This document shows positions 1 through 51,231 of a DNA stretch of 51,231 bases, one piece after another. Under the pieces are notes generated by a model. The model ran no database searches and had not been told where the DNA came from. It worked only from the letters and a program-made list of their open reading frames with translations. Every line of letters begins with the position of its first letter. The first letter of the stretch is position 1. Origin of the DNA: a virus; the IMG/VR virus record IMGVR_UViG_3300045988_044272, one strand, 5' to 3'. Both the position numbers and the translations under genes were made by a program.

Positions 1-16
1 CCTGTCTCTCCGCAAT

Positions 17-37
17 AAACCTTGAAAATCAAGGTTT
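17..37. promoter_or_regulatory. Perfect palindrome AAACCTTGA-AAA-TCAAGGTTT (also at 51149..51169); candidate attP core-type site or hairpin
   Basis: 9-bp inverted arms seen in the sequence. It can also be read as AACCTT / 7-nt spacer / AAGGTT. It lies between the integrase-proximal arm repeats and the end of the lysis operon. Confidence 0.3.
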
Positions 38-47
38 TATGAAATAA

Positions 48-67
48 GTACACGAATTTGTACACGA
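48..67 (+). repeat. Two direct GTACACGA copies (48..55, 60..67; same as 51180..51199); candidate integrase arm-type sites
   Basis: gtacacgaatttgtacacga. Same octamer and orientation as three further copies at 50967..51014. Confidence 0.4.
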
Positions 68-91
68 AAGCCCCAATATTGGGGCTTTTTT
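67..91 (+). terminator. Intrinsic-terminator-like hairpin plus T-run (plus strand; copy at 51199..51223)
   Basis: aaagcccc aatatt ggggcttt followed by tttt. It lies downstream of the plus-strand integrase operon across the circular junction. Confidence 0.5.
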
Positions 92-122
92 CATATCCAT
101 ACGTTATGAGTAAGCACTCCGA

Positions 123-152
123 TATAAAAGAAGCCCGGCAAAACCGGGCTTC
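123..152 (-). terminator. Intrinsic-terminator-like hairpin for the minus-strand late/lysis operon
   Basis: The minus strand reads gaagcccgg-ttttg-ccgggcttc followed by ttttat: 9-bp stem, 5-nt loop. It lies 63 nt past the stop of CDS 215..838. Confidence 0.55.
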
Positions 153-214
153 AACATTGTACCCGGCGCAACTCCGGGCTTTCGCAACAATGTGGATGCA
201 AAATTAGCAAAAAA

Positions 215-838
215 TCAAAGGATTTTCAAAATACCCGAAAGAATCTTTTTTATCCAATTGATAATTGGCACGCGTTTAAGGTAAAGCAATGCAGCCACAC
301 CGATTAAAGCAATATAAAAGATGTATCGCCATCGGTATGGGTCGGGGGTCGGTTCCTGCTGCTTTTCCGTGTTTGTTTCATTCTTCAACACGGTGGCGGC
401 ATTTTCAGATTCTTTGCTTTCGCTCGATTCCTTGCTTTCTCCCTTTTGCTCAACATCGGTTTCAATCACCGTTTGTTTTATGGACTTGACCACGCCTTGC
501 ACCTTACCGATATTGTCCAAATCAACACTTGCCGTTGGCTTGGGTGTCGGTTGTGGTTCGGTTGGCTTTGGTTCGTCTGCAACCTTTTTACCCGAATCCT
601 TGGCAAGTTCGCCTTGCGGCTGCTCGATTGTGGTTGGCGGGTAAAACTCAATTTCGGTGATTGTAACTTTTCCATGTTCCGTCCGGGTCGTGTCCACAAC
701 TTTTTCGGTCTGCTCTGTTACTTCCTTGACAACTGCCGTGCTGTCAAGTTGCGATTCCTTGGCTTTTGTCGCCTTTCGTGTCGCGCTGCATGAAGCAAGC
801 AACACAAGCCCCAACACAAGTGCTAAAACCTTTTTCAT
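215..838 (-). CDS. Lipoprotein with C-terminal TM anchor; candidate unimolecular spanin
   Basis: N-terminal signal with lipobox (MKKVLALVLGLVLLASC), a Pro/Glu/Thr/Lys-rich linker and a single C-terminal TM helix (YIFYIALIGVAALLYL). It lies immediately downstream of the endolysin. The topology matches u-spanins of the T1 gp11 type. Confidence 0.45.
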   Translation of the reverse strand: MKKVLALVLGLVLLASCSATRKATKAKESQLDSTAVVKEVTEQTEKVVDTTRTEHGKVTITEIEFYPPTTIEQPQGELAKDSGKKVADEPKPTEPQPTPKPTASVDLDNIGKVQGVVKSIKQTVIETDVEQKGESKESSESKESENAATVLKNETNTEKQQEPTPDPYRWRYIFYIALIGVAALLYLKRVPIINWIKKILSGILKIL

Positions 839-841
839 ACA

Positions 842-1420
842 TCAAATGTTTTTAATGTCATTCAATCGGTTCAACCAGCCTTTCAAGAAACGCTTGTTGG
901 TGTGCTTCATCAACTCGCTTTCGGTCGCCTTGCGCCCGATTTTCTTTTCATATTTGGCAATGCTTGTCCGGGTTATGTCATTGAAGAAATCAACACGTGC
1001 TTGGAATATCGCTTCAAACAATTGGTCGGGGTCTGCAAAATTCACCGCCGACAATGTTTTGTTTCCGACAATGCCATCATCTTTGACACCAAGCAATCTT
1101 TGGGGTATGACAATGCCGTGTTTGCCCGAACCCCAAACCCAATCGACCAAGATGTTTGCTACCTTTTGCGATTGTATTTGGTCGGCTTTCCACCTATCCC
1201 AATAATGCGGTTTCAATACCCGGTTCTTCACGTCCGTATCTGTAAGCAATTTCAAGTCCTTAACGTCAATATCCTTGTCGCCGTCCTTGTCATAACCTAC
1301 ATTTCGCCAAGTCGCGATTGTAACACCTTTGTTTGTTGCGCCCCCTGCATCTGCCGGGTCATTCACAAAACCGCCCTCCCATTTCAGGATGAACGGCAAT
1401 AATATATCAATGTTTGCCAT
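842..1420 (-). CDS. Endolysin, GH108 lysozyme domain plus PG_binding_3-like domain
   Basis: [24 protein letters not shown] matches the GH108 EGG..DP.D.GG.T..G motif. C-terminal [19 protein letters not shown] is peptidoglycan-binding-like. Confidence 0.85.
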
Positions 1421-2114
1421 CTACCTTAGATAATAATGTTGCTATTTGAATACCACTACAACGTATGTTCTTTCCTACAAGCTGCTTATCCATGCTTTTT
1501 TCACCGCAAAAAGAGAATCCCAATATGCCAATCGGCTTTTCACCGTCAAACAAAGTGAGCAATGCGATTTCGTTTATATTGTTTGACTTCATCTTGTAGT
1601 ACAACCGTTCATCAATTTCTTTAACCTTGTCAATGCCGCCATAAAAGAAACCGTCCTCTAAAACCCTTACAATCAACTTGTATTTTGACAAGCTGAAATC
1701 GGAATAATCTTCATCAACATTCATAATACCATCCCGGACTTCTTCGATTCTCATTGAGCCGAACAAGAACGGCAACCCGGTTGCAAGGTTTTTACTGCCA
1801 TTATGAAATTCGATAAGCCAAGTTCTGTCGGCATTTGCCGTGAATATTGCCTTTGACAAAATCCGCCGAATCTGTGAATCCGCTTCCAACCTTGAAGATA
1901 CCAACTTGTCGTGCTGCTCTGTCTGTATATTAGTAACACGTTCAATCAAGTATTTGGGATTCAATGCGAAGAAAACGACATAACCAGCCACAAGCAAGAT
2001 AAACAAGCCTTTCAGGATGGAAAAGAATCCGTATTTCTTTTGCAGATTGAGCAACTTTTGAAGCCACCCAATCCCTTTGTCCAACTGTTCCATAATCAAG
2101 TGAATTGAAAACAT
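1407..2114 (-). CDS. Membrane-anchored protein, possible holin/lysis regulator (function unknown)
   Basis: One N-terminal TM helix ([22 protein letters not shown]). Overlaps the endolysin start by 14 nt. The lysis role rests on position only. Confidence 0.3.
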
Positions 2115-2512
2115 TTCCCGACCTTGACAATCGTTGTGTCCATTGGGTACAATTGCAACGGTGGCAAGCCTTGTTCACTCCTTTTCTTGTTCACAACGGG
2201 CAAGTTGCTTTCGGCTTTCTGAATTGCCGAAATCAAAATGTCCGACCTGGTAAAACAAGAACGTCTTTCCCCAATGGGTGTCCCGTCGGGGTTCTTTGTG
2301 TAGCAATCACCGTCTTTGTCGGATGATTCATTGAAAGTCGCAAGCACCACTTGCATTTGCATTCTCAACCCGGACGCATTCTTTCCCGGATATTTGGTTG
2401 GCTGAATGATTGTCTTTTCAATCAGGATTCGGCGACCGAATAAATCTTCAATTTCGATTCCTTTGCCAATCACCACGTCCGATTCAATCCCAAGTTCACA
2501 AAATTTTGCCAT
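2096..2512 (-). CDS. Hypothetical protein
   Basis: 138-aa ORF, co-oriented and tightly packed between the RT-proximal ORF and the lysis genes. No motif recognised. Confidence 0.5.
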   Translation of the reverse strand: MAKFCELGIESDVVIGKGIEIEDLFGRRILIEKTIIQPTKYPGKNASGLRMQMQVVLATFNESSDKDGDCYTKNPDGTPIGERRSCFTRSDILISAIQKAESNLPVVNKKRSEQGLPPLQLYPMDTTIVKVGKCFQFT

Positions 2513-2531
2513 TGGTCTTTAATGTTTAATT

Positions 2532-2912
2532 TTACAATGTGTTTAACAATAATGCGTTCAAATCTTCCGTAAACTGCAAGTATTCCTTGTATTCGGCAAC
2601 CGCATTATCATTGACTGAAACGCCAAGGATATGTTTGTTGTAAGAGTTTACAAGGTCAAATTCTGCCGTTTCGTCAAGAACGGAACGAATGATTACCCTT
2701 TTTAAGTTCGCCTTTGTCGGCTTGTCGAATGTGCGCACTTCATAACACTTCCAACCGACTTGAACTTCTTTTTCCTTACCTTCAGGAATGCCCGTTTCGG
2801 GTTCAATGTTGAAACGGAACAAGAAAGAACCGTCGTTGTCCTTTTCCAAAACGGCGGGTTTGCCATGCGCCATGTCATAATGCGCATTTGCTTCGATTGA
2901 ATTTAATTTCAT
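2532..2912 (-). CDS. Hypothetical protein downstream of the DGR RT (not Avd-like)
   Basis: 126-aa ORF overlapping the RT 3' end by 38 nt. Acidic with mixed predicted structure, unlike helical basic Avd. Confidence 0.5.
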   Translation of the reverse strand: MKLNSIEANAHYDMAHGKPAVLEKDNDGSFLFRFNIEPETGIPEGKEKEVQVGWKCYEVRTFDKPTKANLKRVIIRSVLDETAEFDLVNSYNKHILGVSVNDNAVAEYKEYLQFTEDLNALLLNTL

Positions 2913-3900
2913 ACGGGAATGTTTTTGAAAGTTTCTTCATTAAATTGATTGAATTACAGTATTTACACCATCCCCACCAACTGCATATCTGTTGTTTGTA
3001 CACCTCTTTTGTCGGGGCAATCTTGCGTTTGTTCAACTTTGCCACCCGGCGACAAAGTTTCTGCTTGATTGATTTCCGCAAAACGGTGTGAGAATGGTAA
3101 AATACATAGCCCAAGAAGTCAATCCCCCTTGAATCAACGGGAAAGACTTGGTAATTGCGTTTGACTTTAAGTTTCAAGCCACGCAAGTAAGCCCGGATTT
3201 CGTGCAACAATCCGTGCAAAATATCCTTGTTGTGTGCAAGAATCACAATATCATCGGCATAACGCCAATAATACTTCACCCTCTTTTCCTCTTTCAACCA
3301 ATGGTCAAAATATGCCAAGAAAAGGTTGGCAAAGTATTGGGAAAGATAATTGCCGATTGGCACACCCTCAACGGAATCTATAATTTCATCAAGCAATGCC
3401 AAAAGGCGGTTATCTTTTATTTTGCGCCTGACCACCTGTTTCAACAACTCATGGTCAATGGATGGGTAAAACTTGCGGACATCTATTTTAAGGCAATACC
3501 GCGTGCCATCCGGGTCTTGCTTCAATGCGTGCCTTAAATCCTTGGCGCATTTATGGATTCCACGGTTCTTGATACAAGAATAAGTGTTCTTGTTGAACAA
3601 TGATACCCAAATGGGTTCAAGCACGTTCATTATCGCGTGGTGCAAGATTCGGTCGGGATAATATGGCAACCGATAAATAAGACGTTCCTTGGGTTCGTAA
3701 ATCGTGAAAATGTGATACTTGGATGTTTTGAACGTACCGTTTTTCAAACTTTCGTGCAATGCAAGTAAATTGGCATCACGGTTTTTGTCGTGAATCATAA
3801 CACCATAAGAACGCAACTTACCTTTCCTCGCTTTTTCATCTGCAAGGCGCAAGTTTTCAAGTGAAATCACACGTTCATATAAATTTCCAATTCGTTTCAT
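2875..3900 (-). CDS. DGR-type reverse transcriptase
   Basis: RT motifs include PIGNYLSQYFANLFL (the DGR-specific I/LGxxxSQ) and RYADDIVIL (YxDD). It is adjacent to the TR/VR pair. The ORF track begins at 3918, but MKRIGNLYE at 3900 is the more plausible start. Confidence 0.9.
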   Translation of the reverse strand: MKRIGNLYERVISLENLRLADEKARKGKLRSYGVMIHDKNRDANLLALHESLKNGTFKTSKYHIFTIYEPKERLIYRLPYYPDRILHHAIMNVLEPIWVSLFNKNTYSCIKNRGIHKCAKDLRHALKQDPDGTRYCLKIDVRKFYPSIDHELLKQVVRRKIKDNRLLALLDEIIDSVEGVPIGNYLSQYFANLFLAYFDHWLKEEKRVKYYWRYADDIVILAHNKDILHGLLHEIRAYLRGLKLKVKRNYQVFPVDSRGIDFLGYVFYHSHTVLRKSIKQKLCRRVAKLNKRKIAPTKEVYKQQICSWWGWCKYCNSINLMKKLSKTFPYEIKFNRSKCAL

Positions 3901-4184
3901 TGTTTTACAATAACACAAGTTTGCTTGTATATTAGGATTCTTCGGGTGTTATCCCTACCAAAACCGTTTTACCTATTTCATTTTTTGCCGTTGGATTGCT
4001 CCAACTCATTCAACCCCGGTCGGGTCGTTTTTGTGGCAAGGTTTCCGATATGCAACTATATTTTTTACAAGCATAGCTGAGAACCGATATTCGCATTCGC
4101 ATTCGTAGCCGTATTATTCGTATTCGCATACACGAACCCTGCATTCGCACCATTATTCGCATTACCGCTGAACAAAACGCCACG
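3901..4184 (-). ncRNA. Putative DGR template RNA (TR plus 168-nt spacer leading into the RT gene)
   Basis: TR 4184->4069 is followed by non-coding spacer 4068->3901 directly upstream of the RT. In characterised DGRs the TR-spacer transcript is template and primer. Confidence 0.55.
4069..4184 (-). repeat. DGR template repeat (TR), 116 nt
   Basis: In frame it reads RGVLFSGNANNGANAGFVYANTNNTATNANANIGSQLC, with ten AAT codons and 29 adenines. It matches VR1 and VR2 except at adenines. Confidence 0.9.
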
Positions 4185-4234
4185 ACATCGGACAACCTTT
4201 TATTTCAAAACTTCAAAATCACATTTTATTCCGG

Positions 4235-5569
4235 CTATCTTGTTGAAGCCGTTTCGATTTGCTCGATTTGCGGGAAAAAGCAAAGCCGAGAACCGAAAGC
4301 CGCATTCGCATTCGCAGCCGCATGATTCGAAGACGCAGACACGAACCCCGCAGACGCACCAGTAAGCGCATGACCGCCGAACAAAACGCCACGTTCAGAA
4401 ACTCCACTTGCCGGAATGCTTGTGTAGAAGTAATCACAAAAATACGTTGTAGAACCCGCACCGACTTCAAGGGGCATAATCTCGCCATGTTCACCAAGGA
4501 TAAGTTTCTTCACATAACCCTCCCGTCTTGGCAAGTTACCACGTAATTGATAATTAGCAACTCCCGAACTTGTGAAATGCGTGGGGTCGTCACAAACGTA
4601 AAATTCAGACAACCCGCCATCTGCTTCCGATTGAATCAAGCATTTGCAAGCATCCGTCCATTTCCACAAATGCCCAAAAGGATTTTCAACGCCTCGATAA
4701 GATGGAACATTCACTTTGAATGGAACTGCATCATATTCCGTTGGCATTGTATATTCAACAACCCCTGTGTGATTGCCAAGGCTGTTTGTTGTACCACAAG
4801 GAATCACCGGGTAATATCCATTAAAATTGCTCCACTTCGTGCCATTCAATGTTGTAACACCCGCACTTAATCCGCCTTGGTGATAACCACTTTCATCAAG
4901 TTCGGCATTAAACGCATCTTGTGAATTGAATGTGCAATATTCAACAGCGAACAACCACCATAACTTGCGGTGTGTATGATACAAGTTGCAATTCCATTCG
5001 GTTGTACCACGCTTGCGGGCATACGCACGGAAATTAGTTAATGATATTGCCGTTGCGGGCATACCAAGTTGTGTCTTGGCTGTTCCATCACGTGAAGCAT
5101 CATTATTTCCACCGCGGTAATCCGCATCCATAGAATAAACAGCGGCAAGTTTGCTTGTTGAGCGTTGCACGGTCGCTTCCACGGCTGAAACATAGTCTTT
5201 GCGCCAAAGATGAAAACCGGGCAATGGTTGTGTTGATTGTAAATGCCGACATTTGTTGCCGTCCATTTCAAAACGTACATACATATTAGGTAGTTCAACC
5301 ATATATTGTCCGTCCTTGCCCGTCAAATCTGCCGCCGCGCCGTTATCACGTTTGGTTGAATCATTTGCGTGCAAATAATAATTTACCTTGCCATCATCTT
5401 TCAAGATGCAACGGCGCATCAATGATTGCAACGGCAATTCCTTGTGCAATTCCATCTTGCCTATTCGTGTCGGCTTTGGATTTGAAACGGTAATGTCCCA
5501 TTCAATGCCGTAATAATAATCATAGGCGAATTGTGGCTTCGTGCCACCTACTCCGATAAGTAAACCCAT
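4235..5569 (-). CDS. DGR target 1: tail-module variable protein with C-type-lectin/FGE-sulfatase-like C-terminus
   Basis: VR1 forms the last ~39 codons before the tail ...GVLFGGHALTGASAGFVSASSNHAAANANAAFGSRLCF. ENPFGHLWKWTD resembles the GNVWEW motif of FGE/CLec folds. It lies after the tail fibre genes. Confidence 0.85.
   Translation of the reverse strand: MGLLIGVGGTKPQFAYDYYYGIEWDITVSNPKPTRIGKMELHKELPLQSLMRRCILKDDGKVNYYLHANDSTKRDNGAAADLTGKDGQYMVELPNMYVRFEMDGNKCRHLQSTQPLPGFHLWRKDYVSAVEATVQRSTSKLAAVYSMDADYRGGNNDASRDGTAKTQLGMPATAISLTNFRAYARKRGTTEWNCNLYHTHRKLWWLFAVEYCTFNSQDAFNAELDESGYHQGGLSAGVTTLNGTKWSNFNGYYPVIPCGTTNSLGNHTGVVEYTMPTEYDAVPFKVNVPSYRGVENPFGHLWKWTDACKCLIQSEADGGLSEFYVCDDPTHFTSSGVANYQLRGNLPRREGYVKKLILGEHGEIMPLEVGAGSTTYFCDYFYTSIPASGVSERGVLFGGHALTGASAGFVSASSNHAAANANAAFGSRLCFFPQIEQIETASTR
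4278..4393 (-). repeat. DGR variable repeat 1 (VR1)
   Basis: Hand alignment to TR (offset 209, ungapped) gives 20 mismatches. All are at TR coding-strand adenines; none occur at the 87 other positions. Confidence 0.9.
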
Positions 5570-5570
5570 A

Positions 5571-5846
5571 TCAATAGCCCCATTTTAAGTTAATACCTGA
5601 CAATGATGTTTGCTTCACCGTCTTTACTATTTCGGGATTCCAACCGCATTCAAATTGCGTTTCTATGAAATCGCCATCACTCATCCCGGCAAGCTGCACC
5701 GATAACAACACGGGCTGCGTGCCGTCATTTTTGATGTTGAAACTTTGACCGTCCGGCAATGAAAAGTTCTTCATTGTCAATTGGTCAATGATTCCCATCT
5801 TTCCTATTTGGGCGGAAACGTGTTCGCCGCTTCTTGTTTCATTCAT
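5571..5846 (-). CDS. Hypothetical protein (tail-fibre region)
   Basis: 91-aa ORF ending 1 nt before the DGR target start. No motif recognised. Confidence 0.5.
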   Translation of the reverse strand: MNETRSGEHVSAQIGKMGIIDQLTMKNFSLPDGQSFNIKNDGTQPVLLSVQLAGMSDGDFIETQFECGWNPEIVKTVKQTSLSGINLKWGY

Positions 5847-5922
5847 AATTGAAAGATTTTTGATACAAATTTACGTCTTTAATGTATTACTATAACACAA
5901 AGTGGATAAGTGAAGAATAACT

Positions 5923-6318
5923 TTATGCCAACAAGGATTCAAGATGGTTGATTTCATCCCGTATGGATTGCCTTTCAGTGTGCAATTCTTGTATGTCATA
6001 AGGTAATGTCTTACCCACCAACGAACATTCATAACACTTCGTAACCCTGTAATCAGATTCCGAAAGTTGTTGCTTCAATTCGTTTATTTGTGTCTTTATG
6101 GCTTCGGGGTCGGTCTTGATTTCCCAAAATTGCACCACTTTGCCATCAATTATTTTACATGAATCAACTGCAATTTGCCCGGATTTAACTTGCGGTTGTT
6201 CACTCTTGACAAATTCAAGGAACCCGGATTCCCTTAATTCTGTCATTCTTGAACCGTTGAGTGGTGAACAAAATATCACATCAACCATTCCATTATCTTG
6301 TATTTTTGCTAATTCCAT
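5923..6318 (-). CDS. Hypothetical protein (possible tail fibre accessory)
   Basis: 131-aa ORF directly after the 1319-aa tail protein, with a C-terminal coiled-coil-like stretch. Assignment rests on position only. Confidence 0.45.
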   Translation of the reverse strand: MELAKIQDNGMVDVIFCSPLNGSRMTELRESGFLEFVKSEQPQVKSGQIAVDSCKIIDGKVVQFWEIKTDPEAIKTQINELKQQLSESDYRVTKCYECSLVGKTLPYDIQELHTERQSIRDEINHLESLLA

Positions 6319-6320
6319 AA

Positions 6321-9300
6321 TTATGTTCTATATTGTACCAAATAATAATCAGACGCATAAGCCCTTAATATAACGCTATCACCTTGCGCCATATCAATCC
6401 ATCCATATCCACCGTTTGGTCTATTTGCGTTGTTATCAACCAAATGTCCACCGTTCACGCCGGATAATCTAATTCTATTCTTATTTCCCAACCATGTTAT
6501 TTGAATATGCAATGAAAAGGTTCGCATACCGCCCAAATCATTCCATATAGGTGCAAGTTTTGGCAATCTTACCTCTCTATATGAAGAACCAATTGAATGA
6601 AAAACATAAGAATGCGTTAGATGAATATAATTTTCAAGTGAATCGGAATATGCTTCACCGATATATCCTTTTTCAAAAACGGCAAGTTTCCCATTTATCA
6701 ATTGATTTCCAAAAACGGCAAGTGCCTTTGGCTTGTACCATACTTCATTGTTTTCACTGTAACCATCCCTATGTATTTCAACGGTCGTACCCATGTTACC
6801 CGACAATTCAAATAAAGCATTGTATGGATAACCTAAAGAACTTAAACAACCTACAAGGGTGCGTTGACTACCATTATAAAAGCGAATAAAGTTGTTCAAC
6901 AATGCAAGCCCACGTGCTGTGTCTTGTTCAGATGATGAACCATAACCGATTTGTCCTTGTTGGATTCGGAAACCACCTATATACCCGGATATTGCATTTA
7001 TGACACCCTCAACCGTTGCTTTGGTCATAACAACCGAACCATCTTGCATCACACGGTAAGGCGCAGTTGCCCTGTTTTCAAAAGAAGCACCAGCCCAAAA
7101 ACGAATAGAGTTTGCCGCCGTTCCTTGCCCTGTCATACCCGCAAGGATGCTTTTATTGTCACCTGCAACCTGAATCGTGCCTGACGTAACCAAACCGCCG
7201 TCAATCACGGTCTTTGTATTGTCATAATCAACAGCAACAACCCAATCATTAACATTATAGGATTGTCCTTGGGTCTTTTTAGTCTGACAACGGCGCAAAT
7301 CTTTACCATTCACCCATAAATCGCCTATATCATAAGGTGGGTAAGGGGTGGACACAAATACACGTCTTTTGCCGTCTGCCGTATCTTGTGCATTGTTGGC
7401 GGCTTCGTATGCTTCAATTGCTTTTTGGTCTTCAATGTTCACCCAAGAATAAGAACTTGAATAACGCTTCAATTTCTTTTGTGTTGAGTGATACCACATA
7501 TCACCAACGTGTTTTGCTTTCATTGCCGTTGTAGTCCAACTTGAAGCCGGGTCGGTTGTCTGAAACCATGTTTCAATCTTTCCGTCAATCTGATTGGTTA
7601 AATCGATAATGGCATTGTTGTATGTGCCATTGATAAACTTGTTCAATTCGGTGTTGTCCGTGTACTTGCTTGCCTTTTCCCAATCGCTTGACGTGTAAGA
7701 ACCCGTTGCCCGTGAAGTCTTACAACGCATAATATCACCGCTGCCGCCTTGAACCCATAAATCACCTACTTCATAAGGGGTGTAAGGGGTTGACGTGAAA
7801 ATTCTTCGTTTTGTTTTTGCAAGTGCAAGTGCATCATTTGCAAGTGCAAGTGCTTGTGCAACTTCTGAATCTTGAAGAACTTGCCAAGAATAAACCGAAC
7901 CGTTCTTTATAAATCGGAATACTTTACCGCTTTCCGTATTATAAAACAAGTCGCCCAAATGATTTTCTTTCATTTGGTTGGTTGTCCAATCCTTTGCCGG
8001 GGCATTGGTCAATGTAGGGTCGTAGGTTTCAAAGAATTGTTCAATCTGCCCATCCAATTGTGATTGGATTTCCGAAAGAATGCCGGGCAACGTGTTGTTT
8101 ATAAAGTCTTTGTTTTCCAATGATTCTTTCCCTAATTCTTCAAGGGTCTTTTCTTGCCCATTAGAAGAAAACACAATACGCCCGCCAATTTCGGAATTGT
8201 CCAAATCAAAATAGGTTGTGCCGTCTGCCGATTCAATACGCCCGGTTTTGATGAAACGACCGTTCACCATTGTAAAACCATACGTCAAAGCCAAAGAACG
8301 AATATTCAATTCGGGGTCAATACTTGATAACGTACCGATTAAAAAATGATAATAATTCACATCATCTTCAACCTTGATTTGGCTTGTGGTGAATATGAAC
8401 ACCCCGGCATTGCCGTTCCTTTCGCACTTTGCATAAAGATAATATGCACTGTTGTTCCCGGTCAATGTCGTTTGACCGTCTGCCATTACCCATGACACCG
8501 CCGATTCTTCTTTGATAGTGTAGTGGGTCAAAACACCGCCTTGCCACTTCACCAATCTTGGATTGCCATTGTAATTCGGTTGAAATACCGTGTTAATCAA
8601 TCCGAATTGCATTGATTTTGCACCTACCGATAAGGCAAGGGTATCAATTGAACCCGGCTTTATCTTGTCGGTATAATAATCGCCATCAGGGTCAAATACC
8701 ATGTTCAACACTTCACGGCTTGACCGCCAATTTGCACGGGCGCGGGTGGGGTCTTTCAGGCTGTTAATGGTAACAATCTTGTCAAGTTCCACCAAGTCTG
8801 AAATCACGCGGTTGGTAATAGTTGCGTTGGTTGTAATGTCCGAAATGGTCAATGTGTAATCGTAGGGGTCAAGGATATTGCGCACAAAGGATTTTATGCG
8901 AATAGCCTTGTCCACATCAATGTCGGCATCAACAACGTGCAAGAAATCACCGGGGGCAAAGAAATTCGTTACCGAATCATTTGTTCCCACCAGCTTTTCC
9001 AAGAAAGCCTTGGTAACGCTCAATCCATATTGGACTTTGGGTTGGCAATTTTGGTCGTAATACTTGTTTCCGACTTCCGCCAATTTCGCTTCGGCTTCCG
9101 CTTCAATATCACTTGGATAAGCGACATCAAGAATCTTGTATTCGTTGCCCACTCCGAATTGGAATGCCATTGAAGTTTCAGACGGGAACACATCGCCCCG
9201 GTCGTCGGTTGTCTTTAACAACGTGAACTTGTGCGTTGCATGGTCGTAACTCTTTACCTCGAAATCATATCCGGCAAGATTGCCCGTGTTGAAATGAATC

Positions 9301-10280
9301 TTTGCCGAAACGCCATTGATAAGATACAATGTTTCACCGCTTGCATTGGTCGCGTTCAAGTCAAACGGAAACTTCTTGTCTATGAAGCTGAATGTATCAA
9401 CCACAGATTCAACCGAACCCGTGAATGTGGGTTTGACATCATCAAAATTCTTTCGTCCCTCAAAGACACCGTATTTGGCTACCATTTCGGGCTTCTCAAT
9501 GTATGATTGCCCCTTGGTCTTACCCGGTAAACAAAGGCGGTCAGCGCGATATTTTGAAGTAATGTTTTCGGTTGAACCATACACTTTCAACCGGGTAACA
9601 ATGTTTGATGAAGAAACATTTTCCCGGTGCAAGTCATACAAGCCGCGTCCTTTGCCATACTCGAAAGTAAAAGGCAATGTTTGCCCGACACGTTCATAAA
9701 GATTGACCGTGTAAACCCCATTGGATTGCACAATTTCAAATTCAACATTGAAGTTGGATTGTCCGCAAAGATTCTGCAATACCGACAAACAGTTATCAGA
9801 TTCACCGAAAGTCAAGGTCTTGTCGCCAATGGTATCAGGACAAGCCCCCAATTTCCATTTACCCGGAAACACACGGTTTGCATTGGCAATAAGAACCGTC
9901 ATAAAGCGGTGCAAATTACCCGTCAATGTGTCGCCTTGCACATCCTGCAATTCATTGGTGGTGGTGTCAACGGTCAAGTCGTATGTAATGCGGAACAAGT
10001 CATATTGCACACCCTCGAATTGCAAGGTATATTGAAATTGGTGCATTCCTGTTTTCTTGACCGACGGCAAGCGGTTCAACTTATAATCGCGTCCAAACAC
10101 GGTGATTTTATCGCCAATGTTATATGTTTGCGGAAAAGGTGATTCAATGGTAATGTCCACCGTATCTTCCGCATTCAAGCCCCAATTCTGTTTTGCCGAC
10201 GTTATCCCGGTCGCCGTGCGCCGATTCTGCATTGGCACACGGTTTCCGTTAGGCTGCGTAATGATTATATTCGTTCCCAT
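6321..10280 (-). CDS. Large tail tip / host-specificity protein (Tal-like N-terminus, fibre-like C-terminus)
   Basis: 1319 aa, third gene after the tape measure (a 169-aa ORF and the Dit-like gene intervene). Contains duplicated modules (KRRIFTSTPYTPYEVGDLWVQG / KRRVFVSTPYPPYDIGDLWVNG; FETYDP..W..HLGDLFY / FQTTDP..W..HVGDMWY). Confidence 0.7.
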   Translation of the reverse strand: MGTNIIITQPNGNRVPMQNRRTATGITSAKQNWGLNAEDTVDITIESPFPQTYNIGDKITVFGRDYKLNRLPSVKKTGMHQFQYTLQFEGVQYDLFRITYDLTVDTTTNELQDVQGDTLTGNLHRFMTVLIANANRVFPGKWKLGACPDTIGDKTLTFGESDNCLSVLQNLCGQSNFNVEFEIVQSNGVYTVNLYERVGQTLPFTFEYGKGRGLYDLHRENVSSSNIVTRLKVYGSTENITSKYRADRLCLPGKTKGQSYIEKPEMVAKYGVFEGRKNFDDVKPTFTGSVESVVDTFSFIDKKFPFDLNATNASGETLYLINGVSAKIHFNTGNLAGYDFEVKSYDHATHKFTLLKTTDDRGDVFPSETSMAFQFGVGNEYKILDVAYPSDIEAEAEAKLAEVGNKYYDQNCQPKVQYGLSVTKAFLEKLVGTNDSVTNFFAPGDFLHVVDADIDVDKAIRIKSFVRNILDPYDYTLTISDITTNATITNRVISDLVELDKIVTINSLKDPTRARANWRSSREVLNMVFDPDGDYYTDKIKPGSIDTLALSVGAKSMQFGLINTVFQPNYNGNPRLVKWQGGVLTHYTIKEESAVSWVMADGQTTLTGNNSAYYLYAKCERNGNAGVFIFTTSQIKVEDDVNYYHFLIGTLSSIDPELNIRSLALTYGFTMVNGRFIKTGRIESADGTTYFDLDNSEIGGRIVFSSNGQEKTLEELGKESLENKDFINNTLPGILSEIQSQLDGQIEQFFETYDPTLTNAPAKDWTTNQMKENHLGDLFYNTESGKVFRFIKNGSVYSWQVLQDSEVAQALALANDALALAKTKRRIFTSTPYTPYEVGDLWVQGGSGDIMRCKTSRATGSYTSSDWEKASKYTDNTELNKFINGTYNNAIIDLTNQIDGKIETWFQTTDPASSWTTTAMKAKHVGDMWYHSTQKKLKRYSSSYSWVNIEDQKAIEAYEAANNAQDTADGKRRVFVSTPYPPYDIGDLWVNGKDLRRCQTKKTQGQSYNVNDWVVAVDYDNTKTVIDGGLVTSGTIQVAGDNKSILAGMTGQGTAANSIRFWAGASFENRATAPYRVMQDGSVVMTKATVEGVINAISGYIGGFRIQQGQIGYGSSSEQDTARGLALLNNFIRFYNGSQRTLVGCLSSLGYPYNALFELSGNMGTTVEIHRDGYSENNEVWYKPKALAVFGNQLINGKLAVFEKGYIGEAYSDSLENYIHLTHSYVFHSIGSSYREVRLPKLAPIWNDLGGMRTFSLHIQITWLGNKNRIRLSGVNGGHLVDNNANRPNGGYGWIDMAQGDSVILRAYASDYYLVQYRT

Positions 10281-11476
10281 ACAATAATAGCATTTGTTTC
10301 AAATGAAGAAATTTCATCAATGCACCCCGTCACTACCGGGAAATAATCACCGTTCACATCATAGTTGTGTGTAATTTTGACGGAATCACCGCTTATGTCA
10401 TAATCAACCGAACCGTCACCCCAATAGATATTCACATATTTGGTACTCGTCAAAGTGATAGTGCAAGCCTTGGTCGCATCGTTGACGCGAATGTGCTTCA
10501 ATACTCTTTTGACGGGTTCGGGTTCAATCAACTTCAACTTGAATGTGCCAACCATCAGTTCATCGCTCCATTCCTTTGATATTTCAATGGCATCTTTGCA
10601 ATACACTTCATAAATCAAAGGTTTCACGGGGTGAACGTCAATGACAAGGCGGTTTGTTCCTTTCTTGTCAAACTGCTGCTCAAAAGTGGTAATCTTCTTG
10701 ATAAAGTCCATCTTGGATTCAGCTTTGACAAAGCAAGACAATGTGATTTCCCTTGATTCATAGAATTTATGTGATAAATCAACGCTTTCACCGTGGTAAT
10801 TATCCCAATTCAATGTCGCGGGGGCTTTCATTTTCGGGCGGTTCATCACACCGTCCGAACCCGACACAAATACGCCATATTCCTTGAAGTTTACACCATC
10901 CAACAAATAGGCTTGTTGTTTGCTTGTGGACAATTCATTGATAAGTTCATTTTGCGATAAGGCGACATTGTAAATCTTGACATCATCAAGCAATCCAAAG
11001 CCGTATTCACCACCGTAATAGTCTTGGCACAAAGACACGCCAAGCAAAGTACTTGATTTGGTCAAGGTCTTTACCAATGATGAATTGACATAAAAATTGA
11101 ATGATGCACCACGTCTTGTTATTGCAAACGAATACCAAGAACCGGGGGTTGCTTCAATAGGAATTTCAATGAAATTTTCAAGACCTGAAAAATTAAGCAA
11201 CCAAATCATTTTTTGCGGTGAACCACATTCGATTTCCCGACCTTGTACCCACATCATAATTGAGAAATCAACATTCATGGTGGGTAACACCGATTTGGAA
11301 ACATCGCAAGTGTCCGACCCGCCAAACGAAATTGCATTGCCGTTCTTTCCGGCAACGAATGCCGCACCGTTCACAACCCCGTCGGCACGTGTTTGGCTAT
11401 AATCAAAAGCAACCAAAGAACCGTTGCTTTCGTCAAAAGGCATTTGGAAAATAATATTATTCGCATCCATATTCAA
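10265..11476 (-). CDS. Distal-tail-protein-like baseplate protein with N-terminal LamG/concanavalin-like domain
   Basis: The N-terminal half resembles a LamG jelly-roll (AISFGGSDTCDVS...FSIMMWV...FNFYVNS...DVKIYNVALSQNE). The C-terminal half sits where a siphovirus Dit would be. Confidence 0.5.
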   Translation of the reverse strand: MNMDANNIIFQMPFDESNGSLVAFDYSQTRADGVVNGAAFVAGKNGNAISFGGSDTCDVSKSVLPTMNVDFSIMMWVQGREIECGSPQKMIWLLNFSGLENFIEIPIEATPGSWYSFAITRRGASFNFYVNSSLVKTLTKSSTLLGVSLCQDYYGGEYGFGLLDDVKIYNVALSQNELINELSTSKQQAYLLDGVNFKEYGVFVSGSDGVMNRPKMKAPATLNWDNYHGESVDLSHKFYESREITLSCFVKAESKMDFIKKITTFEQQFDKKGTNRLVIDVHPVKPLIYEVYCKDAIEISKEWSDELMVGTFKLKLIEPEPVKRVLKHIRVNDATKACTITLTSTKYVNIYWGDGSVDYDISGDSVKITHNYDVNGDYFPVVTGCIDEISSFETNAIIVWERI

Positions 11477-11982
11477 TAAGTCTTTTTATCTTTTTCCCGG
11501 ATTTTTATAACGGCATCATTTGTTGCATATCTGTTTATTGAGCCGCCATGATGGTTCACACAAACCTTTGCCCGGTCGCTTGCATAAACACTTATAACGG
11601 CATCATCATAAATATCAATCATTACAAAGGCATTGTCTTTGGCAACCACATTCAATTCAGAATTATGCTTGACGAAGATTTCGCAAACTTCATATCCCTT
11701 TGCTTCAATGCGTCCACAAGTCTTTCCCAAACACACGCATTTGGGCTTATTTTCGACTTTTATATTGTCATCAAGAAAAACCCCTTGTTTCTCCATAACT
11801 CCTTTGAAATGCTCCCTTATGAAGTCGTTTTGGGGGTAATCATTAGCAAGGCAAAAATCAATGCCTTTCAAGTACATTTCCACCATTGCTTCTTTGTTTT
11901 GCAAATTCTGCAACTCATTATGCCAAGGTGTACATATTCCTTTGGCTTTTGCTTGCCGGGCAAGTTCTTTTGATAGTTTCAT
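11473..11982 (-). CDS. Hypothetical protein (between tape measure and baseplate genes)
   Basis: 169-aa ORF preceded by a copy of the 16-nt motif 9 nt upstream of its ATG. Confidence 0.5.
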   Translation of the reverse strand: MKLSKELARQAKAKGICTPWHNELQNLQNKEAMVEMYLKGIDFCLANDYPQNDFIREHFKGVMEKQGVFLDDNIKVENKPKCVCLGKTCGRIEAKGYEVCEIFVKHNSELNVVAKDNAFVMIDIYDDAVISVYASDRAKVCVNHHGGSINRYATNDAVIKIREKDKKTY

Positions 11983-11991
11983 ATATTACTT

Positions 11992-12007
11992 GTTTTATAG
12001 TGAAACA
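11992..12007 (-). promoter_or_regulatory. 16-nt motif copy (minus strand TGTTTCACTATAAAAC), 9 nt upstream of ATG 11982
   Basis: Plus-strand gttttatagtgaaaca, with one mismatch to the consensus. Confidence 0.6.
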
Positions 12008-12014
12008 CTTTCGT

Positions 12015-15000
12015 TTATGATAAACCTTGCGACCTCAAAGAATCACCCGTTGAATTGCGTTCAAGTATGGTGATAATTCTTTCGATTCTTGCCAAATAAC
12101 GGTTGTATGCCGTGTTTTGGGCAATGGTGTTCAAGGCTTGCAATGATTGACGTAAAATTGCCGTTGATTCAAGTTGGTTGATACGGATTGCATTCATTTG
12201 TCCGGCAACAATACTTGCGGTTTCTTCTGAAACGCCCTTGACTGCTCCCGTCAATGAATCATCCGTTTCTTCAACATTCAAATCCTTAAACAAATCCTTG
12301 TAAATGCCCAAGGCTTGTTCATAATTGTTGGCGGCTGCTTGCACCTTGGCTTTGAATGCTGCAATTTCATCATCCGTCAAACCGTCAAAGATAAAATCAT
12401 CACCATTCCACCAACCCATTGAATTTTCCAATTGGTCAAGTGCGCCTTGAAGCTGTTGTTCCAAGAATTTCTTTTTCAATTGGTTTACAATCAAGTTTTG
12501 TAAAACTTGATTCACTGTTTCTTCAAAAGCCTTAGCCGAATCTTCACCAGCCTTGAAAGCGGTTGCCAAGTTATCCGCCAATTGGGTTGCAAAGTCTTTC
12601 GCATTGGTCTGTAACAAGTCATTTGAAATTTCATCGTACATATCCGCAATTTGGCGTTCCAATTCGGCATATTGTTCCTTAAATTCATCAACCCTGCCCC
12701 AATCGGTGTCCTTTTTAGAAATTTCCGCTTCCCAAGATGCACGCAAATGTTCTTGTTGTTCTTTCATGTTGCGAATTGCGGCTTGTTGGTTCTTGTACAC
12801 CTCACCGCCCAAAGCCTTGTCAATAGTCCATGAAAGTTGAGTGTAAGCCTTTTCAAGTTGTGAAATGGCTTCTTGGTGCTTCTTTATTTGCTTTTCTGCT
12901 TTTCGGTCTTTGAAGTTGAACAAATCAAATGCAGACGACAATATGCCGATTGAACCTTGAATCATAGATAAGGGATTGCCCGTTGCGATACCTGTTGCAA
13001 GTTGGCTTGCCCCATCCATAATTCCGCCAATGTCATTCATTATCGCTTGGGTTTCTTCGTCCATTGTAATGCCCATCTTTTCCAACCCGGACGTTACGGC
13101 ATCAATTGTTCCGCCCACAAGGTCAATCGCACCGCTTGCGCTTTCAAACATATTGGTCAAAGCCTTTTTCTTGCTCTCATCATCCGCCGCCTTGCCATAG
13201 TCCTTGATAGATGAAATAAGTGCTTTGAATGGGTTGCGCTCCTGAATTTCATCTTTTATTTCCCCGATTTTGTCTTTCAATGTTTCAAGGTCTTTCGGGT
13301 CAAACTCAATACCAAGATATGCACCATCAAGATTGTTGATTTTATCAATCAGCTCTTGAAGTTTCCGGGTACTTATTTCGTCAAGGTCGCCAAACATCAA
13401 TTCCCAATCCGGGTGTGCCTGTAACTCATCAAGGGCGAATTTGGAAAGGGCTTTGGCTTGCGCTTTGTTCAAGGCTTCTACCATTTCAGTATTGCCGACC
13501 GCTTGCGCTGCTTTGCGCTTTTCCTCGTATTCATCAATGATTGCTTGTTTCTTTTGTTCAAACGTGCCATATTCCGACAACATCGCATCATAATCAATAC
13601 CGCCAATGCCGTTTACATCATCGGTGTATTTGTTTTTACGGTTTTGTATTGCCGTGTCAATATTGGCACGTTCCGCGTCCGTGGTGGCTTGTTCCCTTTG
13701 CCGCATAAGCAAGGCGACATCATTGTTGAATTGTTCTTCAAGACGGCGTTTTTGCTCAACGTATGAAGCATATTCAGCCAACAACGCTTCGGTTTCTTCT
13801 TTCAACTGCTCTTGCGTGTTCTTTTCGGCTTCATCAAGGGATTCGGCTTTCGCATTGTCCACTTCCGTTCCATCATTCGCCAATTCCTTGCGTTTTTGCT
13901 CAATGATTTTGAGCATTTCAAGAACGGTGCTTGCATTGGTCAATTGTTCATTCAATTCTGTATTGAACGCTTCCAAAACCGTTGCTTTCGTTTCTTCTGC
14001 AATGGCATCATTGAGTTGCCGCAATTGCTTGTTTTGCGACTTGGTTCGATTGGCAACATCAACCGCCAAAATTTGGTCGCGTTGATTTTTCAAATAGTCA
14101 ATATATGTCGCCCCCTCTGCAAGCAACTTTTCAAACTCCTTGTGTGCTGATTGAATCAATATGGCATCACCCGAATTGACCCACTTATTGAATCGTTGAT
14201 ATTCGGTTTTATACTTGTTCAATTTTTCCAAGAATGGGTCTTTATTGGTTTGGCTTCCACCCGTGGTTGTTTTCTTGCCTGTTATTGAATCGGCTTTTTT
14301 CTGTAAATCCTCTATTTCCTTTAACTTCTTCTTGTAATCATCATTATTGGTAAGGCGTTTCAAGGCTTCTTGTTTCACTTGAATGGCTTGTTCAATAGCC
14401 CCCAATGTTCCATCCGCATACGTTTGTGAAGCATCAATTCCGGCTTGTTTCATCAAATTGAAGCCGTTAGATTCTGCTTTGGCTGCATCGGTAAATCCTT
14501 GGGTGATTTCTGTGCGCAATGCTTCAATACTTGCTTTTACCTTTGCCTTTTCTTCATTAGGAACAACATAAGTTTCTGTTGTCCAATATGCGCCCATTCC
14601 TGCACCATGTTTAATTGAACGCGTTTTGGTTACATTATCCGGCATCGCATTGTATGCTTGTTCCTTTTCCATCAAAGTTTTCACCTTTTCTTGGGCTTGT
14701 TGAACAAGAATCATTGCTTTGGCTTTTTCAATTTGCGCATTGATGAATGCTTGCTTATTATTGATAAGTAGATTTTCGGCATCTGTAACCCCATTGATTG
14801 ATACCCCCAAATCATCAAAAGCCTTTTTGTTGGCTTCAACAAATTTTTTCTTGGCTTCCATATCATCACCAAGGGCATTCCATTTTACCGATAATTCTTC
14901 AATTGATGCAATAGGCTTGTAAGCATTTTCCGCAACGGATTTATACCATTCTTCTTGTGCTTTCTTGGCTTCATTCGCTTTACCGACAAAGTGGGAAACA

Positions 15001-16400
15001 AGTGCTATCAATGCCGAAATTCCTGCAAGAATCCAACCGAATACCGGGATTGACTTAATCGCCGCACCGACCATTCGGAATGCCCCGGCAAGACCTATAT
15101 TCGCGGCTGTTCCTGCTGTTGCCGCTGCTGCTTGCGCTCCCGTTGCAGCAGTGTTTGCCCCTTGCGCCACCGTGTTTGCTCCTTGGGCGGTTGTATTTGC
15201 TTGGGTCGCTGCCGTGTGTGCGGATTCTGCCGCCGTACTTGCAATGGTCGCGGTTGTATCTGCTACCGTTGCGGCGGTTGATGCAACTTGTTCACCACGC
15301 CCGATTGCCAACAACTTGTTCCACCACTCTTTCAAGCCGTTAATGGTTACAAGTTGAAAAGCCGAATCCTTGTTTAAAGTTTGCGCCACTTGTTGCAATC
15401 CAATGGTGATTGACATCAAGGATTGAACTTTCAACATTATCTTTTGCAAATTCTCATTTTCTCCGGCAAACAATGATATTGCACCTTGGGCGGCTGTAAA
15501 TCCGCCAACAACACCTGACAATCCTTGAATCATGCCTTGAAATTGGGCTTCATCATTTGCAAGAACGCTTCCTTGTGCTTGAATATCCCCTTGAATATCC
15601 ATCAAACGCCCAAGTTCTTCTTCCAATTCCTTATAAGCGGCACTTTGTTCATCTACACCATCGGCAATCAATGACGCCATTTCTTCCTTTAGGTCACGAA
15701 TACGGGTGCGCAAAGAAACATGGGATTGTGCCGTTTTATCTGCTTGCTTGGCTACTTCTTCCAACTTGCCCGCTTCTTCTTCAAGTGCATCTGATTGTTC
15801 GCGCAATTCATTTAAAAGTTGTTGGCGAACCGTGATTTCACCTTTGATTGCGTCCGCTTGTTGCTTTAATGCCCTGTAATCATCATCACGCCCGGACACA
15901 AAAGCATCGCTTGCAGCATGGCTTAATCGGTCGTATTCATCATTTAGGCTTGCAATAACCCTTTCATGTTCTTCACAAGCCGCACCAATTTGCCCCAACA
16001 TGGCACGGATTTGGTCGAATGACATTGCACAACGCACATTGGTTGATTGTAAATTGTTCAATTCAACCGTTAATGCGGTAAGGGCTTTCTTTTCCGCATT
16101 AAGTTCTTGTTTTACCGCAATGGCTTCACTCATCAAGATTTCTTGTGTATCACCGGGTTCAATTGCATTTATCTTTGCGTCCAAATCCGAATATTTGTTT
16201 TCCAAATCCTGAACAACCTTGCGTTGGATTTCAATACATTCAACCATTTCTTGTGTGGTTCTGTCCATTACATCACCACTGCCAACAACGGCATCGGAAA
16301 AACCTTGCACCCGTCGCAAGGTTTCATCTATCGCCATATTTAGTTGGTCATTGTCCATTATGGACTTGAAAGACAATGCCCCACCGTCAATTTCTGCCAT
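12015..16400 (-). CDS. Tail tape measure protein
   Basis: 1461 aa, long coiled-coil-rich sequence with an Ala/Gly-rich hydrophobic segment (AGAFRMVGAAIKSIPVFGWILAGISALIALV). It follows the tail chaperone pair. Confidence 0.85.
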   Translation of the reverse strand: MAEIDGGALSFKSIMDNDQLNMAIDETLRRVQGFSDAVVGSGDVMDRTTQEMVECIEIQRKVVQDLENKYSDLDAKINAIEPGDTQEILMSEAIAVKQELNAEKKALTALTVELNNLQSTNVRCAMSFDQIRAMLGQIGAACEEHERVIASLNDEYDRLSHAASDAFVSGRDDDYRALKQQADAIKGEITVRQQLLNELREQSDALEEEAGKLEEVAKQADKTAQSHVSLRTRIRDLKEEMASLIADGVDEQSAAYKELEEELGRLMDIQGDIQAQGSVLANDEAQFQGMIQGLSGVVGGFTAAQGAISLFAGENENLQKIMLKVQSLMSITIGLQQVAQTLNKDSAFQLVTINGLKEWWNKLLAIGRGEQVASTAATVADTTATIASTAAESAHTAATQANTTAQGANTVAQGANTAATGAQAAAATAGTAANIGLAGAFRMVGAAIKSIPVFGWILAGISALIALVSHFVGKANEAKKAQEEWYKSVAENAYKPIASIEELSVKWNALGDDMEAKKKFVEANKKAFDDLGVSINGVTDAENLLINNKQAFINAQIEKAKAMILVQQAQEKVKTLMEKEQAYNAMPDNVTKTRSIKHGAGMGAYWTTETYVVPNEEKAKVKASIEALRTEITQGFTDAAKAESNGFNLMKQAGIDASQTYADGTLGAIEQAIQVKQEALKRLTNNDDYKKKLKEIEDLQKKADSITGKKTTTGGSQTNKDPFLEKLNKYKTEYQRFNKWVNSGDAILIQSAHKEFEKLLAEGATYIDYLKNQRDQILAVDVANRTKSQNKQLRQLNDAIAEETKATVLEAFNTELNEQLTNASTVLEMLKIIEQKRKELANDGTEVDNAKAESLDEAEKNTQEQLKEETEALLAEYASYVEQKRRLEEQFNNDVALLMRQREQATTDAERANIDTAIQNRKNKYTDDVNGIGGIDYDAMLSEYGTFEQKKQAIIDEYEEKRKAAQAVGNTEMVEALNKAQAKALSKFALDELQAHPDWELMFGDLDEISTRKLQELIDKINNLDGAYLGIEFDPKDLETLKDKIGEIKDEIQERNPFKALISSIKDYGKAADDESKKKALTNMFESASGAIDLVGGTIDAVTSGLEKMGITMDEETQAIMNDIGGIMDGASQLATGIATGNPLSMIQGSIGILSSAFDLFNFKDRKAEKQIKKHQEAISQLEKAYTQLSWTIDKALGGEVYKNQQAAIRNMKEQQEHLRASWEAEISKKDTDWGRVDEFKEQYAELERQIADMYDEISNDLLQTNAKDFATQLADNLATAFKAGEDSAKAFEETVNQVLQNLIVNQLKKKFLEQQLQGALDQLENSMGWWNGDDFIFDGLTDDEIAAFKAKVQAAANNYEQALGIYKDLFKDLNVEETDDSLTGAVKGVSEETASIVAGQMNAIRINQLESTAILRQSLQALNTIAQNTAYNRYLARIERIITILERNSTGDSLRSQGLS

Positions 16401-16401
16401 A

Positions 16402-16704
16402 TTACATCAAACTATTTACATAATTCAAAATTTGCTCACTGTTGTTTTCCGTCAATTCGATTTCTTCAACCCCGGTGTCATTGTTCATGTCATAACTTGG
16501 GGCATCAATCATCATACGTTGGACAACCGACCATGCAATGCCGTGTAACAGATAATCATAAGTCCAGCCGAAATGTTGGCATATAGCCCCCCGGCGACCG
16601 CATGGACTGTTTAGACCTCGTTGTTTTCCTCTATCCGAATCGGCATTGTGGTTCTTTCTTGCTGCATCAATCGAATAGAGTTCATAAAATCCCCAAGATT
16701 GCAC
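16402..16704 (-). CDS. Tail assembly chaperone extension (T-like, -1 frame relative to 16611..17180)
   Basis: The ORF overlaps the 3' end of the upstream chaperone by about 94 nt, in the -1 frame. It ends 1 nt before the tape measure start. The track start is a GTG. Confidence 0.5.
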   Translation of the reverse strand: MQSWGFYELYSIDAARKNHNADSDRGKQRGLNSPCGRRGAICQHFGWTYDYLLHGIAWSVVQRMMIDAPSYDMNNDTGVEEIELTENNSEQILNYVNSLM

Positions 16705-17180
16705 ATTGCATTCACAAGGACATAAAGTTTATACAAAACGGATGGTTTGATTTTACGGGCAAACAAAGAAGTCAATTCTTCAAGTCGCTTGGTATCTTCA
16801 ACCCACCGTGTACCACCTTTTCCATGTATCGGAATCAACCTATCTTCACCAAGTACGGCGATTGCAATAATCCTTGCACACCGAATCGAATGTTTATGGG
16901 CAAGCCCCCTTGCGCGTTTCATAGAATCCTCTGACTTCATCAATGATTCGTCAATGGTCAATTCGATTGTTTCGGCTGAAATTCGGTCAAGGGTTGAAAG
17001 GGTCAATTCGTCAATTTTGAACGTGCGTGTAATCTCGTGCGGTATATGTCTTTTGAAAAGCCCAAAGAACTTCTTTTTAACCTCAAAATCGGTGTCTTTG
17101 ACCTCAAATGACACACCTTTATTGATAAGGGTGTTGAGTTCCGCCCGTTCTTGTTCAAGTTTAATTTTATCGTCTGTCAT
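16611..17180 (-). CDS. Tail assembly chaperone (G-like)
   Basis: Lies between the major tail protein and the tape measure. The likely start is MTDDKIKLE at 17180 (the track starts at 17219). Confidence 0.6.
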   Translation of the reverse strand: MTDDKIKLEQERAELNTLINKGVSFEVKDTDFEVKKKFFGLFKRHIPHEITRTFKIDELTLSTLDRISAETIELTIDESLMKSEDSMKRARGLAHKHSIRCARIIAIAVLGEDRLIPIHGKGGTRWVEDTKRLEELTSLFARKIKPSVLYKLYVLVNAMCNLGDFMNSIRLMQQERTTMPIRIEENNEV

Positions 17181-17263
17181 ACACTTTATTAAAGAATGAA
17201 GCCCCCAAAGCTGAAACACTCCGGGGGCTTCGGGTTTACGTTAAGATTGCACCCCGATTTTTA

Positions 17264-17767
17264 TTAGGGTTTCTTCGGTGTTCCTTTCAAGGCTTTTCCG
17301 GCTGACACCGCCATTGGGGTAACGGTGAAATCCACAAGGAAAATTCCCTTTGCGGACATATCGGCATTGATTACCGCTTCAATATCTCCATTCGGTATAT
17401 CAAAATCCAATCCCTTTTCCGTTATTACCCGGATTGCCTTGTTTGCAACCACTTCATCGCCGTTATACCCCCAAGCTTCCTCAATTTTTTCACCACCAAC
17501 GTATGCCACAAGGTCGTCCACGTTTGCATCCATAATTGAAAATGTCAATTTAGGAATCTTGCGTGACTTCTTGCGCACTTCAGGGGCTGCCATACCCTCT
17601 TCGTAATGCTCGGTTACATCGGCGGCATCTTGGGCAATCTTGCAAGTGTCCTTATAGGTCTTGCCAATCTTGGACATTTCAATGGGCATCGTCCCATTCG
17701 GGGCGGCTGCACCGACCTTGATTTCACAAAGTCCAAGGGTGATTAAAGATGTTCTACTTTCTGCCAT
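17264..17767 (-). CDS. Major tail (tube) protein
   Basis: 167 aa, immediately upstream of the chaperone pair. A 9-bp-stem hairpin follows it (17198..17231). Confidence 0.6.
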   Translation of the reverse strand: MAESRTSLITLGLCEIKVGAAAPNGTMPIEMSKIGKTYKDTCKIAQDAADVTEHYEEGMAAPEVRKKSRKIPKLTFSIMDANVDDLVAYVGGEKIEEAWGYNGDEVVANKAIRVITEKGLDFDIPNGDIEAVINADMSAKGIFLVDFTVTPMAVSAGKALKGTPKKP

Positions 17768-17786
17768 ACTGCTATGGATTTAAAAT

Positions 17787-18191
17787 TTATTCAATTTGAA
17801 TGTTCCAATCAATGCGGATGTTGATAAAATGTTGATGGGTATTCGGTTCATACATTATCAACATATTACCCGGTATAATCATCAACCCATCAATATTCGC
17901 ATTTCTCACAAGTTCCAAGGCTTCTTCCGCCAAGGCTTTCAACCGTGTGCGATTTGCCGAAACTTGCATCTTGCCTTTGATTTTCTTGCTTGTGTCCGGG
18001 GTGTATATATTGATGTTTGACGTACCGATTTGGGGCAATGTGTCTTGCGACAAATCAATGGTATTCACAACAATATCTTCATCGGTTGAATTTTCGGGTC
18101 TGTCATCACCCACATAACAACCGCCTTTGATGGACGTTTTGCCATTAAGCAATTCAAACAAGATTCCGTCGGTGTCAAATGCTGTTTTCAT
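17787..18191 (-). CDS. Tail terminator / tail completion protein (positional)
   Basis: 134-aa ORF between the connector genes and the major tail protein. Confidence 0.4.
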   Translation of the reverse strand: MKTAFDTDGILFELLNGKTSIKGGCYVGDDRPENSTDEDIVVNTIDLSQDTLPQIGTSNINIYTPDTSKKIKGKMQVSANRTRLKALAEEALELVRNANIDGLMIIPGNMLIMYEPNTHQHFINIRIDWNIQIE

Positions 18192-18658
18192 TATTCCGCT
18201 GCACGTTTGATATTCGTTATCAACTTTTCCAACATTCGGGGCAATTCCCGTTCTGCAAGATGTTCGGCACTTGATAGCACGTTATATCCTTTTGCTTCAA
18301 CATAGGCGGCATAATTCATTCCGGCAACCACAACAAGGGCAACACCCTTGGTTTCCTTGCCGATTTTTTCGGCAATGCTTTGTCCTGCCTTAACACCTTT
18401 TGCCGCCGCTTCACTTTCCGCACCACTTGCGGCATCAAATTGACCATGTATTGCAACGCCATCAACAAAAATTTCATATCCTGTTGACGAAAGCAAAGCC
18501 CCCGTCTGCATCATATAGCCTTTGTTGTTTCGCGCTTCAATCAAGCACATTTCACCAAGCCTTTGTAATCTTTCAATCTGCTTTTGCTCGACCATATCCA
18601 AGAAAGCATCAAAACGCTTCTTGACATCATCTTTGGTGAAGTTCGCTTTTATACCCAT
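18191..18658 (-). CDS. Head-tail joining / neck protein (positional)
   Basis: 155-aa ORF in the connector cluster, with stop/start overlap to its neighbours. Confidence 0.4.
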   Translation of the reverse strand: MGIKANFTKDDVKKRFDAFLDMVEQKQIERLQRLGEMCLIEARNNKGYMMQTGALLSSTGYEIFVDGVAIHGQFDAASGAESEAAAKGVKAGQSIAEKIGKETKGVALVVVAGMNYAAYVEAKGYNVLSSAEHLAERELPRMLEKLITNIKRAAE

Positions 18659-18993
18659 AATCTTGAATGCAATTGTGAGGGGTCAAAGTTCAAGCATATT
18701 CCGGCAATGCGTATGTCCGTACAATCAAGGTCGTTTGCAATAATCACCCTTGTTCCCTTGTTTACCCTTGGGCAAGTTTTGGGGCATTGAATTACAGATG
18801 TTGCCTTTTGGTATTCACCCCCGGCAACTTGATATTCCGTGCCTTTGCCGTCGGATTCCTCGCGGCACATGGATATGAATTTGCGCGACGTTTTACATTC
18901 CGTCCAATTGCCTTGCTCATCCTGTATGGATTCCACGGATTCTTCGATGAATAGGTAATGCGGATATTGCTTCACGTATGCCATAATCACCAA
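18649..18993 (-). CDS. Head closure / head-tail adaptor protein (positional)
   Basis: 114-aa ORF in the connector cluster. Confidence 0.4.
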   Translation of the reverse strand: MVIMAYVKQYPHYLFIEESVESIQDEQGNWTECKTSRKFISMCREESDGKGTEYQVAGGEYQKATSVIQCPKTCPRVNKGTRVIIANDLDCTDIRIAGICLNFDPSQLHSRLWV

Positions 18994-19301
18994 ATATTTG
19001 AACGGTTACGAACTTTCGGACGTGCGACCAACACATTTTCTTTGCCCAACTCATTGCACAATGCAGTATAATACAACTTGACGGCTTCCATATTCCAAGA
19101 AATCGAATATCCACCCTCGGACACGTTTTGCAACATACCTTTCAGGATTACGGACATTCGGTTGTAAACCGCCACGTCACACGCTTTTACATCTGCTTTA
19201 TCATCTGCATCAAGACCGCCTTTTGCCAAGATAACATCAATATCATCTTCTACAAGGTTAAGTCCATTCAATGATTTGGTCAAATACTCTTTGTTTGTCA
19301 T
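18987..19301 (-). CDS. Head-tail connector protein (positional)
   Basis: 104-aa ORF, first gene after the major capsid protein. Confidence 0.4.
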   Translation of the reverse strand: MTNKEYLTKSLNGLNLVEDDIDVILAKGGLDADDKADVKACDVAVYNRMSVILKGMLQNVSEGGYSISWNMEAVKLYYTALCNELGKENVLVARPKVRNRSNIW

Positions 19302-19367
19302 AACTTACTTTCTTGCAAAAGACCTTGGGACGAAACGACCGAAATCATCGCGTCCCATCGGTCAGTG

Positions 19368-20474
19368 TTAGTTTTTATTCCAAGAAGTTGCGTTGGTCTG
19401 CATCAACACACTTCTTCCAGCAAGATTCCAAGCCGGGAAAAGGTTTGCAATTCCCTCGGTAACTTCCTGAATGGGTGATTCATTGGAATACTTCTTGACC
19501 AAAGTATGTCCGTGCATAACCTTTTCGGCAACACTACCGGGCATTTTCTTTGCATCAATAGGCTTTTTCCAATAGGTTTTTCCAAGAACCTTGCTTTCAG
19601 AGAAAAGAATAACATCATCTTCAAACGGATTTGAAGTGTTGCGCGTTCCGTCTGCAAGTTCAATCGTAATGTCTTGGTCAATTACGATAATCTGCAAACC
19701 GCGATACAATTCTTTCTTTTTGGCAAGATATGCGTTGACAGTTGCCAAATCCGGTGCATCTTGCGTGCCTGTTGCGTTCTGAATGAATGAAGAACACTTC
19801 TTCAAGACTTCTTCTTGTGAAGCAAACTTTTCAAAGGTATCAACATTCATAAACGCAAATTTGTAGGTTGCACCATATAATTTCTTACCCAACTTCAAAG
19901 CTGCTGGGAAATCCTTTGTCAAAGGCTTTGCAGCCGTACCCGACGAATAAGAAGTGGTAACACCAATCTTTTGTTCCGCCGGAATCAGGTAATCAACATC
20001 ATATTCGGTAACAACTGCCGCATTGTTGGAATTGGTGAACTTGACCTTGCCAAGCGAAATTTGGCGTAATGCAATCCATTCGGCACGGGCTGCAACACCA
20101 TCCCAACAAAACTTGGTATCTTCCGCCCAAAATTCGACAAGTGCTTTCAAGTCGGGGTTGTTGCTCGACATTGCAACCATTATGTCGTATTCGGTCAATT
20201 CATCTTCATTCTTTTCTTTTGAAATGGTGATTTTCGGAATATCACCTTGAATGCGTGAAATGGCTTCACGGGTCTTTCTCGGAATTGTCGCACCCCTTGC
20301 CACAAGGTCGGCGGCAATCTTCAAGCCCGATTGCGCTTCAAGCATCTTCCACGTCAGAAAGTTTGTTTCTTTCAACGGGAAAAGGGTTGGATAATAGTAA
20401 TCTTTGAGGTCGTAACTACGAATTACGGCTTCCATATCCTTTTCATTCAACCCAACCATCAATGATTTCTGCAT
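19368..20474 (-). CDS. Major capsid protein (lambda gpE-like arrangement)
   Basis: 368 aa. Preceded by scaffold-like and decoration-like genes and followed by connector genes. Confidence 0.7.
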   Translation of the reverse strand: MQKSLMVGLNEKDMEAVIRSYDLKDYYYPTLFPLKETNFLTWKMLEAQSGLKIAADLVARGATIPRKTREAISRIQGDIPKITISKEKNEDELTEYDIMVAMSSNNPDLKALVEFWAEDTKFCWDGVAARAEWIALRQISLGKVKFTNSNNAAVVTEYDVDYLIPAEQKIGVTTSYSSGTAAKPLTKDFPAALKLGKKLYGATYKFAFMNVDTFEKFASQEEVLKKCSSFIQNATGTQDAPDLATVNAYLAKKKELYRGLQIIVIDQDITIELADGTRNTSNPFEDDVILFSESKVLGKTYWKKPIDAKKMPGSVAEKVMHGHTLVKKYSNESPIQEVTEGIANLFPAWNLAGRSVLMQTNATSWNKN

Positions 20475-20492
20475 ATTGGTTTACTTTTGGGG

Positions 20493-21059
20493 TTACACAT
20501 AAACAATTGATTTCAATGCCGATTTAATGGCATTGTCCACGGCGGGGGCATTGGCTTCTTTTACCACACCGATAACCCACGCATCAACAAACAAGTTGTC
20601 GCCATGCTCAACATCATAGTTCGACCCCGCAATGGCAACCGGGGTAACTTTCAATGTCTTGTTGGCTCCACTTGATTCAAATGCACAAGTTCCGGCGGTA
20701 ATCTTCGCTCCAAGCGTTGTTCCGACGGTGATAACGTCCTTGGCTGCATCGGTCTTGTCAATAGCCGTAATGGTCTGACCGTTACAAGCTGCCGTTGCGA
20801 ATCGGTCGCCAACTTTGAAATGGTGTCCTTTTGCCACTTCATAAGTCGTTGCCGCTTCGGTCGCTTCGGTGATTACTTGCGCCGTCTTGCAGACCACATA
20901 AAGACCATTTGACCCCTTACCAAGGGGCGTTCCCTCAAACAATGCCGACCCACCCAAGTTTGCAACCTGAACGGTTACACCACCGGGAATGTCCGCTACA
21001 CGGTGAAGAATGCACTTCACAATGCGATTGTCCTTTTTCCTTTTGATTGTCAATGACAT
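20493..21059 (-). CDS. Head decoration-like protein
   Basis: 188-aa Gly/Ala/Thr/Val-rich protein between the scaffold and the capsid gene (lambda D-like position). Confidence 0.4.
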   Translation of the reverse strand: MSLTIKRKKDNRIVKCILHRVADIPGGVTVQVANLGGSALFEGTPLGKGSNGLYVVCKTAQVITEATEAATTYEVAKGHHFKVGDRFATAACNGQTITAIDKTDAAKDVITVGTTLGAKITAGTCAFESSGANKTLKVTPVAIAGSNYDVEHGDNLFVDAWVIGVVKEANAPAVDNAIKSALKSIVYV

Positions 21060-21082
21060 TGTTTTGAATTTTAGAATTTGAC

Positions 21083-21778
21083 TTAAATTTCTTTACCCTT
21101 AAACGTGGTGTTTTCGGGTTTAAGGCTTTCTACATATTCGGCAACTCCTTTTGAAATACCGCTTTCTTCCTTTTGGGAGAATAGCGGGCTTCCGCCTGAA
21201 TTGCTCAAATCAATATCAGCCTTGTTTTGATTTGCTGTTGCAATGTCCGCTTCCTTGCCTGTCAAGTATTCATTGAAATCTGCATCATCCTTGAAGTTCA
21301 TCCGGGCAAAGTCTTTCAGGGTTTGAGCCTTGAAATTTTCGTCCTTACATCCGTTTAACTTCTCGTTCAATGCCTGAAGCCTTGTTTCGGCAATAGTCTT
21401 TGCTTCATAACCATTCAACTTATCATTCAAAGGGGCAACCGCCGCATCAACTGCTGCTTTTACAATGGCTGCAATGTCGTCGGGGTCGGTGTCTTTCGGG
21501 TTCTTCTTACCGCCGGGTTCGGTTTTCTGAACCAAATCGAACTTCTTTTTCAGATTGGTTTCAAAAGTTTTGTTGCTTTCGGACACTTCCTTGTCCACAT
21601 CGGCGCGGTAATCCTTGACAAACTCATTCACTTGCGCATCGGTGAACTTGTCCACAAGGGTTTTCGCTTCATCTTCGGTCGTGCATTGTAACGCAAGTGA
21701 ACGTGCCAATGCAACAAGTCCGTCTTTTCGCACGCCTGAAAACTTTGCAATCAGTAATGCCAAAATTGTTTCTTTCAT
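21083..21778 (-). CDS. Capsid scaffolding protein
   Basis: 231-aa charged helical protein at the head of the capsid gene block. Confidence 0.55.
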   Translation of the reverse strand: MKETILALLIAKFSGVRKDGLVALARSLALQCTTEDEAKTLVDKFTDAQVNEFVKDYRADVDKEVSESNKTFETNLKKKFDLVQKTEPGGKKNPKDTDPDDIAAIVKAAVDAAVAPLNDKLNGYEAKTIAETRLQALNEKLNGCKDENFKAQTLKDFARMNFKDDADFNEYLTGKEADIATANQNKADIDLSNSGGSPLFSQKEESGISKGVAEYVESLKPENTTFKGKEI

Positions 21779-21824
21779 TTTCCGATAATTATAATGTTAA
21801 ACAAATCAATCACAAAAGTATTAT

Positions 21825-21840
21825 GTTTTATAGTGATACA
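21825..21840 (-). promoter_or_regulatory. 16-nt motif copy (minus strand TGTATCACTATAAAAC), 46 nt upstream of the scaffold ATG 21778
   Basis: Plus-strand gttttatagtgataca, exact. Confidence 0.6.
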
Positions 21841-21939
21841 CATAGAAATAAACTTGAACTTATGCTTTACTTATCCACATTTTTGCACTGCATTTGCATT
21901 TTTCTTGCTTAAAATAGTTGTTTTATTAAATATAACGCT

Positions 21940-21947
21940 TATCTTTG
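21940..21947 (+). promoter_or_regulatory. Bacteroidota -7 promoter box TAnnTTTG (TATCTTTG) for the plus-strand small-ORF island
   Basis: ttatctttgcgg lies 42 nt upstream of the ATG at 21989, with a TTG-containing stretch about 20 nt further upstream. Confidence 0.45.
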
Positions 21948-21988
21948 CGGTGTGTTACTATAATACATAACAGATAATATTCGCAACA

Positions 21989-22264
21989 ATGGAAACATCA
22001 CAAGTAAAAGGTTACTTCACGAATGAAGATAAATTTATTCCAAAAGGGGAATACAAGCCAACATCAGTTGATGAATACAAAGCATCGGTTGATTTCTTGA
22101 TTCTCTCATGTGGCAATCGCTATGCAATCAGCTTCAACAAACCAATTGAATTGAAATGCAATCGTTCAATCAGCCGGGCAAACTGTGGCGGTTATGTGTA
22201 TTACGTTACCGACAAGGCTTTGGCACAATTGAAACAACAATATTCATGGTCGTGTGATTTTTAA
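21989..22264 (+). CDS. Hypothetical small protein (island gene 1)
   Basis: 91-aa ORF preceded by aatattcgcaacaATG. Confidence 0.55.
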   Translation: METSQVKGYFTNEDKFIPKGEYKPTSVDEYKASVDFLILSCGNRYAISFNKPIELKCNRSISRANCGGYVYYVTDKALAQLKQQYSWSCDF

Positions 22265-22293
22265 TGCGACTTAACTTCTAAATTTTCGTAACA

Positions 22294-22554
22294 ATGAAAC
22301 AATTAACATTTAATCTTTTTGATGCAATCAACCGTGAGGGCATAGGCAACCATATTTGGGGACTTTGCCAAGACATTGACAACACCGCCGATTATTTCGG
22401 AACGGTTGAATCCATCCAACTTCAAGGGCAATTTGTTTATGTCTATCGTGAAATAGATGAAACATTTTGCTTTATCAAAGAATCCACGTGCGGCAAACCG
22501 ACTTATACATTAAGCGTTGCCAACAATGAATTTATTGATTTATATGAACTCTGA
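22294..22554 (+). CDS. Hypothetical small protein (island gene 2)
   Basis: 86-aa ORF preceded by aaattttcgtaacaATG. Confidence 0.55.
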   Translation: MKQLTFNLFDAINREGIGNHIWGLCQDIDNTADYFGTVESIQLQGQFVYVYREIDETFCFIKESTCGKPTYTLSVANNEFIDLYEL

Positions 22555-22596
22555 CATTAACCCGGGTGGGCAACCACCCCACAAATTTTCGCAACA

Positions 22597-22872
22597 ATGA
22601 ATATTATACGTTCCAAAGAAACAAGGCTTTTCAATTCTCAACTTCGCATCATTGACTTAAAGGGCTACAAGTTCAATACTCCCAAGGGGATTTGTACATT
22701 CAATAAGGGGTGGGGACTTGCAATTTTAGGAAAGGGGTTTGTGAAATTCAAATCAGAACAATTGCCGATTCCTTACAATCCAATAGGGGGCAAGAAAGCA
22801 CTTCAATCAATAATTGATGCCGGGGGCTTCATTCATTACAACGACATTGAATTTGTTATGCCACTTAATTAA
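22597..22872 (+). CDS. Hypothetical small protein (island gene 3)
   Basis: 91-aa ORF preceded by hairpin 22564..22579 (gggtgg-gcaa-ccaccc) and aaattttcgcaacaATG. Confidence 0.55.
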   Translation: MNIIRSKETRLFNSQLRIIDLKGYKFNTPKGICTFNKGWGLAILGKGFVKFKSEQLPIPYNPIGGKKALQSIIDAGGFIHYNDIEFVMPLN

Positions 22873-22914
22873 ATAATCAGGGCGGCTTTCGGGTCGCCCA
22901 CGAAACTTTCCGAT

Positions 22915-23055
22915 ATGAAACGATACTTTGTGAATGGCATTGAAATAAGCGAGCAAGAAGCAAAAGCCATTGAACAAAAGAACCAAGAATATATGAAAAG
23001 CCCCGATTTATCAGATTGGGCAAAATGTGAATTTATAATGGTAATCAATTCTTAA
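22915..23055 (+). CDS. Hypothetical 46-aa protein (island gene 4, below the ORF-track length cutoff)
   Basis: Hand translation gives MKRYFVNGIEISEQEAKAIEQKNQEYMKSPDLSDWAKCEFIMVINS. Preceded by hairpin 22880..22899. Its stop overlaps the next ATG (taATG). Confidence 0.4.
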   Translation: MKRYFVNGIEISEQEAKAIEQKNQEYMKSPDLSDWAKCEFIMVINS

Positions 23056-23321
23056 TGACTATGTTAATAAAAGAAATAAAACAAGCCCTTATCGGCAAGA
23101 CAATATCATATTATGATGGTTGGGATGGTTCAAGCAATTATTTCAAAATTGGCTATCTGAAAAAGGATGGTTCAAGTGTTCGTGTATTCCCTGAAAAGGG
23201 TAAGGGTTGGGGTGTGTTTATTCCAATTCGCATAATCCCCATACTTATTGAGAAAGGGGAACATAAAGAATCTAACGAAATTGAACGGTGTTCTTTTGAA
23301 ACAACGTGGAAATTACTATAA
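23055..23321 (+). CDS. Hypothetical small protein (island gene 5)
   Basis: 88-aa ORF, translationally coupled to the preceding ORF. Confidence 0.5.
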   Translation: MTMLIKEIKQALIGKTISYYDGWDGSSNYFKIGYLKKDGSSVRVFPEKGKGWGVFIPIRIIPILIEKGEHKESNEIERCSFETTWKLL

Positions 23322-23325
23322 CCAA

Positions 23326-23580
23326 ATGTGTGTTACTATGAAACCAAAAGGAAATGGACTTGTGGAAATTGCCGGAGAAAGAACCGTTGAACATGGTTTT
23401 TTCTGCATCAAGTTGGTTACGTTCCTTAATGAAGAAGCCGAAATGGGAACGGAACAATATGCACAACTTTGGGAACAAAGATTTGATGAAGCCAAATCCG
23501 GGCAATGTGCTTATTCTGAGAAATGCCCGATTTATGCAAGGACAATCAAGAAAAGTGGGCTTCAATTAAAATTGTTTTAA
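23326..23580 (+). CDS. Hypothetical small protein (island gene 6)
   Basis: The track ORF 23248..23580 overlaps gene 5. The internal ATG at 23326 (MCVTMKPKG...) starts 5 nt after the gene 5 stop. Confidence 0.45.
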   Translation: MCVTMKPKGNGLVEIAGERTVEHGFFCIKLVTFLNEEAEMGTEQYAQLWEQRFDEAKSGQCAYSEKCPIYARTIKKSGLQLKLF

Positions 23581-23611
23581 TTACTATATTAAATAAAATA
23601 ATTACCTTTGT

Positions 23612-24166
23612 ATGGAAAAGACAAGTATTGAAACACTCGCAAGCCAATACGGTTTGACGGTGGATTTCGTGAAAGAACTTCACGACAAGATTGTGGACAA
23701 GGAAAACTTTGCCCGTGCGGTCAAGATGTTTAATGACGGCTTGTTGCCGTATGATATGGCGACCGGGAAAGACCCAATCAATGTTGCCGAATACCGTAAA
23801 ACAGTTGCCGGGAACTTGCGTGGCTTCCGGCACAATCAACAAGAAAAGGTCAAAGAAGCAATGGAACAACAAAAAAGAATTGTTGATTATTACAGTGCTT
23901 GCACAACTTTGGCATATCGGCACAAGTCAAATAAAGCCGTCAAAGACATTGTTTTCATCAAAGACGGACACTTGGTTGCCTTTGCACGTTTTGAACCCAA
24001 ACAAGGCGGCATATATGCGGCTAACAATGAAGTAATGCCGGACTTCCATTGGCAACCGCATGAACATTTGGCACGATTGCGAAAGTTGAATAAAGCCTTT
24101 TATCGGCAAGTGAAAAAGGTGGCATTCAATTCACCCAAAGAATGGTTTAATTTTAATTTGAAATGA
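23612..24166 (+). CDS. Hypothetical protein (island gene 7)
   Basis: 184-aa ORF; no motif recognised. Confidence 0.55.
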   Translation: MEKTSIETLASQYGLTVDFVKELHDKIVDKENFARAVKMFNDGLLPYDMATGKDPINVAEYRKTVAGNLRGFRHNQQEKVKEAMEQQKRIVDYYSACTTLAYRHKSNKAVKDIVFIKDGHLVAFARFEPKQGGIYAANNEVMPDFHWQPHEHLARLRKLNKAFYRQVKKVAFNSPKEWFNFNLK

Positions 24167-24167
24167 T

Positions 24168-24452
24168 ATGCGTTTATCTATCAATGACAAGGAATTTGAA
24201 GCAATATCCTTTGCAATAGACCAAATTGAATCCGCATTGGAATCATCGGAAGACTTGGAATGGAACGAACTTGCACTAAAACATCAAAAATCTTTGTACA
24301 CCATTTGTGAAAAATTCAAGACTGAACGCACAAGGGTTGAAGAACTTAATGAAGCAAGAAGATATGTTCGCTCAAGAAGTCCTTGGCGACCGCAAGCGGA
24401 AATTGATAAACTCGCAAGGGCTGTTGTCAAGAAGAAAAACGAACTACGATGA
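24168..24452 (+). CDS. Hypothetical coiled-coil protein (island gene 8)
   Basis: 94-aa ORF starting 2 nt after gene 7. Confidence 0.5.
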   Translation: MRLSINDKEFEAISFAIDQIESALESSEDLEWNELALKHQKSLYTICEKFKTERTRVEELNEARRYVRSRSPWRPQAEIDKLARAVVKKKNELR

Positions 24453-24679
24453 ACGGAACAACCATATATCACGTTTGCTTTGGCGACGACAACCATCATT
24501 ATTTCGGCTCGATTGCCGCCATATTCGACACGTTCACCCCGGTTGAATTGGGCGTATCAAAGTCGCGGTTGTGGGCTTACGGTATTACTGAAACAAAGCC
24601 TTATCGCAATAACAAGTGCATCATTTATAGGGGTGTGATACATCGAAAAAAAACGAATAGAAAACTACCACAAAAATGA
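24449..24679 (+). CDS. Hypothetical small protein (island gene 9)
   Basis: 76-aa ORF with an ATGA overlap to gene 8. Confidence 0.5.
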   Translation: MNGTTIYHVCFGDDNHHYFGSIAAIFDTFTPVELGVSKSRLWAYGITETKPYRNNKCIIYRGVIHRKKTNRKLPQK

Positions 24680-24945
24680 AAATTGAACAATATTGCATTA
24701 GTCTTGGTATCAAGGATAAAAAGGATTTATCCGACAAGCAAATTGAAGAATGGGGACGATATTTAAGCCCCGGGGGTATTCTTTCTCAAATTTTTATATT
24801 AGGCACGGAATTAGATAAAAAAAATGCCGTTGCTATGTTGCGAACTGCAATCAATAACAACAAGCATTTTCAATATTCTTACATCATCAATGAAAGTGAA
24901 GAAGACGTTGAGTTAAAAGAAAAATTCAAAATATGGCTTGATTAA
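24676..24945 (+). CDS. Hypothetical small protein (island gene 10)
   Basis: 89-aa ORF. Its stop overlaps the stop of the convergent 910-aa gene by 4 nt. Confidence 0.5.
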   Translation: MKIEQYCISLGIKDKKDLSDKQIEEWGRYLSPGGILSQIFILGTELDKKNAVAMLRTAINNNKHFQYSYIINESEEDVELKEKFKIWLD

Positions 24946-27674
24946 GGTTTTGCCATATACTTTTCAATGATTCTTCGCATATCATCATATAATTGGGGCG
25001 CAATTTCTTTGAATATAGGGTTGCCGCCCCAATAGTTTTCAGAACAATGGGCGATAAATTCGGCAAGCTGTTTATCTTGTGTCCAATACTTGACATCATG
25101 CCCCCTTGGTCGGATGAATTTATGCCCGGAAATTGCAGCTTGCAAACAATCGGTAAATGCTCCAAGTTGTTCTTCAAATTCCATTTGTAATGCTTCTTGT
25201 TCTTCGCATTTCGCAAATAATTCTTTTTTCAGCCTTTCGGCTTCATCCATTTTGCCTATTTGTTTCAACTCTTGATATTGCTTCCAAGCATTATCCCTGA
25301 ATTTATCAAAATCAGCCCCGAATTTATCAAGTTTTTCTTGAATAACCCCTTTGAGCCTTTCTCCCTCTCCCGCATTGATAACCTTTTTCCAATCGTCATA
25401 AATCTTCATCAATTCGCTTTTAGATTTAAGTGCAATTTGATGGTCAAAGGCGTGTCCAAATTCGTGATAGAACAATCCTTTTCGATACCACGGTGATTTG
25501 GACATTCGTTGAAGATTATCATTTTCAAATGATATATTCACATATTTGTAAGTCGGTGAATAATGCGCACCGTTCTTTAATGCGACCAATGGAACAAAAT
25601 CTTTGAGTGAATCGAAAAATTCCTTGCTTGGCAATGCTTCCATCATGCCGGGTATCTTTTTTACATAGTCTGTAAAAATGTTGTATGGCATATTGGGTGA
25701 AATGTTATCAAATCCTATTTGCTTAACTTCTTTCAATGATGCAAGTTTATAGATGTTGTAAGCCTTTTCAATTTGCACATACACTTTCTCATATCCCTTA
25801 TTTACAAAATCATGTTCATTTATCGCCTTTATTGCTTCATTGTAAGCCTTGCGCCATTGAATAGGAATCTTTGTTGATGAAACACCTTTTAATTCCTGTA
25901 AATGGTCAATTGATTTGAAACAAGGTTTCGCTTGTCCGTTCATCAATGATTTATGACTTGACCAAGATTTCAATTCATAACCAAGCCATCTATCAGATTC
26001 ACCATTCTTTATTTTTTCACGGGCGGAATCAATATAACCTTGGAAACGCGATTCTTTACCATAGAAATGTTCCAAGTTATCCATCAAAGTAGATAGACGT
26101 TCTGCATTTGTCGCTTTTGTCTTATCAGACTTAAATTGCCAATCAGGGGCTTTAATTTTAAGAACATCATCGTTGGATGCTTGATTTGTTGCTATCTTAC
26201 TCAACAAGTCTTGAAGTCTTTTCTTAAATACTTCTTTACCTGTAATCCAATCACGCTTATCACCTGTAATGGCGGCAATGTCGTTGAGTATTTCCGAAAC
26301 ATCAATATTATGTTTCCGGGCTTCTTTTATGGCTTCTGTTGCATCCGCGATATAATTCTTGTATTCCTGCATCACTACATCAACACGACCATGTAAAACA
26401 GAAATTGCATTGACAACACCGGACGGATTGCGGTTTTGGATAGCATCATCAAGGATGAATGTATTTAAGCCCCATTCATTGCACATTGCGCGGATTGAAG
26501 ATATTTGCGGCTTCAATTGGTCAAGCTGCCTTTGTATCGGGTCAATCTTCGGTTGGAGTGAAATAATATCCAACTTCAAGCCTTTGGACAATTGACCATC
26601 CTTGAAGTTGTCTTTAATGAAATAGGGTGTTGAAGCCCACTTCTTTTGTGCTTCTTCATGGTCTTTCACCCATTGCTTAAACCCGTCCGGCACATCGGTA
26701 ACAAGGTTCTTGGCTTCCAACTTCTTGTATTGCGTGCCATGCAATGCAGCTTTGAGGTCGCCAAGTTCATTTTCATCAAAGGTTTCTTCATCCATCAAGA
26801 TAGGCACGGCATAACACATACATTGCGGATGCCACCCCTTGAACTTGAATGTTTTCGGATAACGCCCAACCAACTTTTCACATATATCACACTTGAACAA
26901 TGGTTCATGGTTGCTTCTGCGAATTTCATAACCAACGACAAAATCAAGTGATTGCCAACGCAAGAAATCACTTTCACGATAAGCCATATTGATTTCGGAA
27001 CGTGTAAGGCGCATCGCATTCTTATATGAAGAACGGTAAACACCTTGTCCGGGGTGGAATGCTTTGGCGGCTTTTGACAACACAAGGTTTCCGCGCTTAT
27101 CTCTTACACGGCGGAACAATCGGTTTGGCTCTTTAAGGTTTTCCCTGACATCACGGGATAATTGGGCGGCATTGCGACCCTCGCCCAAACCTACATCAAG
27201 GGCGGATTCCAATTGTGCTTTGTATTGCCCTACATATTTCCAAACCCTTTGCGAAAGGTTCATTCCCTCAACTTTGCGTCCTTGGAATGTCTGTAACGCT
27301 TCCAAGTTGCGGTCTTGCATCTTCTTCAACCTTGCTTTGCTCAACTTGGACGTGTCCATTATTGAAGCAATGAAGCCATCATTCTTTTCACAAGCGAACA
27401 ACCATTGTTTCTTTGACCCCGTTTCAATAACTGTTATCATTCGGTCGGCAAGTTGCTTTGTTATACCTTGCATTACAGATTTAACACCGGGGTAATCATC
27501 AAAAGAAAAGGGTTTGTCGGGGTCGTATGTACCTTTTGCCACCGCCTTTGCAATCTCGGTGGTGGCACGGTCAAACAAGGCATTCACGGCTTGTGTGTAT
27601 TGTTCCGTTTGCCTGTAATGTGCTGCATCGTATGATTGAATCGAAAACCGCGTTGTCTTTTGTCGCTTTGCCAT
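24942..27674 (-). CDS. Polyvalent minor head protein: MuF/SPP1 gp7-like domain fused to a large C-terminal region with an HExxH metallopeptidase-like motif
   Basis: MuF-type region (LTRSEINMAYRES...GWHPQCMCYAVP, compare HPNCRC). C-terminal LFYHEFGHAFDH, with HEFGH encoded at 25452..25466. It lies two small genes downstream of the portal gene (a lipoprotein and a Cys-rich ORF intervene). Confidence 0.7.
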   Translation of the reverse strand: MAKRQKTTRFSIQSYDAAHYRQTEQYTQAVNALFDRATTEIAKAVAKGTYDPDKPFSFDDYPGVKSVMQGITKQLADRMITVIETGSKKQWLFACEKNDGFIASIMDTSKLSKARLKKMQDRNLEALQTFQGRKVEGMNLSQRVWKYVGQYKAQLESALDVGLGEGRNAAQLSRDVRENLKEPNRLFRRVRDKRGNLVLSKAAKAFHPGQGVYRSSYKNAMRLTRSEINMAYRESDFLRWQSLDFVVGYEIRRSNHEPLFKCDICEKLVGRYPKTFKFKGWHPQCMCYAVPILMDEETFDENELGDLKAALHGTQYKKLEAKNLVTDVPDGFKQWVKDHEEAQKKWASTPYFIKDNFKDGQLSKGLKLDIISLQPKIDPIQRQLDQLKPQISSIRAMCNEWGLNTFILDDAIQNRNPSGVVNAISVLHGRVDVVMQEYKNYIADATEAIKEARKHNIDVSEILNDIAAITGDKRDWITGKEVFKKRLQDLLSKIATNQASNDDVLKIKAPDWQFKSDKTKATNAERLSTLMDNLEHFYGKESRFQGYIDSAREKIKNGESDRWLGYELKSWSSHKSLMNGQAKPCFKSIDHLQELKGVSSTKIPIQWRKAYNEAIKAINEHDFVNKGYEKVYVQIEKAYNIYKLASLKEVKQIGFDNISPNMPYNIFTDYVKKIPGMMEALPSKEFFDSLKDFVPLVALKNGAHYSPTYKYVNISFENDNLQRMSKSPWYRKGLFYHEFGHAFDHQIALKSKSELMKIYDDWKKVINAGEGERLKGVIQEKLDKFGADFDKFRDNAWKQYQELKQIGKMDEAERLKKELFAKCEEQEALQMEFEEQLGAFTDCLQAAISGHKFIRPRGHDVKYWTQDKQLAEFIAHCSENYWGGNPIFKEIAPQLYDDMRRIIEKYMAKP

Positions 27675-27865
27675 TATCTCCGAATTTTGAAGTGTTCACA
27701 TTGTGGGTCGTTCAAGAAACGGCAATATTTGCCATTCGTGTAATAGGGGCAACGACACATGAAAGGCTTGCCATTAGCCCCGATTTCATGCCAATCATAA
27801 GAATGGGCGCAATCTTGACAATGGTATTTGACTTCCGCTATTTTCGTTTTATTCCGTTTTGCCAT
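27674..27865 (-). CDS. Small Cys-rich (zinc-ribbon-like) protein
   Basis: 63 aa with CQDC...CRC...C...C spacing. Confidence 0.45.
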   Translation of the reverse strand: MAKRNKTKIAEVKYHCQDCAHSYDWHEIGANGKPFMCRCPYYTNGKYCRFLNDPQCEHFKIRR

Positions 27866-28139
27866 AGTACGTACCTTTTGATGTTACAAACTCACCGTGT
27901 TTCAATCGGTCAAATGTGCCTTTCTCAACGTGGCAACGGTGTACACCGCATGAATCAGCCACCCAAACAATCCATTGGTCAGGGACACTTTCAACCATCG
28001 GCTTTTTCAATATCACATCATAACGGGTCGTGTTATGCGCCGGGATAAACGCTTTCCCGACAACATACCCACTTACCGGGGTTTCCTTGCAGCTTGCAAG
28101 ACAAAACACCATCAACATTATAAACAAGACCTTACGCAT
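27849..28139 (-). CDS. Small lipoprotein
   Basis: MRKVLFIMLMVFCLASC lipobox signal. The start at 28139 was chosen to avoid overlap with the portal gene; the track start is 28163. Confidence 0.55.
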   Translation of the reverse strand: MRKVLFIMLMVFCLASCKETPVSGYVVGKAFIPAHNTTRYDVILKKPMVESVPDQWIVWVADSCGVHRCHVEKGTFDRLKHGEFVTSKGTYYGKTE

Positions 28140-29595
28140 CGCCATCCAATTGAGGTTCACCAATCATAAATGAATTTTCCACGGTTGATTGCTCTTTGAT
28201 TTTCTGCATCGTCAAAGCCACATCCTTTGAAATACCAGCCTTTTCAACCGATTCTTCTTGTGATATTACGGGCTTGTTGCCGTTGGCGGTAAGCCAATAA
28301 TTCAAATCTTCAAGTTCATTGGTAAGCATATAAGGCACAATTTCGGGTTCAATCATTATGGCTTCACAATCCCTTTCCCAAGCGGTGTTCATTTGTCCTA
28401 TATATGCCAAAATGATATTCACACGCCTTTGCAAGTAATCATCGAAAATCTCCCTTTTATCCTGAACTTTCAAATGTGCATCCATGAATAACAGCTTCAA
28501 AGCAATGCCACTTATCGCCCCAAGCCCCTTGACCGCATCAAATGAAATATCCGGGGTTTGGGTGATTGTGTAAATCATCTTCAAAAGGGTTTCGATTTCA
28601 AGTTTCACAGATTCCGGGGCATTCTGCCAAGAAACATAATTCATTGTTGCGCCATCTTCACCCTCGATTACCGAACCTGCTTCACCTTTCTTTGACCAAC
28701 CATTGATTTGCCCGGTGACAAAAAGTTTCGGGCTTGCATGATAATCGTTGGTATCGGCAAAGTTTGATAGCAAGTGTTCCAAGCGGTCAATCAGCTTGTC
28801 CACATCTTCCGTTTCAAAATATGGTTGATAACCATAAGCAATCGGAATCTTGCCAATTGCAATCGGTTTAGGATAACCGGAGGCTACATCATAACCGTTT
28901 GCCCCATTCACCCACAACCAATGTTCCTTGTCCGTGAATGTTTCAAAGTAATCAATTGAATTTTCGCCATTGTCCTTACGGCTAAATGCTCGTGAAAATG
29001 CTACCATATCGCCCGTTTCATCGAAGTATGGATAAAGAGTATCGCCAAATTCAGGGGCAAACAAAGCACAACGCAACTTGTGCTTGGCATTGAAGCCATA
29101 TTTTGAATGCGGCTTTTCAACCGTGTACCAATATTCCGCACATTCCTTGAATCCGAATATCGCACGGGCAATCTTTCGGTTCAATGAATTGCTTTTGACA
29201 TCATACAAGATACGGTTCAAAGCGTATATGATACCCTTTTCATTGTCATTGGTCGGGGTTGCATTATATTCGGGCGGATTACCGAAACAGAAAGACACGG
29301 CGCGTTTGATTATCAACTTTTGAATGGCAAGTGCAACCCTTGCCACCTTTTCCGTTCTGAAATTGACCGCTTCACCATCGGTTGAAATAACCTTTTGTGC
29401 TGAATCCGCTTCATTGTCGGCATCTACTTTCACCCTTTTATCCGGGCGCAATATCGGGTCGTTCACATCGTGCAATTTAGGATTCAATGCCTTTTTTGCA
29501 CATTCCACATCGGGTTGTGGTATAAATCGGCAAGACTTCAATTCCGAAATGACATCATTTGCCGTCGCTTTCTTAAATATTTCTTCAATTGGCAT
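28132..29595 (-). CDS. Portal protein (SPP1 gp6-like)
   Basis: 487 aa, directly downstream of the large terminase. C-terminal region ...ISFDAVKGLGAISGIALKLLFMDAH... is typical of this portal family. Confidence 0.8.
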   Translation of the reverse strand: MPIEEIFKKATANDVISELKSCRFIPQPDVECAKKALNPKLHDVNDPILRPDKRVKVDADNEADSAQKVISTDGEAVNFRTEKVARVALAIQKLIIKRAVSFCFGNPPEYNATPTNDNEKGIIYALNRILYDVKSNSLNRKIARAIFGFKECAEYWYTVEKPHSKYGFNAKHKLRCALFAPEFGDTLYPYFDETGDMVAFSRAFSRKDNGENSIDYFETFTDKEHWLWVNGANGYDVASGYPKPIAIGKIPIAYGYQPYFETEDVDKLIDRLEHLLSNFADTNDYHASPKLFVTGQINGWSKKGEAGSVIEGEDGATMNYVSWQNAPESVKLEIETLLKMIYTITQTPDISFDAVKGLGAISGIALKLLFMDAHLKVQDKREIFDDYLQRRVNIILAYIGQMNTAWERDCEAIMIEPEIVPYMLTNELEDLNYWLTANGNKPVISQEESVEKAGISKDVALTMQKIKEQSTVENSFMIGEPQLDGDA

Positions 29596-29604
29596 ATTGT
29601 TATT

Positions 29605-29620
29605 GTTTTATAGTGATACA
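29605..29620 (-). promoter_or_regulatory. 16-nt motif copy, 9 nt upstream of the portal ATG 29595
   Basis: Plus-strand gttttatagtgataca, exact. It fills the terL-portal gap. Confidence 0.6.
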
Positions 29621-31090
29621 TTAAAATCCAAAAAGACTTGCCACATCCGATTTCTTGCGGTTTGCACGTTTTTCTATCGTACCCGTCAAAGCATCGGGGG
29701 CATCATCATGTTCATTCTTTCCGGCTTTCAGATAACCGCAAATAGCCTTTGCAAATTCGGGGAATAGGCTTTTCCACCCTTGGGGCATAAACGTGAGGTT
29801 CTGAACCATTGCTGAATGTTGATAAATGCGTGTTTCTTTATTCTCCGTTTGGTGGAATGAAGAAAACTTGGTCTTGGCATTGCCTAACAATCGACATTGC
29901 TTTTCAACATTGTTCTTGAATAGGCGACCGCCGTTGTTGGCTTCCACAATACATTCGGCAACATCATGTTTGGTAAGCATTTTTGCAAGCGCGGGTTCTG
30001 TGTACTCAACCGGACGTGTCGTATAAAGCACATCAACAATGTAGTTGCCCACATCTGTTTCATCATACACAATCGCACATAAGTAATCCGCGCCCGTGTC
30101 GGCGGTGTCCACATAACATTTGCGTTTGACATACTTTGTTGCCGGGCGAATAAGATATTCCACAAAGCCACTTTCGTACATAAGTCCGGCACGCGGTTGG
30201 GGGTCTTGTTGATACAAGGAATCGAACACTTGCGGATTTCGCTTGCGTATGGACTGCAACTTTTTCAGATTATGCCGTTCCGCCCACAATGCTTCACCCT
30301 CTTGCCTTGGGTCGTATTCGGTCGGCTTTCCCTCTTTGATTGCTTTATATACGACAACAACCCACCCATCCGGGTTTTCCTTTTCATCATATATGCCTTG
30401 CTGCCGCAATAATGTACCCGCCAAATCATCTTCATGCCACCGGGTAAAGACAATCAATTGTTGGGAATCATTGTGAAGTCGGGTTTCTGCAACCGTATCG
30501 TACCAATCGGACACACTTTCACGGACAATGGGCGACCATGCCGTTTTAGCATCCTTGTAAATATCATCCATTATCAGAATATCAACGGGTTCACCCGTCA
30601 ATGCTCCCCCCACGCCAACCGTCTTGAAGCCGCCGCGATAACCTACAATTTCGCATTCATCGGCATTTCGTAACCAAGAACCCGCGACCGTTGTAACATT
30701 TGAAGCATTCAAGTTGGTATTCGGGAATATCTCGTGATATTCGGGACTGTCAATAATACGTTGAATCTCTCGGTTGAACTTTCTTGCCTTGGGTGCATTA
30801 TAAGACACAATCGCCAATTTGTTATCAGGATTCTTACCGACCAAGAAAGCGGGTAATCGCCTTGTTGAACCCTCGGACTTTCCATGTTGGGGTGGCATAA
30901 AGACCATAAGTTTGCGAATTTTGCCATCTGCAAAGTCTGTCAATACATGATAGTATCGGCGGTGAAAGTCTGCCGGGCGAAACGTGGGCATTGTGGACAT
31001 TGTAAAGCGCAACAAATCGGAACGACTTTCACGAATAAGCCGTTCTTTCAATGCCTTGTAATACTTTATTTTGTCCGCCCGCTTCTGCAT
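29621..31090 (-). CDS. terL: Terminase large subunit
   Basis: 489 aa. Walker A-like PPQHGKSE, Walker B-like ILIMDDIY and a C-terminal nuclease-like region. Flanked by the small terminase and portal genes. Confidence 0.85.
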   Translation of the reverse strand: MQKRADKIKYYKALKERLIRESRSDLLRFTMSTMPTFRPADFHRRYYHVLTDFADGKIRKLMVFMPPQHGKSEGSTRRLPAFLVGKNPDNKLAIVSYNAPKARKFNREIQRIIDSPEYHEIFPNTNLNASNVTTVAGSWLRNADECEIVGYRGGFKTVGVGGALTGEPVDILIMDDIYKDAKTAWSPIVRESVSDWYDTVAETRLHNDSQQLIVFTRWHEDDLAGTLLRQQGIYDEKENPDGWVVVVYKAIKEGKPTEYDPRQEGEALWAERHNLKKLQSIRKRNPQVFDSLYQQDPQPRAGLMYESGFVEYLIRPATKYVKRKCYVDTADTGADYLCAIVYDETDVGNYIVDVLYTTRPVEYTEPALAKMLTKHDVAECIVEANNGGRLFKNNVEKQCRLLGNAKTKFSSFHQTENKETRIYQHSAMVQNLTFMPQGWKSLFPEFAKAICGYLKAGKNEHDDAPDALTGTIEKRANRKKSDVASLFGF

Positions 31091-31596
31091 TACTCCAACT
31101 TGCGTTTCAATTCCTCGATTTCCTTATCCAATTCTTCATCGGTCTTGCTTGCGAAAAGGTCTTTGCCGTCCTTGCCTGTTACCTCGGTGGATTGCCTGTT
31201 GCGCCAATGTTCCGGGTCGCCATTCGTCAAGGTGAATATGATTGCCGCCGTGTCCGGCTGAATGTGCTTTTTTGTGGTGGTTTGTTCCTTGATTATAGGC
31301 TTTGGATTGCCCTTTTCGTCTTTCTGCTTACCCGGTATGGTTACAACCTTGGTTTCGGTAACGTCATAGCCTTGTATCTTCTTCATCAAGGATTTCTTTG
31401 CTTCAATCACCATCGCTTGCATCCGTTCCGCCTTTGCTTGCTCGATTGCATCGGCAAAGTCGGGATAATCATTCACCCATTGATGGTATGTTTTCGGTGT
31501 TATTCCTACTTGACGGCAAATTTCCGCAATGGTGTAGGTGTCGGACTTCACAAGCCCAACAATCATGTCCACCGTTTTTTTACTGAATTTTGCCAT
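31090..31596 (-). CDS. terS: Terminase small subunit (HTH)
   Basis: 168 aa with an N-terminal HTH (YTIAEICRQVGITPKTYHQWVN). Its stop overlaps the terL start. Confidence 0.6.
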   Translation of the reverse strand: MAKFSKKTVDMIVGLVKSDTYTIAEICRQVGITPKTYHQWVNDYPDFADAIEQAKAERMQAMVIEAKKSLMKKIQGYDVTETKVVTIPGKQKDEKGNPKPIIKEQTTTKKHIQPDTAAIIFTLTNGDPEHWRNRQSTEVTGKDGKDLFASKTDEELDKEIEELKRKLE

Positions 31597-31638
31597 TCCT
31601 CAATCTCCTTTTTTACGTTGATTTTATTACAATCATAA

Positions 31639-32190
31639 CTATTCTTTCAACTCACACTTAAAGCCCCTGTCTTGTAACTCACTGAATAACAATGATAATT
31701 TGGTAACATCGCCACATTCAACAATCAATCGTGTGTCAATCATCTTTTTACCCTCATCATTGTTTTGTTCTTCTTCATCGCCTTGTTCCATCGGAATACC
31801 CCAATCTTCCGGGTCAAAATCGAACTTTTCGGCTTCTTGCATTATCAAGTCTGTATCAAACGAAAGGTTTGCTTTACTCGTTGCATTGTCAGCAAGTGCA
31901 AGTTCACGTCCTTTGGCTGAATCCAAATCAATATCCGTTCTTTTGACCGCCACAAGGGAATTGCCGTTGGTTTCAACAATAATCACGTTGTCAAAGCCTA
32001 TGTCAGCGGCTTTTTCGGCGGTCTTGTTTCCTGCAATGATTCGGTTGTTCTTGTCGATAAGGATTGACCGCCCAAGTCCGAATTTCCGCAATGATTCATC
32101 CATAAGGTGTTCGCCAAACTCCGTTCCCTTGTTGAAATTCTTATCATCAGGAATCAAAGAATCAATGCTTGCTTCAATCATCTTTGCCAT
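31639..32190 (-). CDS. ParB-like nuclease domain protein
   Basis: ParB N-terminal-like segment (LGRSILIDKNNRIIAGNKTAEKAADIGF) and an acidic linker. Confidence 0.6.
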   Translation of the reverse strand: MAKMIEASIDSLIPDDKNFNKGTEFGEHLMDESLRKFGLGRSILIDKNNRIIAGNKTAEKAADIGFDNVIIVETNGNSLVAVKRTDIDLDSAKGRELALADNATSKANLSFDTDLIMQEAEKFDFDPEDWGIPMEQGDEEEQNNDEGKKMIDTRLIVECGDVTKLSLLFSELQDRGFKCELKE

Positions 32191-32194
32191 ATCA

Positions 32195-32752
32195 TCACCA
32201 AATCAAGAAGTAAAACAATAACGACAAGGGAATTGCACAAGCTGCACCAATCATCGTGAAAACCACATCCATCACTTCAACCGTGCCGTGTCCTTTTGAA
32301 TCCCACCATTCCTTGCAGATTCCGGCAAGACTTCCGGCGGTGAATCCGACCCACCAACCAAGCAAAGTACCGATAACAAGCGAAATCAAAACACCGACAA
32401 AGAAATGCTTTCGTTTGTCGGGCTGTTTGGCGGCTTCCTTGGTGCTTTTCCATGCTTCAATAATACTTTCCTTGACTTCTGCAATAAATGCCAAGAATCG
32501 GGCTTTTAATGGCTCTTTCACAAAAACCGATTCACCCGAAATGAAAACGGGCGGTTGCGTCTTACCTGAATAGACACCCAACCACACTTTCCCGGTGAAC
32601 AAAATATTCAATCGTTCTTTGAATGTCGTTTTCCAACACGACACACATTGTTTGCCATCATTCCAAACGGGTAATGATTGACATTCACTTTCCGCCATTG
32701 TTGACGGTCTTTGCAATACCTTTGTGGATTGCGCAAAATCAATTGGTTTCAT
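32195..32752 (-). CDS. Hypothetical membrane protein
   Basis: 185 aa with C-terminal TM helices (FFVGVLISLVIGTLLGWWVGF; VVFTMIGAACAIPLSLLFYFLIW). Confidence 0.5.
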   Translation of the reverse strand: MKPIDFAQSTKVLQRPSTMAESECQSLPVWNDGKQCVSCWKTTFKERLNILFTGKVWLGVYSGKTQPPVFISGESVFVKEPLKARFLAFIAEVKESIIEAWKSTKEAAKQPDKRKHFFVGVLISLVIGTLLGWWVGFTAGSLAGICKEWWDSKGHGTVEVMDVVFTMIGAACAIPLSLLFYFLIW

Positions 32753-32844
32753 CTGCTTTTGAATTTAGTTTGCAATGCAAATGCAAAATTAAAGCGTGCA
32801 TTATAGTAATGCACGCTTTAACAAAAAAAGTTAGGCACAACTTA

Positions 32845-33336
32845 TCAAAGTTTCAACCTTATAGGCAAGTTGGCAAAAGACCATGCGAGCAAGGCGGCAT
32901 CGCGGGCATCTTGATTTGTCCGACCCATCAAGCCCGTAAACGAAGCCAATTCTTCATGGGTAATCTTACGGTCTTTGCCTTTCCAACACTTCACCAATGG
33001 CGGGTGCTGCACAACCTCGATTCCGTAATGCTTGCACATTTCAACGATTTTCCGCCCGGTTTCATGGTTTGCCCCGACATCCTTTGCAATCTTTTCGGCT
33101 CTGTGTCCTTGGGCTTCATGGAAGTTGCTTTTCTTGACCATCCACCCGGCTTCAACTACAACAACCAATGTTTCTTTCACTTCATCACGGACTTTCCTTG
33201 CGTGCTGCAAGTATTCAAGCAAGTTCGGGAAATCCAAGTTAGTAACTTCTAATTGCCTTGTGGGCGGCTTCAAGTATGCCACACCGGATTTTTCTTTGTC
33301 CGGGTCAATGGCAATGATATTGTCAAATTTCGGCAT
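32845..33336 (-). CDS. RuvC-like Holliday junction resolvase
   Basis: IIAIDPDKEKSGVAYL near the N-terminus, VVVVEAGW, and C-terminal QDARDAALLAW. Together these resemble the RuvC catalytic D/E/D/D layout. Confidence 0.55.
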   Translation of the reverse strand: MPKFDNIIAIDPDKEKSGVAYLKPPTRQLEVTNLDFPNLLEYLQHARKVRDEVKETLVVVVEAGWMVKKSNFHEAQGHRAEKIAKDVGANHETGRKIVEMCKHYGIEVVQHPPLVKCWKGKDRKITHEELASFTGLMGRTNQDARDAALLAWSFANLPIRLKL

Positions 33337-33347
33337 AAGACATCGGA

Positions 33348-33761
33348 TTAAAAGGGTAAATCATCATCAACATCTGACGGGACGTTGTTGGTCGGTTGCG
33401 ATTGGGGCAATTGTTGTCCCGACTGTTGGGTGGGTTGGCTTTCACCTTTCAGACCACACAAGGTAACTTCATTCGCATTGACATTGACGGCAATTTGGTT
33501 GTTCCCGTGTTTATCTTGATAGGTCTTTAAGGACAAACGACCCCGGACAAAGACTTTGCACCCCCTTTTCAAATATTGGGTAAGATTACCACCGTCACCA
33601 TACCAAAGCACGGACACCCATATTGTTGTTTCTAAAACCGAACCATTAGAATCCCTTTTCTTTTCAGAATGGGCAACATTCATTGAAACGTACTTCTTTC
33701 CGTTGAACTCTTTTATTTCGGCATCATTTCCAAGATTGCCAATAATTTCTAATTGCAACAT
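33348..33761 (-). CDS. ssb: Single-stranded DNA-binding protein
   Basis: OB-fold-like N-terminus (LEIIGNLGNDAEIK...), a Gln/Pro-rich linker and the acidic tail DVDDDLPF. Confidence 0.9.
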   Translation of the reverse strand: MLQLEIIGNLGNDAEIKEFNGKKYVSMNVAHSEKKRDSNGSVLETTIWVSVLWYGDGGNLTQYLKRGCKVFVRGRLSLKTYQDKHGNNQIAVNVNANEVTLCGLKGESQPTQQSGQQLPQSQPTNNVPSDVDDDLPF

Positions 33762-33764
33762 AAC

Positions 33765-34028
33765 TTATAAATTTTGTTTTATATACTTCACCCAATCGGG
33801 CGTTATTATATCCATCACGTTTTTACCCGGGTTGTTCTTTTGCCAAATCCGGCATTCTCGCAACATTTCATTTGCAACATCCACTGGCGTTCTGAACCTT
33901 TTGCCATCAATCAAATTGGTGGCACATTCCGGGATTGGTTCAATGTTGGTGAATAATCCAAGTGTTATGCAAGTGTATTGCTTTTGCTTATCAATACTTC
34001 TTGTCGTGCATGATTGGTCGGTTCTCAT
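33765..34028 (-). CDS. Hypothetical protein
   Basis: 87-aa ORF. Its 5' end overlaps the MazG-like gene by 38 nt, so the true start may be internal. Confidence 0.35.
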   Translation of the reverse strand: MRTDQSCTTRSIDKQKQYTCITLGLFTNIEPIPECATNLIDGKRFRTPVDVANEMLRECRIWQKNNPGKNVMDIITPDWVKYIKQNL

Positions 34029-34548
34029 TGTATTTCATTTTCTGCTCGATATGCCAAGCCAAATCAACATTCAGGGATTCCGCCCACTTATTGACATACT
34101 CAATACCGAATTGAATACGTTTTTCAATCCCGATAACATCACGGGACAAGCCCTTGCACAAGGCAAATGCGTTTTCGGTAAAGCTGAACTTGTCAAAAGC
34201 CCGGTAATAACGGCAAGGGTTCATCTTGTCGAAATCAATACCCAAAGCCCCGGCAAGGTCAAAAAGACGAATGGCTATATCCGCCAATTCATCTTCAAGC
34301 GTGTTTTTGATGCACCTTTGAAATACCTTATCAAACCAATCAGGACGAATTATGCCTTGAAAGGCATTTGCCATTCCCGTATCAAAACCCACTTTGTCGG
34401 CTTTTAGTTTGTTTCGGTCGGCTTCTACCAATTCGCCAATCTCGGTTATTACAAGCATCAAACAATGTTCGTTGCTCAATCTCTTTTCCCAAAATCCGTG
34501 TTTCACGGCATTGGAATGTGCTTTGTTTGCTAATTCATTAAAGTTCAT
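33991..34548 (-). CDS. MazG-like nucleotide pyrophosphohydrolase
   Basis: AHSNAVKHGFWE...LMLVITEIGELVEADR resembles the all-alpha NTP-PPase EExxE/D metal-binding helix. Confidence 0.6.
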   Translation of the reverse strand: MNFNELANKAHSNAVKHGFWEKRLSNEHCLMLVITEIGELVEADRNKLKADKVGFDTGMANAFQGIIRPDWFDKVFQRCIKNTLEDELADIAIRLFDLAGALGIDFDKMNPCRYYRAFDKFSFTENAFALCKGLSRDVIGIEKRIQFGIEYVNKWAESLNVDLAWHIEQKMKYNENRPIMHDKKY

Positions 34549-34559
34549 AACATCTTGTT

Positions 34560-35213
34560 TTAGAATAATTTTAATTGTGCTTGGTGATACAATAAGCGCT
34601 GTTTGGCTGCATTGAAATATCCGGGGTCAAGTTCAATCCCCAACATTTCAAACCCTAAATTGTGTGCTGCTATACAAATAGAACCCGAACCCAAATGGGT
34701 ATCAAGGATTCTTTCACCCGGTTTTGCATAATGCACCAATAACCATTCGTAAAGTTTAATCGGCTTTTCGGTTGGGTGTATGGTGTTTTGCTTTGCCAAC
34801 TCACAACGGTTTATTGTTACAACCCTTGTCGGGCAATCAAAAGATGAATATGCAAGTTCACAATCTGACATTGTTAGCCCGGTTTGCCCCTTGAACCAAC
34901 AAATCCAACCTTTCGTGCCTTTTGTCAAATTCTCCACAAAGTAATTCGCACCCCAAATTATTTGATTGCGCGACACTCTTTCAAGTTCCCGGAAATACTC
35001 ACGGGGGGGGGTATTTTTATCCCATCCTTTTTGCTCATGGGCTTTTCGGTTGTGTTTTGGGTTTTTGCACACACATTTCTTTTGACCATCAACCCCGATT
35101 CCATAAGGCGGGTCACAAATAGCAAGGTCAAAGGCATTGTCCGGCAAATTCCGCATTACTTCCATACAATCACCATTCACAAGTTGAATACCCCCGAATG
35201 ATTCAATTTTCAT
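34560..35213 (-). CDS. DNA methyltransferase (N6-adenine/N4-cytosine, beta class), no cognate endonuclease
   Basis: Motif IV ICDPPYGIG precedes the AdoMet motif DTHLGSGSICIAA. Contains a C9 coding-strand tract at 35003..35011. Confidence 0.85.
   Translation of the reverse strand: MKIESFGGIQLVNGDCMEVMRNLPDNAFDLAICDPPYGIGVDGQKKCVCKNPKHNRKAHEQKGWDKNTPPREYFRELERVSRNQIIWGANYFVENLTKGTKGWICWFKGQTGLTMSDCELAYSSFDCPTRVVTINRCELAKQNTIHPTEKPIKLYEWLLVHYAKPGERILDTHLGSGSICIAAHNLGFEMLGIELDPGYFNAAKQRLLYHQAQLKLF
35003..35011. repeat. G9 homopolymer (C9 on the coding strand) inside the DPPY methyltransferase gene
   Basis: acgggggggggta read directly. It encodes T-P-P-R (acc ccc ccc cgt). It is the longest G/C run I found in the window. 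Confidence 0.9.
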
Positions 35214-35781
35214 ATTGATTTCTTGTAACTATATCAAATACCGCTTTTGTCAATTCAATGTCATACATGGCATCATGCAATGATTCATCATTGACATTCA
35301 CACCAAGGGTTTTTGCAACTGTTGATAACTTGAAGTTTTCCATATCGGGGCGACGGGTCGCAAGATATGCGGAAGCAAGCACCATTACATCAATTGAGTT
35401 TGACCAAAACCAAGAACCGAAATAAACATCGCCATTCTGCAAGAAGAATCCACGCAAAAATTGGTTATCGAAAGCCGCATTGTTATAACCGACCAAAAAG
35501 AACTTATCCTTTTTGTTGAACTTGTCCACATACTTGCCAAGCATAGCCACAAACTCTTGATAAACTTGTTGCATCGGCGGGTATGCAAGTATTTGTTCGC
35601 GTGTTACACCGCCCACTTTCAAGGCTTCATCTTCAATCATTGCCCTTGGGTTGGGTTGAACGTGAAAGTCGAATGTTTCTTTTATCACGCCATCAATCAC
35701 GATTTGCCCGGATATTTGGTGAATACCATGTTTGCCGGGGTTTGTTCCTGTTGTTTCAAGGTCGAAAAATACTAATTTCAT
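35203..35781 (-). CDS. DnaQ-like 3'-5' exonuclease
   Basis: MKLVFFDLETTG (Exo I), GYNNAAFD (Exo II) and HDAMYDIELT (Exo III). Confidence 0.85.
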   Translation of the reverse strand: MKLVFFDLETTGTNPGKHGIHQISGQIVIDGVIKETFDFHVQPNPRAMIEDEALKVGGVTREQILAYPPMQQVYQEFVAMLGKYVDKFNKKDKFFLVGYNNAAFDNQFLRGFFLQNGDVYFGSWFWSNSIDVMVLASAYLATRRPDMENFKLSTVAKTLGVNVNDESLHDAMYDIELTKAVFDIVTRNQYEN

Positions 35782-35790
35782 TGTTTTTGA

Positions 35791-36120
35791 TTATTTGGTT
35801 TTGTTATATTCTTCTTCAACACGTTGTAAGACATATTCAAGTGGGCGTTCTTTTATGAACCGTTCCTTTTCTTCGTTTGTCAAAGATTGACATTGCTTGA
35901 CATATGTTCTTGCGTGGGCTTCCATGACTTCCGGCAATGTAGCCTTACTCCAACAATGTTCGCATAAGGAGAATGTGCCGAATGAATCACTTAGCTCAAT
36001 GGATTTGGGCTTGCATACTGACCAAGGCAAACTGCAAATTTCGCAAGTTCCAAAAGACGGATAAAGTATTTGATACGCCCTTACTACAAATGGCAATCTT
36101 TTTATTCTTTCAATTTCCAT
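35791..36120 (-). CDS. Hypothetical Cys-rich protein
   Basis: 109 aa with CEIC...C...CEHC. A copy of the 16-nt motif lies 9 nt upstream of its ATG. Confidence 0.5.
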   Translation of the reverse strand: MEIERIKRLPFVVRAYQILYPSFGTCEICSLPWSVCKPKSIELSDSFGTFSLCEHCWSKATLPEVMEAHARTYVKQCQSLTNEEKERFIKERPLEYVLQRVEEEYNKTK

Positions 36121-36129
36121 ACTGTTTTT

Positions 36130-36145
36130 GTTTTATAGTGATACA
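36130..36145 (-). promoter_or_regulatory. 16-nt motif copy, 9 nt upstream of ATG 36120
   Basis: Plus-strand gttttatagtgataca, exact. Confidence 0.6.
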
Positions 36146-36152
36146 AATAATT

Positions 36153-37220
36153 CTAAATTTTTGATAGCCAATACTCCCATATTCGGCTTGCGATTTGTGC
36201 CATCATCACGGGTGGCACCGACATTCCACAAACATAATGCGGTGGTTGCCCGGCAAAGTTGTAATCTTGCGGGAATGATGAAATGCAACACACTTCACTT
36301 TGCCCCAAGAACCGGGGTTGCTCAAAATGAATCAAGCAAGATTCTTTGCTTGCAAGGGTGGGGCAAATTCTATCCAAGTACACATAAGTTTGATTAAAAT
36401 TGCTTCCTTTGCCGAATAACCTTTCATTTGCCGCACCTTGGTTCAAATCACCTTTTTGGCGGTTATCCCATAGCAAACGTATTGTTTTGCTCTTTGCTTC
36501 ACGACCTTTGAAGTCTGCAACCTCACCAAACATTATCGGCTTTTCGTTAAAGTCTAAATTCAAAGCCGGAACAACATCGAACAAGCCTTGCGAAACAAGG
36601 AAAGGCGCGGCAATATCTTTACGCAAGCACACGAAAAATACACGTTCACGGCGTTGGGGAACACCCATTTTTTGTGCATCAAGCAACCAATGTTGGCAAT
36701 AATACCCGGCATCCTCGAAACCATCATAAATGCGCCTTACATAGTTCTTGGCTTCACCAAGTAGCAATCCTTTTACATTTTCCGCAACAACCACTTTGGG
36801 CTGTAACCTCTTTGCAAGGTCTATGAAATCGAAAAACAACGTGTCCAACACTTGTTCCGCCTGCCCCTCACGAAAATGTTTCATCTTACCCCAAGCATCT
36901 TCACGGCTTCCAGCTATTGAAAAGGTAGAACAAGGGGGCGAACCGTCCAAAATATCAAGATTGAACAATTCGGGTGGCAAATCATTTTTTTCTTTGAACG
37001 TCTGTATCGGTTCAAGGAAAGGGAAACGCGGATTGTGATTTTGGCAATAGGTGTACATCATACGGTGGTCTATCTCATTGCACCCTATCACATCAAACCC
37101 GGCAAGTTTGTAACCCATAGAACTGCCCCCCCCACACGCAAAACAAGAAAATACCTTGCCTTTGTCCTTGGTGAAGTCGGCACCTTTCAACGTCCAACGG
37201 TAATCATATTTGTGCATCAT
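36153..37220 (-). CDS. dcm: DNA (cytosine-5)-methyltransferase, no cognate endonuclease
   Basis: Motif I FSCFACGGGSS, motif IV GSPPCSTFS, ENV motif VVAENVKG, and QRRERVFF. Contains a G8 coding-strand tract at 37126..37133. Confidence 0.9.
   Translation of the reverse strand: MMHKYDYRWTLKGADFTKDKGKVFSCFACGGGSSMGYKLAGFDVIGCNEIDHRMMYTYCQNHNPRFPFLEPIQTFKEKNDLPPELFNLDILDGSPPCSTFSIAGSREDAWGKMKHFREGQAEQVLDTLFFDFIDLAKRLQPKVVVAENVKGLLLGEAKNYVRRIYDGFEDAGYYCQHWLLDAQKMGVPQRRERVFFVCLRKDIAAPFLVSQGLFDVVPALNLDFNEKPIMFGEVADFKGREAKSKTIRLLWDNRQKGDLNQGAANERLFGKGSNFNQTYVYLDRICPTLASKESCLIHFEQPRFLGQSEVCCISSFPQDYNFAGQPPHYVCGMSVPPVMMAQIASRIWEYWLSKI
37126..37133. repeat. C8 homopolymer (G8 on the coding strand) inside the C5-methyltransferase gene
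   Basis: ctgccccccccaca read directly. It encodes the GGG of motif I (tgt ggg ggg ggc). Confidence 0.9.
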
Positions 37221-37810
37221 TTAATTGTTTTATTTAATATATTGTTTACTCTCGTTGCTATTTCTCTGAATTGTGGATTGTACTTGAAATCATCTTGATA
37301 CTTCTTCAGCAAATGAAGCATGGTTGAATGGTCGCGGTGTACGTATTCGGCAATCTTTGTAAGTTTCATTTTGTGCATCCGGCAATGGTACACGAAAATC
37401 ATTCTTGCAAAGAACCCGTCACGCTTTCTTGATTTTGTTATGTATTCATTGAATTTCAAGCCCGTTACTTCGTGAATGGCATTTTGTATCTGCAACACAA
37501 AAAGATTGTTACGAACTACATTGGATTCAAACCAAATATCCTTACCCATCCTTATTGCTATATCATATTCAATTGAAGCCCCGGTTGAATCCACCCAATT
37601 ATCCATCATATAGATTGCATCGCAAGACAAAAGCATTTCAATGTCCTTGCATAAGTGTTCATTCCAAGAAGTATCTTTGTCAAGACCATTTTTCAAGGGG
37701 TTGGCAACCTCAAATCCAAGTTCGGTCAATAAATCTTCCGCACCACTGAACCGTTCTTGCACTTCATCATAAGGCAAACCGCTTATCTTTCCTGATATGT
37801 ATATTCTCAT
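37217..37810 (-). CDS. Fusion protein: DUF4406 (nucleoside 2-deoxyribosyltransferase-like) N-domain plus DnaA domain IV-like HTH C-domain
   Basis: N-terminal MRIYISGKISGLP...CDAIYMMDNWVDSTGASIEYDIA is DUF4406-like. C-terminal SRKRDGFFARMIFVYHCR...IAEYVHRDHSTMLHLLKK parallels DnaA ...RSVARPRQMAMALAKE...RDHTTVLHACRK. Confidence 0.65.
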   Translation of the reverse strand: MRIYISGKISGLPYDEVQERFSGAEDLLTELGFEVANPLKNGLDKDTSWNEHLCKDIEMLLSCDAIYMMDNWVDSTGASIEYDIAIRMGKDIWFESNVVRNNLFVLQIQNAIHEVTGLKFNEYITKSRKRDGFFARMIFVYHCRMHKMKLTKIAEYVHRDHSTMLHLLKKYQDDFKYNPQFREIATRVNNILNKTIK

Positions 37811-38604
37811 GGCTGCAAGTTCTTTTGGTTGTTGTGCAAAAACTTATTCACAAAGTACACTTGCCCTTTGCCCGTTACCTTGGTCGTGTTGGATATAAGG
37901 GTGTCGCCGTTAGGTTTCTGAATGGTCGTTTTCTTAATCTCGAACAACCCAAGTTCCATCGCCTTTTGTGTCGGCTGATTGTACCTTTCACCGTGTTGGC
38001 ACAAGTAGCCATTTTCACGCATCCAAGCGAAAAGCCTTTTTTCTCCCGTATTCACTCCATTTTGGCAAATGATTTTTGCAAGTTCTCCAATCAAGACCGA
38101 TTCATTGGAAGTTTCAACGGCTTGTGAGAATAAAACACGTGGGGCGTCGGCTTCAATCTTCTTTTGTTGTTGCTCGATTTGTTCAGCCTGTGAAGCTGCA
38201 AGGCGCAATGCTTCGGCAAAAGATTGTGGTATTGCCGGGGTGGTGGGGGCTTGTTGTACTTGCCTGACAACCCTTTCCATTGCATTGAATTGTTCAATAA
38301 AGCCGACCTTGAATTGCATAGCCTTTGCCCCGGTCAAACCCATAGCAAGCAAAGAAAAGCCGTCACGGTTCATTATGAACATCGGGCGTGGCTTACCTTG
38401 TGCATCAAGATATGTTGATTCATAGAACCAATGGCGGTGGGCTGAATTTTCAGCCGACCCCAAAATGTTGCGAACCGCTTGCATTATATTCTTATGCTGC
38501 TTTCCGAACACTTGTGCCACTTTTAGGGAATCCGTTACGGGCGTTCCCTTTTCTGTCTTATAGACCACGTTTTGTTGAATGATAATACTGTTCATTGTTA
38601 TCAT
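37807..38604 (-). CDS. Rha-family regulator / antirepressor (KilAC-like C-terminus)
   Basis: The N-terminus TDSLKVAQVFGKQHKNIMQAVRNI is typical of phage pRha. The C-terminus LIGELAKIICQNGVNTGEKRLFAWMRENGYL is typical of KilAC/ANT. Confidence 0.75.
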   Translation of the reverse strand: MITMNSIIIQQNVVYKTEKGTPVTDSLKVAQVFGKQHKNIMQAVRNILGSAENSAHRHWFYESTYLDAQGKPRPMFIMNRDGFSLLAMGLTGAKAMQFKVGFIEQFNAMERVVRQVQQAPTTPAIPQSFAEALRLAASQAEQIEQQQKKIEADAPRVLFSQAVETSNESVLIGELAKIICQNGVNTGEKRLFAWMRENGYLCQHGERYNQPTQKAMELGLFEIKKTTIQKPNGDTLISNTTKVTGKGQVYFVNKFLHNNQKNLQP

Positions 38605-38620
38605 AGAATTTGTTAGTTAA

Positions 38621-38797
38621 TTATTCCGCATCATCATCAAAAAATTCTCGGTTCTCGTCCATAAATGCTTCAAATGCTTCATCGCAATATACACCCTCAC
38701 ACAATGAATCAAATTGATGGTCGATTTCACCGTTTTTCCAAGGGCAAAATGCACATAGTTCATCGCCCAATTGCTTTTTTAATTCTGAATCTTCCAT
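38621..38797 (-). CDS. Hypothetical acidic Cys-containing protein
   Basis: The likely start is MEDSELKK at 38797, 5 nt past the upstream stop (the track start is 38881). Confidence 0.4.
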   Translation of the reverse strand: MEDSELKKQLGDELCAFCPWKNGEIDHQFDSLCEGVYCDEAFEAFMDENREFFDDDAE

Positions 38798-38801
38798 TTG
38801 A

Positions 38802-39551
38802 TTATAATTTTCTTCTGTCCTTTCCTTTGATTTCAAAGTAATTACACATTTCCACCAACCGACTTGCCACACGGTCGCCATAACGGTTCATTAATACATC
38901 ACCTTGCATCTTCATGTTGGAAGTTATCAAAGTCATTTCATCGCATTTGTCGCCCCGGTATTCGATAAGCTGCCGGACTACATCAATACGATTACCCATG
39001 TACAAGTTTTCTTGTGGTTCTTGCCCGAAATCCTGAATGCCAAGCATCGGTTGTTTTTTGAATATCTGGAAATTGCCATTCTCAACGAAGTAGTCACACA
39101 AAGCATCTGCACGAATAATCCGCCACCATAGGGGGCGTGGTTGTGAATCATCTTGCCAAAGAACTTTGAAGCCGAAAGCCGTGCAATATGCTTGCATTAT
39201 TTCCAAACACCATGATTTGCCCGACCCTGTATTTCCGGCAATGTATATTCCACGCTTCAATCGCCCCGGTATCACTTGCCCTGTATTGGGGTCAAGGCAT
39301 TTCATTGACGGGTCGCAATGCGCCCATTTGATGAAGTTTTCGTAAGTGAATCGGTTTTCATCATCAATTACGAATTTCGGGTTTCGGCTTTTGCCAATCG
39401 CTTCAACAATCTTCAATGCTTCATTTACATCATAGTGAATGTATTGGTAGCGTTGGAAGCCCGCAAATAATCCACGCTGATTGATTGCATGAAGTATTTG
39501 TTCAATACTTGGCATCTGAATCTTTTTGTTATTTCCGTCTTTTACTTCCAT
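38802..39551 (-). CDS. DnaC/IstB-like AAA ATPase (replicative helicase loader-like)
   Basis: Walker A GIYIAGNTGSGKSW. LITSN-type segment MTLITSNM. Adjacent to the replisome organizer gene. Confidence 0.6.
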   Translation of the reverse strand: MEVKDGNNKKIQMPSIEQILHAINQRGLFAGFQRYQYIHYDVNEALKIVEAIGKSRNPKFVIDDENRFTYENFIKWAHCDPSMKCLDPNTGQVIPGRLKRGIYIAGNTGSGKSWCLEIMQAYCTAFGFKVLWQDDSQPRPLWWRIIRADALCDYFVENGNFQIFKKQPMLGIQDFGQEPQENLYMGNRIDVVRQLIEYRGDKCDEMTLITSNMKMQGDVLMNRYGDRVASRLVEMCNYFEIKGKDRRKL

Positions 39552-40237
39552 TCGTCATTCACTTTTGTTGTTGTCTTGTTGCCTGAATATGCCGACCGCC
39601 TTTCTTTTTCTCCTTTTGCCCAATTGCGAATGGCGGCTTTCCAATCTTTCATCTTGTTTTTACCGACAAACCAACCTTTGCTTTCGTAGAAGTCGAAAAA
39701 CCTTTCAGCATCGAAAGAATATCCCTTTTCAAGAATATAAGCCCTTATTTCTTCAATTGTGGGCGGTAAAAAGCGGTGTCCGCTTTTCTCTTTTATATTC
39801 TCTTTATTATCTTCTTTTCTTTCCTTTTCTTTTCTTTCCTTTGCATCATTTTGCAATGCACTTGCATCGGCTTTGCATTGCTCTTGCTTATCCTTACTTG
39901 ATTGCCAACGCTTTATGGCTGCTGCTTTTCGCTTTTCCGCTATGTCCGCACGTTTACCAAGGCGTGTTATTACTGACTTTGACCAAAACTTTTCACCATC
40001 ATTAGTGAACAAATCAAAGTCATTCACGACACTTTCAACCATTGCTACATCAACGTGCAATGCAAATGCAATACTTTTGCACGATTTCAAAGGCAAATGC
40101 CCCCCTTGTTCGTATAATTGTTCTACAACGCACCAAAAGACACCTAACCCCGCCGCCCCGTGCTCAATCAAAACATCTTGCAACTTTGGGTCGGTTCGTG
40201 CATTGTAATCATGTTGAAAATAGAATGTATCTTTCAT
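39542..40237 (-). CDS. Phage replisome organizer / replication initiation protein (DUF4373-like N-terminus)
   Basis: MKDTFYFQHDYNARTDPKLQDVLIEHGAAGLGVFWCVVEQLY matches the DUF4373 pattern. Confidence 0.6.
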   Translation of the reverse strand: MKDTFYFQHDYNARTDPKLQDVLIEHGAAGLGVFWCVVEQLYEQGGHLPLKSCKSIAFALHVDVAMVESVVNDFDLFTNDGEKFWSKSVITRLGKRADIAEKRKAAAIKRWQSSKDKQEQCKADASALQNDAKERKEKERKEDNKENIKEKSGHRFLPPTIEEIRAYILEKGYSFDAERFFDFYESKGWFVGKNKMKDWKAAIRNWAKGEKERRSAYSGNKTTTKVNDEWK

Positions 40238-41016
40238 CTTACAACGTGTTTTTGTGATTCACCAATGCCAAACAATGCAAAGTCATATTTACATGGGTCT
40301 GTGGGGTCGAAAACCGCCAAATTTCGCGTCAATTCTTCAACCGTCTTGCGGTCATTACTTTTGCGTGTAATCAACCCCAATTCGCGCCCGATTCGGGCAA
40401 CATGGACATCAAGGGGCATCATCAGCTTGTCGGGTGTCAATTCGTGCCAAATACCTAAATCAACAATACCATCTTGACGACACAACCAACGCAACATCAG
40501 GTTCAAGCGTTTGCAAGCCGAACCGCCTTTGTGTGAATTGCCTTGCGGATTGGGAAAATGCTTTGAATAACTGCCGTTTGCATCTTTGAATATTTCACGC
40601 AACTTGGTGAATCCCGCCCATACGTCAAAACCTCGTTCTTTGAAGAAATATTCCAAAGTGTCATAAGTTCCCGTAATCCAATATGCAAGTTGCAACCCAC
40701 TACACATATACGCCAAATCCCGCCCAAAGAATGTGCGGTGGATATTGCAATTCGGGTCTATATGCTTCCACCCATCTTGCATCACAAAGTCATAAGGTTT
40801 GCCATCCATAATGTCAAACAACATCTTTTGGCAACCTGTCATTATCTGTTTCCTATTACCCCAAGCGATTGTTGAAGCAAGGAACGCGGCAATTTCAATG
40901 TCTTGTTGGGATTTGCCCAAGAAACAACGTGGAAACAACACCGGGTCATTATCCATGAATGCCGTTGTGTTATATCTTGCCACAAGGGATTCCAATGTTA
41001 TCTTCAAATCATTCAT
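40234..41016 (-). CDS. TIGR02757 (DUF2400) family protein
   Basis: DNDPVLFPRCF...DIEIAAFLASTIAWGNRKQI...GKPYDFVM matches my recollection of the family signature. The start was chosen at MNDLK (41016), which is preceded by a hairpin and atatcgcaacaATG. Confidence 0.55.
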   Translation of the reverse strand: MNDLKITLESLVARYNTTAFMDNDPVLFPRCFLGKSQQDIEIAAFLASTIAWGNRKQIMTGCQKMLFDIMDGKPYDFVMQDGWKHIDPNCNIHRTFFGRDLAYMCSGLQLAYWITGTYDTLEYFFKERGFDVWAGFTKLREIFKDANGSYSKHFPNPQGNSHKGGSACKRLNLMLRWLCRQDGIVDLGIWHELTPDKLMMPLDVHVARIGRELGLITRKSNDRKTVEELTRNLAVFDPTDPCKYDFALFGIGESQKHVVR

Positions 41017-41070
41017 TGTTGCGATATTTAAGCCCCCGACCCGGCACAAAGTCAAGCCGGGGGCACTCTG

Positions 41071-41820
41071 TTAAACCTCAATGATTGCGATTTCCGGCGC
41101 AATCTCCCTTATTTGCTTCAATTGTTCATCAATCACCTTGTCGCGCAAATCTTCAAGTGTGGCTTGCGCACCGGGTGAAAGAAGTACGAACGCAACTTCA
41201 CGTCCATTTACTTGTGCAAATGTTTCAACCTCTATTGTTTCGGGTTGCATACCCTTGAAAATGGGCATTTGAATTGTGAATGATTCGGGCAAATTGGAAT
41301 TGACCACTTGTGCAAAATTATCCGTTCGATTACCATTTTCTTTCACGGCACGGTCAATCTTGTTGTTCACATCGGCGGTAAAGTTCATCAGGCATGAAAC
41401 CAATTTCATGTTTTCGGAACGGTCGGCAAAGAATGCCCGATTCATCTTGATAAACATTCCAAGTTCCGTCGGTGTCCAAATCTTACCGCCATTTATTCCG
41501 AACTCAACAAATTTGGGGTTGTAGCCCAATTTGCCGACTATTTCACCACGTTTGTATTCATCCGCTTCATTGATTATCAAAGTGATTTCAATATTTTCAC
41601 GGTTTACAAGAATATGGCAATCCTTTTGGGCAAATTGTCCTGTGTTGATTCTCTTTGTTAGATATTCAACGACTGCACCAATTACACCGTTCAATTTGGT
41701 TTTGACGGGTGCTTTGGGGTCAAGTTCCTTTGGTGCTACACCCTCACGCAACACTAATTCAGCTTTTGCCATTCCGGGGGCAAAGTTGATTTGTAATTTC
41801 TCATTCTGCATATTATTCAA
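41071..41820 (-). CDS. Hypothetical protein
   Basis: 249-aa ORF in the early operon; no motif recognised. Confidence 0.55.
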   Translation of the reverse strand: MNNMQNEKLQINFAPGMAKAELVLREGVAPKELDPKAPVKTKLNGVIGAVVEYLTKRINTGQFAQKDCHILVNRENIEITLIINEADEYKRGEIVGKLGYNPKFVEFGINGGKIWTPTELGMFIKMNRAFFADRSENMKLVSCLMNFTADVNNKIDRAVKENGNRTDNFAQVVNSNLPESFTIQMPIFKGMQPETIEVETFAQVNGREVAFVLLSPGAQATLEDLRDKVIDEQLKQIREIAPEIAIIEV

Positions 41821-41831
41821 TTTTTAAATGG

Positions 41832-42278
41832 TTAATCATTAGTTCCTGTTTTCCTTTCGGTGTTCATTCGTATTCCTTGAAAGATGGTTGGTTGAAGTTC
41901 ATCCGCTGTTGCTGGTCTGCATTCAATCAAATCACCCTCATCATTGTAAAACCCAGTTTCCTTTCTGTCTTGGTCTGTAAATCTGTAACATACTTCCGTC
42001 ACATATTCAGCCTTTGACTTGATATTTGAAACCATATTTGTTCTTGCTTCTTTCAATGGTTTCAATCTGCCTTTATATTCGGCTTGTGATTGCTTCATTT
42101 CCGCTTCGATTTCGGCGATTTCGATTGAAACATTGGCAAGTTTTTCTTTATGCCCTTGCAGTTCTTCCGGGCTGTATGGTTTCATGTACCCTTTGTTTTC
42201 AACGCCATCGCAATTGTCTTTCAAAAATGCGATACGTTGCATCTTGTTTTCGTATTCTTTTCCAAGCGTCTTATCCAT
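41832..42278 (-). CDS. Hypothetical coiled-coil protein
   Basis: 148-aa ORF. A copy of the 16-nt motif lies 8 nt upstream of its ATG. Confidence 0.5.
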   Translation of the reverse strand: MDKTLGKEYENKMQRIAFLKDNCDGVENKGYMKPYSPEELQGHKEKLANVSIEIAEIEAEMKQSQAEYKGRLKPLKEARTNMVSNIKSKAEYVTEVCYRFTDQDRKETGFYNDEGDLIECRPATADELQPTIFQGIRMNTERKTGTND

Positions 42279-42286
42279 AATATTTC

Positions 42287-42302
42287 GTTTTATAGTGATA
42301 CA
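42287..42302 (-). promoter_or_regulatory. 16-nt motif copy, 8 nt upstream of ATG 42278 and 5 nt downstream of the DGR target 2 stop
   Basis: Plus-strand gttttatagtgataca, exact. Confidence 0.6.
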
Positions 42303-42307
42303 CTTGA

Positions 42308-42928
42308 TTATCTAAATAACAAAACTTGATTCCACAAATCAATAAATTGTTCCCCGAATTGGCGGGCGCGAGCGGACGTTTTGAAGCAAAGCCGAGAACC
42401 GAAATGCGCATACGCACCCGAAGCCGTAGTAAGCGTATACGCACACACGAACCCCGCAGCATCATCGGAATATACAAACCACGGAAACCACTTTTCTTGA
42501 TTCCTGTTTGAGAAATCCGGGGTGAAATCATCTTCTTTGTTCCATGCTTGTGCAATAGTGCAAAGACGGTTGAAAGCAATAATGGCTTTAACGTGTTTGG
42601 GGTTAAGCTCTGAAACCAACCTTGTAACATCTTCAAGTTGGACACAATTACCCGAAAGAATCTTTTTGGCAACGGTAAAATCTGCATTGGGCTTGCCACC
42701 AAGATATTCCCTTGCCTTTTCATAATCTGTAACCACTTCGTTGATTTCCTTGCTCTCAATCTCTTCAAGGGTAAAATCAAACGGGGTCAAGTATTCTTCA
42801 TCGTCTGAATCCACATCTTCGTTGTGTTCCTCGATAAAGCTCAACATTTCATCTGCTGCTTCACTTTTTGAATCGAACTTTCCGCAAATTTCTTGCGTTT
42901 TCTTGTTTGTCACTAAATACTTTTTCAT
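42308..42928 (-). CDS. DGR target 2: small acidic protein with no signal peptide and a C-terminal VR, in the early operon
   Basis: 206 aa with no signal peptide or TM segment and an acidic N-terminal half. The C-terminus ...AAGFVCAYTLTTASGAYAHFGSRLCF is encoded by VR2 and parallels target 1 ...SAGFVSASSNHAAANANAAFGSRLCF. Confidence 0.75.
   Translation of the reverse strand: MKKYLVTNKKTQEICGKFDSKSEAADEMLSFIEEHNEDVDSDDEEYLTPFDFTLEEIESKEINEVVTDYEKAREYLGGKPNADFTVAKKILSGNCVQLEDVTRLVSELNPKHVKAIIAFNRLCTIAQAWNKEDDFTPDFSNRNQEKWFPWFVYSDDAAGFVCAYTLTTASGAYAHFGSRLCFKTSARARQFGEQFIDLWNQVLLFR
42384..42460 (-). repeat. DGR variable repeat 2 (VR2), matches the 3' 77 nt of TR
   Basis: Hand alignment to TR 4069..4145 (offset 38315, ungapped) gives 16 mismatches. 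All are at TR coding-strand adenines (16 of 22); none occur at the 55 other positions. Confidence 0.8.
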
Positions 42929-42939
42929 TGTTGTAAGAA

Positions 42940-43713
42940 TTAAAATGGTGATACATTGAAGTTCTTTATTGTCATTCCACTTCGTGCAATGTGAATGGTC
43001 TTGCCTGTTGCTTCCAAAATACCTTGCTTAAACTCCCTTTCATTTGAATTGCCATCCGAAAGGTGTATCAAGACAATGTTATTGACTTTTGACAAGTCGT
43101 TTGCAATCAAGGCTTCCTTGCACGTGTCATAACTGCAATGGCTTTTAATCGTCCGTTCACGCAAAGCCATCGGTAATTTTCCCGATTCCACATTAGCATC
43201 CAATATGTCTTGTCGGTAATTACATTCAATCAAGATGTTGTTCAAGCCTTGAAAGGTGTAATGCAAGTAATGTGTATCGGTCGCAAATAAGACCTTTCCG
43301 CATTCAGGGTGGAAAATCAGGAATCCGAAAGGTTCACTGGCATCATGTTGGACGACAAAGGGCAACACGTTGAAACTGCCGATTGCAACCTTGCATTGTG
43401 CATCCATCATCAACGGCGACAAATAAGGGTTCTTGAACTTCTTGATAACCTCATGCAATGTCCCGGTGGACATGTACACGGGAATACGGGCTTGAATGAA
43501 GTTTTCAACGTATTTGGCATGGTCGCCATGCTCATGTGATACGATTGCCCCTTTGATGCGTGAAATGTCAAAATTGACCGCCTTTTGCACCTCGTTGAAT
43601 GAAATACCACATTCAATTACCAAGGCTTCCTTGCCATTGTCAAGTATGTAGCAATTACCCTTTGAAGAAGAACCCAAAATTTTCAATTCCATAGTCTTTC
43701 GGATTTTATTCAT
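42940..43713 (-). CDS. Metallo-beta-lactamase-fold hydrolase (putative nuclease of the recombination module)
   Basis: The HxHxDH motif is VSHEHGDHAKY. It lies directly downstream of the RecT-like gene. Confidence 0.7.
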   Translation of the reverse strand: MNKIRKTMELKILGSSSKGNCYILDNGKEALVIECGISFNEVQKAVNFDISRIKGAIVSHEHGDHAKYVENFIQARIPVYMSTGTLHEVIKKFKNPYLSPLMMDAQCKVAIGSFNVLPFVVQHDASEPFGFLIFHPECGKVLFATDTHYLHYTFQGLNNILIECNYRQDILDANVESGKLPMALRERTIKSHCSYDTCKEALIANDLSKVNNIVLIHLSDGNSNEREFKQGILEATGKTIHIARSGMTIKNFNVSPF

Positions 43714-44667
43714 TTAGAAGCCGGGATTTGGCTTGTGTTCATCTTTCGGTGCTTCCGTGGTATCTTTGTTCACGCTTTCCGTTTCGGTGTTTCTTGGGGC
43801 TTGTTTAGGACTTTGATTGCCGTTTTCCTCAATATCTGCACCGATAGTTTCTTTATTGGCATTGTTCCGCCTTTCTTCTTCAGGGGATTCTATTACTTCT
43901 TGATAATCCACATCAACAATATCTTGTTGTTCCTCAATAGTGCGCATACCCATTGACAAGTCGGGTGCATAAACGGAAGTCCACCATGAAGCTGCACGAT
44001 ACATCAACATTTGTTTTGTCATGGTCTGCCACTTTGAGCCGTTCTTTGTAAACCAACCCTCTTGAATGGCAAGGCGGACGGAAACCGGGGATGATTCAAG
44101 CACTTCTTTTGAACCTTTCTTTGTCGTATATGCTACACATTCAATGTCTTGTATCGCCTTGCCATCAAACTGCTTTTGCACCGCTTGTTTTCGGTTGCTT
44201 CGTGAATCCCAAACATAATCGGTATAATCAACCATTCCCAACATACCTTTGTTGGTGAAGCGGTATTGCAGCGGTTCAAAGCGACCGCAAGAATTGACGG
44301 TTGCAATCAAGAACTTTGACGACCAAGACGGCTTGCCATAAATCGGCACCATGTTTTGCATCACCATCAATGGACTTGCACCGATACGCATTGAAATCTC
44401 AATGGCAATCATGCAATTGGCAACGGCTTTGTTTTGCGCGGCTTGGTTTTCAAGTTGAATTGCCGCAATTTGTTCGGGATTTGCATTTGCCGGAACTTGC
44501 TTAAATGTCGGTTTGTAATTGTCCGGCACAAGGTCGGATGAAGCGAACATTTTGCAAACTCTCTGCATAGTTTCAAACTGTACCGGGTCAAAGAAGTTGA
44601 ATCCGGCATTCATCGGGTTGGTGGTTGTTACAACTCCAACCGGGTTTTGTTTCTGAATTTCGTTCAT
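43714..44667 (-). CDS. RecT-like single-strand annealing protein
   Basis: 317 aa between the SbcC-like ATPase and the MBL hydrolase. The central region is RecT-like, and the C-terminal tail is acidic/basic low-complexity. Confidence 0.5.
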   Translation of the reverse strand: MNEIQKQNPVGVVTTTNPMNAGFNFFDPVQFETMQRVCKMFASSDLVPDNYKPTFKQVPANANPEQIAAIQLENQAAQNKAVANCMIAIEISMRIGASPLMVMQNMVPIYGKPSWSSKFLIATVNSCGRFEPLQYRFTNKGMLGMVDYTDYVWDSRSNRKQAVQKQFDGKAIQDIECVAYTTKKGSKEVLESSPVSVRLAIQEGWFTKNGSKWQTMTKQMLMYRAASWWTSVYAPDLSMGMRTIEEQQDIVDVDYQEVIESPEEERRNNANKETIGADIEENGNQSPKQAPRNTETESVNKDTTEAPKDEHKPNPGF

Positions 44668-44675
44668 AATTGATA

Positions 44676-46634
44676 TTATTTGATGGTTAAGAAATTGTCT
44701 TTGTTTACAACCAAATTGATTATTTGGCTTTGCGTTTCGATAATGTCATTGACCGATTCCCGGTTATCAATGAAAATTGGTGCGCAAACCCCATAGAACT
44801 TGCACAACGTGTTGATAATGTCAAGACCCGCATTCATCTTGCTTGCAGTGTTTGCGCTGCCGTAAGGGACACCGCCGATTGTTGGAATGCACGTTTCAAC
44901 CGGGTTGCCGTCGTTGGTATAATCGAACAAATGGAATGATACAACTTTGAACATCGCATTGATACGGCTTTCACATTCATCAATCTTGTTTTTGGTGAAC
45001 TGTGCAATGGTGTATTCTTCACGCTCTGCATCGGCAATCATTTGTGCAAGTTGCTTGCCCCTTTCTTCAAGGTCTGCAATTTCCTTTTCACAACGGGCAA
45101 TGACATCACGTTTTGCAAGGCGTGCGACCAAATCACCACGTTTTTTGTTACATTCCGCCTTTTGGGTCTGTAAATCGGCGGTATCAATGCCCGAATTGTC
45201 GGTTATAATGGTTGCTTCAATGTCGGCAATCTCCTTTTGCTTTGCTACATATTCGGGTATTTGTTCAGGAACGACGGTGGCAATATCAATAACCGGGACT
45301 TCAACGAATTTTTCTTTGAGTGTATCAAGTTCATTACACAATGTTTCTTTGGTTTTAACCGCATTGTCCACATCTTGTTTGATTTCATCAACTTTGGCTT
45401 CAAGTTCCGAAACCTTATCACCAAGTCTTTTGCCCTCGGTTGATATGTCATTGCATTTTTCGGCTTGTGCCTTGGTGAATACCTCACGGGCTTTTGAAAT
45501 CATATTTTCGGGCAACTCTTGTCCACAATGTGGGCAAACTGTTTCACCATTGTAGGTCTTTTCATTTTCCGCAAACCATTTGTTGCGCAAATCGTCTTGC
45601 TTGGTCTTGATACCCTCAATTTCACGGTGAATTTTGGCAATTTCAACTTGCCCGGCGGTTATTTCCTTTCGGGTGTTTTCAAGTTGTCTTTCCTTATCCT
45701 TGATTTGGCTTTCAAGTTCACGGCGGCTTGCATTGGCTTCAAAGGCGGCATTTTGAGCCTTGCTCTTGGCATCGAAAAGAATTTGTTGACATTCTGATTT
45801 CAAGTTGTTTACCCTTTTTTGCTTGTTTTGTTCCGCTTCATATTGGCGACGGATTGCGGCGGTTACGTCTGCAATTGCCTTGTCGATTTCTGCAATCTCC
45901 TTGTCTATTTGTTCAATCTCCACTTCTATTTCATGGAAATCTTCATTTTCCGGCTTCATCTTGTGTGTTTGGTCAATCCTTGGTTGGATTTGTGCCAATT
46001 CATCTTGCAAGCGCTTTTTCCGTGCCACCAATTCTTTTTTGAAGTCTGCAAGTGATTTACCGCTTATCTTGTCAAGTAAAAGGGCAAATTCGGGATTCCG
46101 TGAAGCAATTTCAGCATCTGTAATTGTCCCTGCAAGCTGAAACAATTGTTCACGTTGTAACTTCCAATTCATACCCACGAAGAAAGCCGGGTTTGTAATC
46201 ATCTTGAACACGGATGAATCAATAATGGCTTCAATTCGTTTTGTGTACTCACCGACATTTACCGGGGTGTCATTCCACCAACATTCGGTATGGTTGCCTT
46301 TGAACACCCTTTCAACTTGTCCACGTGGCTTCACCCAATCTTCTACAAATGCACGTTTCAATGTGATTTCTTGACCATCAACCACAATAACACCCGACAC
46401 GCTGCATTCCACGTTGTGAAGTTCTTGCCCGTTGATTCGGGTTTTTACTTCATAATCCTTACGGTCTTGGGTGTCTTTGCCGAATAGTAGCCAAATGAAA
46501 GCATCAAAATGGCGTGATTTACCCATGCCGTTACCACCTGTTATTGTGGTGACATCGGCATTGAAATTCGTTATCCGTTCCTTTTCACCTTTGAAGTTGC
46601 AAAGGGTAAGGGATTTTAAAACTACCTGTTTCAT
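44676..46634 (-). CDS. SbcC/Rad50-like AAA ATPase with long coiled coil
   Basis: N-terminal LTLCNFKGEKERITNF...TITGGNGMGKSRHFDAFIWLLFG (Walker A), a long central coiled coil with CPHCGQ (zinc-hook-like), and a C-terminal ABC signature region. Confidence 0.8.
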   Translation of the reverse strand: MKQVVLKSLTLCNFKGEKERITNFNADVTTITGGNGMGKSRHFDAFIWLLFGKDTQDRKDYEVKTRINGQELHNVECSVSGVIVVDGQEITLKRAFVEDWVKPRGQVERVFKGNHTECWWNDTPVNVGEYTKRIEAIIDSSVFKMITNPAFFVGMNWKLQREQLFQLAGTITDAEIASRNPEFALLLDKISGKSLADFKKELVARKKRLQDELAQIQPRIDQTHKMKPENEDFHEIEVEIEQIDKEIAEIDKAIADVTAAIRRQYEAEQNKQKRVNNLKSECQQILFDAKSKAQNAAFEANASRRELESQIKDKERQLENTRKEITAGQVEIAKIHREIEGIKTKQDDLRNKWFAENEKTYNGETVCPHCGQELPENMISKAREVFTKAQAEKCNDISTEGKRLGDKVSELEAKVDEIKQDVDNAVKTKETLCNELDTLKEKFVEVPVIDIATVVPEQIPEYVAKQKEIADIEATIITDNSGIDTADLQTQKAECNKKRGDLVARLAKRDVIARCEKEIADLEERGKQLAQMIADAEREEYTIAQFTKNKIDECESRINAMFKVVSFHLFDYTNDGNPVETCIPTIGGVPYGSANTASKMNAGLDIINTLCKFYGVCAPIFIDNRESVNDIIETQSQIINLVVNKDNFLTIK

Positions 46635-46643
46635 TGTTAGATA

Positions 46644-46928
46644 TTATTTATTAGTTCTTTTATATAATTCCAAGGCAAGGTCGGCATCAACCACTATGAT
46701 TCGCCCGGTCTGTGTTATTGCCCGGTCTATTCGTCCACTTGCCTTGATTCGGTTTGCCGTTGTCACACTGCAATTGAACAATTGGGCTATTCCGGCAATT
46801 CCATAAACCAACCTTTTGTCGGGTAAGGTCTGCACTTGTGGGGTGCTTGGGGTTGCCGATTCCAGCAAGTCCACAAGTTCGCCAACCGTCAGGTCGATAA
46901 TCCTTGTATTGGGGTCGATTTTTATCAT
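46644..46928 (-). CDS. Small HTH DNA-binding protein
   Basis: YGIAGIAQLFNCSVTTANRIKASGRIDRAI is HTH-like. Confidence 0.45.
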   Translation of the reverse strand: MIKIDPNTRIIDLTVGELVDLLESATPSTPQVQTLPDKRLVYGIAGIAQLFNCSVTTANRIKASGRIDRAITQTGRIIVVDADLALELYKRTNK

Positions 46929-46934
46929 TAGCCG

Positions 46935-47159
46935 TTAAATATCATCGTCCATATCGGGCAATAAGCCTTTTGATTCCCATCGTACAAATAATTTGTATGC
47001 GATATATCCCACAAGGAACGCAAGCCCCTTTGTCATAAAGAACACCCGAAACCATGTTTCATCTTCAATGGGTTCACCACATAAAAGTATTAGTGCAATA
47101 GACCATAATATGCCCAAGATGGAACTTCTTATAATTTGCATTGTTACATTCTCTTTCAT
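46935..47159 (-). CDS. Small membrane protein
   Basis: 74 aa with two hydrophobic helices (ILGILWSIALILLCG; GLAFLVGYIAYKLFV). Confidence 0.45.
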   Translation of the reverse strand: MKENVTMQIIRSSILGILWSIALILLCGEPIEDETWFRVFFMTKGLAFLVGYIAYKLFVRWESKGLLPDMDDDI

Positions 47160-47180
47160 TGTTGCGAAATTTTAAATGTT

Positions 47181-47570
47181 CTACATTGTGAAATTGACCT
47201 TTGGAAAGTCGTTTTCGGATTTTCTTCTTGCTCTAACTCTCACTGTCCGGCAAGTGGTGTTGCGAATCCTTATTGCCGTATTGTCAAAGTCAATCATTTG
47301 CGGAATCATCAAGACAAGAAGAATTGTTGTGATTACATTGCGTTTAAAAGGCGACAAATCGAAAGAAATATGAAAATTCGTGCAAAACCACCATGCGGAC
47401 AATTCATTGACTTTGGAACACCCGACCTTTTCGTATATGTTTCGGGTATGGTTTTCCACCGTCCGTTCCGAAATGTAAAGTCGGGTGGCAATGTCTTTTT
47501 TGCTTGCACCCCAAGCGAACAATTCTGCAATTTCGGATTCGCGTTTGGTTAATTCTGCAAATTCATTCAT
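47181..47570 (-). CDS. LuxR-type HTH regulator with predicted C-terminal TM segment
   Basis: SEIAELFAWGASKKDIATRLYISERTVENHTRNIYEKVG is a LuxR/GerE HTH. It is followed by the hydrophobic stretch VITTILLVLMIP. Confidence 0.6.
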   Translation of the reverse strand: MNEFAELTKRESEIAELFAWGASKKDIATRLYISERTVENHTRNIYEKVGCSKVNELSAWWFCTNFHISFDLSPFKRNVITTILLVLMIPQMIDFDNTAIRIRNTTCRTVRVRARRKSENDFPKVNFTM

Positions 47571-47875
47571 TGTTTCTTTCCTTGATTAAACCTTTCACCA
47601 TGTACCGGGTTTTCACACACTTCTATCACTTCACCGCTCATTATATAAGCGTCCAAATCTTCAATAGCAAAATAGGTGTCTTTGCCGTTTGGACGGTAAT
47701 ATTTTACCTTGCGATTAAAGCAAAGGCGGTTCATCATACTTGAAGAAACACCCAAGTATTCAACGGCTTCTTTTCTTGAAAGAAAGCGTTTTTGTACTCC
47801 TATAACGCCACTATTCTTTTTCATAATCTTCCAATCGTTTTGCAAGTTCATCGAATACTTTTTTGAAATGGTCAA
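47567..47875 (-). CDS. Excisionase-family (MerR-like) HTH protein
   Basis: FLSRKEAVEYLGVSSSMMNRLCFNRKVKYYRPNGKDTYFAIEDLDAYI has the HTH_17/Xis-like pattern. Confidence 0.55.
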   Translation of the reverse strand: MTISKKYSMNLQNDWKIMKKNSGVIGVQKRFLSRKEAVEYLGVSSSMMNRLCFNRKVKYYRPNGKDTYFAIEDLDAYIMSGEVIEVCENPVHGERFNQGKKQ

Positions 47876-48023
47876 TACCTATTTTTCCGTATTCTGCAAC
47901 ATCAAGAAATGATTTGTACGCTTCTTGCTCAATCATCATTTCTTCTTCCGGGTATAATTTTTCTTTTTCCATATTAAGCCCCCCAAACTTCTTTAATGCC
48001 AAATTCGGCAAAGATTGATTCAA
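47811..48023 (-). CDS. Hypothetical small protein
   Basis: 70-aa ORF overlapping both neighbours; the start is uncertain. Confidence 0.35.
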   Translation of the reverse strand: MNQSLPNLALKKFGGLNMEKEKLYPEEEMMIEQEAYKSFLDVAEYGKIGIDHFKKVFDELAKRLEDYEKE

Positions 48024-48243
48024 TTGCTTTTGCTTCTGATACTTTCGGCTCTACATCGCCCCTTAATCGGTTTAAGAAAGCCATTCGGGTTGTTATACCC
48101 AATGCTTCCATCAACTTCTTTCTACACTTTCGGACATCGCCGTTCTTAACTTGCGACCATCCTTTGTTGAATGAAAATTGTTCTTTACTCATACTCTGTT
48201 GTTTATAAAGTGAATTTTTCGTTGTTTCCTTTTGGAATGCCAT
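47974..48243 (-). CDS. First leftward early gene; possible Cro-like regulator
   Basis: 89 aa, divergent from the XRE repressor gene. RKKLMEALGITTRMAFLNRLRG is HTH-like. Confidence 0.35.
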   Translation of the reverse strand: MAFQKETTKNSLYKQQSMSKEQFSFNKGWSQVKNGDVRKCRKKLMEALGITTRMAFLNRLRGDVEPKVSEAKAIESIFAEFGIKEVWGA

Positions 48244-48316
48244 TAAAATGACGTAATTTTGCTATTTGTATATGTTCGTCTTTGCTTTAACTTTGCATTG
48301 TCGAACTTTACAAGTG

Positions 48317-48324
48317 CAAATATA
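48317..48324 (-). promoter_or_regulatory. Leftward -7 box TATATTTG (TAnnTTTG) of the switch region
   Basis: Plus-strand caaatata. On the minus strand a TTG/TTTG element lies 17-21 nt upstream, with operator palindrome O1 between the two elements. Confidence 0.4.
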
Positions 48325-48337
48325 CGGAATAATCCGT
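48324..48337. promoter_or_regulatory. Operator-like palindrome O1 ACGGA-ATAA-TCCGT
   Basis: Read directly, in the 156-bp divergent intergenic region. Confidence 0.5.
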
Positions 48338-48356
48338 GAAACAAACAAGAAAAAAA

Positions 48357-48372
48357 CACGGAAAAATCCGTG
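48357..48372. promoter_or_regulatory. Operator-like palindrome O2 CACGGA-AAAA-TCCGTG
   Basis: Read directly. Same half-sites as O1, with centres 34 bp apart. Confidence 0.5.
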
Positions 48373-48399
48373 TTGATTTTTAGCATTGTAAATATTTAA

Positions 48400-48777
48400 T
48401 TGATTATGAACGATATAGACATTAAAAAAATTCGCAAGGAATTAGGCTTAACCCAAGTGGAATTGGCGAAAAGACTTGGTGTTGACACTAAAACCGTGCA
48501 AAATTGGGAATATGGTTCTAATATTCCGAAATCCAAGCACGCAATTTTGCGTAATTTGATAAAGAAGCCACAAATGTATGCCGGGGGTGGAGAACAAACC
48601 AATATTCATGGCAATAACATCAATGGCAACAATGTAACGGTAAACCAAGCCGAAACAATGGATAAATTGATAGAAGTTCTTGCAATGAAAGAAGCATCCT
48701 TGGTCAAAGCACAAGAACATATTGATAAACTATTAGAAATAATCGGGAACTTAACGAAAGGAAATAACAATGGTTGA
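48400..48777 (+). CDS. XRE-family HTH repressor (CI-like)
   Basis: IRKELGLTQVELAKRLGVDTKTVQNWEYG. First gene of the plus-strand lysogeny operon, divergent from the early operon. Confidence 0.8.
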   Translation: MIMNDIDIKKIRKELGLTQVELAKRLGVDTKTVQNWEYGSNIPKSKHAILRNLIKKPQMYAGGGEQTNIHGNNINGNNVTVNQAETMDKLIEVLAMKEASLVKAQEHIDKLLEIIGNLTKGNNNG

Positions 48778-48955
48778 AATTGAAGTAAACAAGTATTATG
48801 GCAATCCGTCTTATTATTCGGTAATGCCACAAGAAATTTTTGATGCACTCGAATTGGCAAGCCTGAAAGGTGAAGAATATGCTACTGTAAATAAAGACCT
48901 ATTCGATAAAATGATTGTTGAATATGATAAAAAGATGAAGTTATGCAAAGAGTGA
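48770..48955 (+). CDS. Hypothetical small protein
   Basis: 61-aa ORF overlapping the repressor stop by 8 nt. Confidence 0.45.
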   Translation: MVEIEVNKYYGNPSYYSVMPQEIFDALELASLKGEEYATVNKDLFDKMIVEYDKKMKLCKE

Positions 48956-49401
48956 TTCAATATATATTTATTATTTGTGCATTCGCATTGTCATTTTCAA
49001 GTTGTTCAAAATCGAGCGATGAAGATGAAGAACCGCAAACTAAATTAAGTACGATTGCCGGAACGTGGCTTGAATACGCATATCTTAATAGTGACGGATA
49101 TTTTACCGATATATCCAATACGGGATATAATATGTATTATGAATTTGCCATACCAAATAAATTCACGCAATATTCTATCAATGAAAACGGCGAAAAGGAA
49201 ATTTCACATACGGGAACATGGGGTTATTCCGCCGAATCGCAACACGTATATATTGAAGAAGAACGCGGGTGGAATTTGGACATTTCCGTTGAATTTGATA
49301 ATGATATAAAGAATGATGGTTTATTTCATGCTACTTTTGACATAAAGGGGCGAACACCAAACCAATCTTCAACAATCAAAGTTAAAAGGATAAGTCAATG
49401 A
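48943..49401 (+). CDS. Lysogeny-module lipoprotein (possible superinfection-exclusion or moron function)
   Basis: Signal with lipobox IFIICAFALSFSSC. Lies between the repressor and the integrase. Confidence 0.55.
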   Translation: MQRVIQYIFIICAFALSFSSCSKSSDEDEEPQTKLSTIAGTWLEYAYLNSDGYFTDISNTGYNMYYEFAIPNKFTQYSINENGEKEISHTGTWGYSAESQHVYIEEERGWNLDISVEFDNDIKNDGLFHATFDIKGRTPNQSSTIKVKRISQ

Positions 49402-49688
49402 AAAAATCTATCAATCCACGGGCAATTGAAATCCAACGGCGATTTTTTGAAGCATTGGACATGGCTATTTCCTTGGGCAAGGTAAATGGTTTGAAAGGTT
49501 TTTGTGATACCCACAAATTGAACCGCACCAAGTATTCAAGGATAAAAAACGACTTGAACAAACCGCTTGATGAAATGACATACAAGATGATTGATTTGGA
49601 TGCACTTTCGGGCATTTGTACGGACTTTGGCGTATCGGCTGAATGGTTGTTGCTCGGACGTGGAAAAATGCTTAAATCGGACAAATAA
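49398..49688 (+). CDS. Phage CI-repressor-type HTH protein (possible recombination directionality or regulatory factor)
   Basis: C-terminal LSGICTDFGVSAEWLLLGRGKM matches the ...WLLtGeG ending of the Phage_CI_repr family. Its stop overlaps the integrase start. Confidence 0.45.
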   Translation: MKKSINPRAIEIQRRFFEALDMAISLGKVNGLKGFCDTHKLNRTKYSRIKNDLNKPLDEMTYKMIDLDALSGICTDFGVSAEWLLLGRGKMLKSDK

Positions 49689-50965
49689 TGCACATACAAA
49701 AGGGAATAAAGTTTTTGTTACACAAAAGGGGCAAGGGTGATTCCGAAAATCTTGCAATCCGAATGCGCGTTACATTGAGGGGGCAAACACCTTTTGATGT
49801 TCCGACCGGGCATAATATAGACCTTGCCGATTGGGATATGGAAAACCAGCGTGCATTACCATCTTGCAATTCATCATCAGACATAAACCGAACCATTGAT
49901 GAATGGAAATCGGTAATGAATGAAATCTTTGCCCGATATGAATTGTTAGAAAAGCGTATTCCAACACCGGGTGAAGTCAAGGACTTGTTTAATGACATGA
50001 TGGGGCGAAAGACCCCAACCAATGAATCCCTTGCTTCACCCGGCGACAACTTCTTTATGACATTTGATGTTTTTACTGAAACGATGGGCAAGCAAAATGG
50101 ATGGACGGAAGCGACACAAGAAAAATTCCGCGCAATAAAAGCACATTTGCAAGCCTTTGACCCGTTATTATCATTCTATACATTGAATGAAGAAAAGATG
50201 CAAGCATACCTTGCACATTTAAGTAAGGTTGGATTACGGAACACCACCATTGCAAAGAACCTTGCTTTTGTCCGTTGGTTTTTACGTTGGGCGGCAAACA
50301 AGGGATATTATCTTGGTAAGCTGCATGATACATTCAAGCCCAAATTGAAAGGCATTGACGGCAATTCAAAAGAAATAATATATTTGACACAAGATGAAAT
50401 CAAATCATTGGAAAATCACCAATTCTTGCCCACACAATCAGCCCTTGAACGTGTCCGGGACGTGTTCTTGTTTTCATGCTTCACCGGGTTGCGTTATTCA
50501 GATGTTGCCAAATTAAAGCGTACTGACATAAAAGACGGCTTTATTGATGTCGTAACCAAGAAAACCAATGACGGGTTGCGTATAGAATTGAACAAGCATT
50601 CACAAGCCATTCTTGACAAATACAAGGAATGCCACTTTCCGGGGAACTTGGCATTACCTGTAATATCGAATGTGAAGATGAATGCACACTTGAAAATACT
50701 TGGGCAAGTGTGTGGCATTGATGAACCGACCCGAATTGTGTTTTTTCAAGGCAACACCCGGCATGAACAAGTATTGCCAAAGTGGGCATTATTGACAACT
50801 CATTGCGGACGGCGAACATTTGTTGTTACCGCCTTGCAACTTGGCATCCCAAGTGAAGTCATAATGAAGTGGACGGGGCATTCTGATTATTCGGCAATGA
50901 AACCATATATTGCCATTGTTGATGAATTAAAGGCAAAAGCAATGTCGCGGTTTGATAATCTCTAA
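49688..50965 (+). CDS. int: Tyrosine integrase (Bacteroides-type, with N-terminal arm-binding and SAM-like domains)
   Basis: Catalytic signature FTGLRYSD (R), HCGRRTF (H-x-x-R) and GHSDYSAMKPYI (H...Y). 425 aa. Confidence 0.9.
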   Translation: MHIQKGIKFLLHKRGKGDSENLAIRMRVTLRGQTPFDVPTGHNIDLADWDMENQRALPSCNSSSDINRTIDEWKSVMNEIFARYELLEKRIPTPGEVKDLFNDMMGRKTPTNESLASPGDNFFMTFDVFTETMGKQNGWTEATQEKFRAIKAHLQAFDPLLSFYTLNEEKMQAYLAHLSKVGLRNTTIAKNLAFVRWFLRWAANKGYYLGKLHDTFKPKLKGIDGNSKEIIYLTQDEIKSLENHQFLPTQSALERVRDVFLFSCFTGLRYSDVAKLKRTDIKDGFIDVVTKKTNDGLRIELNKHSQAILDKYKECHFPGNLALPVISNVKMNAHLKILGQVCGIDEPTRIVFFQGNTRHEQVLPKWALLTTHCGRRTFVVTALQLGIPSEVIMKWTGHSDYSAMKPYIAIVDELKAKAMSRFDNL

Positions 50966-50966
50966 T

Positions 50967-51014
50967 GTACACGATTTGATATTGGGCAAGTCACGTACAC
51001 GATTTTGTACACGA
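50967..51014 (+). repeat. Three direct GTACACGA copies (50967, 50995, 51007); candidate integrase arm-type sites
   Basis: gtacacgatttg ... gtacacgattttgtacacgaaaa begins 2 nt after the integrase stop. Two more copies lie at 51180 and 51192. Confidence 0.45.
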
Positions 51015-51031
51015 AAAACAATGCCCAAAAC

Positions 51032-51050
51032 GGTATTGTATGGTATTGTA
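51032..51050 (+). repeat. Tandem GGTATTGTA x2 in the attP-like region
   Basis: cggtattgtatggtattgta read directly. Confidence 0.6.
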
Positions 51051-51132
51051 GAATATCGCACATTCTTTGAAATCTTTTATTTTCAATAAGTTTGGTATGT
51101 TATGGCATTATATGAAACTTTTGTTTTGAGAA

Positions 51133-51231
51133 CCTGTCTCTCCGCAATAAACCTTGAAAATCAAGGTTTTATGAAATAAGTACACGAATTTGTACACGAA
51201 AGCCCCAATATTGGGGCTTTTTTCATATCCA
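51133..51231. repeat. Terminal direct repeat, copy 2 (identical to 1..99)
   Basis: Same 99-nt string as 1..99. The window ends exactly at the repeat boundary, which fits circular-contig overlap or a short DTR. Confidence 0.95.

Follow-up and report, generated by a model that had tools for sequence, protein, structure and literature searches.

The window, by which we mean the whole 51,231-nt stretch of viral DNA that was analysed (IMG/VR record IMGVR_UViG_3300045988_044272), very probably carries an active diversity-generating retroelement (DGR) of Bacteroidales phages (probability about 0.93), which lacks Avd, resides in a 51-kb temperate gut phage and has two targets. DGRs, which abound in gut phages, are the main known natural means of hypermutating proteins in a targeted way. 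The element is a 'lineage 3'-like member of a class that is common and has been described before.

The criterion used to recognise a DGR was that differences between the template repeat (TR) and a variable repeat (VR) are confined to adenines of the non-coding copy, and that the VR is in frame at the end of an open reading frame with the variable adenines at the first two positions of AAY codons. A repeat search of the window returned TR (4069-4184, minus strand; 116 nt with 29 adenines and ten AAT codons) and VR1 (4278-4393, minus strand; 116 nt) as one 116-nt direct repeat with a spacing of 209 and 83% identity. Read on the minus strand, the two copies differ at 20 positions, all 20 of them TR adenines, and none of the 87 non-A positions is changed (hypergeometric P=7e-16). 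The substitutions comprise eight A>C, six A>G and six A>T, and 18 of the 20 fall at codon positions 1 or 2. When the TR pattern was searched with N at the A positions, only TR and VR1 matched in the window, where shuffles expect 0. The C-terminal end of the 444-aa ORF 4235-5569 contains VR1 in frame, where it encodes residues 393-430, and the in-frame translation of TR is RGVLFSGNANNGANAGFVYANTNNTATNANANIGSQLC. The original prediction, made from an alignment by hand, had given this repeat pair with the same coordinates, offset, length and 20 adenine mismatches, and the computed alignment agrees with it exactly; it had also held that non-A substitutions at a comparable rate would speak against a DGR, and the count of such substitutions is 0 of 87. 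Its reading of TR as RGVLFSGNANNGANAGFVYANTNNTATNANANIGSQLC with ten AAT codons was confirmed, as was the layout of a 50-nt gap, a 168-nt spacer and an RT ORF running from the ATG at 3900 to 2875, and the motifs IGNYLSQ, YADD, GHLWKW and FGSRLCF are all present. The flow of information from TR to VR is adenine-specific.

The protein that carries VR1, target 1 (444 aa; 4235..5569, minus strand), is a tail-fibre-like protein that matches PHROG 5302 'tail protein' (1.7e-121). It sits at the end of the tail module, as expected from the earlier placement of the target after the tail fibre genes. By sequence, target 1 found no family in Pfam or NCBIfam and no lectin, FGE-sulfatase or other Pfam domain, and neither the single protein nor a profile of 89 sequences had a significant match in the PDB. 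In public data, more than 5000 clusters of target proteins match. A shallow alignment of 32 sequences, at least 84% identical, gave an AlphaFold (AF2) model with a pLDDT of 28; the model became usable once two distant subfamilies were added, with a pLDDT of 75 and a pTM of 0.82. In a Foldseek search of the PDB the top match of this model was TaqVP (5vf4; probability 1.0, E 7e-4), followed by Mtd, with TM-scores that are low (0.25-0.45) despite the high probability. The best viral matches in BFVD were crAss-like tail fibres, including the cr55_1 tail fibre at a TM-score of 0.88. The original prediction had assigned the target to the C-type-lectin/FGE-fold proteins of the Mtd type and proposed structure prediction as a check on the CLec fold. 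The fold matches of the model bear out the likeness to TaqVP and Mtd, whereas the sequence contains no FGE domain. Judged from the model, target 1 has a fold of the C-type-lectin type that displays the VR, as in DGR variable proteins, and it is likely to act in receptor binding.

Not all template adenines behave alike, and those before G are almost always G in the VRs. Across 14 independent TRs, adenines in the AG context gave G 122 times and A 3 times, with no C or T, whereas 41% of adenines in other contexts are kept as A. This suggests that in this Avd-less clade the RTs read an A followed by G as G in an almost deterministic way. The change could also come from selection on the protein (AGC Ser to GGC Gly, CAG Gln to CGG Arg) or from repair after integration, and this is the less probable explanation, though one that keeps appreciable weight. 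At positions 16 and 107 the amino acid does change, to Gly and Arg at conserved scaffold positions, and the phage encodes a C5 cytosine methylase, which makes repair of the very-short-patch type conceivable; in addition, a G 3' of A lowers the overall error rate of the BPP-1 RT, bRT (10.1101/2025.03.24.644984). However, silent sites show the same outcome. At position 45, a silent third-codon position (GCA to GCG), G is found in 70 of 72 cases, at position 36 in 6 of 7, and at fourfold-degenerate AG sites of independent TRs in 14 of 15. A single TR may moreover have up to seven AG sites (cr55_1), and pure selection would then waste nearly all cDNAs. The errors of BPP-1 bRT at AG sites, for their part, are almost exclusively dC (10.1101/2025.03.24.644984). 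If A before G is read as G by the RT, a TR can carry guanines in 'masked' form and so remain distinct from its VR.

A second variable repeat, VR2 (42384..42458, minus strand; 75 nt), matches TR positions 42-116 and lies 38 kb from target 1. It has 14 mismatches to TR, every one at an adenine, and none of the 55 non-A positions is changed (P=6.9e-11). VR2 is read in the same frame as VR1, near the C-terminus of target 2, a 206-aa protein assigned to phrog_11581 (42308..42928, minus strand) in the recombination/replication module. Neither this repeat nor its target was part of the original prediction. A search of the window with partial TR segments found no third VR. VR2 might owe its TR-like sequence to recombination or gene conversion with VR1, without being an independent target of homing; VR1 and VR2 are direct repeats that do recombine, as in the Prevotella sp. 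MGM2 element, which has a VR2::VR1 chimeric gene. This origin is very unlikely, since VR2 differs at many A positions from VR1 of the same genome, begins its homology to TR sharply at TR position 42 and shares the fixed 3' differences from TR. Furthermore, VR2 varies among related genomes at TR-adenine positions only: 11 such genomes contain 10 distinct VR2 sequences, in which 604 of 605 non-A positions are identical and 120 of 220 A positions are changed.

Target 2 resembles target 1 only across the VR-encoded stretch. It has no signal peptide, and searches of Pfam, PDB and PADLOC gave no match. Its genes sit among recombination and DNA-metabolism genes, here and in LoVEphage-like phages, and the homologue in Phocaeicola phage PV4-TP1 also adjoins a DUF2400/TIGR02757 gene. 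Target 2 may conceivably be a non-structural, intracellular binding protein that is diversified, for example, against variable targets in host defence or takeover. We regard this role as doubtful, and the reading of AG as G by the RT is better supported. If target 2 did have this role, a phage DGR would serve something besides receptor recognition.

Comparison of assemblies indicates that the element has recently been active. The window and a near-identical prophage, L184, differ at 18 of 3901 nt; 15 of these differences are in VR1, all opposite TR adenines, and outside VR1 the two are 99.9% identical. Twelve IMG/VR contigs with a 100% identical TR carry 12 different VR1 sequences. Among 103 unique TR/VR pairs from related contigs (43 TRs), 1735 of 2961 A sites differ (58.6%), compared with 65 of 8987 non-A sites (0.72%). 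These pairs were retrieved via the target protein or a short core pattern, and some of the search patterns demanded exact non-A bases in part of the repeat; retrieval by target, which is free of this bias, gave the same result. A fossil DGR, in which TR, VR and RT are real but homing has ceased and the VR differences are old, is most improbable. The comparisons are between assemblies and not within one sample, and the Prevotella sp. MGM2 relative is clearly degraded, with an internal deletion in the RT and loss of the structural module. Here, in contrast, the RT ORF is intact with all motifs, and both the single TR shared by 12 contigs with different VRs and the concentration of differences from the L184 prophage at TR-adenine positions in VR1 argue for homing that has continued until recently.

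The RT (341 aa; 2875..3900, minus strand) matches Pfam RVT_1 (7.7e-21) and PHROG 1423 (1.7e-124), and its best relative in the PDB is Brt of the Bordetella phage (8ub7_A; E 5.8e-48, 167 bits, residues 2-323 aligned). It contains IGNYLSQ and YADD and keeps equivalents of Brt R74 and I181. RTs of DGRs have the signature [I/V/L]GxxxSQ instead of QGxxxSP, and Brt R74 and I181 promote adenine mutagenesis (PMC7826257). Together, its closest PDB relative, the signature and the two residues uphold the earlier assignment of the RT, by its IGNYLSQ and YADD motifs, to the DGR type, and by these features it belongs to the DGR class. The chance that it comes from another retroelement (a retron, a group II intron or a defence-associated RT) with an unrelated repeat pair nearby is negligible: generic models do match, with 121 bits for group II RT, below the cutoff of 300, and up to 107 bits for DRT/UG models, but group II and retron RTs reach 74 bits in the PDB search compared with 167 for Brt, the RT contains the IGxxxSQ motif specific to DGRs, TR precedes the RT gene by 168 nt on the same strand, and Rfam finds no intron or retron RNA in the window, neither msr-msd RNA nor intron ribozyme domains around the RT.

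The spacer between TR and RT (3901..4068, minus strand) forms, on the evidence of folding and covariation, a structured RNA, a three-way junction with a nested hairpin. The 29 distinct spacer homologues fold to one junction though the sequences of their helices differ. Covariance model R1 finds positions 3921-4055 as well as 51 related loci, in every case immediately before the RT. In the alignment 97.5% of cells are paired and 19 of 24 pairs have compensatory changes, values that 0 of 500 shuffles reach. Two variable hairpins were overlooked by RNAalifold because they were misaligned in the MAFFT alignment, and they were recovered by per-sequence folding and the covariance model. The Rfam family RT-17 (RF03020), which likewise lies immediately upstream of an RT gene, matches the window at 3917-4043 over its full model length with 31.9 bits (E 4e-4), below the gathering threshold of 40.4. 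Eight related loci exceed that threshold (42.6-51.2 bits), and since R1 links the window copy to these loci, we read the window spacer as RT-17-like. It consists of RT-17 with two extra hairpins in the basal stem, and these matches make it an RT-17 homologue that would work in the same way. The RT-17 motif is said to have been described by Weinberg et al. in 2017 without a specific role. R1 detects none of the crAss-like and Versailles spacers at E<=0.01. By eye, the crAss-like and Versailles spacers share only a short stem and an A-rich tail. Scans of the window with Rfam at the gathering threshold and for tRNAs were both empty, and simple scans for sigma-70 sites and terminators in the cassette were of no help, as expected for a Bacteroidales host.

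Within the spacer, RNAalifold predicts that CAAGCA (3922..3927, minus strand) pairs with UGCUUG at the 3' end of TR (4068-4073). The columns of both strands are invariant in 36 of 36 sequences, so this duplex is without covariation support. Pairing between TR and the spacer in BPP-1 provides a model for a role in priming (PMC6182149), and by analogy the CAAGCA duplex may prime cDNA synthesis. The 3' end of transfer was mapped from polymorphisms in TR. The cognate VR reproduces non-A polymorphisms at TR positions 3, 6, 10, 48, 54, 72, 76, 102 and 105 but not the one at position 110, and positions 107 and 111 are fixed differences between TR and both VRs. The transfer boundary lies at TR positions 105/107. 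In BPP-1 the 3' end of VR carries an IMH, TR has IMH* in its place, and a hairpin follows downstream. No GC-rich hairpin like that of BPP-1 is common to the regions 3' of VR1 and VR2, and past TR position 116 there is no shared sequence downstream.

The inserted TR and RT separate target 1 from a 126-aa gene (2532..2912, minus strand) that overlaps the end of the RT gene. Homologues of this gene, a conserved member of the tail module, directly follow the target homologue in RT-less cr111_1 and Porphyromonas phage005. On the other side, upstream of target 1, a conserved 91-aa gene (5571..5846, minus strand) has 60% identity to the gene just before the target homologue of DGR-less Porphyromonas phage005, and is part of the tail module and no DGR component. 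Both genes were considered as Avd and rejected, given that their homologues flank the target gene in these RT-less or DGR-less phages and that neither has a Pfam or PDB match. No Pfam match to Avd or to another helical bundle was found in the ORFs flanking the cassette or in about 27 small and medium ORFs genome-wide. The accessory protein Avd occurs in most DGRs and is not defining. The host phage is circularly assembled, 51.1 kb long, temperate and siphovirus-like, with a TerL 77% identical to the one in Porphyromonas phage005, and it does not belong to Crassvirales. When 3.5-kb and 20-kb parts of the window were compared by megablast with 50,697 phage records, no match was found. The original prediction had mentioned that DGRs are known in temperate Bacteroides phages; the nearest host evidence is for Prevotella or other Bacteroidales, not for Bacteroides specifically.

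The element shares with the BPP-1 DGR (Brt-Avd, Mtd) adenine-specific transfer from TR to VR, a tail-fibre protein of C-type-lectin-like fold whose C-terminal end holds the VR, an RT that has IGxxxSQ together with equivalents of R74 and I181, and a structured spacer predicted to fold back onto the 3' end of TR. It differs in that no Avd was found, in a spacer of the RT-17-like family where BPP-1 has RT-10, in the use of AAT and not AAC codons, in an IMH-like change of just two nucleotides with no shared GC-rich hairpin downstream, and in having two targets; the two RTs are distant relatives (E 6e-48). In the phage collection, the RTs nearest to that of the window, with 50-62% identity, belong to the crAss-like DGRs (crAssphage LMMB, cr55_1, cr56_1 and cr50_1), the LMMB RT being 52% identical. 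These DGRs have a homologous target (36-43% identity, with the structural match to the cr55_1 tail fibre), the order TG-VR-TR-RT without avd, and the AG-to-GG behaviour. In contrast to them, the window element resides in a 51-kb temperate siphovirus-like phage outside Crassvirales, has a spacer whose model R1 does not detect theirs, and has a second target. The crAssphage LMMB DGR was assigned by its authors to the 'lineage 3' defined by Wu et al. 2018 (PMC7290462), and 'lineage 3'/CLec3 DGRs have a target-TR-RT architecture, no avd and a VR that ends G-S-R-L-C (PMC5758913; PMC7290462). The window element has this gene order, no Avd was found, and both VR1 and VR2 end GSRLC.

A syntenic cassette occurs in Bacteroides phage Versailles (ON453897, host B. 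caecimuris), with the gene order large tail protein, small ORF, target, TR, RT, small overlapping ORF and lysis genes in both phages. Its TR and VR are 115 nt long, with 12 differences at TR adenines and 1 at T; its target and RT are 38% and 44% identical to those of the window, and R1 does not detect its spacer RNA. One TR serving two genes of the same phage, with a second VR shorter than the first, is also found in the nd4 and nd12 'tentaclin' phages (PMC10743442). There, however, the tentaclin VR is N-terminal, whereas target 2 is a 206-aa early/recombination-module protein with a C-terminal VR and is no tentaclin. Phage-associated DGRs, including those of prophages, often have targets that are not adjacent but lie within 50 kb (Wu et al. 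2018, PMC5758913).

Collectively, these results are consistent with a mechanism in which the RT would bind an RNA made of TR and the structured spacer downstream. Fold-back of the spacer onto the TR 3' end would let cDNA synthesis begin near TR position 111, and the RT would copy TR faithfully save at adenines. The mutagenised cDNA would then replace the last 116 nt of the tail-fibre variable domain (VR1) and, likewise, 75 nt near the C-terminus of the small early-region protein (VR2). Transfer would end between TR positions 105 and 107, and its 5' limit would be set by where the homology of each target ends. A simple count gives about 6e14 possible protein variants of target 1 and 1e10 of target 2.

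Because DGRs are already so common in gut phages, the window element adds one more well-documented and very abundant family and not a new principle. It offers a clean natural dataset for open questions on Avd-less DGRs, one that includes a second, non-tail target. An RT-17-like structured spacer RNA can now be assigned to a DGR, and the mapped 3' transfer boundary adjoins the candidate fold-back priming duplex. The population evidence suggests that the AG context dictates the outcome at template adenines, matching recent laboratory results with BPP-1 bRT, and the cultured syntenic relative, Bacteroides phage Versailles, would permit experiments.

A repeat search of the window returned one 116-nt direct repeat, at 4069-4184 and 4278-4393, with a spacing of 209. 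On the minus strand, the copy that lies downstream (template repeat, TR, 4069-4184) contains 29 adenines. The variable repeat, VR1 (4278-4393), differs from TR at 20 positions, 20/20 of which are TR adenines (A>C 8, A>G 6, A>T 6). No change was found at the other 87 positions (0/87; hypergeometric probability 7e-16). When N was substituted at the adenines, the resulting pattern matched the window at TR and VR1 alone, against an expectation of 0 from shuffles. The original prediction had called a phage DGR from these coordinates, with 20 adenine-only mismatches and 0/87 elsewhere, and the computed alignment agreed in each respect. Its ORFs, the 50-nt and 168-nt gaps, the translation of TR with ten AAT codons and the protein motifs were likewise reproduced.

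The reverse transcriptase (RT, 2875-3900, minus strand) matched Pfam RVT_1 and PHROG 1423. Its best solved relative by far was the Bordetella phage DGR RT 8ub7 (167 bits, E 5.8e-48, end-to-end alignment), compared to 74 bits or less for group II and retron RTs. Together with the motifs IGNYLSQ, which fits the DGR signature [I/V/L]GxxxSQ, and YADD, this upholds the predicted DGR-type RT. Also kept are the counterparts of Arg74 and Ile181 of Brt, which have both been shown to favour mutagenesis at adenines (PMC7826257). The ORF carrying VR1 (target 1, 4235-5569, minus strand) belongs to PHROG 5302 'tail protein' and gave no match in sequence searches against Pfam and PDB. An AlphaFold model from a shallow alignment was unusable; an 89-sequence alignment covering three subfamilies gave a usable model (pLDDT 75, pTM 0.82). 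In PDB, this model was closest in fold to one DGR variable protein, TaqVP (probability 1.0, E 7e-4), and next to another, Mtd, in agreement with the earlier reading of target 1 as an Mtd-type variable tail protein. The top viral fold matches were the tail fibres of crAss-like phages (TM 0.88), alongside numerous 'tail collar fibre' proteins.

No Avd was found among the ORFs adjoining the cassette or among ~27 other ORFs. A 126-aa ORF overlapping the end of the RT and a 91-aa ORF upstream of the target were considered as Avd candidates and rejected, since their homologues flank the same tail gene in RT-less phages. TR and RT thus form an insertion between two conserved genes of the tail module, target 1 and the 126-aa ORF, and the unit behaves as a movable insertion would. 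Homologues of target 1 without an adjacent RT or TR occur at two related loci, L178 (cr111_1) and L180 (Porphyromonas phage005b), indicating that the tail protein family is older than the DGR or outlives it. The 21 nt immediately upstream of TR (window 4185-4205, minus strand; AAATAAAAGGTTGTCCGATGT) recur unchanged in the relative from Prevotella sp. MGM2, with divergence further upstream; this stretch may lie within the DGR RNA or within the DGR promoter.

The two ends of the window share an exact direct repeat of 99 bp (1-99 = 51133-51231); the assembly is thus circular (or terminally redundant), with a length of 51,132 bp. Its gene products include an integrase, a cI-like repressor, RecT, SSB and two DNA methylases, as well as a terminase, portal, major head protein, tape measure, tail proteins and a GH108 endolysin. 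TerL shares 77% identity with its counterpart in Porphyromonas gingivalis phage005, a phage that carries the homologous tail gene and no DGR. The same phage is integrated beside mutS2 in a 185-kb contig, and the genome of Prevotella sp. MGM2 holds a degraded relative with a TR identical to that of the window. Collectively, these relationships place the host in the Bacteroidales, where it is probably Prevotella-like. The 910-aa minor-head/head-morphogenesis protein (24942-27674, minus strand) also matched the PHROG 'Bxa ADP-ribosyl transferase' (2.2e-85, residues 202-359), which suggests a fused toxin-like domain.

Scanning IMG/VR with the N-masked pattern returned 13 contigs, 12 of which carried a TR identical to that of the window; the VRs were all different. 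Retrieval independent of the repeats gave 80 loci via the target protein and 83 via a short core pattern in metagenomes. With the window, these amounted to 103 unique TR/VR pairs with 43 distinct TRs. Across the 103 pairs, 1735/2961 adenine sites differed (58.6%), compared to 65/8987 other sites (0.72%). Where TR lineages differ at non-adenine positions (3, 6, 10, 48, 54, 72, 76, 102 and 105), the cognate VR has the same base, which shows that information flows from TR to VR in each lineage. Variants at TR position 110 were absent from VR, and positions 107 and 111 were fixed TR/VR differences, so that on the 3' side transfer ends between positions 105 and 107. The prophage in the independent 185-kb contig differed from the window at 18/3901 nt, and 15 of these differences were inside VR1, all opposite TR adenines. 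This near-identical prophage, compared between assemblies, is the most direct evidence of activity. Two related loci departed from the common arrangement. At L090 (IMGVR_UViG_3300045988_012044), ~3 kb downstream of the target homologue was scanned and no TR was found; the DGR may have been lost. At L049 (IMGVR_UViG_3300000304_000103), the TR/VR-like match is 284 nt long with several non-adenine mismatches, and may be a duplication or other arrangement.

A looser scan located a second variable repeat, VR2, at 42384-42458 on the same strand as TR and covering TR positions 42-116. VR2 has 14 mismatches to TR, all at adenines, and 0/55 elsewhere (P=7e-11). No third VR was found in the window. VR2 is read in frame close to the C-terminal end of a 206-aa ORF (target 2, 42308-42928, minus strand; PHROG 11581), for which searches against Pfam, PDB and PADLOC gave no match and whose likeness to target 1 is limited to the VR-encoded stretch. 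Target 2 lies outside the tail module, with genes for RecT, a metal-dependent hydrolase, DUF2303 and DUF2400 as neighbours, and its homologue in Phocaeicola phage PV4-TP1 likewise adjoins a DUF2400/TIGR02757 gene. Among 11 related genomes there were 10 distinct VR2 sequences, identical at 604/605 non-adenine sites and changed at 120/220 adenine sites, which makes VR2 a working target. The distance from VR2 to TR is ~13 kb, measured across the circular junction of the window. Non-adjacent targets within one prophage and two-target phage DGRs have already been documented (PMC5758913, PMC10743442). A related element, seen at L014 (Prevotella sp. MGM2, NZ_BEWW01000299.1) and L012, is collinear with window positions 48948-42384 and then jumps to 4358-3719 and 2929-2080. 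It has a VR2::VR1 chimeric gene in place of the whole 38-kb structural module and an internal deletion in the RT. VR1 and VR2 apparently served as direct repeats for a deletion, and what is left is a defective prophage whose TR is intact.

Four TR adenines do not vary: in essentially all VR1 and VR2 sequences, G stands at positions 16, 45 and 107 and T at position 111. The first three (window 4169, 4140 and 4078, minus strand) are the sole adenines of this TR followed by G. Across the element family of the window, adenines in this AG context were G in 268/272 cases. The same outcome was seen in single TR/VR pairs of three crAss-like phages (18/18) and in 14 independent TRs of the same RT clade (G 122, A 3, C 0, T 0), where adenine was retained in 41% of cases outside the AG context. 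In this clade, an AGC in TR often stands opposite a GGC in VR. Selection on the protein cannot account for the silent AG sites: at third codon positions, position 45 was G in 70/72 and position 36 in 6/7, and fourfold-degenerate AG sites of the independent TRs were G in 14/15. In two laboratory studies of BPP-1 bRT, the error was steered by the base that follows the adenine on its 3' side: G directed dC incorporation, and the overall error rate was lower in this context (10.1101/2025.03.24.644984, PMC12875486). The natural data show the same tendency in a far more extreme form, and this outcome may come from the enzyme, selection or repair. The two phage DNA methylases, a C5 cytosine and an N6/N4 enzyme (36153-37220 and 34560-35213, minus strand), bear on the mismatch-repair explanation and may have an anti-restriction role.

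The 168-nt spacer between TR and RT (3901-4068) is conserved in blocks. Folded singly, 29 distinct homologues all gave one three-way junction with a UGCC/GGCA closing stem and two hairpins of widely different sequence. A covariance model derived from four sequences matched 52/68 loci, always directly upstream of the RT, and matched the window once (3921-4055). In the alignment, whose fitting to the model somewhat favours the structure, 97.5% of cells were paired, compared to 81% in shuffles and ≤57% with slid partners. Compensatory changes occurred in 19/24 pairs, and 0/500 shuffles reached the observed values. Against Rfam RT-17 (RF03020), the window spacer scored below threshold (31.9 bits against 40.4, E 4e-4), and eight relatives with shorter RNAs scored above it. 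The window RNA is thus a variant of RT-17 into which two hairpins have been inserted. This motif has been described solely as a motif near RT genes; RT-10 was tied to the BPP-1 DGR, and other RT motifs were speculated to serve other DGRs (PMC5737381). RNAalifold paired the last bases of TR, UGCUUG (4068-4073), with CAAGCA (3922-3927), both invariant in 36 sequences. In BPP-1, the spacer folds back onto the 3' end of TR and cDNA is primed from an internal adenosine (PMC6182149). If the UGCUUG/CAAGCA duplex primes in the same way, cDNA would start at ~TR position 111, which would fit the mapped transfer boundary.

The element has every testable defining feature of a DGR. The target-TR-RT order, the absence of Avd and the VR ending in GSRLC are shared with the 'lineage 3 / CLec3' DGRs, which occur in relatives of Bacteroides and in crAss-like phages (PMC5758913, PMC7290462). 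The target family matches >5000 clusters in public data, and large surveys of DGRs have almost certainly captured the element already; we found no paper on this particular element in the literature. Its main interest lies in a second target that is not a tail protein, in an Avd-less DGR to which the RT-17 RNA is assigned, and in evidence from natural sequences that adenines are read according to their context.

What the first reader, a model, noticed from the sequence alone, without database searches (positions are those of the whole stretch)
11992..42302. Conserved 16-nt motif TGTATCACTATAAAAC fills short intergenic gaps 8-9 nt upstream of start codons
The minus-strand sequence TGTATCACTATAAAAC (plus strand gttttatagtgataca) occurs exactly at 21825, 29605, 36130 and 42287. 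A one-mismatch copy occurs at 11992.

In four of the five copies the motif ends 8-9 nt before the ATG and occupies most of a 25-32 nt gap between co-directional genes. The genes concerned are the 169-aa gene after the tape measure, the portal, the Cys-rich ORF at 36120, and the ORF at 42278. The fifth copy lies 46 nt upstream of the scaffold gene, at the head of the capsid operon.

Weaker relatives exist:
- 42940..42955 (ggtgataca), upstream of DGR target 2.
- 21951..21966, on the plus strand upstream of the plus-strand island.
- An inverted copy at 5883..5898.

The motif does not match the Bacteroidota TTTG / TAnnTTTG promoter consensus. It could be a phage-specific (middle or late) promoter giving near-leaderless transcripts. 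It could also be a binding site for one of the phage regulators (LuxR-type, Rha, DnaA-domain protein), or an RNA processing or translation-initiation element.
Basis: seen in the sequence. Interest (0 to 1): 0.6.

Follow-up and report, generated by a model that had tools for sequence, protein, structure and literature searches.

The report
Dispersed 17-bp regulator site in phage
The repeated 16-letter motif is real and is the core of a 17-base two-fold-symmetric protein-docking site that a whole family of gut and oral Bacteroidales temperate phages keeps on their late-gene promoters and, in one fixed direction, in the tiny gaps just before several start codons; it most likely lets one phage regulator control the virus-building genes, but which protein binds and whether it switches genes on or off is not yet shown.

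Summary
TGTATCACTATAAAAC occurs as reported: four exact copies and one copy with one mismatch, all in intergenic DNA.

It is the core of a 17-bp dyad, (G)TGTnTnA-CTA-TnAnACA(C). The window has about 10 sites. All 24 related complete phage genomes tested have 3-10 sites. In the closest host-type genome the sites lie only on the prophage contigs.

The sites fall into two classes:
- **Class 1** lies 1-9 nt upstream of a host-type TAnnTTTG -7 box, in either orientation. It marks the terminase, scaffold/capsid, tail-fibre and accessory-island promoters. Porphyromonas gingivalis phage005b has this class only, as perfect palindromes.
- **Class 2** lies 7-8 nt before an ATG in a 25-32-nt gap. It has no -7 box, is always in one orientation, is less self-complementary and does not fold as RNA.

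The LuxR-type and Rha proteins are absent from relatives that keep the motif. The CI repressor varies between relatives and has different operators.

Best reading: a DNA site for a family-conserved phage regulator. Candidates are a 96-aa XRE-type HTH protein and a DUF3853 protein. Class 1 would act as an operator on late promoters and class 2 as stoperator-like copies.

Rival readings are a P1 Lpa-like activator site and a self-contained near-leaderless promoter. No transcript data could be obtained.

This scan had already noted a similar palindrome, CGTAT-N7-ATACG, in a related phage.

The parts
42286..42302 (-). Class 2 site TGTATCACTATAAAACG. It fills the 29-nt gap between the second DGR target gene (42308-42928) and the 148-aa phrog_12688 gene (41832-42278). 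The ATG is 7 nt after the 17-mer.
36129..36145 (-). Class 2 site TGTATCACTATAAAACA, in the 32-nt gap between the C5 methyltransferase and the Cys-rich ORF 35791-36120. A mosaic breakpoint with relatives abuts it.
29604..29620 (-). Class 2 site TGTATCACTATAAAACA. It fills the 25-nt TerL-portal gap, with the TAA stop directly abutting it and the ATG 8 nt after. It is conserved in this gap across the family.
11991..12007 (-). Class 2 site TGTTTCACTATAAAACA, in the 32-nt gap between the tape measure gene and the 169-aa gene.
23329..23345 (+). Class 2-like site TGTGTTACTATGAAACC in a 32-nt gap of the plus-strand island, 8 nt before the ATG at 23354.
   Evidence: the same 16-mer occurs in G021 and G022
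21824..21840 (-). Class 1 site at the scaffold/capsid promoter, followed after 3 nt by the -7 box TACTTTTG (21813-21820).
21813..21820 (-). Host-type -7 promoter box TACTTTTG of the scaffold/capsid operon.
   Evidence: the TAnnTTTG consensus is taken from PMC7366714
21951..21967 (+). Class 1 site TGTGTTACTATAATACA facing the plus-strand accessory island, 126 bp from the scaffold-promoter site. The variable island begins right after it.
   Evidence: spacing across relatives
32791..32819 (-). Class 1 site TGCATTACTATAATGCA (32797-32813), forming the top of a hairpin with 13-bp arms (-16.4 kcal/mol). It probably terminates the early/middle operon and overlaps the -7 box TAATTTTG (32784-32791) of the 185-aa / ParB-like / TerS / TerL operon.
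5883..5899 (+). Class 1 site at the tail-fibre/DGR/lysis-end promoter. It is read in the inverted (TAG) sense towards gene 5571-5846, with the -7 box TAAATTTG at 5866-5873 on the minus strand.
   Evidence: homologous sites in phage005b, G004, G009, G010
49398..49688 (+). Candidate binder 1: a 96-aa protein in the CI-to-integrase operon. AF2 pLDDT is 84 and the fold is XRE/Cro-CI-type HTH. It is present in every related record that is not cut at that end.
46644..46928 (-). Candidate binder 2: a 94-aa DUF3853 protein of the early lytic operon. By eye its C-terminal part looks like an excisionase-type HTH (no significant domain match was obtained). It is present in 26 of 26 related records.

Best explanation
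The motif is the asymmetric core of a 17-bp (19 bp with flanks) dyad-symmetric DNA site, (G)TGTnTnA-CTA-TnAnACA(C). I read it as the binding site of a dimeric DNA-binding regulator that this whole family of temperate Bacteroidales siphoviruses encodes.

**Shown.**
- The site is specific to the phage and conserved across the family.
- It comes in two classes.
- Class 1 occupies the stretch between the -33 position and a host-type TAnnTTTG -7 box. It does so at the terminase, scaffold/capsid, tail-fibre and accessory-island promoters, in either orientation and with a variable 1-9-nt offset.
- Class 2 is the bare 17-mer in minimal gaps, 7-8 nt before an ATG. Its A-rich perfect half-site always faces the start codon.

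**Inferred.**
- The bound protein occludes RNA polymerase at the late and island promoters, so class 1 is an operator.
- At class 2 sites it acts as a transcription roadblock between gene modules. This resembles the operator-plus-stoperator network of mycobacteriophage L5.
- The class 2 asymmetry (C6, C8, A4 in the distal half) would be a compromise. It keeps the contacted bases while avoiding an mRNA hairpin and keeping an A-rich leader at the start codon.

**Candidate binders.** The most plausible is the 96-aa XRE-type HTH protein encoded between CI and the integrase. The DUF3853 protein is the alternative. LuxR, Rha and CI are excluded as the universal binder.
For: **Reality and specificity.**
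- There are 8 matches against 0.54 expected.
- All sites lie in the 4.9% of the window that is intergenic.
- All 24 related genomes carry sites, against 0-1 for the reversed control.
- G001 has 9 sites, all on its two prophage contigs and none elsewhere in 2.8 Mb.

**Dyad symmetry.**
- P. gingivalis phage005b and G018 carry perfect palindromes, TGTTTTA(A/T)AT(A/T)TAAAACA and TGTTTTATNATAAAACA.
- The positions conserved in both classes include all the mirror-image ones: T1 G2 T3 T5 A7 / T11 A13 A15 C16 A17.

**Class 1.**
- TAnnTTTG lies at +3 in 26 of 52 contexts and at +5 in 19 of 36. It follows 0 of 77 class 2 contexts.
- The same three promoters carry the site from phage005b to the window.
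- Orientation flips between relatives at the same promoter, and the offset varies from 1 to 9 nt. This fits occlusion better than a stereospecific activator contact.
- The divergent pair of sites lies 125-127 bp apart in the window and 12 of the related genomes, and 146-147 bp apart in 2. The difference is two helical turns.

**Class 2.**
- 77 distinct contexts lie 5-12 nt before an ATG (about 74 of them in the main 6-11-nt cluster). They sit in front of roughly 12 or more different gene families, all in one orientation, against 1 in the other.
- Median RNA folding energy is -0.1 kcal/mol, against -3.0 for class 1.
- Positions 4 and 14 are complementary in 18 of 52 distinct sites, against 12 expected.

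**Binder.**
- GerE and Rha HMMs are absent from G014, G018 and phage005b.
- CI (HTH_3, 48406-48777) varies between relatives. Its likely operators, ACGGA-N5-TCCGT, are different.
- Only two weak partial matches to the 17-mer (at least 9 of the 10 symmetric positions), and no full site, occur in 116 kb of lysogeny-module loci.
- P0002 is conserved and folds as an XRE HTH. Its top matches are C.BclI, ImmR, SinR and P22 c2.

**Precedent.** L5 has operators in promoters and orientation-locked stoperators in short intergenic spaces (PMC9283540).
Against: - No binding or transcript data exist.
- The sign of control is not shown. In well-studied phages late genes are under positive control (PMC10695390), and P1 Lpa binds an inverted repeat in its late promoters.
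- A symmetric dimer gives no obvious reason for a polar roadblock. The orientation lock is explained here only by an mRNA-level argument that was not tested.
- The centre CTA is conserved yet asymmetric, also in class 1, and this is unexplained.
- Unlike L5, the site is absent from the early/immunity promoter and does not vary with the immunity repressor.
- The fold matches of P0002 are weak (E 0.2-2, TM about 0.5).
- Nothing links P0002 rather than the DUF3853 protein, or an unrecognised protein, to the site.
- The TerL-portal copy has been lost in some relatives, so single copies are dispensable.
Confidence: 0.45

Rival explanations
1. Positive control. The 17-mer is the docking site of a late-gene activator, as the inverted repeat in phage P1 late promoters is for Lpa. 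The activator would replace -33 recognition and switch on the terminase, capsid, tail and island promoters. Class 2 copies would then be auxiliary sites, for example reloading or reservoir sites or weak internal promoters.
For: - Class 1 sites occupy the place of the missing -33 element in front of perfect -7 boxes.
- The DUF3853 HTH protein of the early operon is present in 26 of 26 relatives.
- An earlier scan report on a related phage reached this reading (e1-3457407).
Against: - The offset to the -7 box varies from 1 to 9 nt and orientation flips. This is awkward for a stereospecific contact with polymerase.
- Class 2 copies have no -7 box at all (0 of 77), so an activator has nothing to activate there.
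- A separate DnaA-box-like element about 39 nt upstream, together with a conserved DnaA-domain protein, already offers a candidate activator site.
Confidence: 0.25
2. The motif is a self-contained, direction-specific promoter read by host polymerase carrying an unidentified phage factor. Transcripts would start a few bases after it and carry leaders of only 2-5 nt.
For: - The orientation lock is strict, and the spacing to the ATG is tight at 7-8 nt in roughly 12 or more unrelated gene contexts.
- CTATAA(A/T) resembles a TATAAT-type or T4-late-type (TATAAATA) -10 element. This comparison is from my own knowledge.
- The near-identity of the copies is typical of phage-specific promoters.
Against: - No phage RNA polymerase or sigma factor was found.
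- The only sigma-like HTH (GerE) is missing from relatives that keep the motif.
- Class 1 copies work in either orientation and are followed by ordinary -7 boxes.
- The conserved positions are the mirror-symmetric ones.
- 5' UTRs shorter than 10 nt are rare in Bacteroides, at about 3.7% (PMC7366714).
Confidence: 0.12
3. The motif is a parS-like site. It would be bound by the host ParB, or by the phage's ParB/Srx-domain protein, for DNA organisation or KorB-like long-range silencing.
For: - The left half TGT(A/T)TCAC equals the canonical parS half-site (my own knowledge).
- G001 carries the parS variant TGTATCACATGAAACA. It matches the motif at 15 of 16 positions once a one-base insertion is allowed.
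- A ParB-like gene lies in the operon directly downstream of a class 1 site in all relatives.
Against: - The site is 17 bp, not 16 bp.
- The ancestral-looking palindromes (TGTTTTAA...) lack the CAC/GTG centre.
- The 183-aa phage protein shows no HTH by Pfam, and its AF2 model was unusable at pLDDT 50.
Confidence: 0.05
4. The motif is an RNA-level element: a processing site, translational operator or enhancer in the polycistronic mRNA.
For: The distance to the start codon is fixed, and the leader is A-rich and unstructured.
Against: - Class 1 copies lie upstream of their promoters' -7 boxes and occur in both orientations.
- Class 2 copies do not fold.
- There is no pairing covariation at positions 4 and 14.
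- There is no Rfam match.
Confidence: 0.04
5. The motif's main role is as a conserved boundary sequence that promotes module exchange between related phages.
For: - Mosaic breakpoints with relatives fall at 21967 and at 36112-36147, right next to 17-mers.
- The ORF next to one site (35791-36120) is unique to this phage.
- The phage encodes RecT.
Against: - 17 bp is very short for recombination.
- The TerL-portal copy shows no breakpoint.
- Any conserved regulatory site next to variable cargo would produce the same picture.
- This reading does not explain the -7-box association or the dyad.
Confidence: 0.04

Closest known systems
Operators and stoperators of Cluster A mycobacteriophages (L5 gp71, TipsytheTRex repressor; PMC9283540, PMC6550527)
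   Same: - One short sequence recurs across the phage genome.
- It occurs both inside promoters and in short intergenic spaces between co-directional genes.
- The intergenic copies are strictly oriented with transcription.
   Different: - L5 sites are 13-bp asymmetric sequences bound by a monomer with two DNA-binding domains, in more than 20 copies. They include the early lytic promoter and co-vary with immunity.
- Here the site is a 17-bp dyad in about 10 copies.
- It is absent from the immunity region.
- It stays constant while CI varies.
- It sits on late promoters of the Bacteroidota -7-box type.
- Function was not tested here.
Phage P1 late promoters with the Lpa-binding inverted repeat (PMC10695390; Lehnherr et al. 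1992, from my own knowledge)
   Same: - A conserved inverted repeat stands in place of the upstream promoter element, in front of a host-type downstream box.
- It is repeated at all late operons of a temperate phage.
   Different: - P1's repeat is 9 bp, lies at a fixed position, and is an activator site.
- Here the offset is 1-9 nt and orientation is free.
- About half of the copies have no promoter box at all.
- No Lpa homologue was found among the window proteins scanned against Pfam and PHROGs; no dedicated Lpa search was run.
17-bp operators of Cro/CI-type (XRE) repressors of lambdoid phages, and C-boxes of restriction-modification controller proteins
   Same: - The site is a 14-19-bp dyad with TGT...ACA-type arms.
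- The candidate binder P0002 has the XRE fold. Its top structural matches are C.BclI, ImmR, SinR and P22 c2.
   Different: - Those operators cluster at one or two control regions.
- Here the sites are scattered over 40 kb and are distinct from the CI operators.
Earlier scan note e1-3457407: a 17-bp palindrome CGTAT-N7-ATACG in a gut/oral Bacteroidales phage family
   Same: - It is also a 17-bp intergenic palindrome with (C/T)GTAT...ATAC(G/A) arms at late promoters.
- Variants beginning CGTAT or CGTGT occur in relatives G012, G014 and G019.
   Different: - That note did not describe the orientation-locked copies next to start codons, as far as its summary shows.
- It is an unchecked AI note.

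Membership tests
L5-type operator/stoperator network | The same site occurs in promoters and in short intergenic spaces, and the intergenic copies are oriented with transcription. | tested here: met
   Class 1 sites lie at four promoters. Class 2 sites lie in 25-32-nt gaps. The orientation count is 74 to 1.
L5-type operator/stoperator network | The site is an asymmetric sequence bound by a monomeric repressor. | tested here: not met
   The site is a 17-bp dyad, and it is a perfect palindrome in phage005b and G018. Binding stoichiometry cannot be tested with these tools.
L5-type operator/stoperator network | The site is also the operator of the early lytic promoter and belongs to the immunity repressor. 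| tested here: not met
   There is no 17-mer in the immunity region of the window, and only two weak partial matches in 116 kb of relatives' lysogeny modules. CI varies while the site stays constant.
L5-type operator/stoperator network | The bound protein stops elongating RNA polymerase. | not testable with these tools
   This needs reporter or transcript assays.
P1 Lpa-type late promoter | An inverted repeat replaces the upstream element in front of a host-type downstream promoter box at the late operons. | tested here: met
   A 17-mer followed by TAnnTTTG is found at the terminase, capsid and tail promoters in 8 genomes.
P1 Lpa-type late promoter | The geometry is fixed and a phage activator (an Lpa homologue) is required. 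| tested here: inconclusive
   The offset is 1-9 nt and orientation flips. No Lpa-like protein was recognised. Activation itself cannot be tested here.
Bacteroidota sigma-A promoter (TTTG at -33, TAnnTTTG at -7) | The motif itself matches the consensus. | tested here: not met
   There is no TAnnTTTG within the 17-mer on either strand. 0 of 77 class 2 contexts have one downstream.
Single-subunit (T7/SP6-type) RNA polymerase promoter | The phage encodes a single-subunit RNA polymerase. | tested here: not met
   The shared CACTATA core is a resemblance only. The large proteins are the tape measure, a tail protein, an SbcC-like ATPase and a MuF/ADP-ribosyltransferase head protein.
parS centromere site | A 16-bp palindrome TGTTNCACGTGNAACA bound by a ParB protein that has an HTH. 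| tested here: inconclusive
   The left half matches. The site is 17 bp, with ATAAAACA on the right. No HTH was detected in the phage ParB-like protein, and its model was unusable.

The most novel reading that the evidence does not exclude
A second regulator, independent of the immunity repressor (the XRE-type 96-aa protein or the DUF3853 protein), silences or times the whole morphogenetic half of a widespread family of Bacteroidales temperate phages, including an active P. gingivalis prophage. It would act through one dyad site used in two ways: as an operator inside host-type late promoters, and as orientation-locked stoperator-like roadblocks placed 8 nt before start codons. That would be the first stoperator-type network outside actinobacteriophages, and it would be built on a dimer site rather than a monomer site.
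Probability: 0.3. Interest if true: 0.65.

Novelty: new variant of a known kind. Interest (0 to 1): 0.5.

Why it matters
Gene control in temperate phages of gut and oral Bacteroidales is essentially undescribed. I found no mention of this motif in the papers on P. gingivalis phages, Quimbyvirus or LoVEphage, and no hit for the sequence in full-text search.

One 17-bp site marks all the late promoters and several module boundaries in a family that includes an active prophage of the periodontal pathogen P. gingivalis. That gives a concrete handle on these phages:
- It predicts where late transcription starts.
- It offers a short list of candidate regulators to test.
- It could be used to build inducible or silenced phage constructs in Bacteroides.

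If the gap copies are roadblocks, stoperator-style silencing would extend beyond mycobacteriophages.

Tried and rejected
- **Rfam.** No match in the window.
- **Megablast against named phages.** No match. A protein search gave P. gingivalis phage005a/b as the closest named relatives, at 66% portal identity.
- **T7/SP6-type promoter idea (shared CACTATA).** Rejected. No single-subunit RNA polymerase is present, and the 910-aa protein is a MuF-type head protein with an ADP-ribosyltransferase-like part.
- **The 185-aa gene after the terminase-operon site as a sigma-like factor.** Rejected. It has C-terminal membrane helices.
- **LuxR and Rha as binders.** Rejected by co-occurrence.
- **CI as binder.** Rejected. 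It is variable and has different operators.
- **RNA hairpin.** Rejected for class 2.
- **ParB-like protein fold.** The AF2 model was too poor to use, at pLDDT 50. PDB sequence searches for the three candidates found nothing.
- **Bacteroides PM2 near-palindromic promoter motif (PMC7366714).** Its sequence is not given in the held text or supplements, so no comparison was possible.
- **Absence of P0002 from 5 of 26 records.** All five records are cut within about 2 kb of where the gene would lie, so this absence says nothing.


Full report
**1.

TGTATCACTATAAAAC occurs exactly at 21825, 29605, 36130 and 42287 on the minus strand, and with one mismatch at 11992. At up to three mismatches there are 8 matches against 0.54 expected, and none of 100 shuffles reaches 8. 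Only 4.9% of the window is intergenic, yet every site lies there.

**2. What the window is**

The window holds a complete prophage of about 51 kb, bounded by a 20-nt direct repeat at 41-60 and 51173-51192.

- The plus-strand lysogeny module comprises an HTH_3 CI-like gene at 48406-48777, a 96-aa HTH protein and the integrase.
- A long minus-strand array carries early recombination and replication genes, methyltransferases, TerS, TerL, the portal, a MuF-like head protein, capsid, tail, DGR and lysis genes.
- A plus-strand accessory island interrupts this array.
- No RNA polymerase or sigma factor was found.
- The closest named relatives are Porphyromonas gingivalis phages 005a/b, at 66% portal identity and with the same gene order.

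**3. The motif is family-wide and specific to the phage**

- In 80 related viral loci the TerL-portal gap keeps (T)GT(A/T)TCACTATAA(A/T)AC 8-12 nt before the ATG. This holds down to about 65% portal identity while the flanks diverge. A few lineages have lost this copy.
- All 24 related, mostly complete genomes carry 3-10 sites each. The reversed control pattern gives 0-1.
- The nearest bacterial genome, G001 (2.8 Mb), has 9 sites. All lie on its two prophage contigs.
- The motif persists in relatives of 40-50% G+C.

**4. It is a 17-bp dyad**

Relatives show TGTATTACTATAATACA, TGTGTTACTATAACACA and TGTCTTACTATAAGACA. Phage005b and G018 carry perfect palindromes: TGTTTTA(A/T)AT(A/T)TAAAACA and TGTTTTATNATAAAACA.

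The positions conserved in all classes include every mirror-image one (T1 G2 T3 T5 A7 / T11 A13 A15 C16 A17), often with G and C flanks. Positions 4 and 14 vary freely and are complementary no more often than chance predicts: 18 of 52 distinct sites against 12 expected. This pattern fits recognition by a protein dimer rather than a nucleic-acid hairpin. The centre CTA is conserved but asymmetric, and I cannot explain that.

Rescoring the window as a dyad adds three sites: 32797-32813, 23329-23345 and a weak one at 3901-3917. It also raises 21951 and 5883 to full-strength sites.

**5. Two classes of site**

I collected 563 distinct site contexts from the window, 7 complete relatives and 80 loci.

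*Class 1 (ATG 30-60 nt away).*
- A host-type TAnnTTTG box follows at +3 in 26 of 52 contexts in one orientation, and at +5 in 19 of 36 in the other.
- These are the same promoters in every genome from phage005b to the window. One precedes the operon that runs into the ParB-like, TerS and TerL genes. One precedes the scaffold/capsid operon. One precedes the small gene that heads the tail-fibre end. One faces the accessory island.
- At a given promoter the orientation of the centre flips between relatives, and the offset to the -7 box ranges from 1 to 9 nt.
- In the window the boxes are TACTTTTG at 21813-21820, TAATTTTG at 32784-32791 and TAAATTTG at 5866-5873.
- The copy at the terminase operon is the top of a hairpin with 13-bp arms (-16.4 kcal/mol). 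Its flanks change in a compensatory way between relatives (GCG/CGC against GGG/CCC). It probably also terminates the upstream operon.
- The two divergent sites between the scaffold gene and the island lie 125-127 bp apart in the window and 12 of the related genomes, 146-147 bp apart in two and 133 bp apart in one. The main difference equals two helical turns.

*Class 2 (ATG 5-12 nt after the 17-mer, mostly 7-8).*
- None of 77 contexts has a TAnnTTTG box.
- The contexts precede at least a dozen unrelated gene families, including the portal, an exonuclease, phrog_12688, the gene after the tape measure, a methyltransferase, SbcC and island genes.
- All have the same orientation. One context has the opposite orientation.
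- They are less self-complementary than class 1: median fold energy -0.1 against -3.0 kcal/mol, and C at position 6 in 70% against 38%.
- Phage005b and G018 have no class 2 sites. Class 1 therefore looks ancestral and class 2 derived.

**6. Who binds?**

*Candidates excluded.*
- The GerE/LuxR and Rha domains are absent from G014 (complete, with class 2 sites), G018 and phage005b, by tblastn and by HMM.
- CI is poorly conserved. The palindromes next to it (ACGGAATAATCCGT at 48324-48338 and CACGGAAAAATCCGTG at 48357-48371) are unrelated to the 17-mer. Only two weak partial matches to the 17-mer occur in 116 kb of lysogeny-module loci.

*DNA-binding proteins conserved throughout the family.*
- **The 96-aa protein between CI and the integrase.** Its AF2 model has pLDDT 84. 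Every top structural match is an XRE/Cro-CI HTH, although the scores are weak. It is missing only from records truncated at that end.
- **The DUF3853 protein.** It is present in 26 of 26 records.
- **A DUF4406-Bac_DnaA_C fusion.** It scores 47 bits. This one matches a second element better: a DnaA-box-like TGTGGATAA about 39 nt upstream of class 1 sites. That element scores 7 or more of 9 positions in 12 of 20 promoters, against 16% of background windows.

*The parS resemblance.* The left half of the motif equals a parS half-site. A parS variant in G001 differs from the motif by one base and one insertion. This is noted but remains unsupported. The phage ParB-like protein shows no HTH, and its model failed.

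**7. How it most likely works**

*Shown.* This is a phage-specific, family-conserved dyad. It sits on the late and island promoters and, in a fixed orientation, in minimal gaps before start codons.

*Inferred.* One regulator binds all the sites. I favour negative control for two reasons:
- Free orientation and a 1-9-nt offset fit occlusion of polymerase better than a stereospecific activating contact.
- Sites without any promoter make sense as roadblocks.

This is the logic of L5 operators and stoperators, which also combine promoter sites with orientation-locked sites in short intergenic spaces (PMC9283540).

The class 2 asymmetry can be read as a compromise with the mRNA. The A-rich perfect half stays next to the AUG. 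The distal half is altered at uncontacted positions, so that no hairpin forms over the initiation region.

*The main rival is positive control.* All 11 late promoters of P1 carry an inverted repeat that binds the activator Lpa, and late genes of well-studied phages are positively controlled (PMC10695390). An earlier scan note on a related phage (CGTAT-N7-ATACG) took that view.

Very short leaders are rare in Bacteroides (PMC7366714), no dedicated polymerase factor exists, and the conserved positions are the symmetric ones.

**8. Novelty**

The motif string gave no relevant full-text hit. The papers on this phage family and its neighbours do not mention promoters or motifs.

The kind is known: dispersed binding sites of a phage regulator. 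The new elements are the two-class architecture on Bacteroidota -7-box promoters, the dyad nature of the stoperator-like copies and their independence from the immunity repressor. Nothing functional has been shown, so the interest is moderate.

Noticed in passing
window 21871-21879 (-) and 5902-5909 (+); gene 37217-37810 (-): A DnaA-box-like element (TGTGGATAA, perfect at 21871-21879) lies about 39 nt upstream of class 1 17-mers in most relatives. It scores 7 or more of 9 positions in 12 of 20 promoters, against 16% of background windows. The phage encodes a DUF4406-Bac_DnaA_C fusion (47 bits) that is conserved in all relatives. This makes a candidate pair of late-promoter activator and binding site.
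   Followed up: partly
window 32770-32786, 21883-21899, 39851-39867, 40055-40071: TTGCAATGCAAATGCAA-type repeats occur at two late promoters and twice inside the replication-initiator gene 39542-40237. They look like iterons of an origin that are re-used at late promoters. The overall count is only weakly above chance (14 against 7.1 at 3 mismatches), but the best copies are the ones at these places.
   Followed up: partly
window 48406-48777 (+), 48324-48338, 48357-48371: The true gene here is a plus-strand HTH_3 CI-like repressor (123 aa), not the minus-strand ORF 48448-48720. Two palindromes, ACGGAATAATCCGT and CACGGAAAAATCCGTG, in the divergent region are its likely operators.
   Followed up: partly
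window 41-60 and 51173-51192: An exact 20-nt direct repeat, GAAATAAGTACACGAATTTG, lies at both ends of the window. These are the likely attL/attR cores, so the window holds the whole prophage.
   Followed up: no
window 32791-32819 (-): The 17-mer at the terminase-operon promoter is embedded in a hairpin with 13-bp arms. Its flanks change in a compensatory way between relatives (AAAGCG/CGCTTT here, AAAGGG/CCCTT in G004 and G009). This looks like a terminator that overlaps the next promoter's -7 box.
   Followed up: partly
window 21967 and 36112-36147; ORF 35791-36120: Nucleotide similarity to relatives breaks off exactly at the end of the 21951-21967 site, where the variable island starts, and next to the 36129-36145 site. 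The Cys-rich ORF 35791-36120 has no homologue in seven relatives.
   Followed up: partly
G001:C50:43372-43387 and G001:C49:11179-11194: The host-type genome has a canonical parS (TGTTCCACGTGAAACA) and a variant, TGTATCACATGAAACA. The variant's left half is identical to the left half of the phage motif.
   Followed up: partly
window 21977-21988, 22282-22293, 22585-22596 (+), 47160-47180 (-): Several small genes are preceded by TTTCG(C/T)AACA directly before the ATG, sometimes after a GC-rich hairpin. This is already the subject of another first-stage note (e1-3671130).
   Followed up: no

What the first reader, a model, noticed from the sequence alone, without database searches (positions are those of the whole stretch)
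34560..37220. Both phage DNA methyltransferase genes contain long G/C homopolymer tracts: candidate phase-variable epigenetic switches
The two longest G/C homopolymers I found in the whole window both fall inside the two orphan methyltransferase genes.

- A G9 run at 35003..35011 (C9 on the coding strand) encodes T-P-P-R in the DPPY N6A/N4C methyltransferase.
- A C8 run at 37126..37133 (G8 on the coding strand) encodes the GGG of AdoMet motif I in the C5 methyltransferase.

Tracts of this length are prone to slipped-strand mispairing. A +/-1 change would truncate either enzyme early. Phase-variable methyltransferases are known in bacteria.

Here both enzymes of one phage carry such tracts. This could create subpopulations with different methylation patterns and therefore different susceptibility to host restriction systems. 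In lysogens it could create different methylomes.
Basis: partly seen in the sequence, partly recalled or inferred. Interest (0 to 1): 0.65.

Follow-up and report, generated by a model that had tools for sequence, protein, structure and literature searches.

The report
Slippery-repeat switches in phage methylase genes
A temperate gut Bacteroidales phage carries two DNA methylase genes, each with a slippery run of G or C whose length differs between near-identical relatives and breaks or restores the reading frame, so the phage very likely flips its DNA-marking enzymes on and off at random.

Summary
G9 (35003..35011) and C8 (37126..37133) are the only G/C runs of 7 or more in the window. They lie in an N6/N4 methyltransferase gene (PF01555) and a C5 methyltransferase gene (PF00145).

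Two such runs are not unusual by chance (13 of 100 shuffles), so the case rests on relatives. Among 63 distinct alleles of the C5 gene the tract runs G6–G11: 38 in frame, 25 out of frame. Of the 25 broken alleles, 23 become full-length once the tract is repaired. G7, G8 and G10 occur on identical gene backgrounds, and ON/OFF state shows no phylogenetic signal. An independent set of 24 metagenome contigs gives G8 ×16 and G6/7/9/10 ×8. The N6 tract varies C6–C10, including a C10 frameshift in the window's own lineage.

A distant clade of the C5 gene carries a (GA)4–13 repeat instead, in frame only at 6, 9 and 12 copies. In terminase-selected relatives, methyltransferase DNA is 5.9% of the sequence but holds 49 of 61 G/C runs of 8 or more.

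These are repeat-driven, probably reversible ON/OFF switches of phage orphan methyltransferases. Switching rate, methylation and benefit are untested. I rate it a new variant of a known kind.

The parts
34560..35213 (-). Orphan beta-class (CcrM-like) N6-adenine/N4-cytosine DNA methyltransferase gene, 217 aa. The DPPY motif is at residues 34-37 and the AdoMet-binding region is at the C-terminus.
   Evidence: ORF. PF01555, E 1.9e-18. PHROG 67 'DNA methyltransferase'. The best solved relative is CcrM 6pbd, matching residues 6-44 and 136-207.
35003..35011 (-). C9 tract on the coding strand (G9 on +), codons 68-71 (ACC CCC CCC CGT = T-P-P-R). It lies in the poorly conserved stretch between the DPPY motif and the AdoMet-binding domain. 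This is switch 1.
   Evidence: Coordinates. C7, C8, C10 and C11 give 70-85-aa products, while C6 and C12 stay in frame. The homologous tract is C6-C10 in relatives, and 5 of 16 distinct alleles are frameshifted. C8 and C10 alleles are identical over 650 nt to C9 alleles, and L175 in the window's own lineage has C10.
36153..37220 (-). Orphan C5-cytosine DNA methyltransferase gene, 355 aa. It has motif I (FACGGGSS), the PPC catalytic motif (GSPPCSTFS), ENV (AENVKGL) and QRRER.
   Evidence: ORF. PF00145, E 6.6e-46 over residues 22-347. PHROG 116. Solved relatives are 8yf3_A (E 6.5e-50), M.HaeIII and M.HhaI.
37126..37133 (-). G8 tract on the coding strand (C8 on +), codons 30-32 (GGG GGG GGC = G-G-G of AdoMet motif I). 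This is switch 2.
   Evidence: Coordinates. G6, G7, G9 and G10 give 41-44-aa products, while G5 and G11 stay in frame. Relatives carry G6-G11: 38 in-frame and 25 out-of-frame distinct alleles. An independent metagenome set gives G8 x16, G7 x5, and G6, G9, G10 x1 each. State shows no phylogenetic signal.

Best explanation
Both tracts are hypermutable simple-sequence repeats, that is, contingency loci, inside the coding sequences of two orphan DNA methyltransferases of a temperate, DGR-bearing Bacteroidales siphovirus-like phage.

**Proposed mechanism**
1. While the phage or prophage DNA replicates, slipped-strand mispairing adds or removes a G:C pair in a tract.
2. Any change that is not a multiple of three shifts the frame. 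The N6/N4 enzyme is then truncated before its AdoMet-binding domain, or the C5 enzyme within motif I, so no active enzyme is made (OFF).
3. A later slip restores the frame (ON).
4. The two switches flip independently, so one phage lineage produces up to four methylation types of virion DNA. When it is integrated, it produces up to four lysogen methylomes.

**Most likely benefit (inferred)**
The benefit would be bet-hedging. Methylated genomes escape classical restriction-modification systems that cut the unmodified site. Unmethylated genomes escape methylation-dependent (Type IV) nucleases and avoid any cost of methylating the host chromosome.

**Shown here**
- The tracts exist and their frame consequences are as stated.
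- Tract length is extensively polymorphic between identical flanks and between near-identical genomes.
- OFF alleles are otherwise intact.
- ON/OFF state carries no phylogenetic signal.
- Such tracts are enriched in methyltransferase genes.
- Different repeat types have arisen in the same gene family.

**Inferred only**
- The slippage mechanism and its rate.
- Reversibility within a lineage.
- Enzyme activity and target sites.
- The selective advantage.
For: 1. **Length polymorphism at fixed flanks.** For TGT-Gn-CAG the counts are G6 x2, G7 x11, G8 x30, G9 x4, G10 x2, G11 x1. For TGT-Gn-TCN they are G7 x2, G8 x3, G9 x7, G10 x1. For TTA-Cn-GAATAC, C8, C9 and C10 all occur. Among sites present in at least 4 loci, 4 of 6 G/C sites reaching 9 or more are length-polymorphic. 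The figure is 0 of 272 for G/C runs of 4-6 and 5 of 48 for A/T runs of 6-8.
2. **Independent data.** A flank-pattern scan of metagenome contigs found 24 contigs, and the stretch between the flanks was always pure G. Sixteen were G8 and 8 were out of frame, including contigs labelled cov 162 (G7) and cov 54 (G9).
3. **Tract change outpaces substitution.** L093 and L102 differ by 1 substitution in 9,066 nt but by 3 homopolymer indels, two of them in methyltransferase polyG tracts. L124 and L135 differ by 3 substitutions in 6,135 nt, and their only indel is the C5 tract, G9 versus G7. G7 and G10 alleles have zero distance over 1,030 nt to a G8 allele.
4. **Homoplasy.** At least 17 ON/OFF changes are needed on a 58-tip tree, against a mean of 18.3 for shuffled states.
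5. **Not decay.** 23 of 25 OFF alleles become 353-389-aa ORFs when only the tract is repaired.
6. **Own lineage.** L175 is 96-98% identical to the window and has C10, giving a 71-aa product.
7. **Convergence.** A distant clade of the same C5 family has GGT GGC GGT at motif I but carries (GA)4-13. It is in frame only at n = 6, 9 and 12, and 15 of 24 loci are out of frame. Other methyltransferase families in related phages carry variable polyG: PF05869 Dam, and a second PF01555 enzyme with G7, G8 and G9.
8. **Unbiased enrichment.** In 80 terminase-selected loci (1.435 Mb), methyltransferase-homologous DNA is 5.9% of bases but holds 49 of 61 G/C runs of 8 or more (P = 5e-49). Counting each homologous site once gives 4 of 11 (P = 0.003).
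9. **Rare codons.** The tracts are built from rare codon choices.
10. **Field thresholds.** Both tracts exceed the usual cut-offs for phase-variable repeats, G/C of 7 or more and 6 or more dinucleotide repeats (PMC6321876).
Against: - No read-level data were available. Heterogeneity within one population and the per-generation switching rate are therefore not shown.
- All variation comes from consensus assemblies of different samples.
- Presence of the two tracts in this single window is not significant on its own.
- The four closest C5 alleles to the window (L081, L103, L150, L159) all carry G8.
- At least one close relative, L082 (97% identical gene), has the tract interrupted (GGC GGT GGC). 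The tract is therefore dispensable.
- Enzyme activity, target motifs and any fitness effect are untested.
- RNA-polymerase slippage on such runs could make OFF alleles leaky.
- Repeat-driven phase variation is not the classical mode in Bacteroidales, where invertases dominate. I do not know the slippage behaviour of their replication and repair machinery on G/C runs.
Confidence: 0.78

Rival explanations
1. The tracts are mutational hot spots with no evolved switch function. They are by-products of the Gly-Gly-Gly and Pro-Pro sequences. Prophage methyltransferases are often costly or useless, so loss-of-function alleles are repeatedly selected or tolerated. They arise at the most mutable site and are dead ends rather than reversible states.
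For: Some lineages do without the tract: L082, L104 and the GGT GGC GGT clade. The window's tracts are not improbable by composition alone. The (GA)n alleles are in frame in only 9 of 24 loci, close to the one-third expected with no selection on frame.
Against: - 23 of 25 OFF alleles carry no second lesion.
- ON and OFF states are fully interspersed on the tree, and +1, -1 and +2 alleles share identical backgrounds. This fits frequent two-way change rather than accumulating dead ends.
- Three kinds of repeat (polyG, polyC, GA) have arisen in methyltransferase genes of at least four families.
- The density of such runs is about 65-fold higher in methyltransferase DNA than elsewhere (derived from the counts).
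- The tract persists in C5 genes down to about 63% protein identity despite using the rarest Gly codon.
Confidence: 0.12
2. The length differences are sequencing or assembly errors at homopolymers, and the genes are really uniform.
For: Homopolymers are error-prone on several platforms. One relative comes from a long-read metaFlye assembly (L158). One assembly breaks exactly at the N6 tract (L069/L101).
Against: - Variation spans up to 5 nt (G6-G11), and (GA)4-13 is not a homopolymer.
- A/T runs of 6-8 in the same contigs are almost invariant.
- OFF alleles occur in contigs labelled with 54x and 162x coverage. That these are short-read SPAdes assemblies is my inference from the contig names.
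- OFF alleles also occur in cultured-isolate genomes: B. pyogenes DSM 20611 and B. acidifaciens DSM 15896.
- The same spectrum appears in two separately retrieved collections.
Confidence: 0.03
3. The tracts mainly tune expression level through RNA-polymerase slippage or ribosomal frameshifting. DNA alleles scored OFF would then still make some active enzyme, and alleles scored ON would make less than full amounts. The result would be a rheostat rather than a binary switch. This can coexist with DNA-level switching.
For: Established knowledge: long homopolymers cause transcriptional slippage in bacteria. Nothing here excludes it. The high share of out-of-frame alleles (about 40% for polyG) would be easier to tolerate if OFF were leaky.
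Against: No direct evidence. I saw no frameshift-stimulating signals, though I did not search for them systematically. The DNA-level length changes are real in any case.
Confidence: 0.07

Closest known systems
Bacterial phase-variable DNA methyltransferases and phasevarions (Type III mod and Type I genes of Haemophilus, Neisseria, Moraxella and Streptococcus suis; polyG/C tracts in Helicobacter pylori and Campylobacter restriction-modification genes)
   Same: A repeat inside the methyltransferase coding sequence. Length changes shift the frame and give ON/OFF alleles. Tract lengths (G/C of 7 or more) are in the accepted range (PMC6321876; PMC5909438 abstract; PMC12003011).
   Different: Here the genes are carried by a temperate phage. 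They are orphan C5 and beta-class N6/N4 enzymes rather than Type III Mod or Type I HsdM/S. The hosts are gut Bacteroidales, where described phase variation is invertase-based (PMC11868660). No regulon effect has been shown.
Phage contingency loci: Campylobacter Fletchervirus polyG tracts in receptor-binding protein genes (Sorensen et al. 2021, as cited), and homopolymer loci in coliphages T2/T4 (bioRxiv 10.1101/2025.10.21.683753)
   Same: Hypermutable homopolymers in phage genes that create mixed phage populations as a bet-hedging device.
   Different: Those loci affect adsorption, receptor-binding or other phage functions in virulent phages. Here the targets are DNA-modification enzymes of temperate phages, so the diversified trait is the epigenetic mark on the DNA rather than host recognition.
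Bordetella phage BPP-1: polyG tract in a methylase gene plus a diversity-generating retroelement
   Same: [quoted passage not shown] BPP-1 is also the founding DGR phage (PMC5075021). The window likewise combines repeat-bearing methylase genes with a DGR.
   Different: The host phylum is unrelated and no sequence relationship was tested. I could not read the original BPP-1 paper, so the comparison rests on a one-line citation. In the Bacteroidales phages the pattern recurs in several methylase families and is documented by many natural ON/OFF alleles.
Prophage-borne 'roving' methyltransferases of the Bacteroides fragilis group (Tisza et al. 2023, PMC10333322)
   Same: Bacteroidales prophages commonly carry one or more orphan methyltransferases that are swapped modularly between phages. 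I see the same mosaicism: relatives with a near-identical C5 gene carry a different N6 gene.
   Different: That study explains epigenome diversity by gene flow. A term search of the paper finds no mention of homopolymers or slipped-strand switching of these genes. The present data add a much faster ON/OFF layer.

Membership tests
Repeat-mediated (translational) phase-variable / contingency locus | A simple-sequence repeat of mutable length lies inside the ORF (field cut-offs: G/C of 7 or more, 6 or more dinucleotide repeats) | tested here: met
   C9 lies at codons 68-71 and G8 at codons 30-32. Cut-offs come from PMC6321876.
Repeat-mediated (translational) phase-variable / contingency locus | A change in repeat number toggles between a full-length product and an early truncation | tested here: met
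   In-silico shifts of one or two bases give 70-85-aa and 41-44-aa products, against 217 and 355 aa. Natural alleles show the frame break at the tract.
Repeat-mediated (translational) phase-variable / contingency locus | Repeat number varies among closely related genomes while the rest of the gene stays intact | tested here: met
   G6-G11 and C6-C10 occur between identical flanks. Some OFF alleles have p-distance 0 to an ON allele, and 23 of 25 OFF alleles are repairable to full length.
Repeat-mediated (translational) phase-variable / contingency locus | High-frequency, reversible switching within a clonal population (typically above 1e-5 per generation) | not testable with these tools
   No reads or cultures were available. 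The only evidence is indirect: ON/OFF state has no phylogenetic signal (17 changes against 18.3 in shuffles), and one assembly breaks exactly at the N6 tract (L069/L101).
Phasevarion (phase-variable regulon) | Methyltransferase ON/OFF switching changes genome-wide methylation and the expression of a set of host genes | not testable with these tools
   No methylome or transcriptome data. The phage is temperate: it has an integrase at 49688..50965, and relatives lie on 100-kb to 2.7-Mb bacterial contigs. A lysogen effect is therefore possible but not shown.
C5 cytosine DNA methyltransferase (PF00145) | Conserved motifs I (FxGxG), IV (PC), VI (ENV) and VIII (QxRxR) over the full-length domain | tested here: met
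   PF00145 matches residues 22-347 with E 6.6e-46. The alignment to 8yf3_A covers FACGGGSS, GSPPCSTFS, AENVKGL and QRRER.
Beta-class N6-adenine / N4-cytosine DNA methyltransferase (PF01555) | The DPPY catalytic motif lies N-terminal to the AdoMet-binding motif | tested here: met
   DPPY is at residues 34-37. PF01555 and CcrM 6pbd match residues 6-44 and 136-207. Whether the target is N6-A or N4-C cannot be decided from sequence.
Orphan (solitary) methyltransferase | No cognate restriction endonuclease gene adjacent | tested here: met
   The neighbours are a MazG-like protein, a DnaQ-like exonuclease, a 109-aa ORF with no hit, and a DUF4406/DnaA-HTH protein. A novel nuclease fold in the 109-aa ORF cannot be ruled out strictly, but that ORF is absent from close relatives that keep both methyltransferases.

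The most novel reading that the evidence does not exclude
Temperate phages of gut Bacteroidales would run a combinatorial, repeat-driven 'epigenetic dice' system. Several DNA-modification genes per genome would each carry an independently slipping repeat. Those genes include C5, beta-class N6/N4 and Dam-type methyltransferases, and possibly a PAPS-reductase-like gene. Every burst or lysogen population would then contain 2^n modification types. This would let the phage hedge between classical restriction and methylation-dependent nucleases across hosts. In lysogens it would act as a mobile phasevarion that toggles host methylomes, adding a fast, previously unrecognised layer to strain-level epigenome mosaicism in the gut. 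In this phage it would work alongside a DGR that diversifies the tail protein.
Probability: 0.35. Interest if true: 0.8.

Novelty: new variant of a known kind. Interest (0 to 1): 0.66.

Why it matters
Phage-encoded methyltransferases are very common in gut temperate phages and help shape the mosaic methylomes of Bacteroides strains. They have so far been treated as simply present or absent.

If they switch ON and OFF by repeat slippage, several things follow:
- Methylation of virions and lysogens is heterogeneous even within one phage genotype. This affects host-range prediction, phage-host linking by methylation motifs, and methylome-based binning.
- Phages gain a cheap answer to the dilemma between restriction-modification systems and methylation-dependent nucleases.
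- Prophages could impose reversible epigenetic states on commensal hosts.
- Annotation pipelines will often call these genes pseudogenes or split ORFs; about 40% of natural alleles are out of frame.

The hypothesis can be tested directly with amplicon sequencing and long-read methylation calling on cultivable relatives. Candidates are the prophages in B. pyogenes DSM 20611 and B. acidifaciens DSM 15896.

Tried and rejected
- **Chance test on the window alone.** It was not significant, so I dropped 'improbable composition' as an argument.
- **Public phage records.** A search of annotated phage genomes found only distant relatives, about 69% identity and only within the C5 gene, which are useless for tract comparison.
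- **First indel census.** The census among pairs of at least 93% identity was swamped by ordinary evolutionary indels. I replaced it with an alignment-free comparison of runs between identical 12-nt flanks.
- **Sequencing-error explanation.** Considered and rejected as the main cause, for the reasons given under rivals.
- **Pseudogene-decay explanation.** Tested by repairing only the tract, and rejected for 23 of 25 alleles.
- **Literature.** Seven full-text searches and term searches within ten papers found no description of repeat-switched phage methyltransferases in Bacteroidales. The only precedent is a one-line mention for Bordetella phage BPP-1. The original BPP-1 paper is not held. The library omits most subscription journals, so absence is not proof.
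- **Tools left unused.** I did not run the large protein-homology searches or structure prediction, because DNA-level comparison answered the question.
- **L182.** Its C6 allele has a register that does not fit the simple rule: repair needs +1 or -2. I left it unexplained; a second nearby indel is likely.
Full report
**1. The observation**

The window has G9 at 35003..35011 and C8 at 37126..37133. These are its only G or C runs of 7 or more; the next longest are five runs of 6.

- The G9 is C9 on the coding strand of ORF 34560..35213 (minus strand, 217 aa). The ORF matches PF01555, the N6/N4 DNA methylase family, and has DPPY at residues 34-37. It is CcrM-like, with the catalytic motif N-terminal and the AdoMet-binding region C-terminal.
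- The C8 is G8 on the coding strand of ORF 36153..37220 (minus strand, 355 aa). The ORF matches PF00145, the C5 cytosine methylase family. The tract encodes the GGG of FACGGGSS, which aligns with FAGGGGSS of the solved enzyme 8yf3_A.
- A slip of one or two bases truncates the products to 70-85 aa and 41-44 aa. A slip of three bases keeps the frame.
- None of the neighbouring genes has a nuclease-type partner domain.

**2. Is it more than chance?**

Not from the window alone. Dinucleotide-preserving shuffles give at least as many G8 matches in 13 of 100 trials.

Two things are unusual:
- **Location.** The two genes are 3.4% of the window, so both tracts falling inside them has P of about 0.001. 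This is a calculation made after seeing the data.
- **Codons.** GGG is the rarest Gly codon (16%). Only 2 of 55 Gly-Gly peptides are encoded GGGGGG, and only 1 of 17 Pro-Pro peptides is encoded CCCCCC.

The real test therefore had to be comparative.

**3. What the element is**

The window is a temperate tailed phage.
- It encodes a large terminase, portal, head-morphogenesis protein, tape measure, tail proteins, replication initiator, SbcC-like protein and GH108 endolysin.
- It encodes an HTH repressor and a tyrosine integrase.
- It carries a DGR, described in section 10.

Relatives sit in Bacteroidales genomes: Parabacteroides, Bacteroides pyogenes, Alistipes, Prevotella and B. acidifaciens. 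Some are on contigs far longer than a phage, which indicates prophages.

**4. Tract lengths in relatives**

I fetched 155 viral-contig loci through the two proteins, 10 genome loci and 24 metagenome contigs through a flank pattern that allows any insert.

*C5 gene.* There are 63 distinct alleles, 38 in frame and 25 out of frame.

| Flank context | G6 | G7 | G8 | G9 | G10 | G11 |
|---|---|---|---|---|---|---|
| TGT-Gn-CAG (in frame at G8, G11) | 2 | 11 | 30 | 4 | 2 | 1 |
| TGT-Gn-TCN (in frame at G9) | – | 2 | 3 | 7 | 1 | – |

In the independent metagenome set the insert was always pure G: G8 x16, G7 x5, and G6, G9 and G10 x1 each. The out-of-frame alleles include contigs labelled with 54x and 162x coverage.

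*N6 gene.* There are 16 distinct alleles, 11 intact and 5 broken, spanning C6 to C10. C8 and C10 alleles are identical over 650 nt to C9 alleles. L167 (C9) and L175 (C10, 71-aa product) are 96-98% identical to the window over 8-10 kb. The window's own lineage therefore contains a frameshifted variant.

All four ON/OFF combinations of the two genes occur on single contigs.

**5. Controls**

- **Error control.** I compared runs between identical 12-nt flanks at sites present in at least 4 loci. 4 of 6 G/C sites reaching 9 or more are length-polymorphic and multi-allelic. The figure is 0 of 272 for G/C runs of 4-6, and 5 of 48 for A/T runs of 6-8. The polymorphic A/T sites I examined look intergenic.
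- **Rate relative to substitution.** L093 and L102 differ by one substitution in 9,066 nt but by three homopolymer indels, two of them in methyltransferase polyG tracts. L124 and L135 differ by three substitutions in 6,135 nt, and their only indel is the C5 tract.
- **Phylogenetic signal.** On a neighbour-joining tree of 58 alleles with the tract removed, ON/OFF state needs at least 17 changes. Shuffled states need 18.3 on average (range 12-23). G7, G8 and G10 share identical 1,030-nt backgrounds.
- **Decay control.** 23 of 25 out-of-frame alleles become 353-389-aa ORFs when only the tract is repaired. The other two are short, probably cut by contig ends.

**6. Generality**

- A more distant clade of the same C5 family has GGT GGC GGT at motif I. 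It carries a (GA)n repeat about 45 codons downstream, with n = 4-13. The frame is open only at n = 6, 9 and 12, and 15 of 24 loci are out of frame. One of these is the isolate B. acidifaciens DSM 15896.
- Variable polyG tracts also occur in PF05869 Dam-type enzymes and in a second PF01555 enzyme (G7 in frame, G8 and G9 out of frame). They occur too at other positions of the N6 family, namely the WGG motif and the 5' and 3' ends.
- To remove the bias of choosing loci by methyltransferase, I fetched 80 relatives through the terminase with 10-kb flanks (1.435 Mb). Methyltransferase-homologous DNA is 5.9% of bases but holds 49 of 61 G/C runs of 8 or more, 59 of 74 runs of 7 or more, and 21 of 24 runs of 9 or more (P = 5e-49). 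Counting each homologous site once gives 4 of 11 (P = 0.003).
- One 'outside' tract turned out to be in yet another PF01555 gene, and five lie in a PAPS-reductase-domain gene.

**7. Mechanism**

The best-supported reading is classical slipped-strand mispairing at intragenic repeats, giving independent and probably reversible ON/OFF states of two orphan methyltransferases.

- *Shown:* the anatomy, the frame consequences, natural length polymorphism that outpaces substitution, intact OFF alleles, homoplasy, enrichment and convergence.
- *Inferred:* slippage as the cause, the rate, reversibility within a lineage, enzyme activity and specificity, and the benefit.

The most plausible benefit is bet-hedging. 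Hosts with classical restriction cut unmethylated DNA, while hosts with methylation-dependent nucleases cut methylated DNA. A reversible effect on lysogen methylomes is also possible.

Rivals are a hot spot without switch function, assembly error, and expression tuning by transcriptional slippage. They are weighed in their own section of this report. None explains the whole pattern, and the last can coexist with DNA-level switching.

**8. Comparison with what is known**

- Repeat-switched methyltransferases are well known in bacteria as phasevarions, and as H. pylori and Campylobacter restriction-modification genes.
- Hypermutable homopolymers in phages are known for Campylobacter phage receptor-binding proteins and, in a 2025 preprint, for T2 and T4. 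That preprint notes a polyG tract in a methylase gene of Bordetella phage BPP-1 that was never studied.
- Work on Bacteroides prophage methyltransferases and on gut-phage methylomes does not mention repeat switching.
- Term searches of a 2025 phase-variation review and a 2026 methyltransferase review found no phage-encoded or prophage examples of it.

The mechanism is therefore known. New here are the carrier (temperate phages), the enzyme classes (orphan C5, beta-class N6/N4, Dam-type), the host group (gut Bacteroidales) and the recurrent multi-gene pattern. I rate it a new variant of a known kind.

**9. Limits**

- No reads, cultures or methylomes were available.
- Every allele is a consensus from a different sample.
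- The platform behind the largest viral-contig source is not stated in the tool outputs. I infer short-read assemblies from contig naming.
- The literature library is incomplete.

**10. Other things seen**

- The window has a complete DGR. It comprises a reverse transcriptase (2875..3918), a template repeat (4069..4184) and a variable repeat (4278..4393) at the 3' end of tail gene 4235..5569. Every mismatch between the repeats falls at a template adenine. This phage therefore combines two different diversity generators, as BPP-1 is reported to do.
- A 109-aa Cys-rich ORF (35791..36120) between the exonuclease and the C5 gene is absent from close relatives.

Noticed in passing
window 2875..5569 (RT 2875..3918, template repeat 4069..4184, variable repeat 4278..4393, tail gene 4235..5569; all on the minus strand): A complete diversity-generating retroelement. 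It has a reverse transcriptase (PF00078) and a 116-nt repeat pair at 83% identity. Every mismatch falls at an adenine of the copy next to the RT. The variable copy lies at the 3' end of a tail-protein gene. The phage therefore has two separate hypervariation systems, DGR and repeat switches.
   Followed up: partly
L126-L148 and L161-L165, about 220 nt into the C5 methyltransferase gene (for example L146:4222): A distant clade of the same C5 methyltransferase family lacks the polyG tract. It has a (GA)n repeat with n = 4-13, in frame only at n = 6, 9 and 12. 15 of 24 loci are out of frame, including the isolate B. acidifaciens DSM 15896 (L163).
   Followed up: yes
L214:17644, L215:17697, L219:17643, L222:17643 (terminase-selected relatives): A polyC tract (C8 or C10) lies inside a PAPS-reductase-domain (PF01507, SGGKDS PP-loop) gene in the structural region. 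The in-frame length would be 9, so all four copies are out of frame. The homologue in L203 is intact and lacks the tract at that site. This may be another switchable DNA-modification-related gene.
   Followed up: partly
L015/L016/L024-L026/L054/L055/L074 (Dam-type, G7-G11 just upstream of NPPY); L093/L102/L149 near 6330 (second PF01555 gene, G8/G9/G7); L226:8987 (ParB-like region joined to a PF01555 domain, G8): Other methyltransferase families in related phages carry their own polyG tracts, again with in-frame and out-of-frame alleles.
   Followed up: partly
L049-L051, L060, L062, L064, L065, L067, L068, near position 4875: Very long polyG runs (10 to 19) sit at the extreme 3' end of N6 methyltransferase homologues in non-gut metagenome viral contigs. 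Several contigs end just beyond the run. This could be real hypervariable C-terminal tails or an assembly or two-colour-chemistry artefact.
   Followed up: no
window 35789..36111 (ORF 35791..36120, minus strand): A 109-aa Cys-rich ORF with no Pfam or PHROG hit lies between the exonuclease and the C5 methyltransferase genes. It is absent from close relatives L175, L167, L081 and L159, whose alignments jump from 35788 to 36112. It looks like a small gene insertion.
   Followed up: partly
L069 and L101 (contigs IMGVR_UViG_2788500543_000001 and _000002): Two contigs of one assembly end exactly at the N6 polyC tract, one on each side. The assembly broke at the repeat, which may reflect mixed tract lengths in the reads or poor coverage there.
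   Followed up: no
L082 / L001 (contig IMGVR_UViG_3300045988_021198), C5 gene motif I: A C5 gene 97% identical to the window's has the tract replaced by GGC GGT GGC TCA ACA. Several changes are clustered in about 15 nt of an otherwise near-identical gene. This is a natural 'locked-ON' allele, possibly produced by a recombination patch.
   Followed up: partly
window 39812..39842, inside the replication-initiator gene 39542..40237: A TTCTT pentamer repeated about 6 times (also readable as a 15-mer repeated twice) lies within the replication-initiation gene. These may be origin iterons.
   Followed up: no
window 24942..27674 (minus strand): The 910-aa head-morphogenesis (SPP1 gp7-like) protein also matches a PHROG annotated as Bxa ADP-ribosyltransferase at residues 202-359. 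This suggests a virion-carried toxin or effector domain.
   Followed up: no

Follow-up and report, generated by a model that had tools for sequence, protein, structure and literature searches.

Does the single DGR of this phage, whose template repeat (TR) lies beside a tail protein gene, also diversify a small protein encoded in a distant block of recombination and replication genes, and if so, what might such a protein bind?

One template repeat and two variable repeats

The window, that is, the whole 51,231-nt stretch of DNA analysed here, carries an exact direct repeat of 99 bp at its termini, which shows the genome to be circular with a unit length of 51,132 bp. The phage is a temperate gut prophage of Bacteroidales. 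It encodes an integrase at 49688..50965 and a TerL that shares 77% identity with the TerL of Porphyromonas phage phage005. Megablast with the 38–48 kb part of the window retrieved no near-identical phage from INPHARED. Close copies of the 206-aa protein under study occur in Parabacteroides, Prevotella and Muribaculaceae assemblies (nine loci in a genome-collection scan with this single protein as query). All DGR components are located on the minus strand.

1..99 (copy 51133..51231), no strand: terminal direct repeat, exact identity, delimiting the circular unit
2875..3918, minus: DGR reverse transcriptase (RT; RVT_1, E 7.8e-21; phrog_1423, E 5e-125)
3919..4068, minus: spacer between TR and RT, with a better-than-shuffle fold across part of its length
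4069..4184, minus: TR, 116 nt with 29 adenines, of which 4069..4145 is the part used by VR2
4235..5569, minus: target gene of VR1, a 444-aa tail protein (phrog_5302, 'tail protein', E 1.7e-121)
4278..4393, minus: VR1, the cassette-proximal variable repeat; 20 mismatches to TR, 20/20 at A
42308..42928, minus: target gene of VR2, from ORF and translation, a 206-aa protein (phrog_11581, E 2.7e-21)
42384..42460, minus: VR2, 77 nt homologous to the 3' part of TR

The RT is intact, probably starts at an ATG at 3900, and contains IGNYLSQ and YADD in its translation. The motifs IGxxxSQ and YADD are hallmarks of DGR-type RTs. A region of 101 nt (3985..4085), consisting of the last 17 nt of TR and 84 nt of the spacer, folds better than shuffled sequences (z -2.0), and by analogy the spacer may have a role like that of the Sp RNA of BPP-1. 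No Avd accessory gene was recognised among the ORFs around the RT with Pfam, PHROGs and NCBIfam, and a PDB sequence search with the ORF at 2532..2912, taken as an Avd candidate, gave no match; a recognisable Avd is absent from some DGRs. VR1 is diversified across the full TR length, and its population variability occupies residues 400–425 of the 444-aa protein.

A sequence-only reading of this DNA had described a gapless match between TR and the gene of the 206-aa protein and had taken it as a second, remote DGR target. We recovered the same alignment. Positions 42384..42460 and TR 4069..4145 align over 77 nt with 16 mismatches, each of which falls on a plus-strand T, corresponding to A on the coding minus strand. 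The alignment holds 22 such positions, and the remaining 55 are free of mismatches; the chance of all 16 mismatches falling on the 22 A positions is P = 5.5e-12 (hypergeometric). The abrupt end of the homology, previously noted upstream, is seen on either side of the match. When the whole window was scanned with the TR core, only three sites matched without a non-A mismatch, namely TR itself, VR1 (4278..4348) and VR2, and a scan with 40-nt pieces of the full TR revealed no additional VR in the window. TR and VR2 are separated by approximately 12.7 kb across the junction of the circle, as given by the 99-bp terminal repeat, and by 38 kb the other way, in agreement with the earlier estimates of about 13 and 38 kb.

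Repeated VR and TR sequences could in principle mislead an assembler, and in one IMG/VR contig (L031/L113) the VR2 gene is indeed fused to the RT and the 3' flank of TR, an arrangement that resembles a repeat collapse. The same gene with its VR at the same position is nonetheless present in more than 100 independent assemblies, and also in MAGs and isolate genomes, with conserved synteny, and we regard an assembly or chimerism artefact as barely conceivable.

Diversification of VR2 among related phages

A database search with the VR2 protein yielded 2922 relatives, of which the best 120 are 92–100% identical; 111 of 206 aa were analysed. Among these 111 proteins, hypervariability is found only in columns 162, 164–168, 170, 171, 173, 175 and 176, while the remainder is almost invariant. 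The residues observed are those expected from A-randomised TR codons: TAT gives Y/C/F/S, ACG gives T/A/S/P, ATC gives I/F/V/L, and AAT gives 13–15 different residues. The earlier prediction that variation in the population would be confined to A-templated codons is thereby borne out at the level of variation between assemblies, as opposed to variation within the reads of one sample. The number of possible protein variants reaches up to 15^6 x 4^5, or approximately 1.2e10.

Within each of 13 related IMG/VR genomes, VR2 was further compared with the RT/TR region. VR2 differs from the TR of its own genome at 7–15 positions, all of them adenines with the exception of one base in genome L006. Where TRs differ from one another at non-A positions (L010, L014 and L029), VR2 has the base of its own TR, as predicted for repeated retrohoming. 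In comparison with close relatives, a 45-nt core of VR2 has 0.18–0.36 differences per nt, against 0.002–0.023 across the remaining 576 nt of the gene; the core thus diverges 10–150 times as much as the rest of the gene, with all changes but one at TR-A positions. A conserved scaffold with divergence concentrated in VR2, as the first reading had anticipated, is what these genomes display. Taken together, we consider VR2 to be, very probably, a bona fide and currently active second target of the single DGR of this phage, a conclusion nearly as firm as sequence alone can make it.

Boundaries of the diversified core

The diversified part of VR2 is shorter than its homology to TR, and fixed differences border it at both ends.

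42401..42445, minus: VR2 diversified core, codons 162–176, with 17 TR adenines and 11 variable codons
42384..42400, minus: IMH-like 3' end of VR2, reading GGTTCTCGGCTTTGCTT in VR2 and GGTTCTCAGCTATGCTT in TR

Eleven of the 16 mismatches are located within the core. The three mismatches at the 5' end (TR AAT GCA, VR2 GCT GCG) do not vary across the population, and codon 157 (AAT in TR, GCT in VR2) encodes Ala in all 111 proteins; these three mark the end of the homology. At the 3' end, the two mismatches, CAG to CGG and CTA to CTT, are likewise invariant apart from a single R179L, with R179 retained in 110 of the 111 proteins and L180 in all. The resulting pair of 3' differences (CGGCTT against CAGCTA) is fixed across 13/13 related genomes and common to VR1 and VR2; the element GGTTCTCGGCTTTGCTT is the same in both repeats of every genome examined, where TR has GGTTCTCAGCTATGCTT. 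By analogy with BPP-1, the fixed pair may represent an IMH/IMH*-like difference. Once these five fixed differences are set apart, 11 of the 16 reflect mutagenesis. The previous count of 16 A-site mismatches stands, with the correction that five of them are fixed boundary differences.

A GC-rich 14-mer was not found, nor was a conserved hairpin 3' of the VRs. In DNA folding that sought a hairpin or cruciform, the 100-nt stretches that follow VR1 and VR2 had no folding advantage over shuffled sequences (z -0.4 and -0.8, respectively) and held no common element.

Such fixed ends, and the representation of only the 3' 77 nt of TR, would also suit an inactive relic of a past VR/TR recombination that is no longer diversified. 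This highly improbable reading is refuted by the hypervariability exactly at A-templated codons in 111 near-identical proteins, the agreement of VR2 with its own TR in 13 genomes, non-A changes included, and the accelerated divergence of the core relative to the rest of the gene.

TR and RT lie next to the tail-protein target, and this one TR also acts in trans on a locus at a distance of 12.7 kb, where A-randomised copies of its 3' two-thirds replace codons 162–176 of the 206-aa protein. Following the BPP-1 model, cDNA synthesis would begin at the 3' end of TR. The fixed 3' element that VR1 and VR2 share and TR lacks would mark the recipient and provide directionality, and the 5' crossover would take place within the A-free block GGGTTCGTGT. 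The crossover is placed in this block because the homology stops just upstream of it, and the 5' limit of VR2 lies within it. VR2 varies only across the part homologous to residues 411–425 of the VR1 protein, VR1 itself across 400–425, and these ranges fit a 5' crossover in the block. That only the 3' part of TR is used had been proposed earlier and agrees with this range.

The target protein and its family

The VR2 target has an acidic N-terminal half, with residues 1–86 showing a pI of 4.24 and 24 D/E against 10 K/R. Its highest Kyte-Doolittle mean over 19 residues is 0.82, so it contains neither a TM segment nor a signal-peptide-like stretch. In length, acidity and lack of these segments, the protein matches its first description. 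The VR had also been taken to encode its C-terminus; this needs correction, as 24 conserved residues (KTSARARQFGEQFIDLWNQVLLFR), predicted to form two helices, come after the VR.

The match to phrog_11581 spans residues 87–205, and this PHROG has no functional or structural annotation. Pfam and NCBIfam gave no match for the VR2 protein, nor did PADLOC, which reported only generic ATPase similarities for its neighbours. A profile of the family found no relative among PDB sequences. In a sensitive search, the family comprises 996 clusters at 50% identity (E<=1e-3), with a scaffold composed of LNKLFTIAEAWN, F-PDFS, Q-K-FPWF and RA-QFG-QF-DLWN. A GSRLC-type VR-like segment is present in 59 of 129 family representatives, and in the others this position is occupied by unrelated sequence; for these non-VR members, the only encoding contigs found measure 1.2 and 4.8 kb. 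Ten longer family members (237–308 aa) had no informative Pfam match and provided no clue to a fusion partner.

An AlphaFold model of the VR2 protein, built from a 100-sequence alignment, reached a pLDDT of 92 and a pTM of 0.83. The model consists of a small N-terminal domain of the beta-beta-alpha-beta type and a C-terminal domain with two helices, a beta-hairpin (146–154 and 159–168), a loop, and two further helices. Within the C-terminal domain, the variable residues map to the hairpin's second strand and the adjoining loop. About half of the family representatives differ entirely in sequence there, which suggests that this hairpin and loop form the natural specificity element of the phrog_11581 family.

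A minimal CLec-like fold had been put forward as something to look for in this region. In a Foldseek search of the PDB, no match had an E-value below 1, and the best 50 of 73 matches at E<=10 included no CLec entry. The sensitivity of this test is unproven, as the VR1 protein, modelled from 34 database homologues to serve as positive control, reached a pLDDT of only 27.8. Against BFVD, Foldseek matched uncharacterised phage proteins only. A profile of the VR1 tail protein from a locus-derived alignment had no PDB sequence match, and hhalign of the two target families aligned only the VR (residues 137–188 with 386–437).

Genomic context and possible function

The neighbours of the VR2 gene, which is separated from them by intergenic gaps of 11 and 29 nt, were identified as follows.

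44676..46634, minus, upstream: SbcC-like ATPase (Pfam/PHROGs)
43714..44667, minus, upstream: RecT (Pfam/PHROGs)
42940..43713, minus, upstream: MBL-fold hydrolase (Pfam/PHROGs)
41832..42278, minus, downstream: phrog_12688 (PHROGs)
41071..41820, minus, downstream: DUF2303 (domain/PHROG matches)
40234..41055, minus, downstream: DUF2400 (domain/PHROG matches)
39542..40237, minus, downstream: replication initiator (domain/PHROG matches)
38802..39551, minus, downstream: DnaC-like loader (domain/PHROG matches)

The same-strand block starts with HTH and LuxR-type regulators and DUF3853, followed by the SbcC-like ATPase, RecT, the MBL hydrolase and the VR2 gene. Beyond the DnaC-like loader, it continues with Ant, methyltransferases, terminase and portal. 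The position first assigned to the gene, between the MBL/RecT/SbcC-like genes and the replication genes, is hereby confirmed, and relatives with identity as low as approximately 60% have the same gene order. As a separate observation, the MBL hydrolase was considered as an Apyc1 homologue and rejected, since its match scores 17.9 bits, below the 50-bit threshold, and it has no PDB relative.

As the leading hypothesis, we tentatively propose that the VR2 protein is a non-virion, intracellular hypervariable binding module acting in phage-host or phage-phage conflict. Its variable surface would recognise a polymorphic component of host defence or of a competing phage, and its conserved face, made up of the AWN helix, the F-PDFS-Q-K-P-F loop and the FGxQF helix, would hold a constant partner. 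An anti-defence role in particular is speculation. With a confident model and a defined variable surface of 11 codons, the question of why a phage hypermutates an apparently intracellular early protein is now experimentally approachable.

An unlikely alternative is that the protein is a virion-associated or extracellular binder, such as an accessory adhesin or decoration protein, serving attachment to host or mucus in the manner of the VR1 protein. It shares its VR chemistry with a tail protein, and known phage DGR targets are overwhelmingly receptor-binding proteins (PMC8144416, PMC10743442). Nor does the missing signal peptide prove that the protein acts inside the cell, because virion proteins also lack one. 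The genomic evidence points away from the virion: the gene sits in a tight same-strand block of regulator, recombination and replication genes, a position kept to 60% identity; its homologue in LoVEphage is likewise found among DNA-metabolism genes; and the PHROG carries no structural annotation. In addition, the residues of VR1 and VR2 within a genome are uncorrelated in a comparison of low power (45 identical against 40.8 +/- 4.0 expected, P 0.18), on which basis a common ligand for the two repeats was also rejected.

Somewhat less unlikely, though still improbable, is a hypervariable sensor of the prophage, acting in superinfection exclusion or lysogen defence and not as a lytic counter-defence factor. 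The phage is temperate, bacteria are reported to have intracellular sensors diversified by DGRs (bioRxiv 10.1101/2023.09.22.558884), and the upstream SbcC-like ATPase is generically similar to defence ATPases such as LmuB. This ATPase, however, forms with RecT and the MBL hydrolase a trio that is a common phage recombination module, the gene belongs to an operon of lytic direction that is divergent from the integrase side, and the VR2 protein has neither an effector domain nor a PADLOC match.

Beyond the intracellular binding module of this phage, a broader and more doubtful proposal concerns the whole family. The C-terminal domain of phrog_11581 could be an unrecognised DGR scaffold, either non-CLec or a drastically reduced CLec, that two or more unrelated DGRs of Bacteroidales phages have each recruited on their own, with a VR-like insert in about half of approximately 1000 clusters, and functioning as an intracellular programmable binder against host defence or competing phages. 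If true, phages would possess an intracellular 'antibody' based on the phrog_11581 scaffold.

Comparison with known DGR targets

Two-target phage DGR cassettes are known from the tentaclins, with receptor-binding targets (PMC10743442). The present system resembles the cassettes of BPP-1 (Mtd) and the tentaclins in the A-specific transfer from TR to VR, the RT with IGxxxSQ/YADD, the VR 3' element that differs from TR, and the use of one TR for two VRs of unequal length. The targets in those systems are receptor-binding virion proteins with CLec folds, encoded in or beside the cassette, whereas the VR2 target lies 12.7 kb away in a DNA-metabolism block, with no CLec similarity detected and no Avd found.

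The closest precedent is Quimbyvirus, for which Benler et al. 2021 (PMC8008677) reported a second DGR target that is distal, non-structural and situated in a "defence island" with a MutY-like nuclease, methyltransferases and a tRNA ligase as its neighbours. These authors term the protein CLec-containing and propose a role in phage-host conflict. We observed that this distal target of LoVEphage/Quimbyvirus (ORF 80/84, PMC8008677; LoVEphage MW660583, QVQ57199.1) belongs to the same family, phrog_11581. The LoVEphage homologue is approximately 28% identical to the VR2 protein, with E as low as 1e-8 in tblastn, and shares the motifs LCTIA-AWN, PWF and FGEQF-LW. Its 113-nt VR differs from the LoVEphage TR at 19 positions, all of them A (19/26 adenines). 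The homologue is also distal to the RT cassette and non-structural; it adjoins DUF2400 (the 'MutY-like nuclease'), and DUF2303 and phrog_12688 are nearby, as in the window.

The two systems differ in several respects. The window belongs to a 51-kb phage with a TerL near that of phage005, in contrast to the Quimby-like phages of 71–75 kb, and its TR sequence differs from that of LoVEphage. The RT is an intact single ORF here and frameshifted in Quimbyvirus. VR2 corresponds to the 3' 77 nt (45-nt core) of a 116-nt TR, while in LoVEphage the VR corresponds to 113 nt or more of the TR. The flanking genes are RecT, MBL and replication genes in the window, compared to several methyltransferases and an RtcB tRNA ligase in Quimbyvirus/LoVEphage. 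In our case, another DGR diversifies the same family in a separate phage lineage, with a shortened VR. The distal non-structural target of Quimbyvirus is not a one-phage curiosity but recurs in a widespread Bacteroidales prophage lineage, within a large family in which around half of the representatives have a VR-like motif.

Dahlman et al. 2025 (PMC12629997), who cite PMC8008677 for LoVEphage, described second, distal VRs in four prophage species; these VRs are close to counter-defence genes, for example methyltransferases. To call the present target 'unusual', as was done at first, is an overstatement, because a homologous distal target has been published (PMC8008677), as have these four species. 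DGR surveys such as that of Roux et al. 2021 (PMC8144416), which by its authors' statement was unable to detect remote targets, searched only near the RT, which biases the field toward a view of phage DGRs as serving adsorption only. The prophages of PMC12629997 represent the same phenomenon as VR2 and were likewise detected by BLAST of TR. As far as its text shows, that study does not describe the protein family, its structure or its population variation, and the window phage has no megablast-level counterpart in the collection. Two LoVEphage-species isolates, PV4-TP1 and BI-TP1, carry homologues of the VR2 protein.

Genome form and host

The ends of the window carry an exact 99-bp direct repeat (1-99 = 51133-51231). 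The sequence is a complete genome of 51,132 bp, assembled as a circle. The VR2 protein, whose nearest copy (96% identical) is encoded in a Parabacteroides MAG, bears on the identity of the host, as do two genes:

29621-31090, minus strand: TerL, with 77% identity to Porphyromonas gingivalis phage phage005
215-838, minus strand: ORF with a PG1828-family lipoprotein signal region at its start

The host of the phage is probably a member of the gut Bacteroidales.

The VR2 gene and its protein family

Among the 13 related genomes whose VR2 was compared with their own TR, a single non-adenine difference was found, AAT to AGG, in IMGVR_UViG_3300045988_031540 (L006). In another contig (L031/L113, IMGVR_UViG_3300013903_000025, 9353 bp), the VR position is occupied by TR-like, unmutated sequence, and the 3' end of the VR2 gene is joined without a break to the 3' flank of the TR, followed by the RT. 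This junction is probably an assembly collapse over the repeat of ~75 nt, although the same arrangement may represent a genuine recombinant between VR2 and TR.

Within the wider protein family, some members, among them a gene from another genome (L002 9210-9755, MT836526) and representatives such as P0131, P0232, and P0245, keep the family scaffold, while their hairpin and loop sequence is unrelated and non-VR-like. The GSRLC-type motif is absent in 70 of the 129 family representatives. Towards the N-terminus, residues 6-27 of the VR2 protein (42848-42913, minus strand) give a weak NUMOD1-like match that is not significant (E 0.14). The N-terminal β-β-α unit shows faint, non-significant Foldseek similarity to the N-termini of intron endonucleases, and likewise to many phage proteins of 50-60 amino acids.

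The VR2 gene is adjoined by an MBL-fold hydrolase (42940-43713, minus strand), for which sequence searches returned no relatives in the PDB. Its similarity to the Apyc1 family of anti-Pycsar proteins is weak and falls below the threshold (E 0.0022; 17.9 bits, where 50 are required). The enzyme could be either the partner nuclease of RecT or a counter-defence enzyme.

RT surroundings and the TR-RT spacer

No Avd-like accessory gene was recognised around the RT, including at the position of the following ORF, which does not resemble a basic helical bundle:

2532-2912, minus strand: 126-aa ORF, phrog_11557, overlapping the 3' end of the RT

The TR 3' end and the adjoining part of the TR-RT spacer (3985-4085, minus strand) fold better than shuffled sequences (z -2.0), in contrast to the flanks of VR1 and VR2, which do not. 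This folded stretch may be the counterpart of the spacer RNA that is structured in the BPP-1 DGR.

In LoVEphage, whose TR lies at about position 7315 of locus L119, the annotation divides the RT region (L119 6107-7333; MW660583 48292-49518) into three short ORFs, in agreement with the frameshifted RT reported for Quimbyvirus (Benler et al., PMC8008677).
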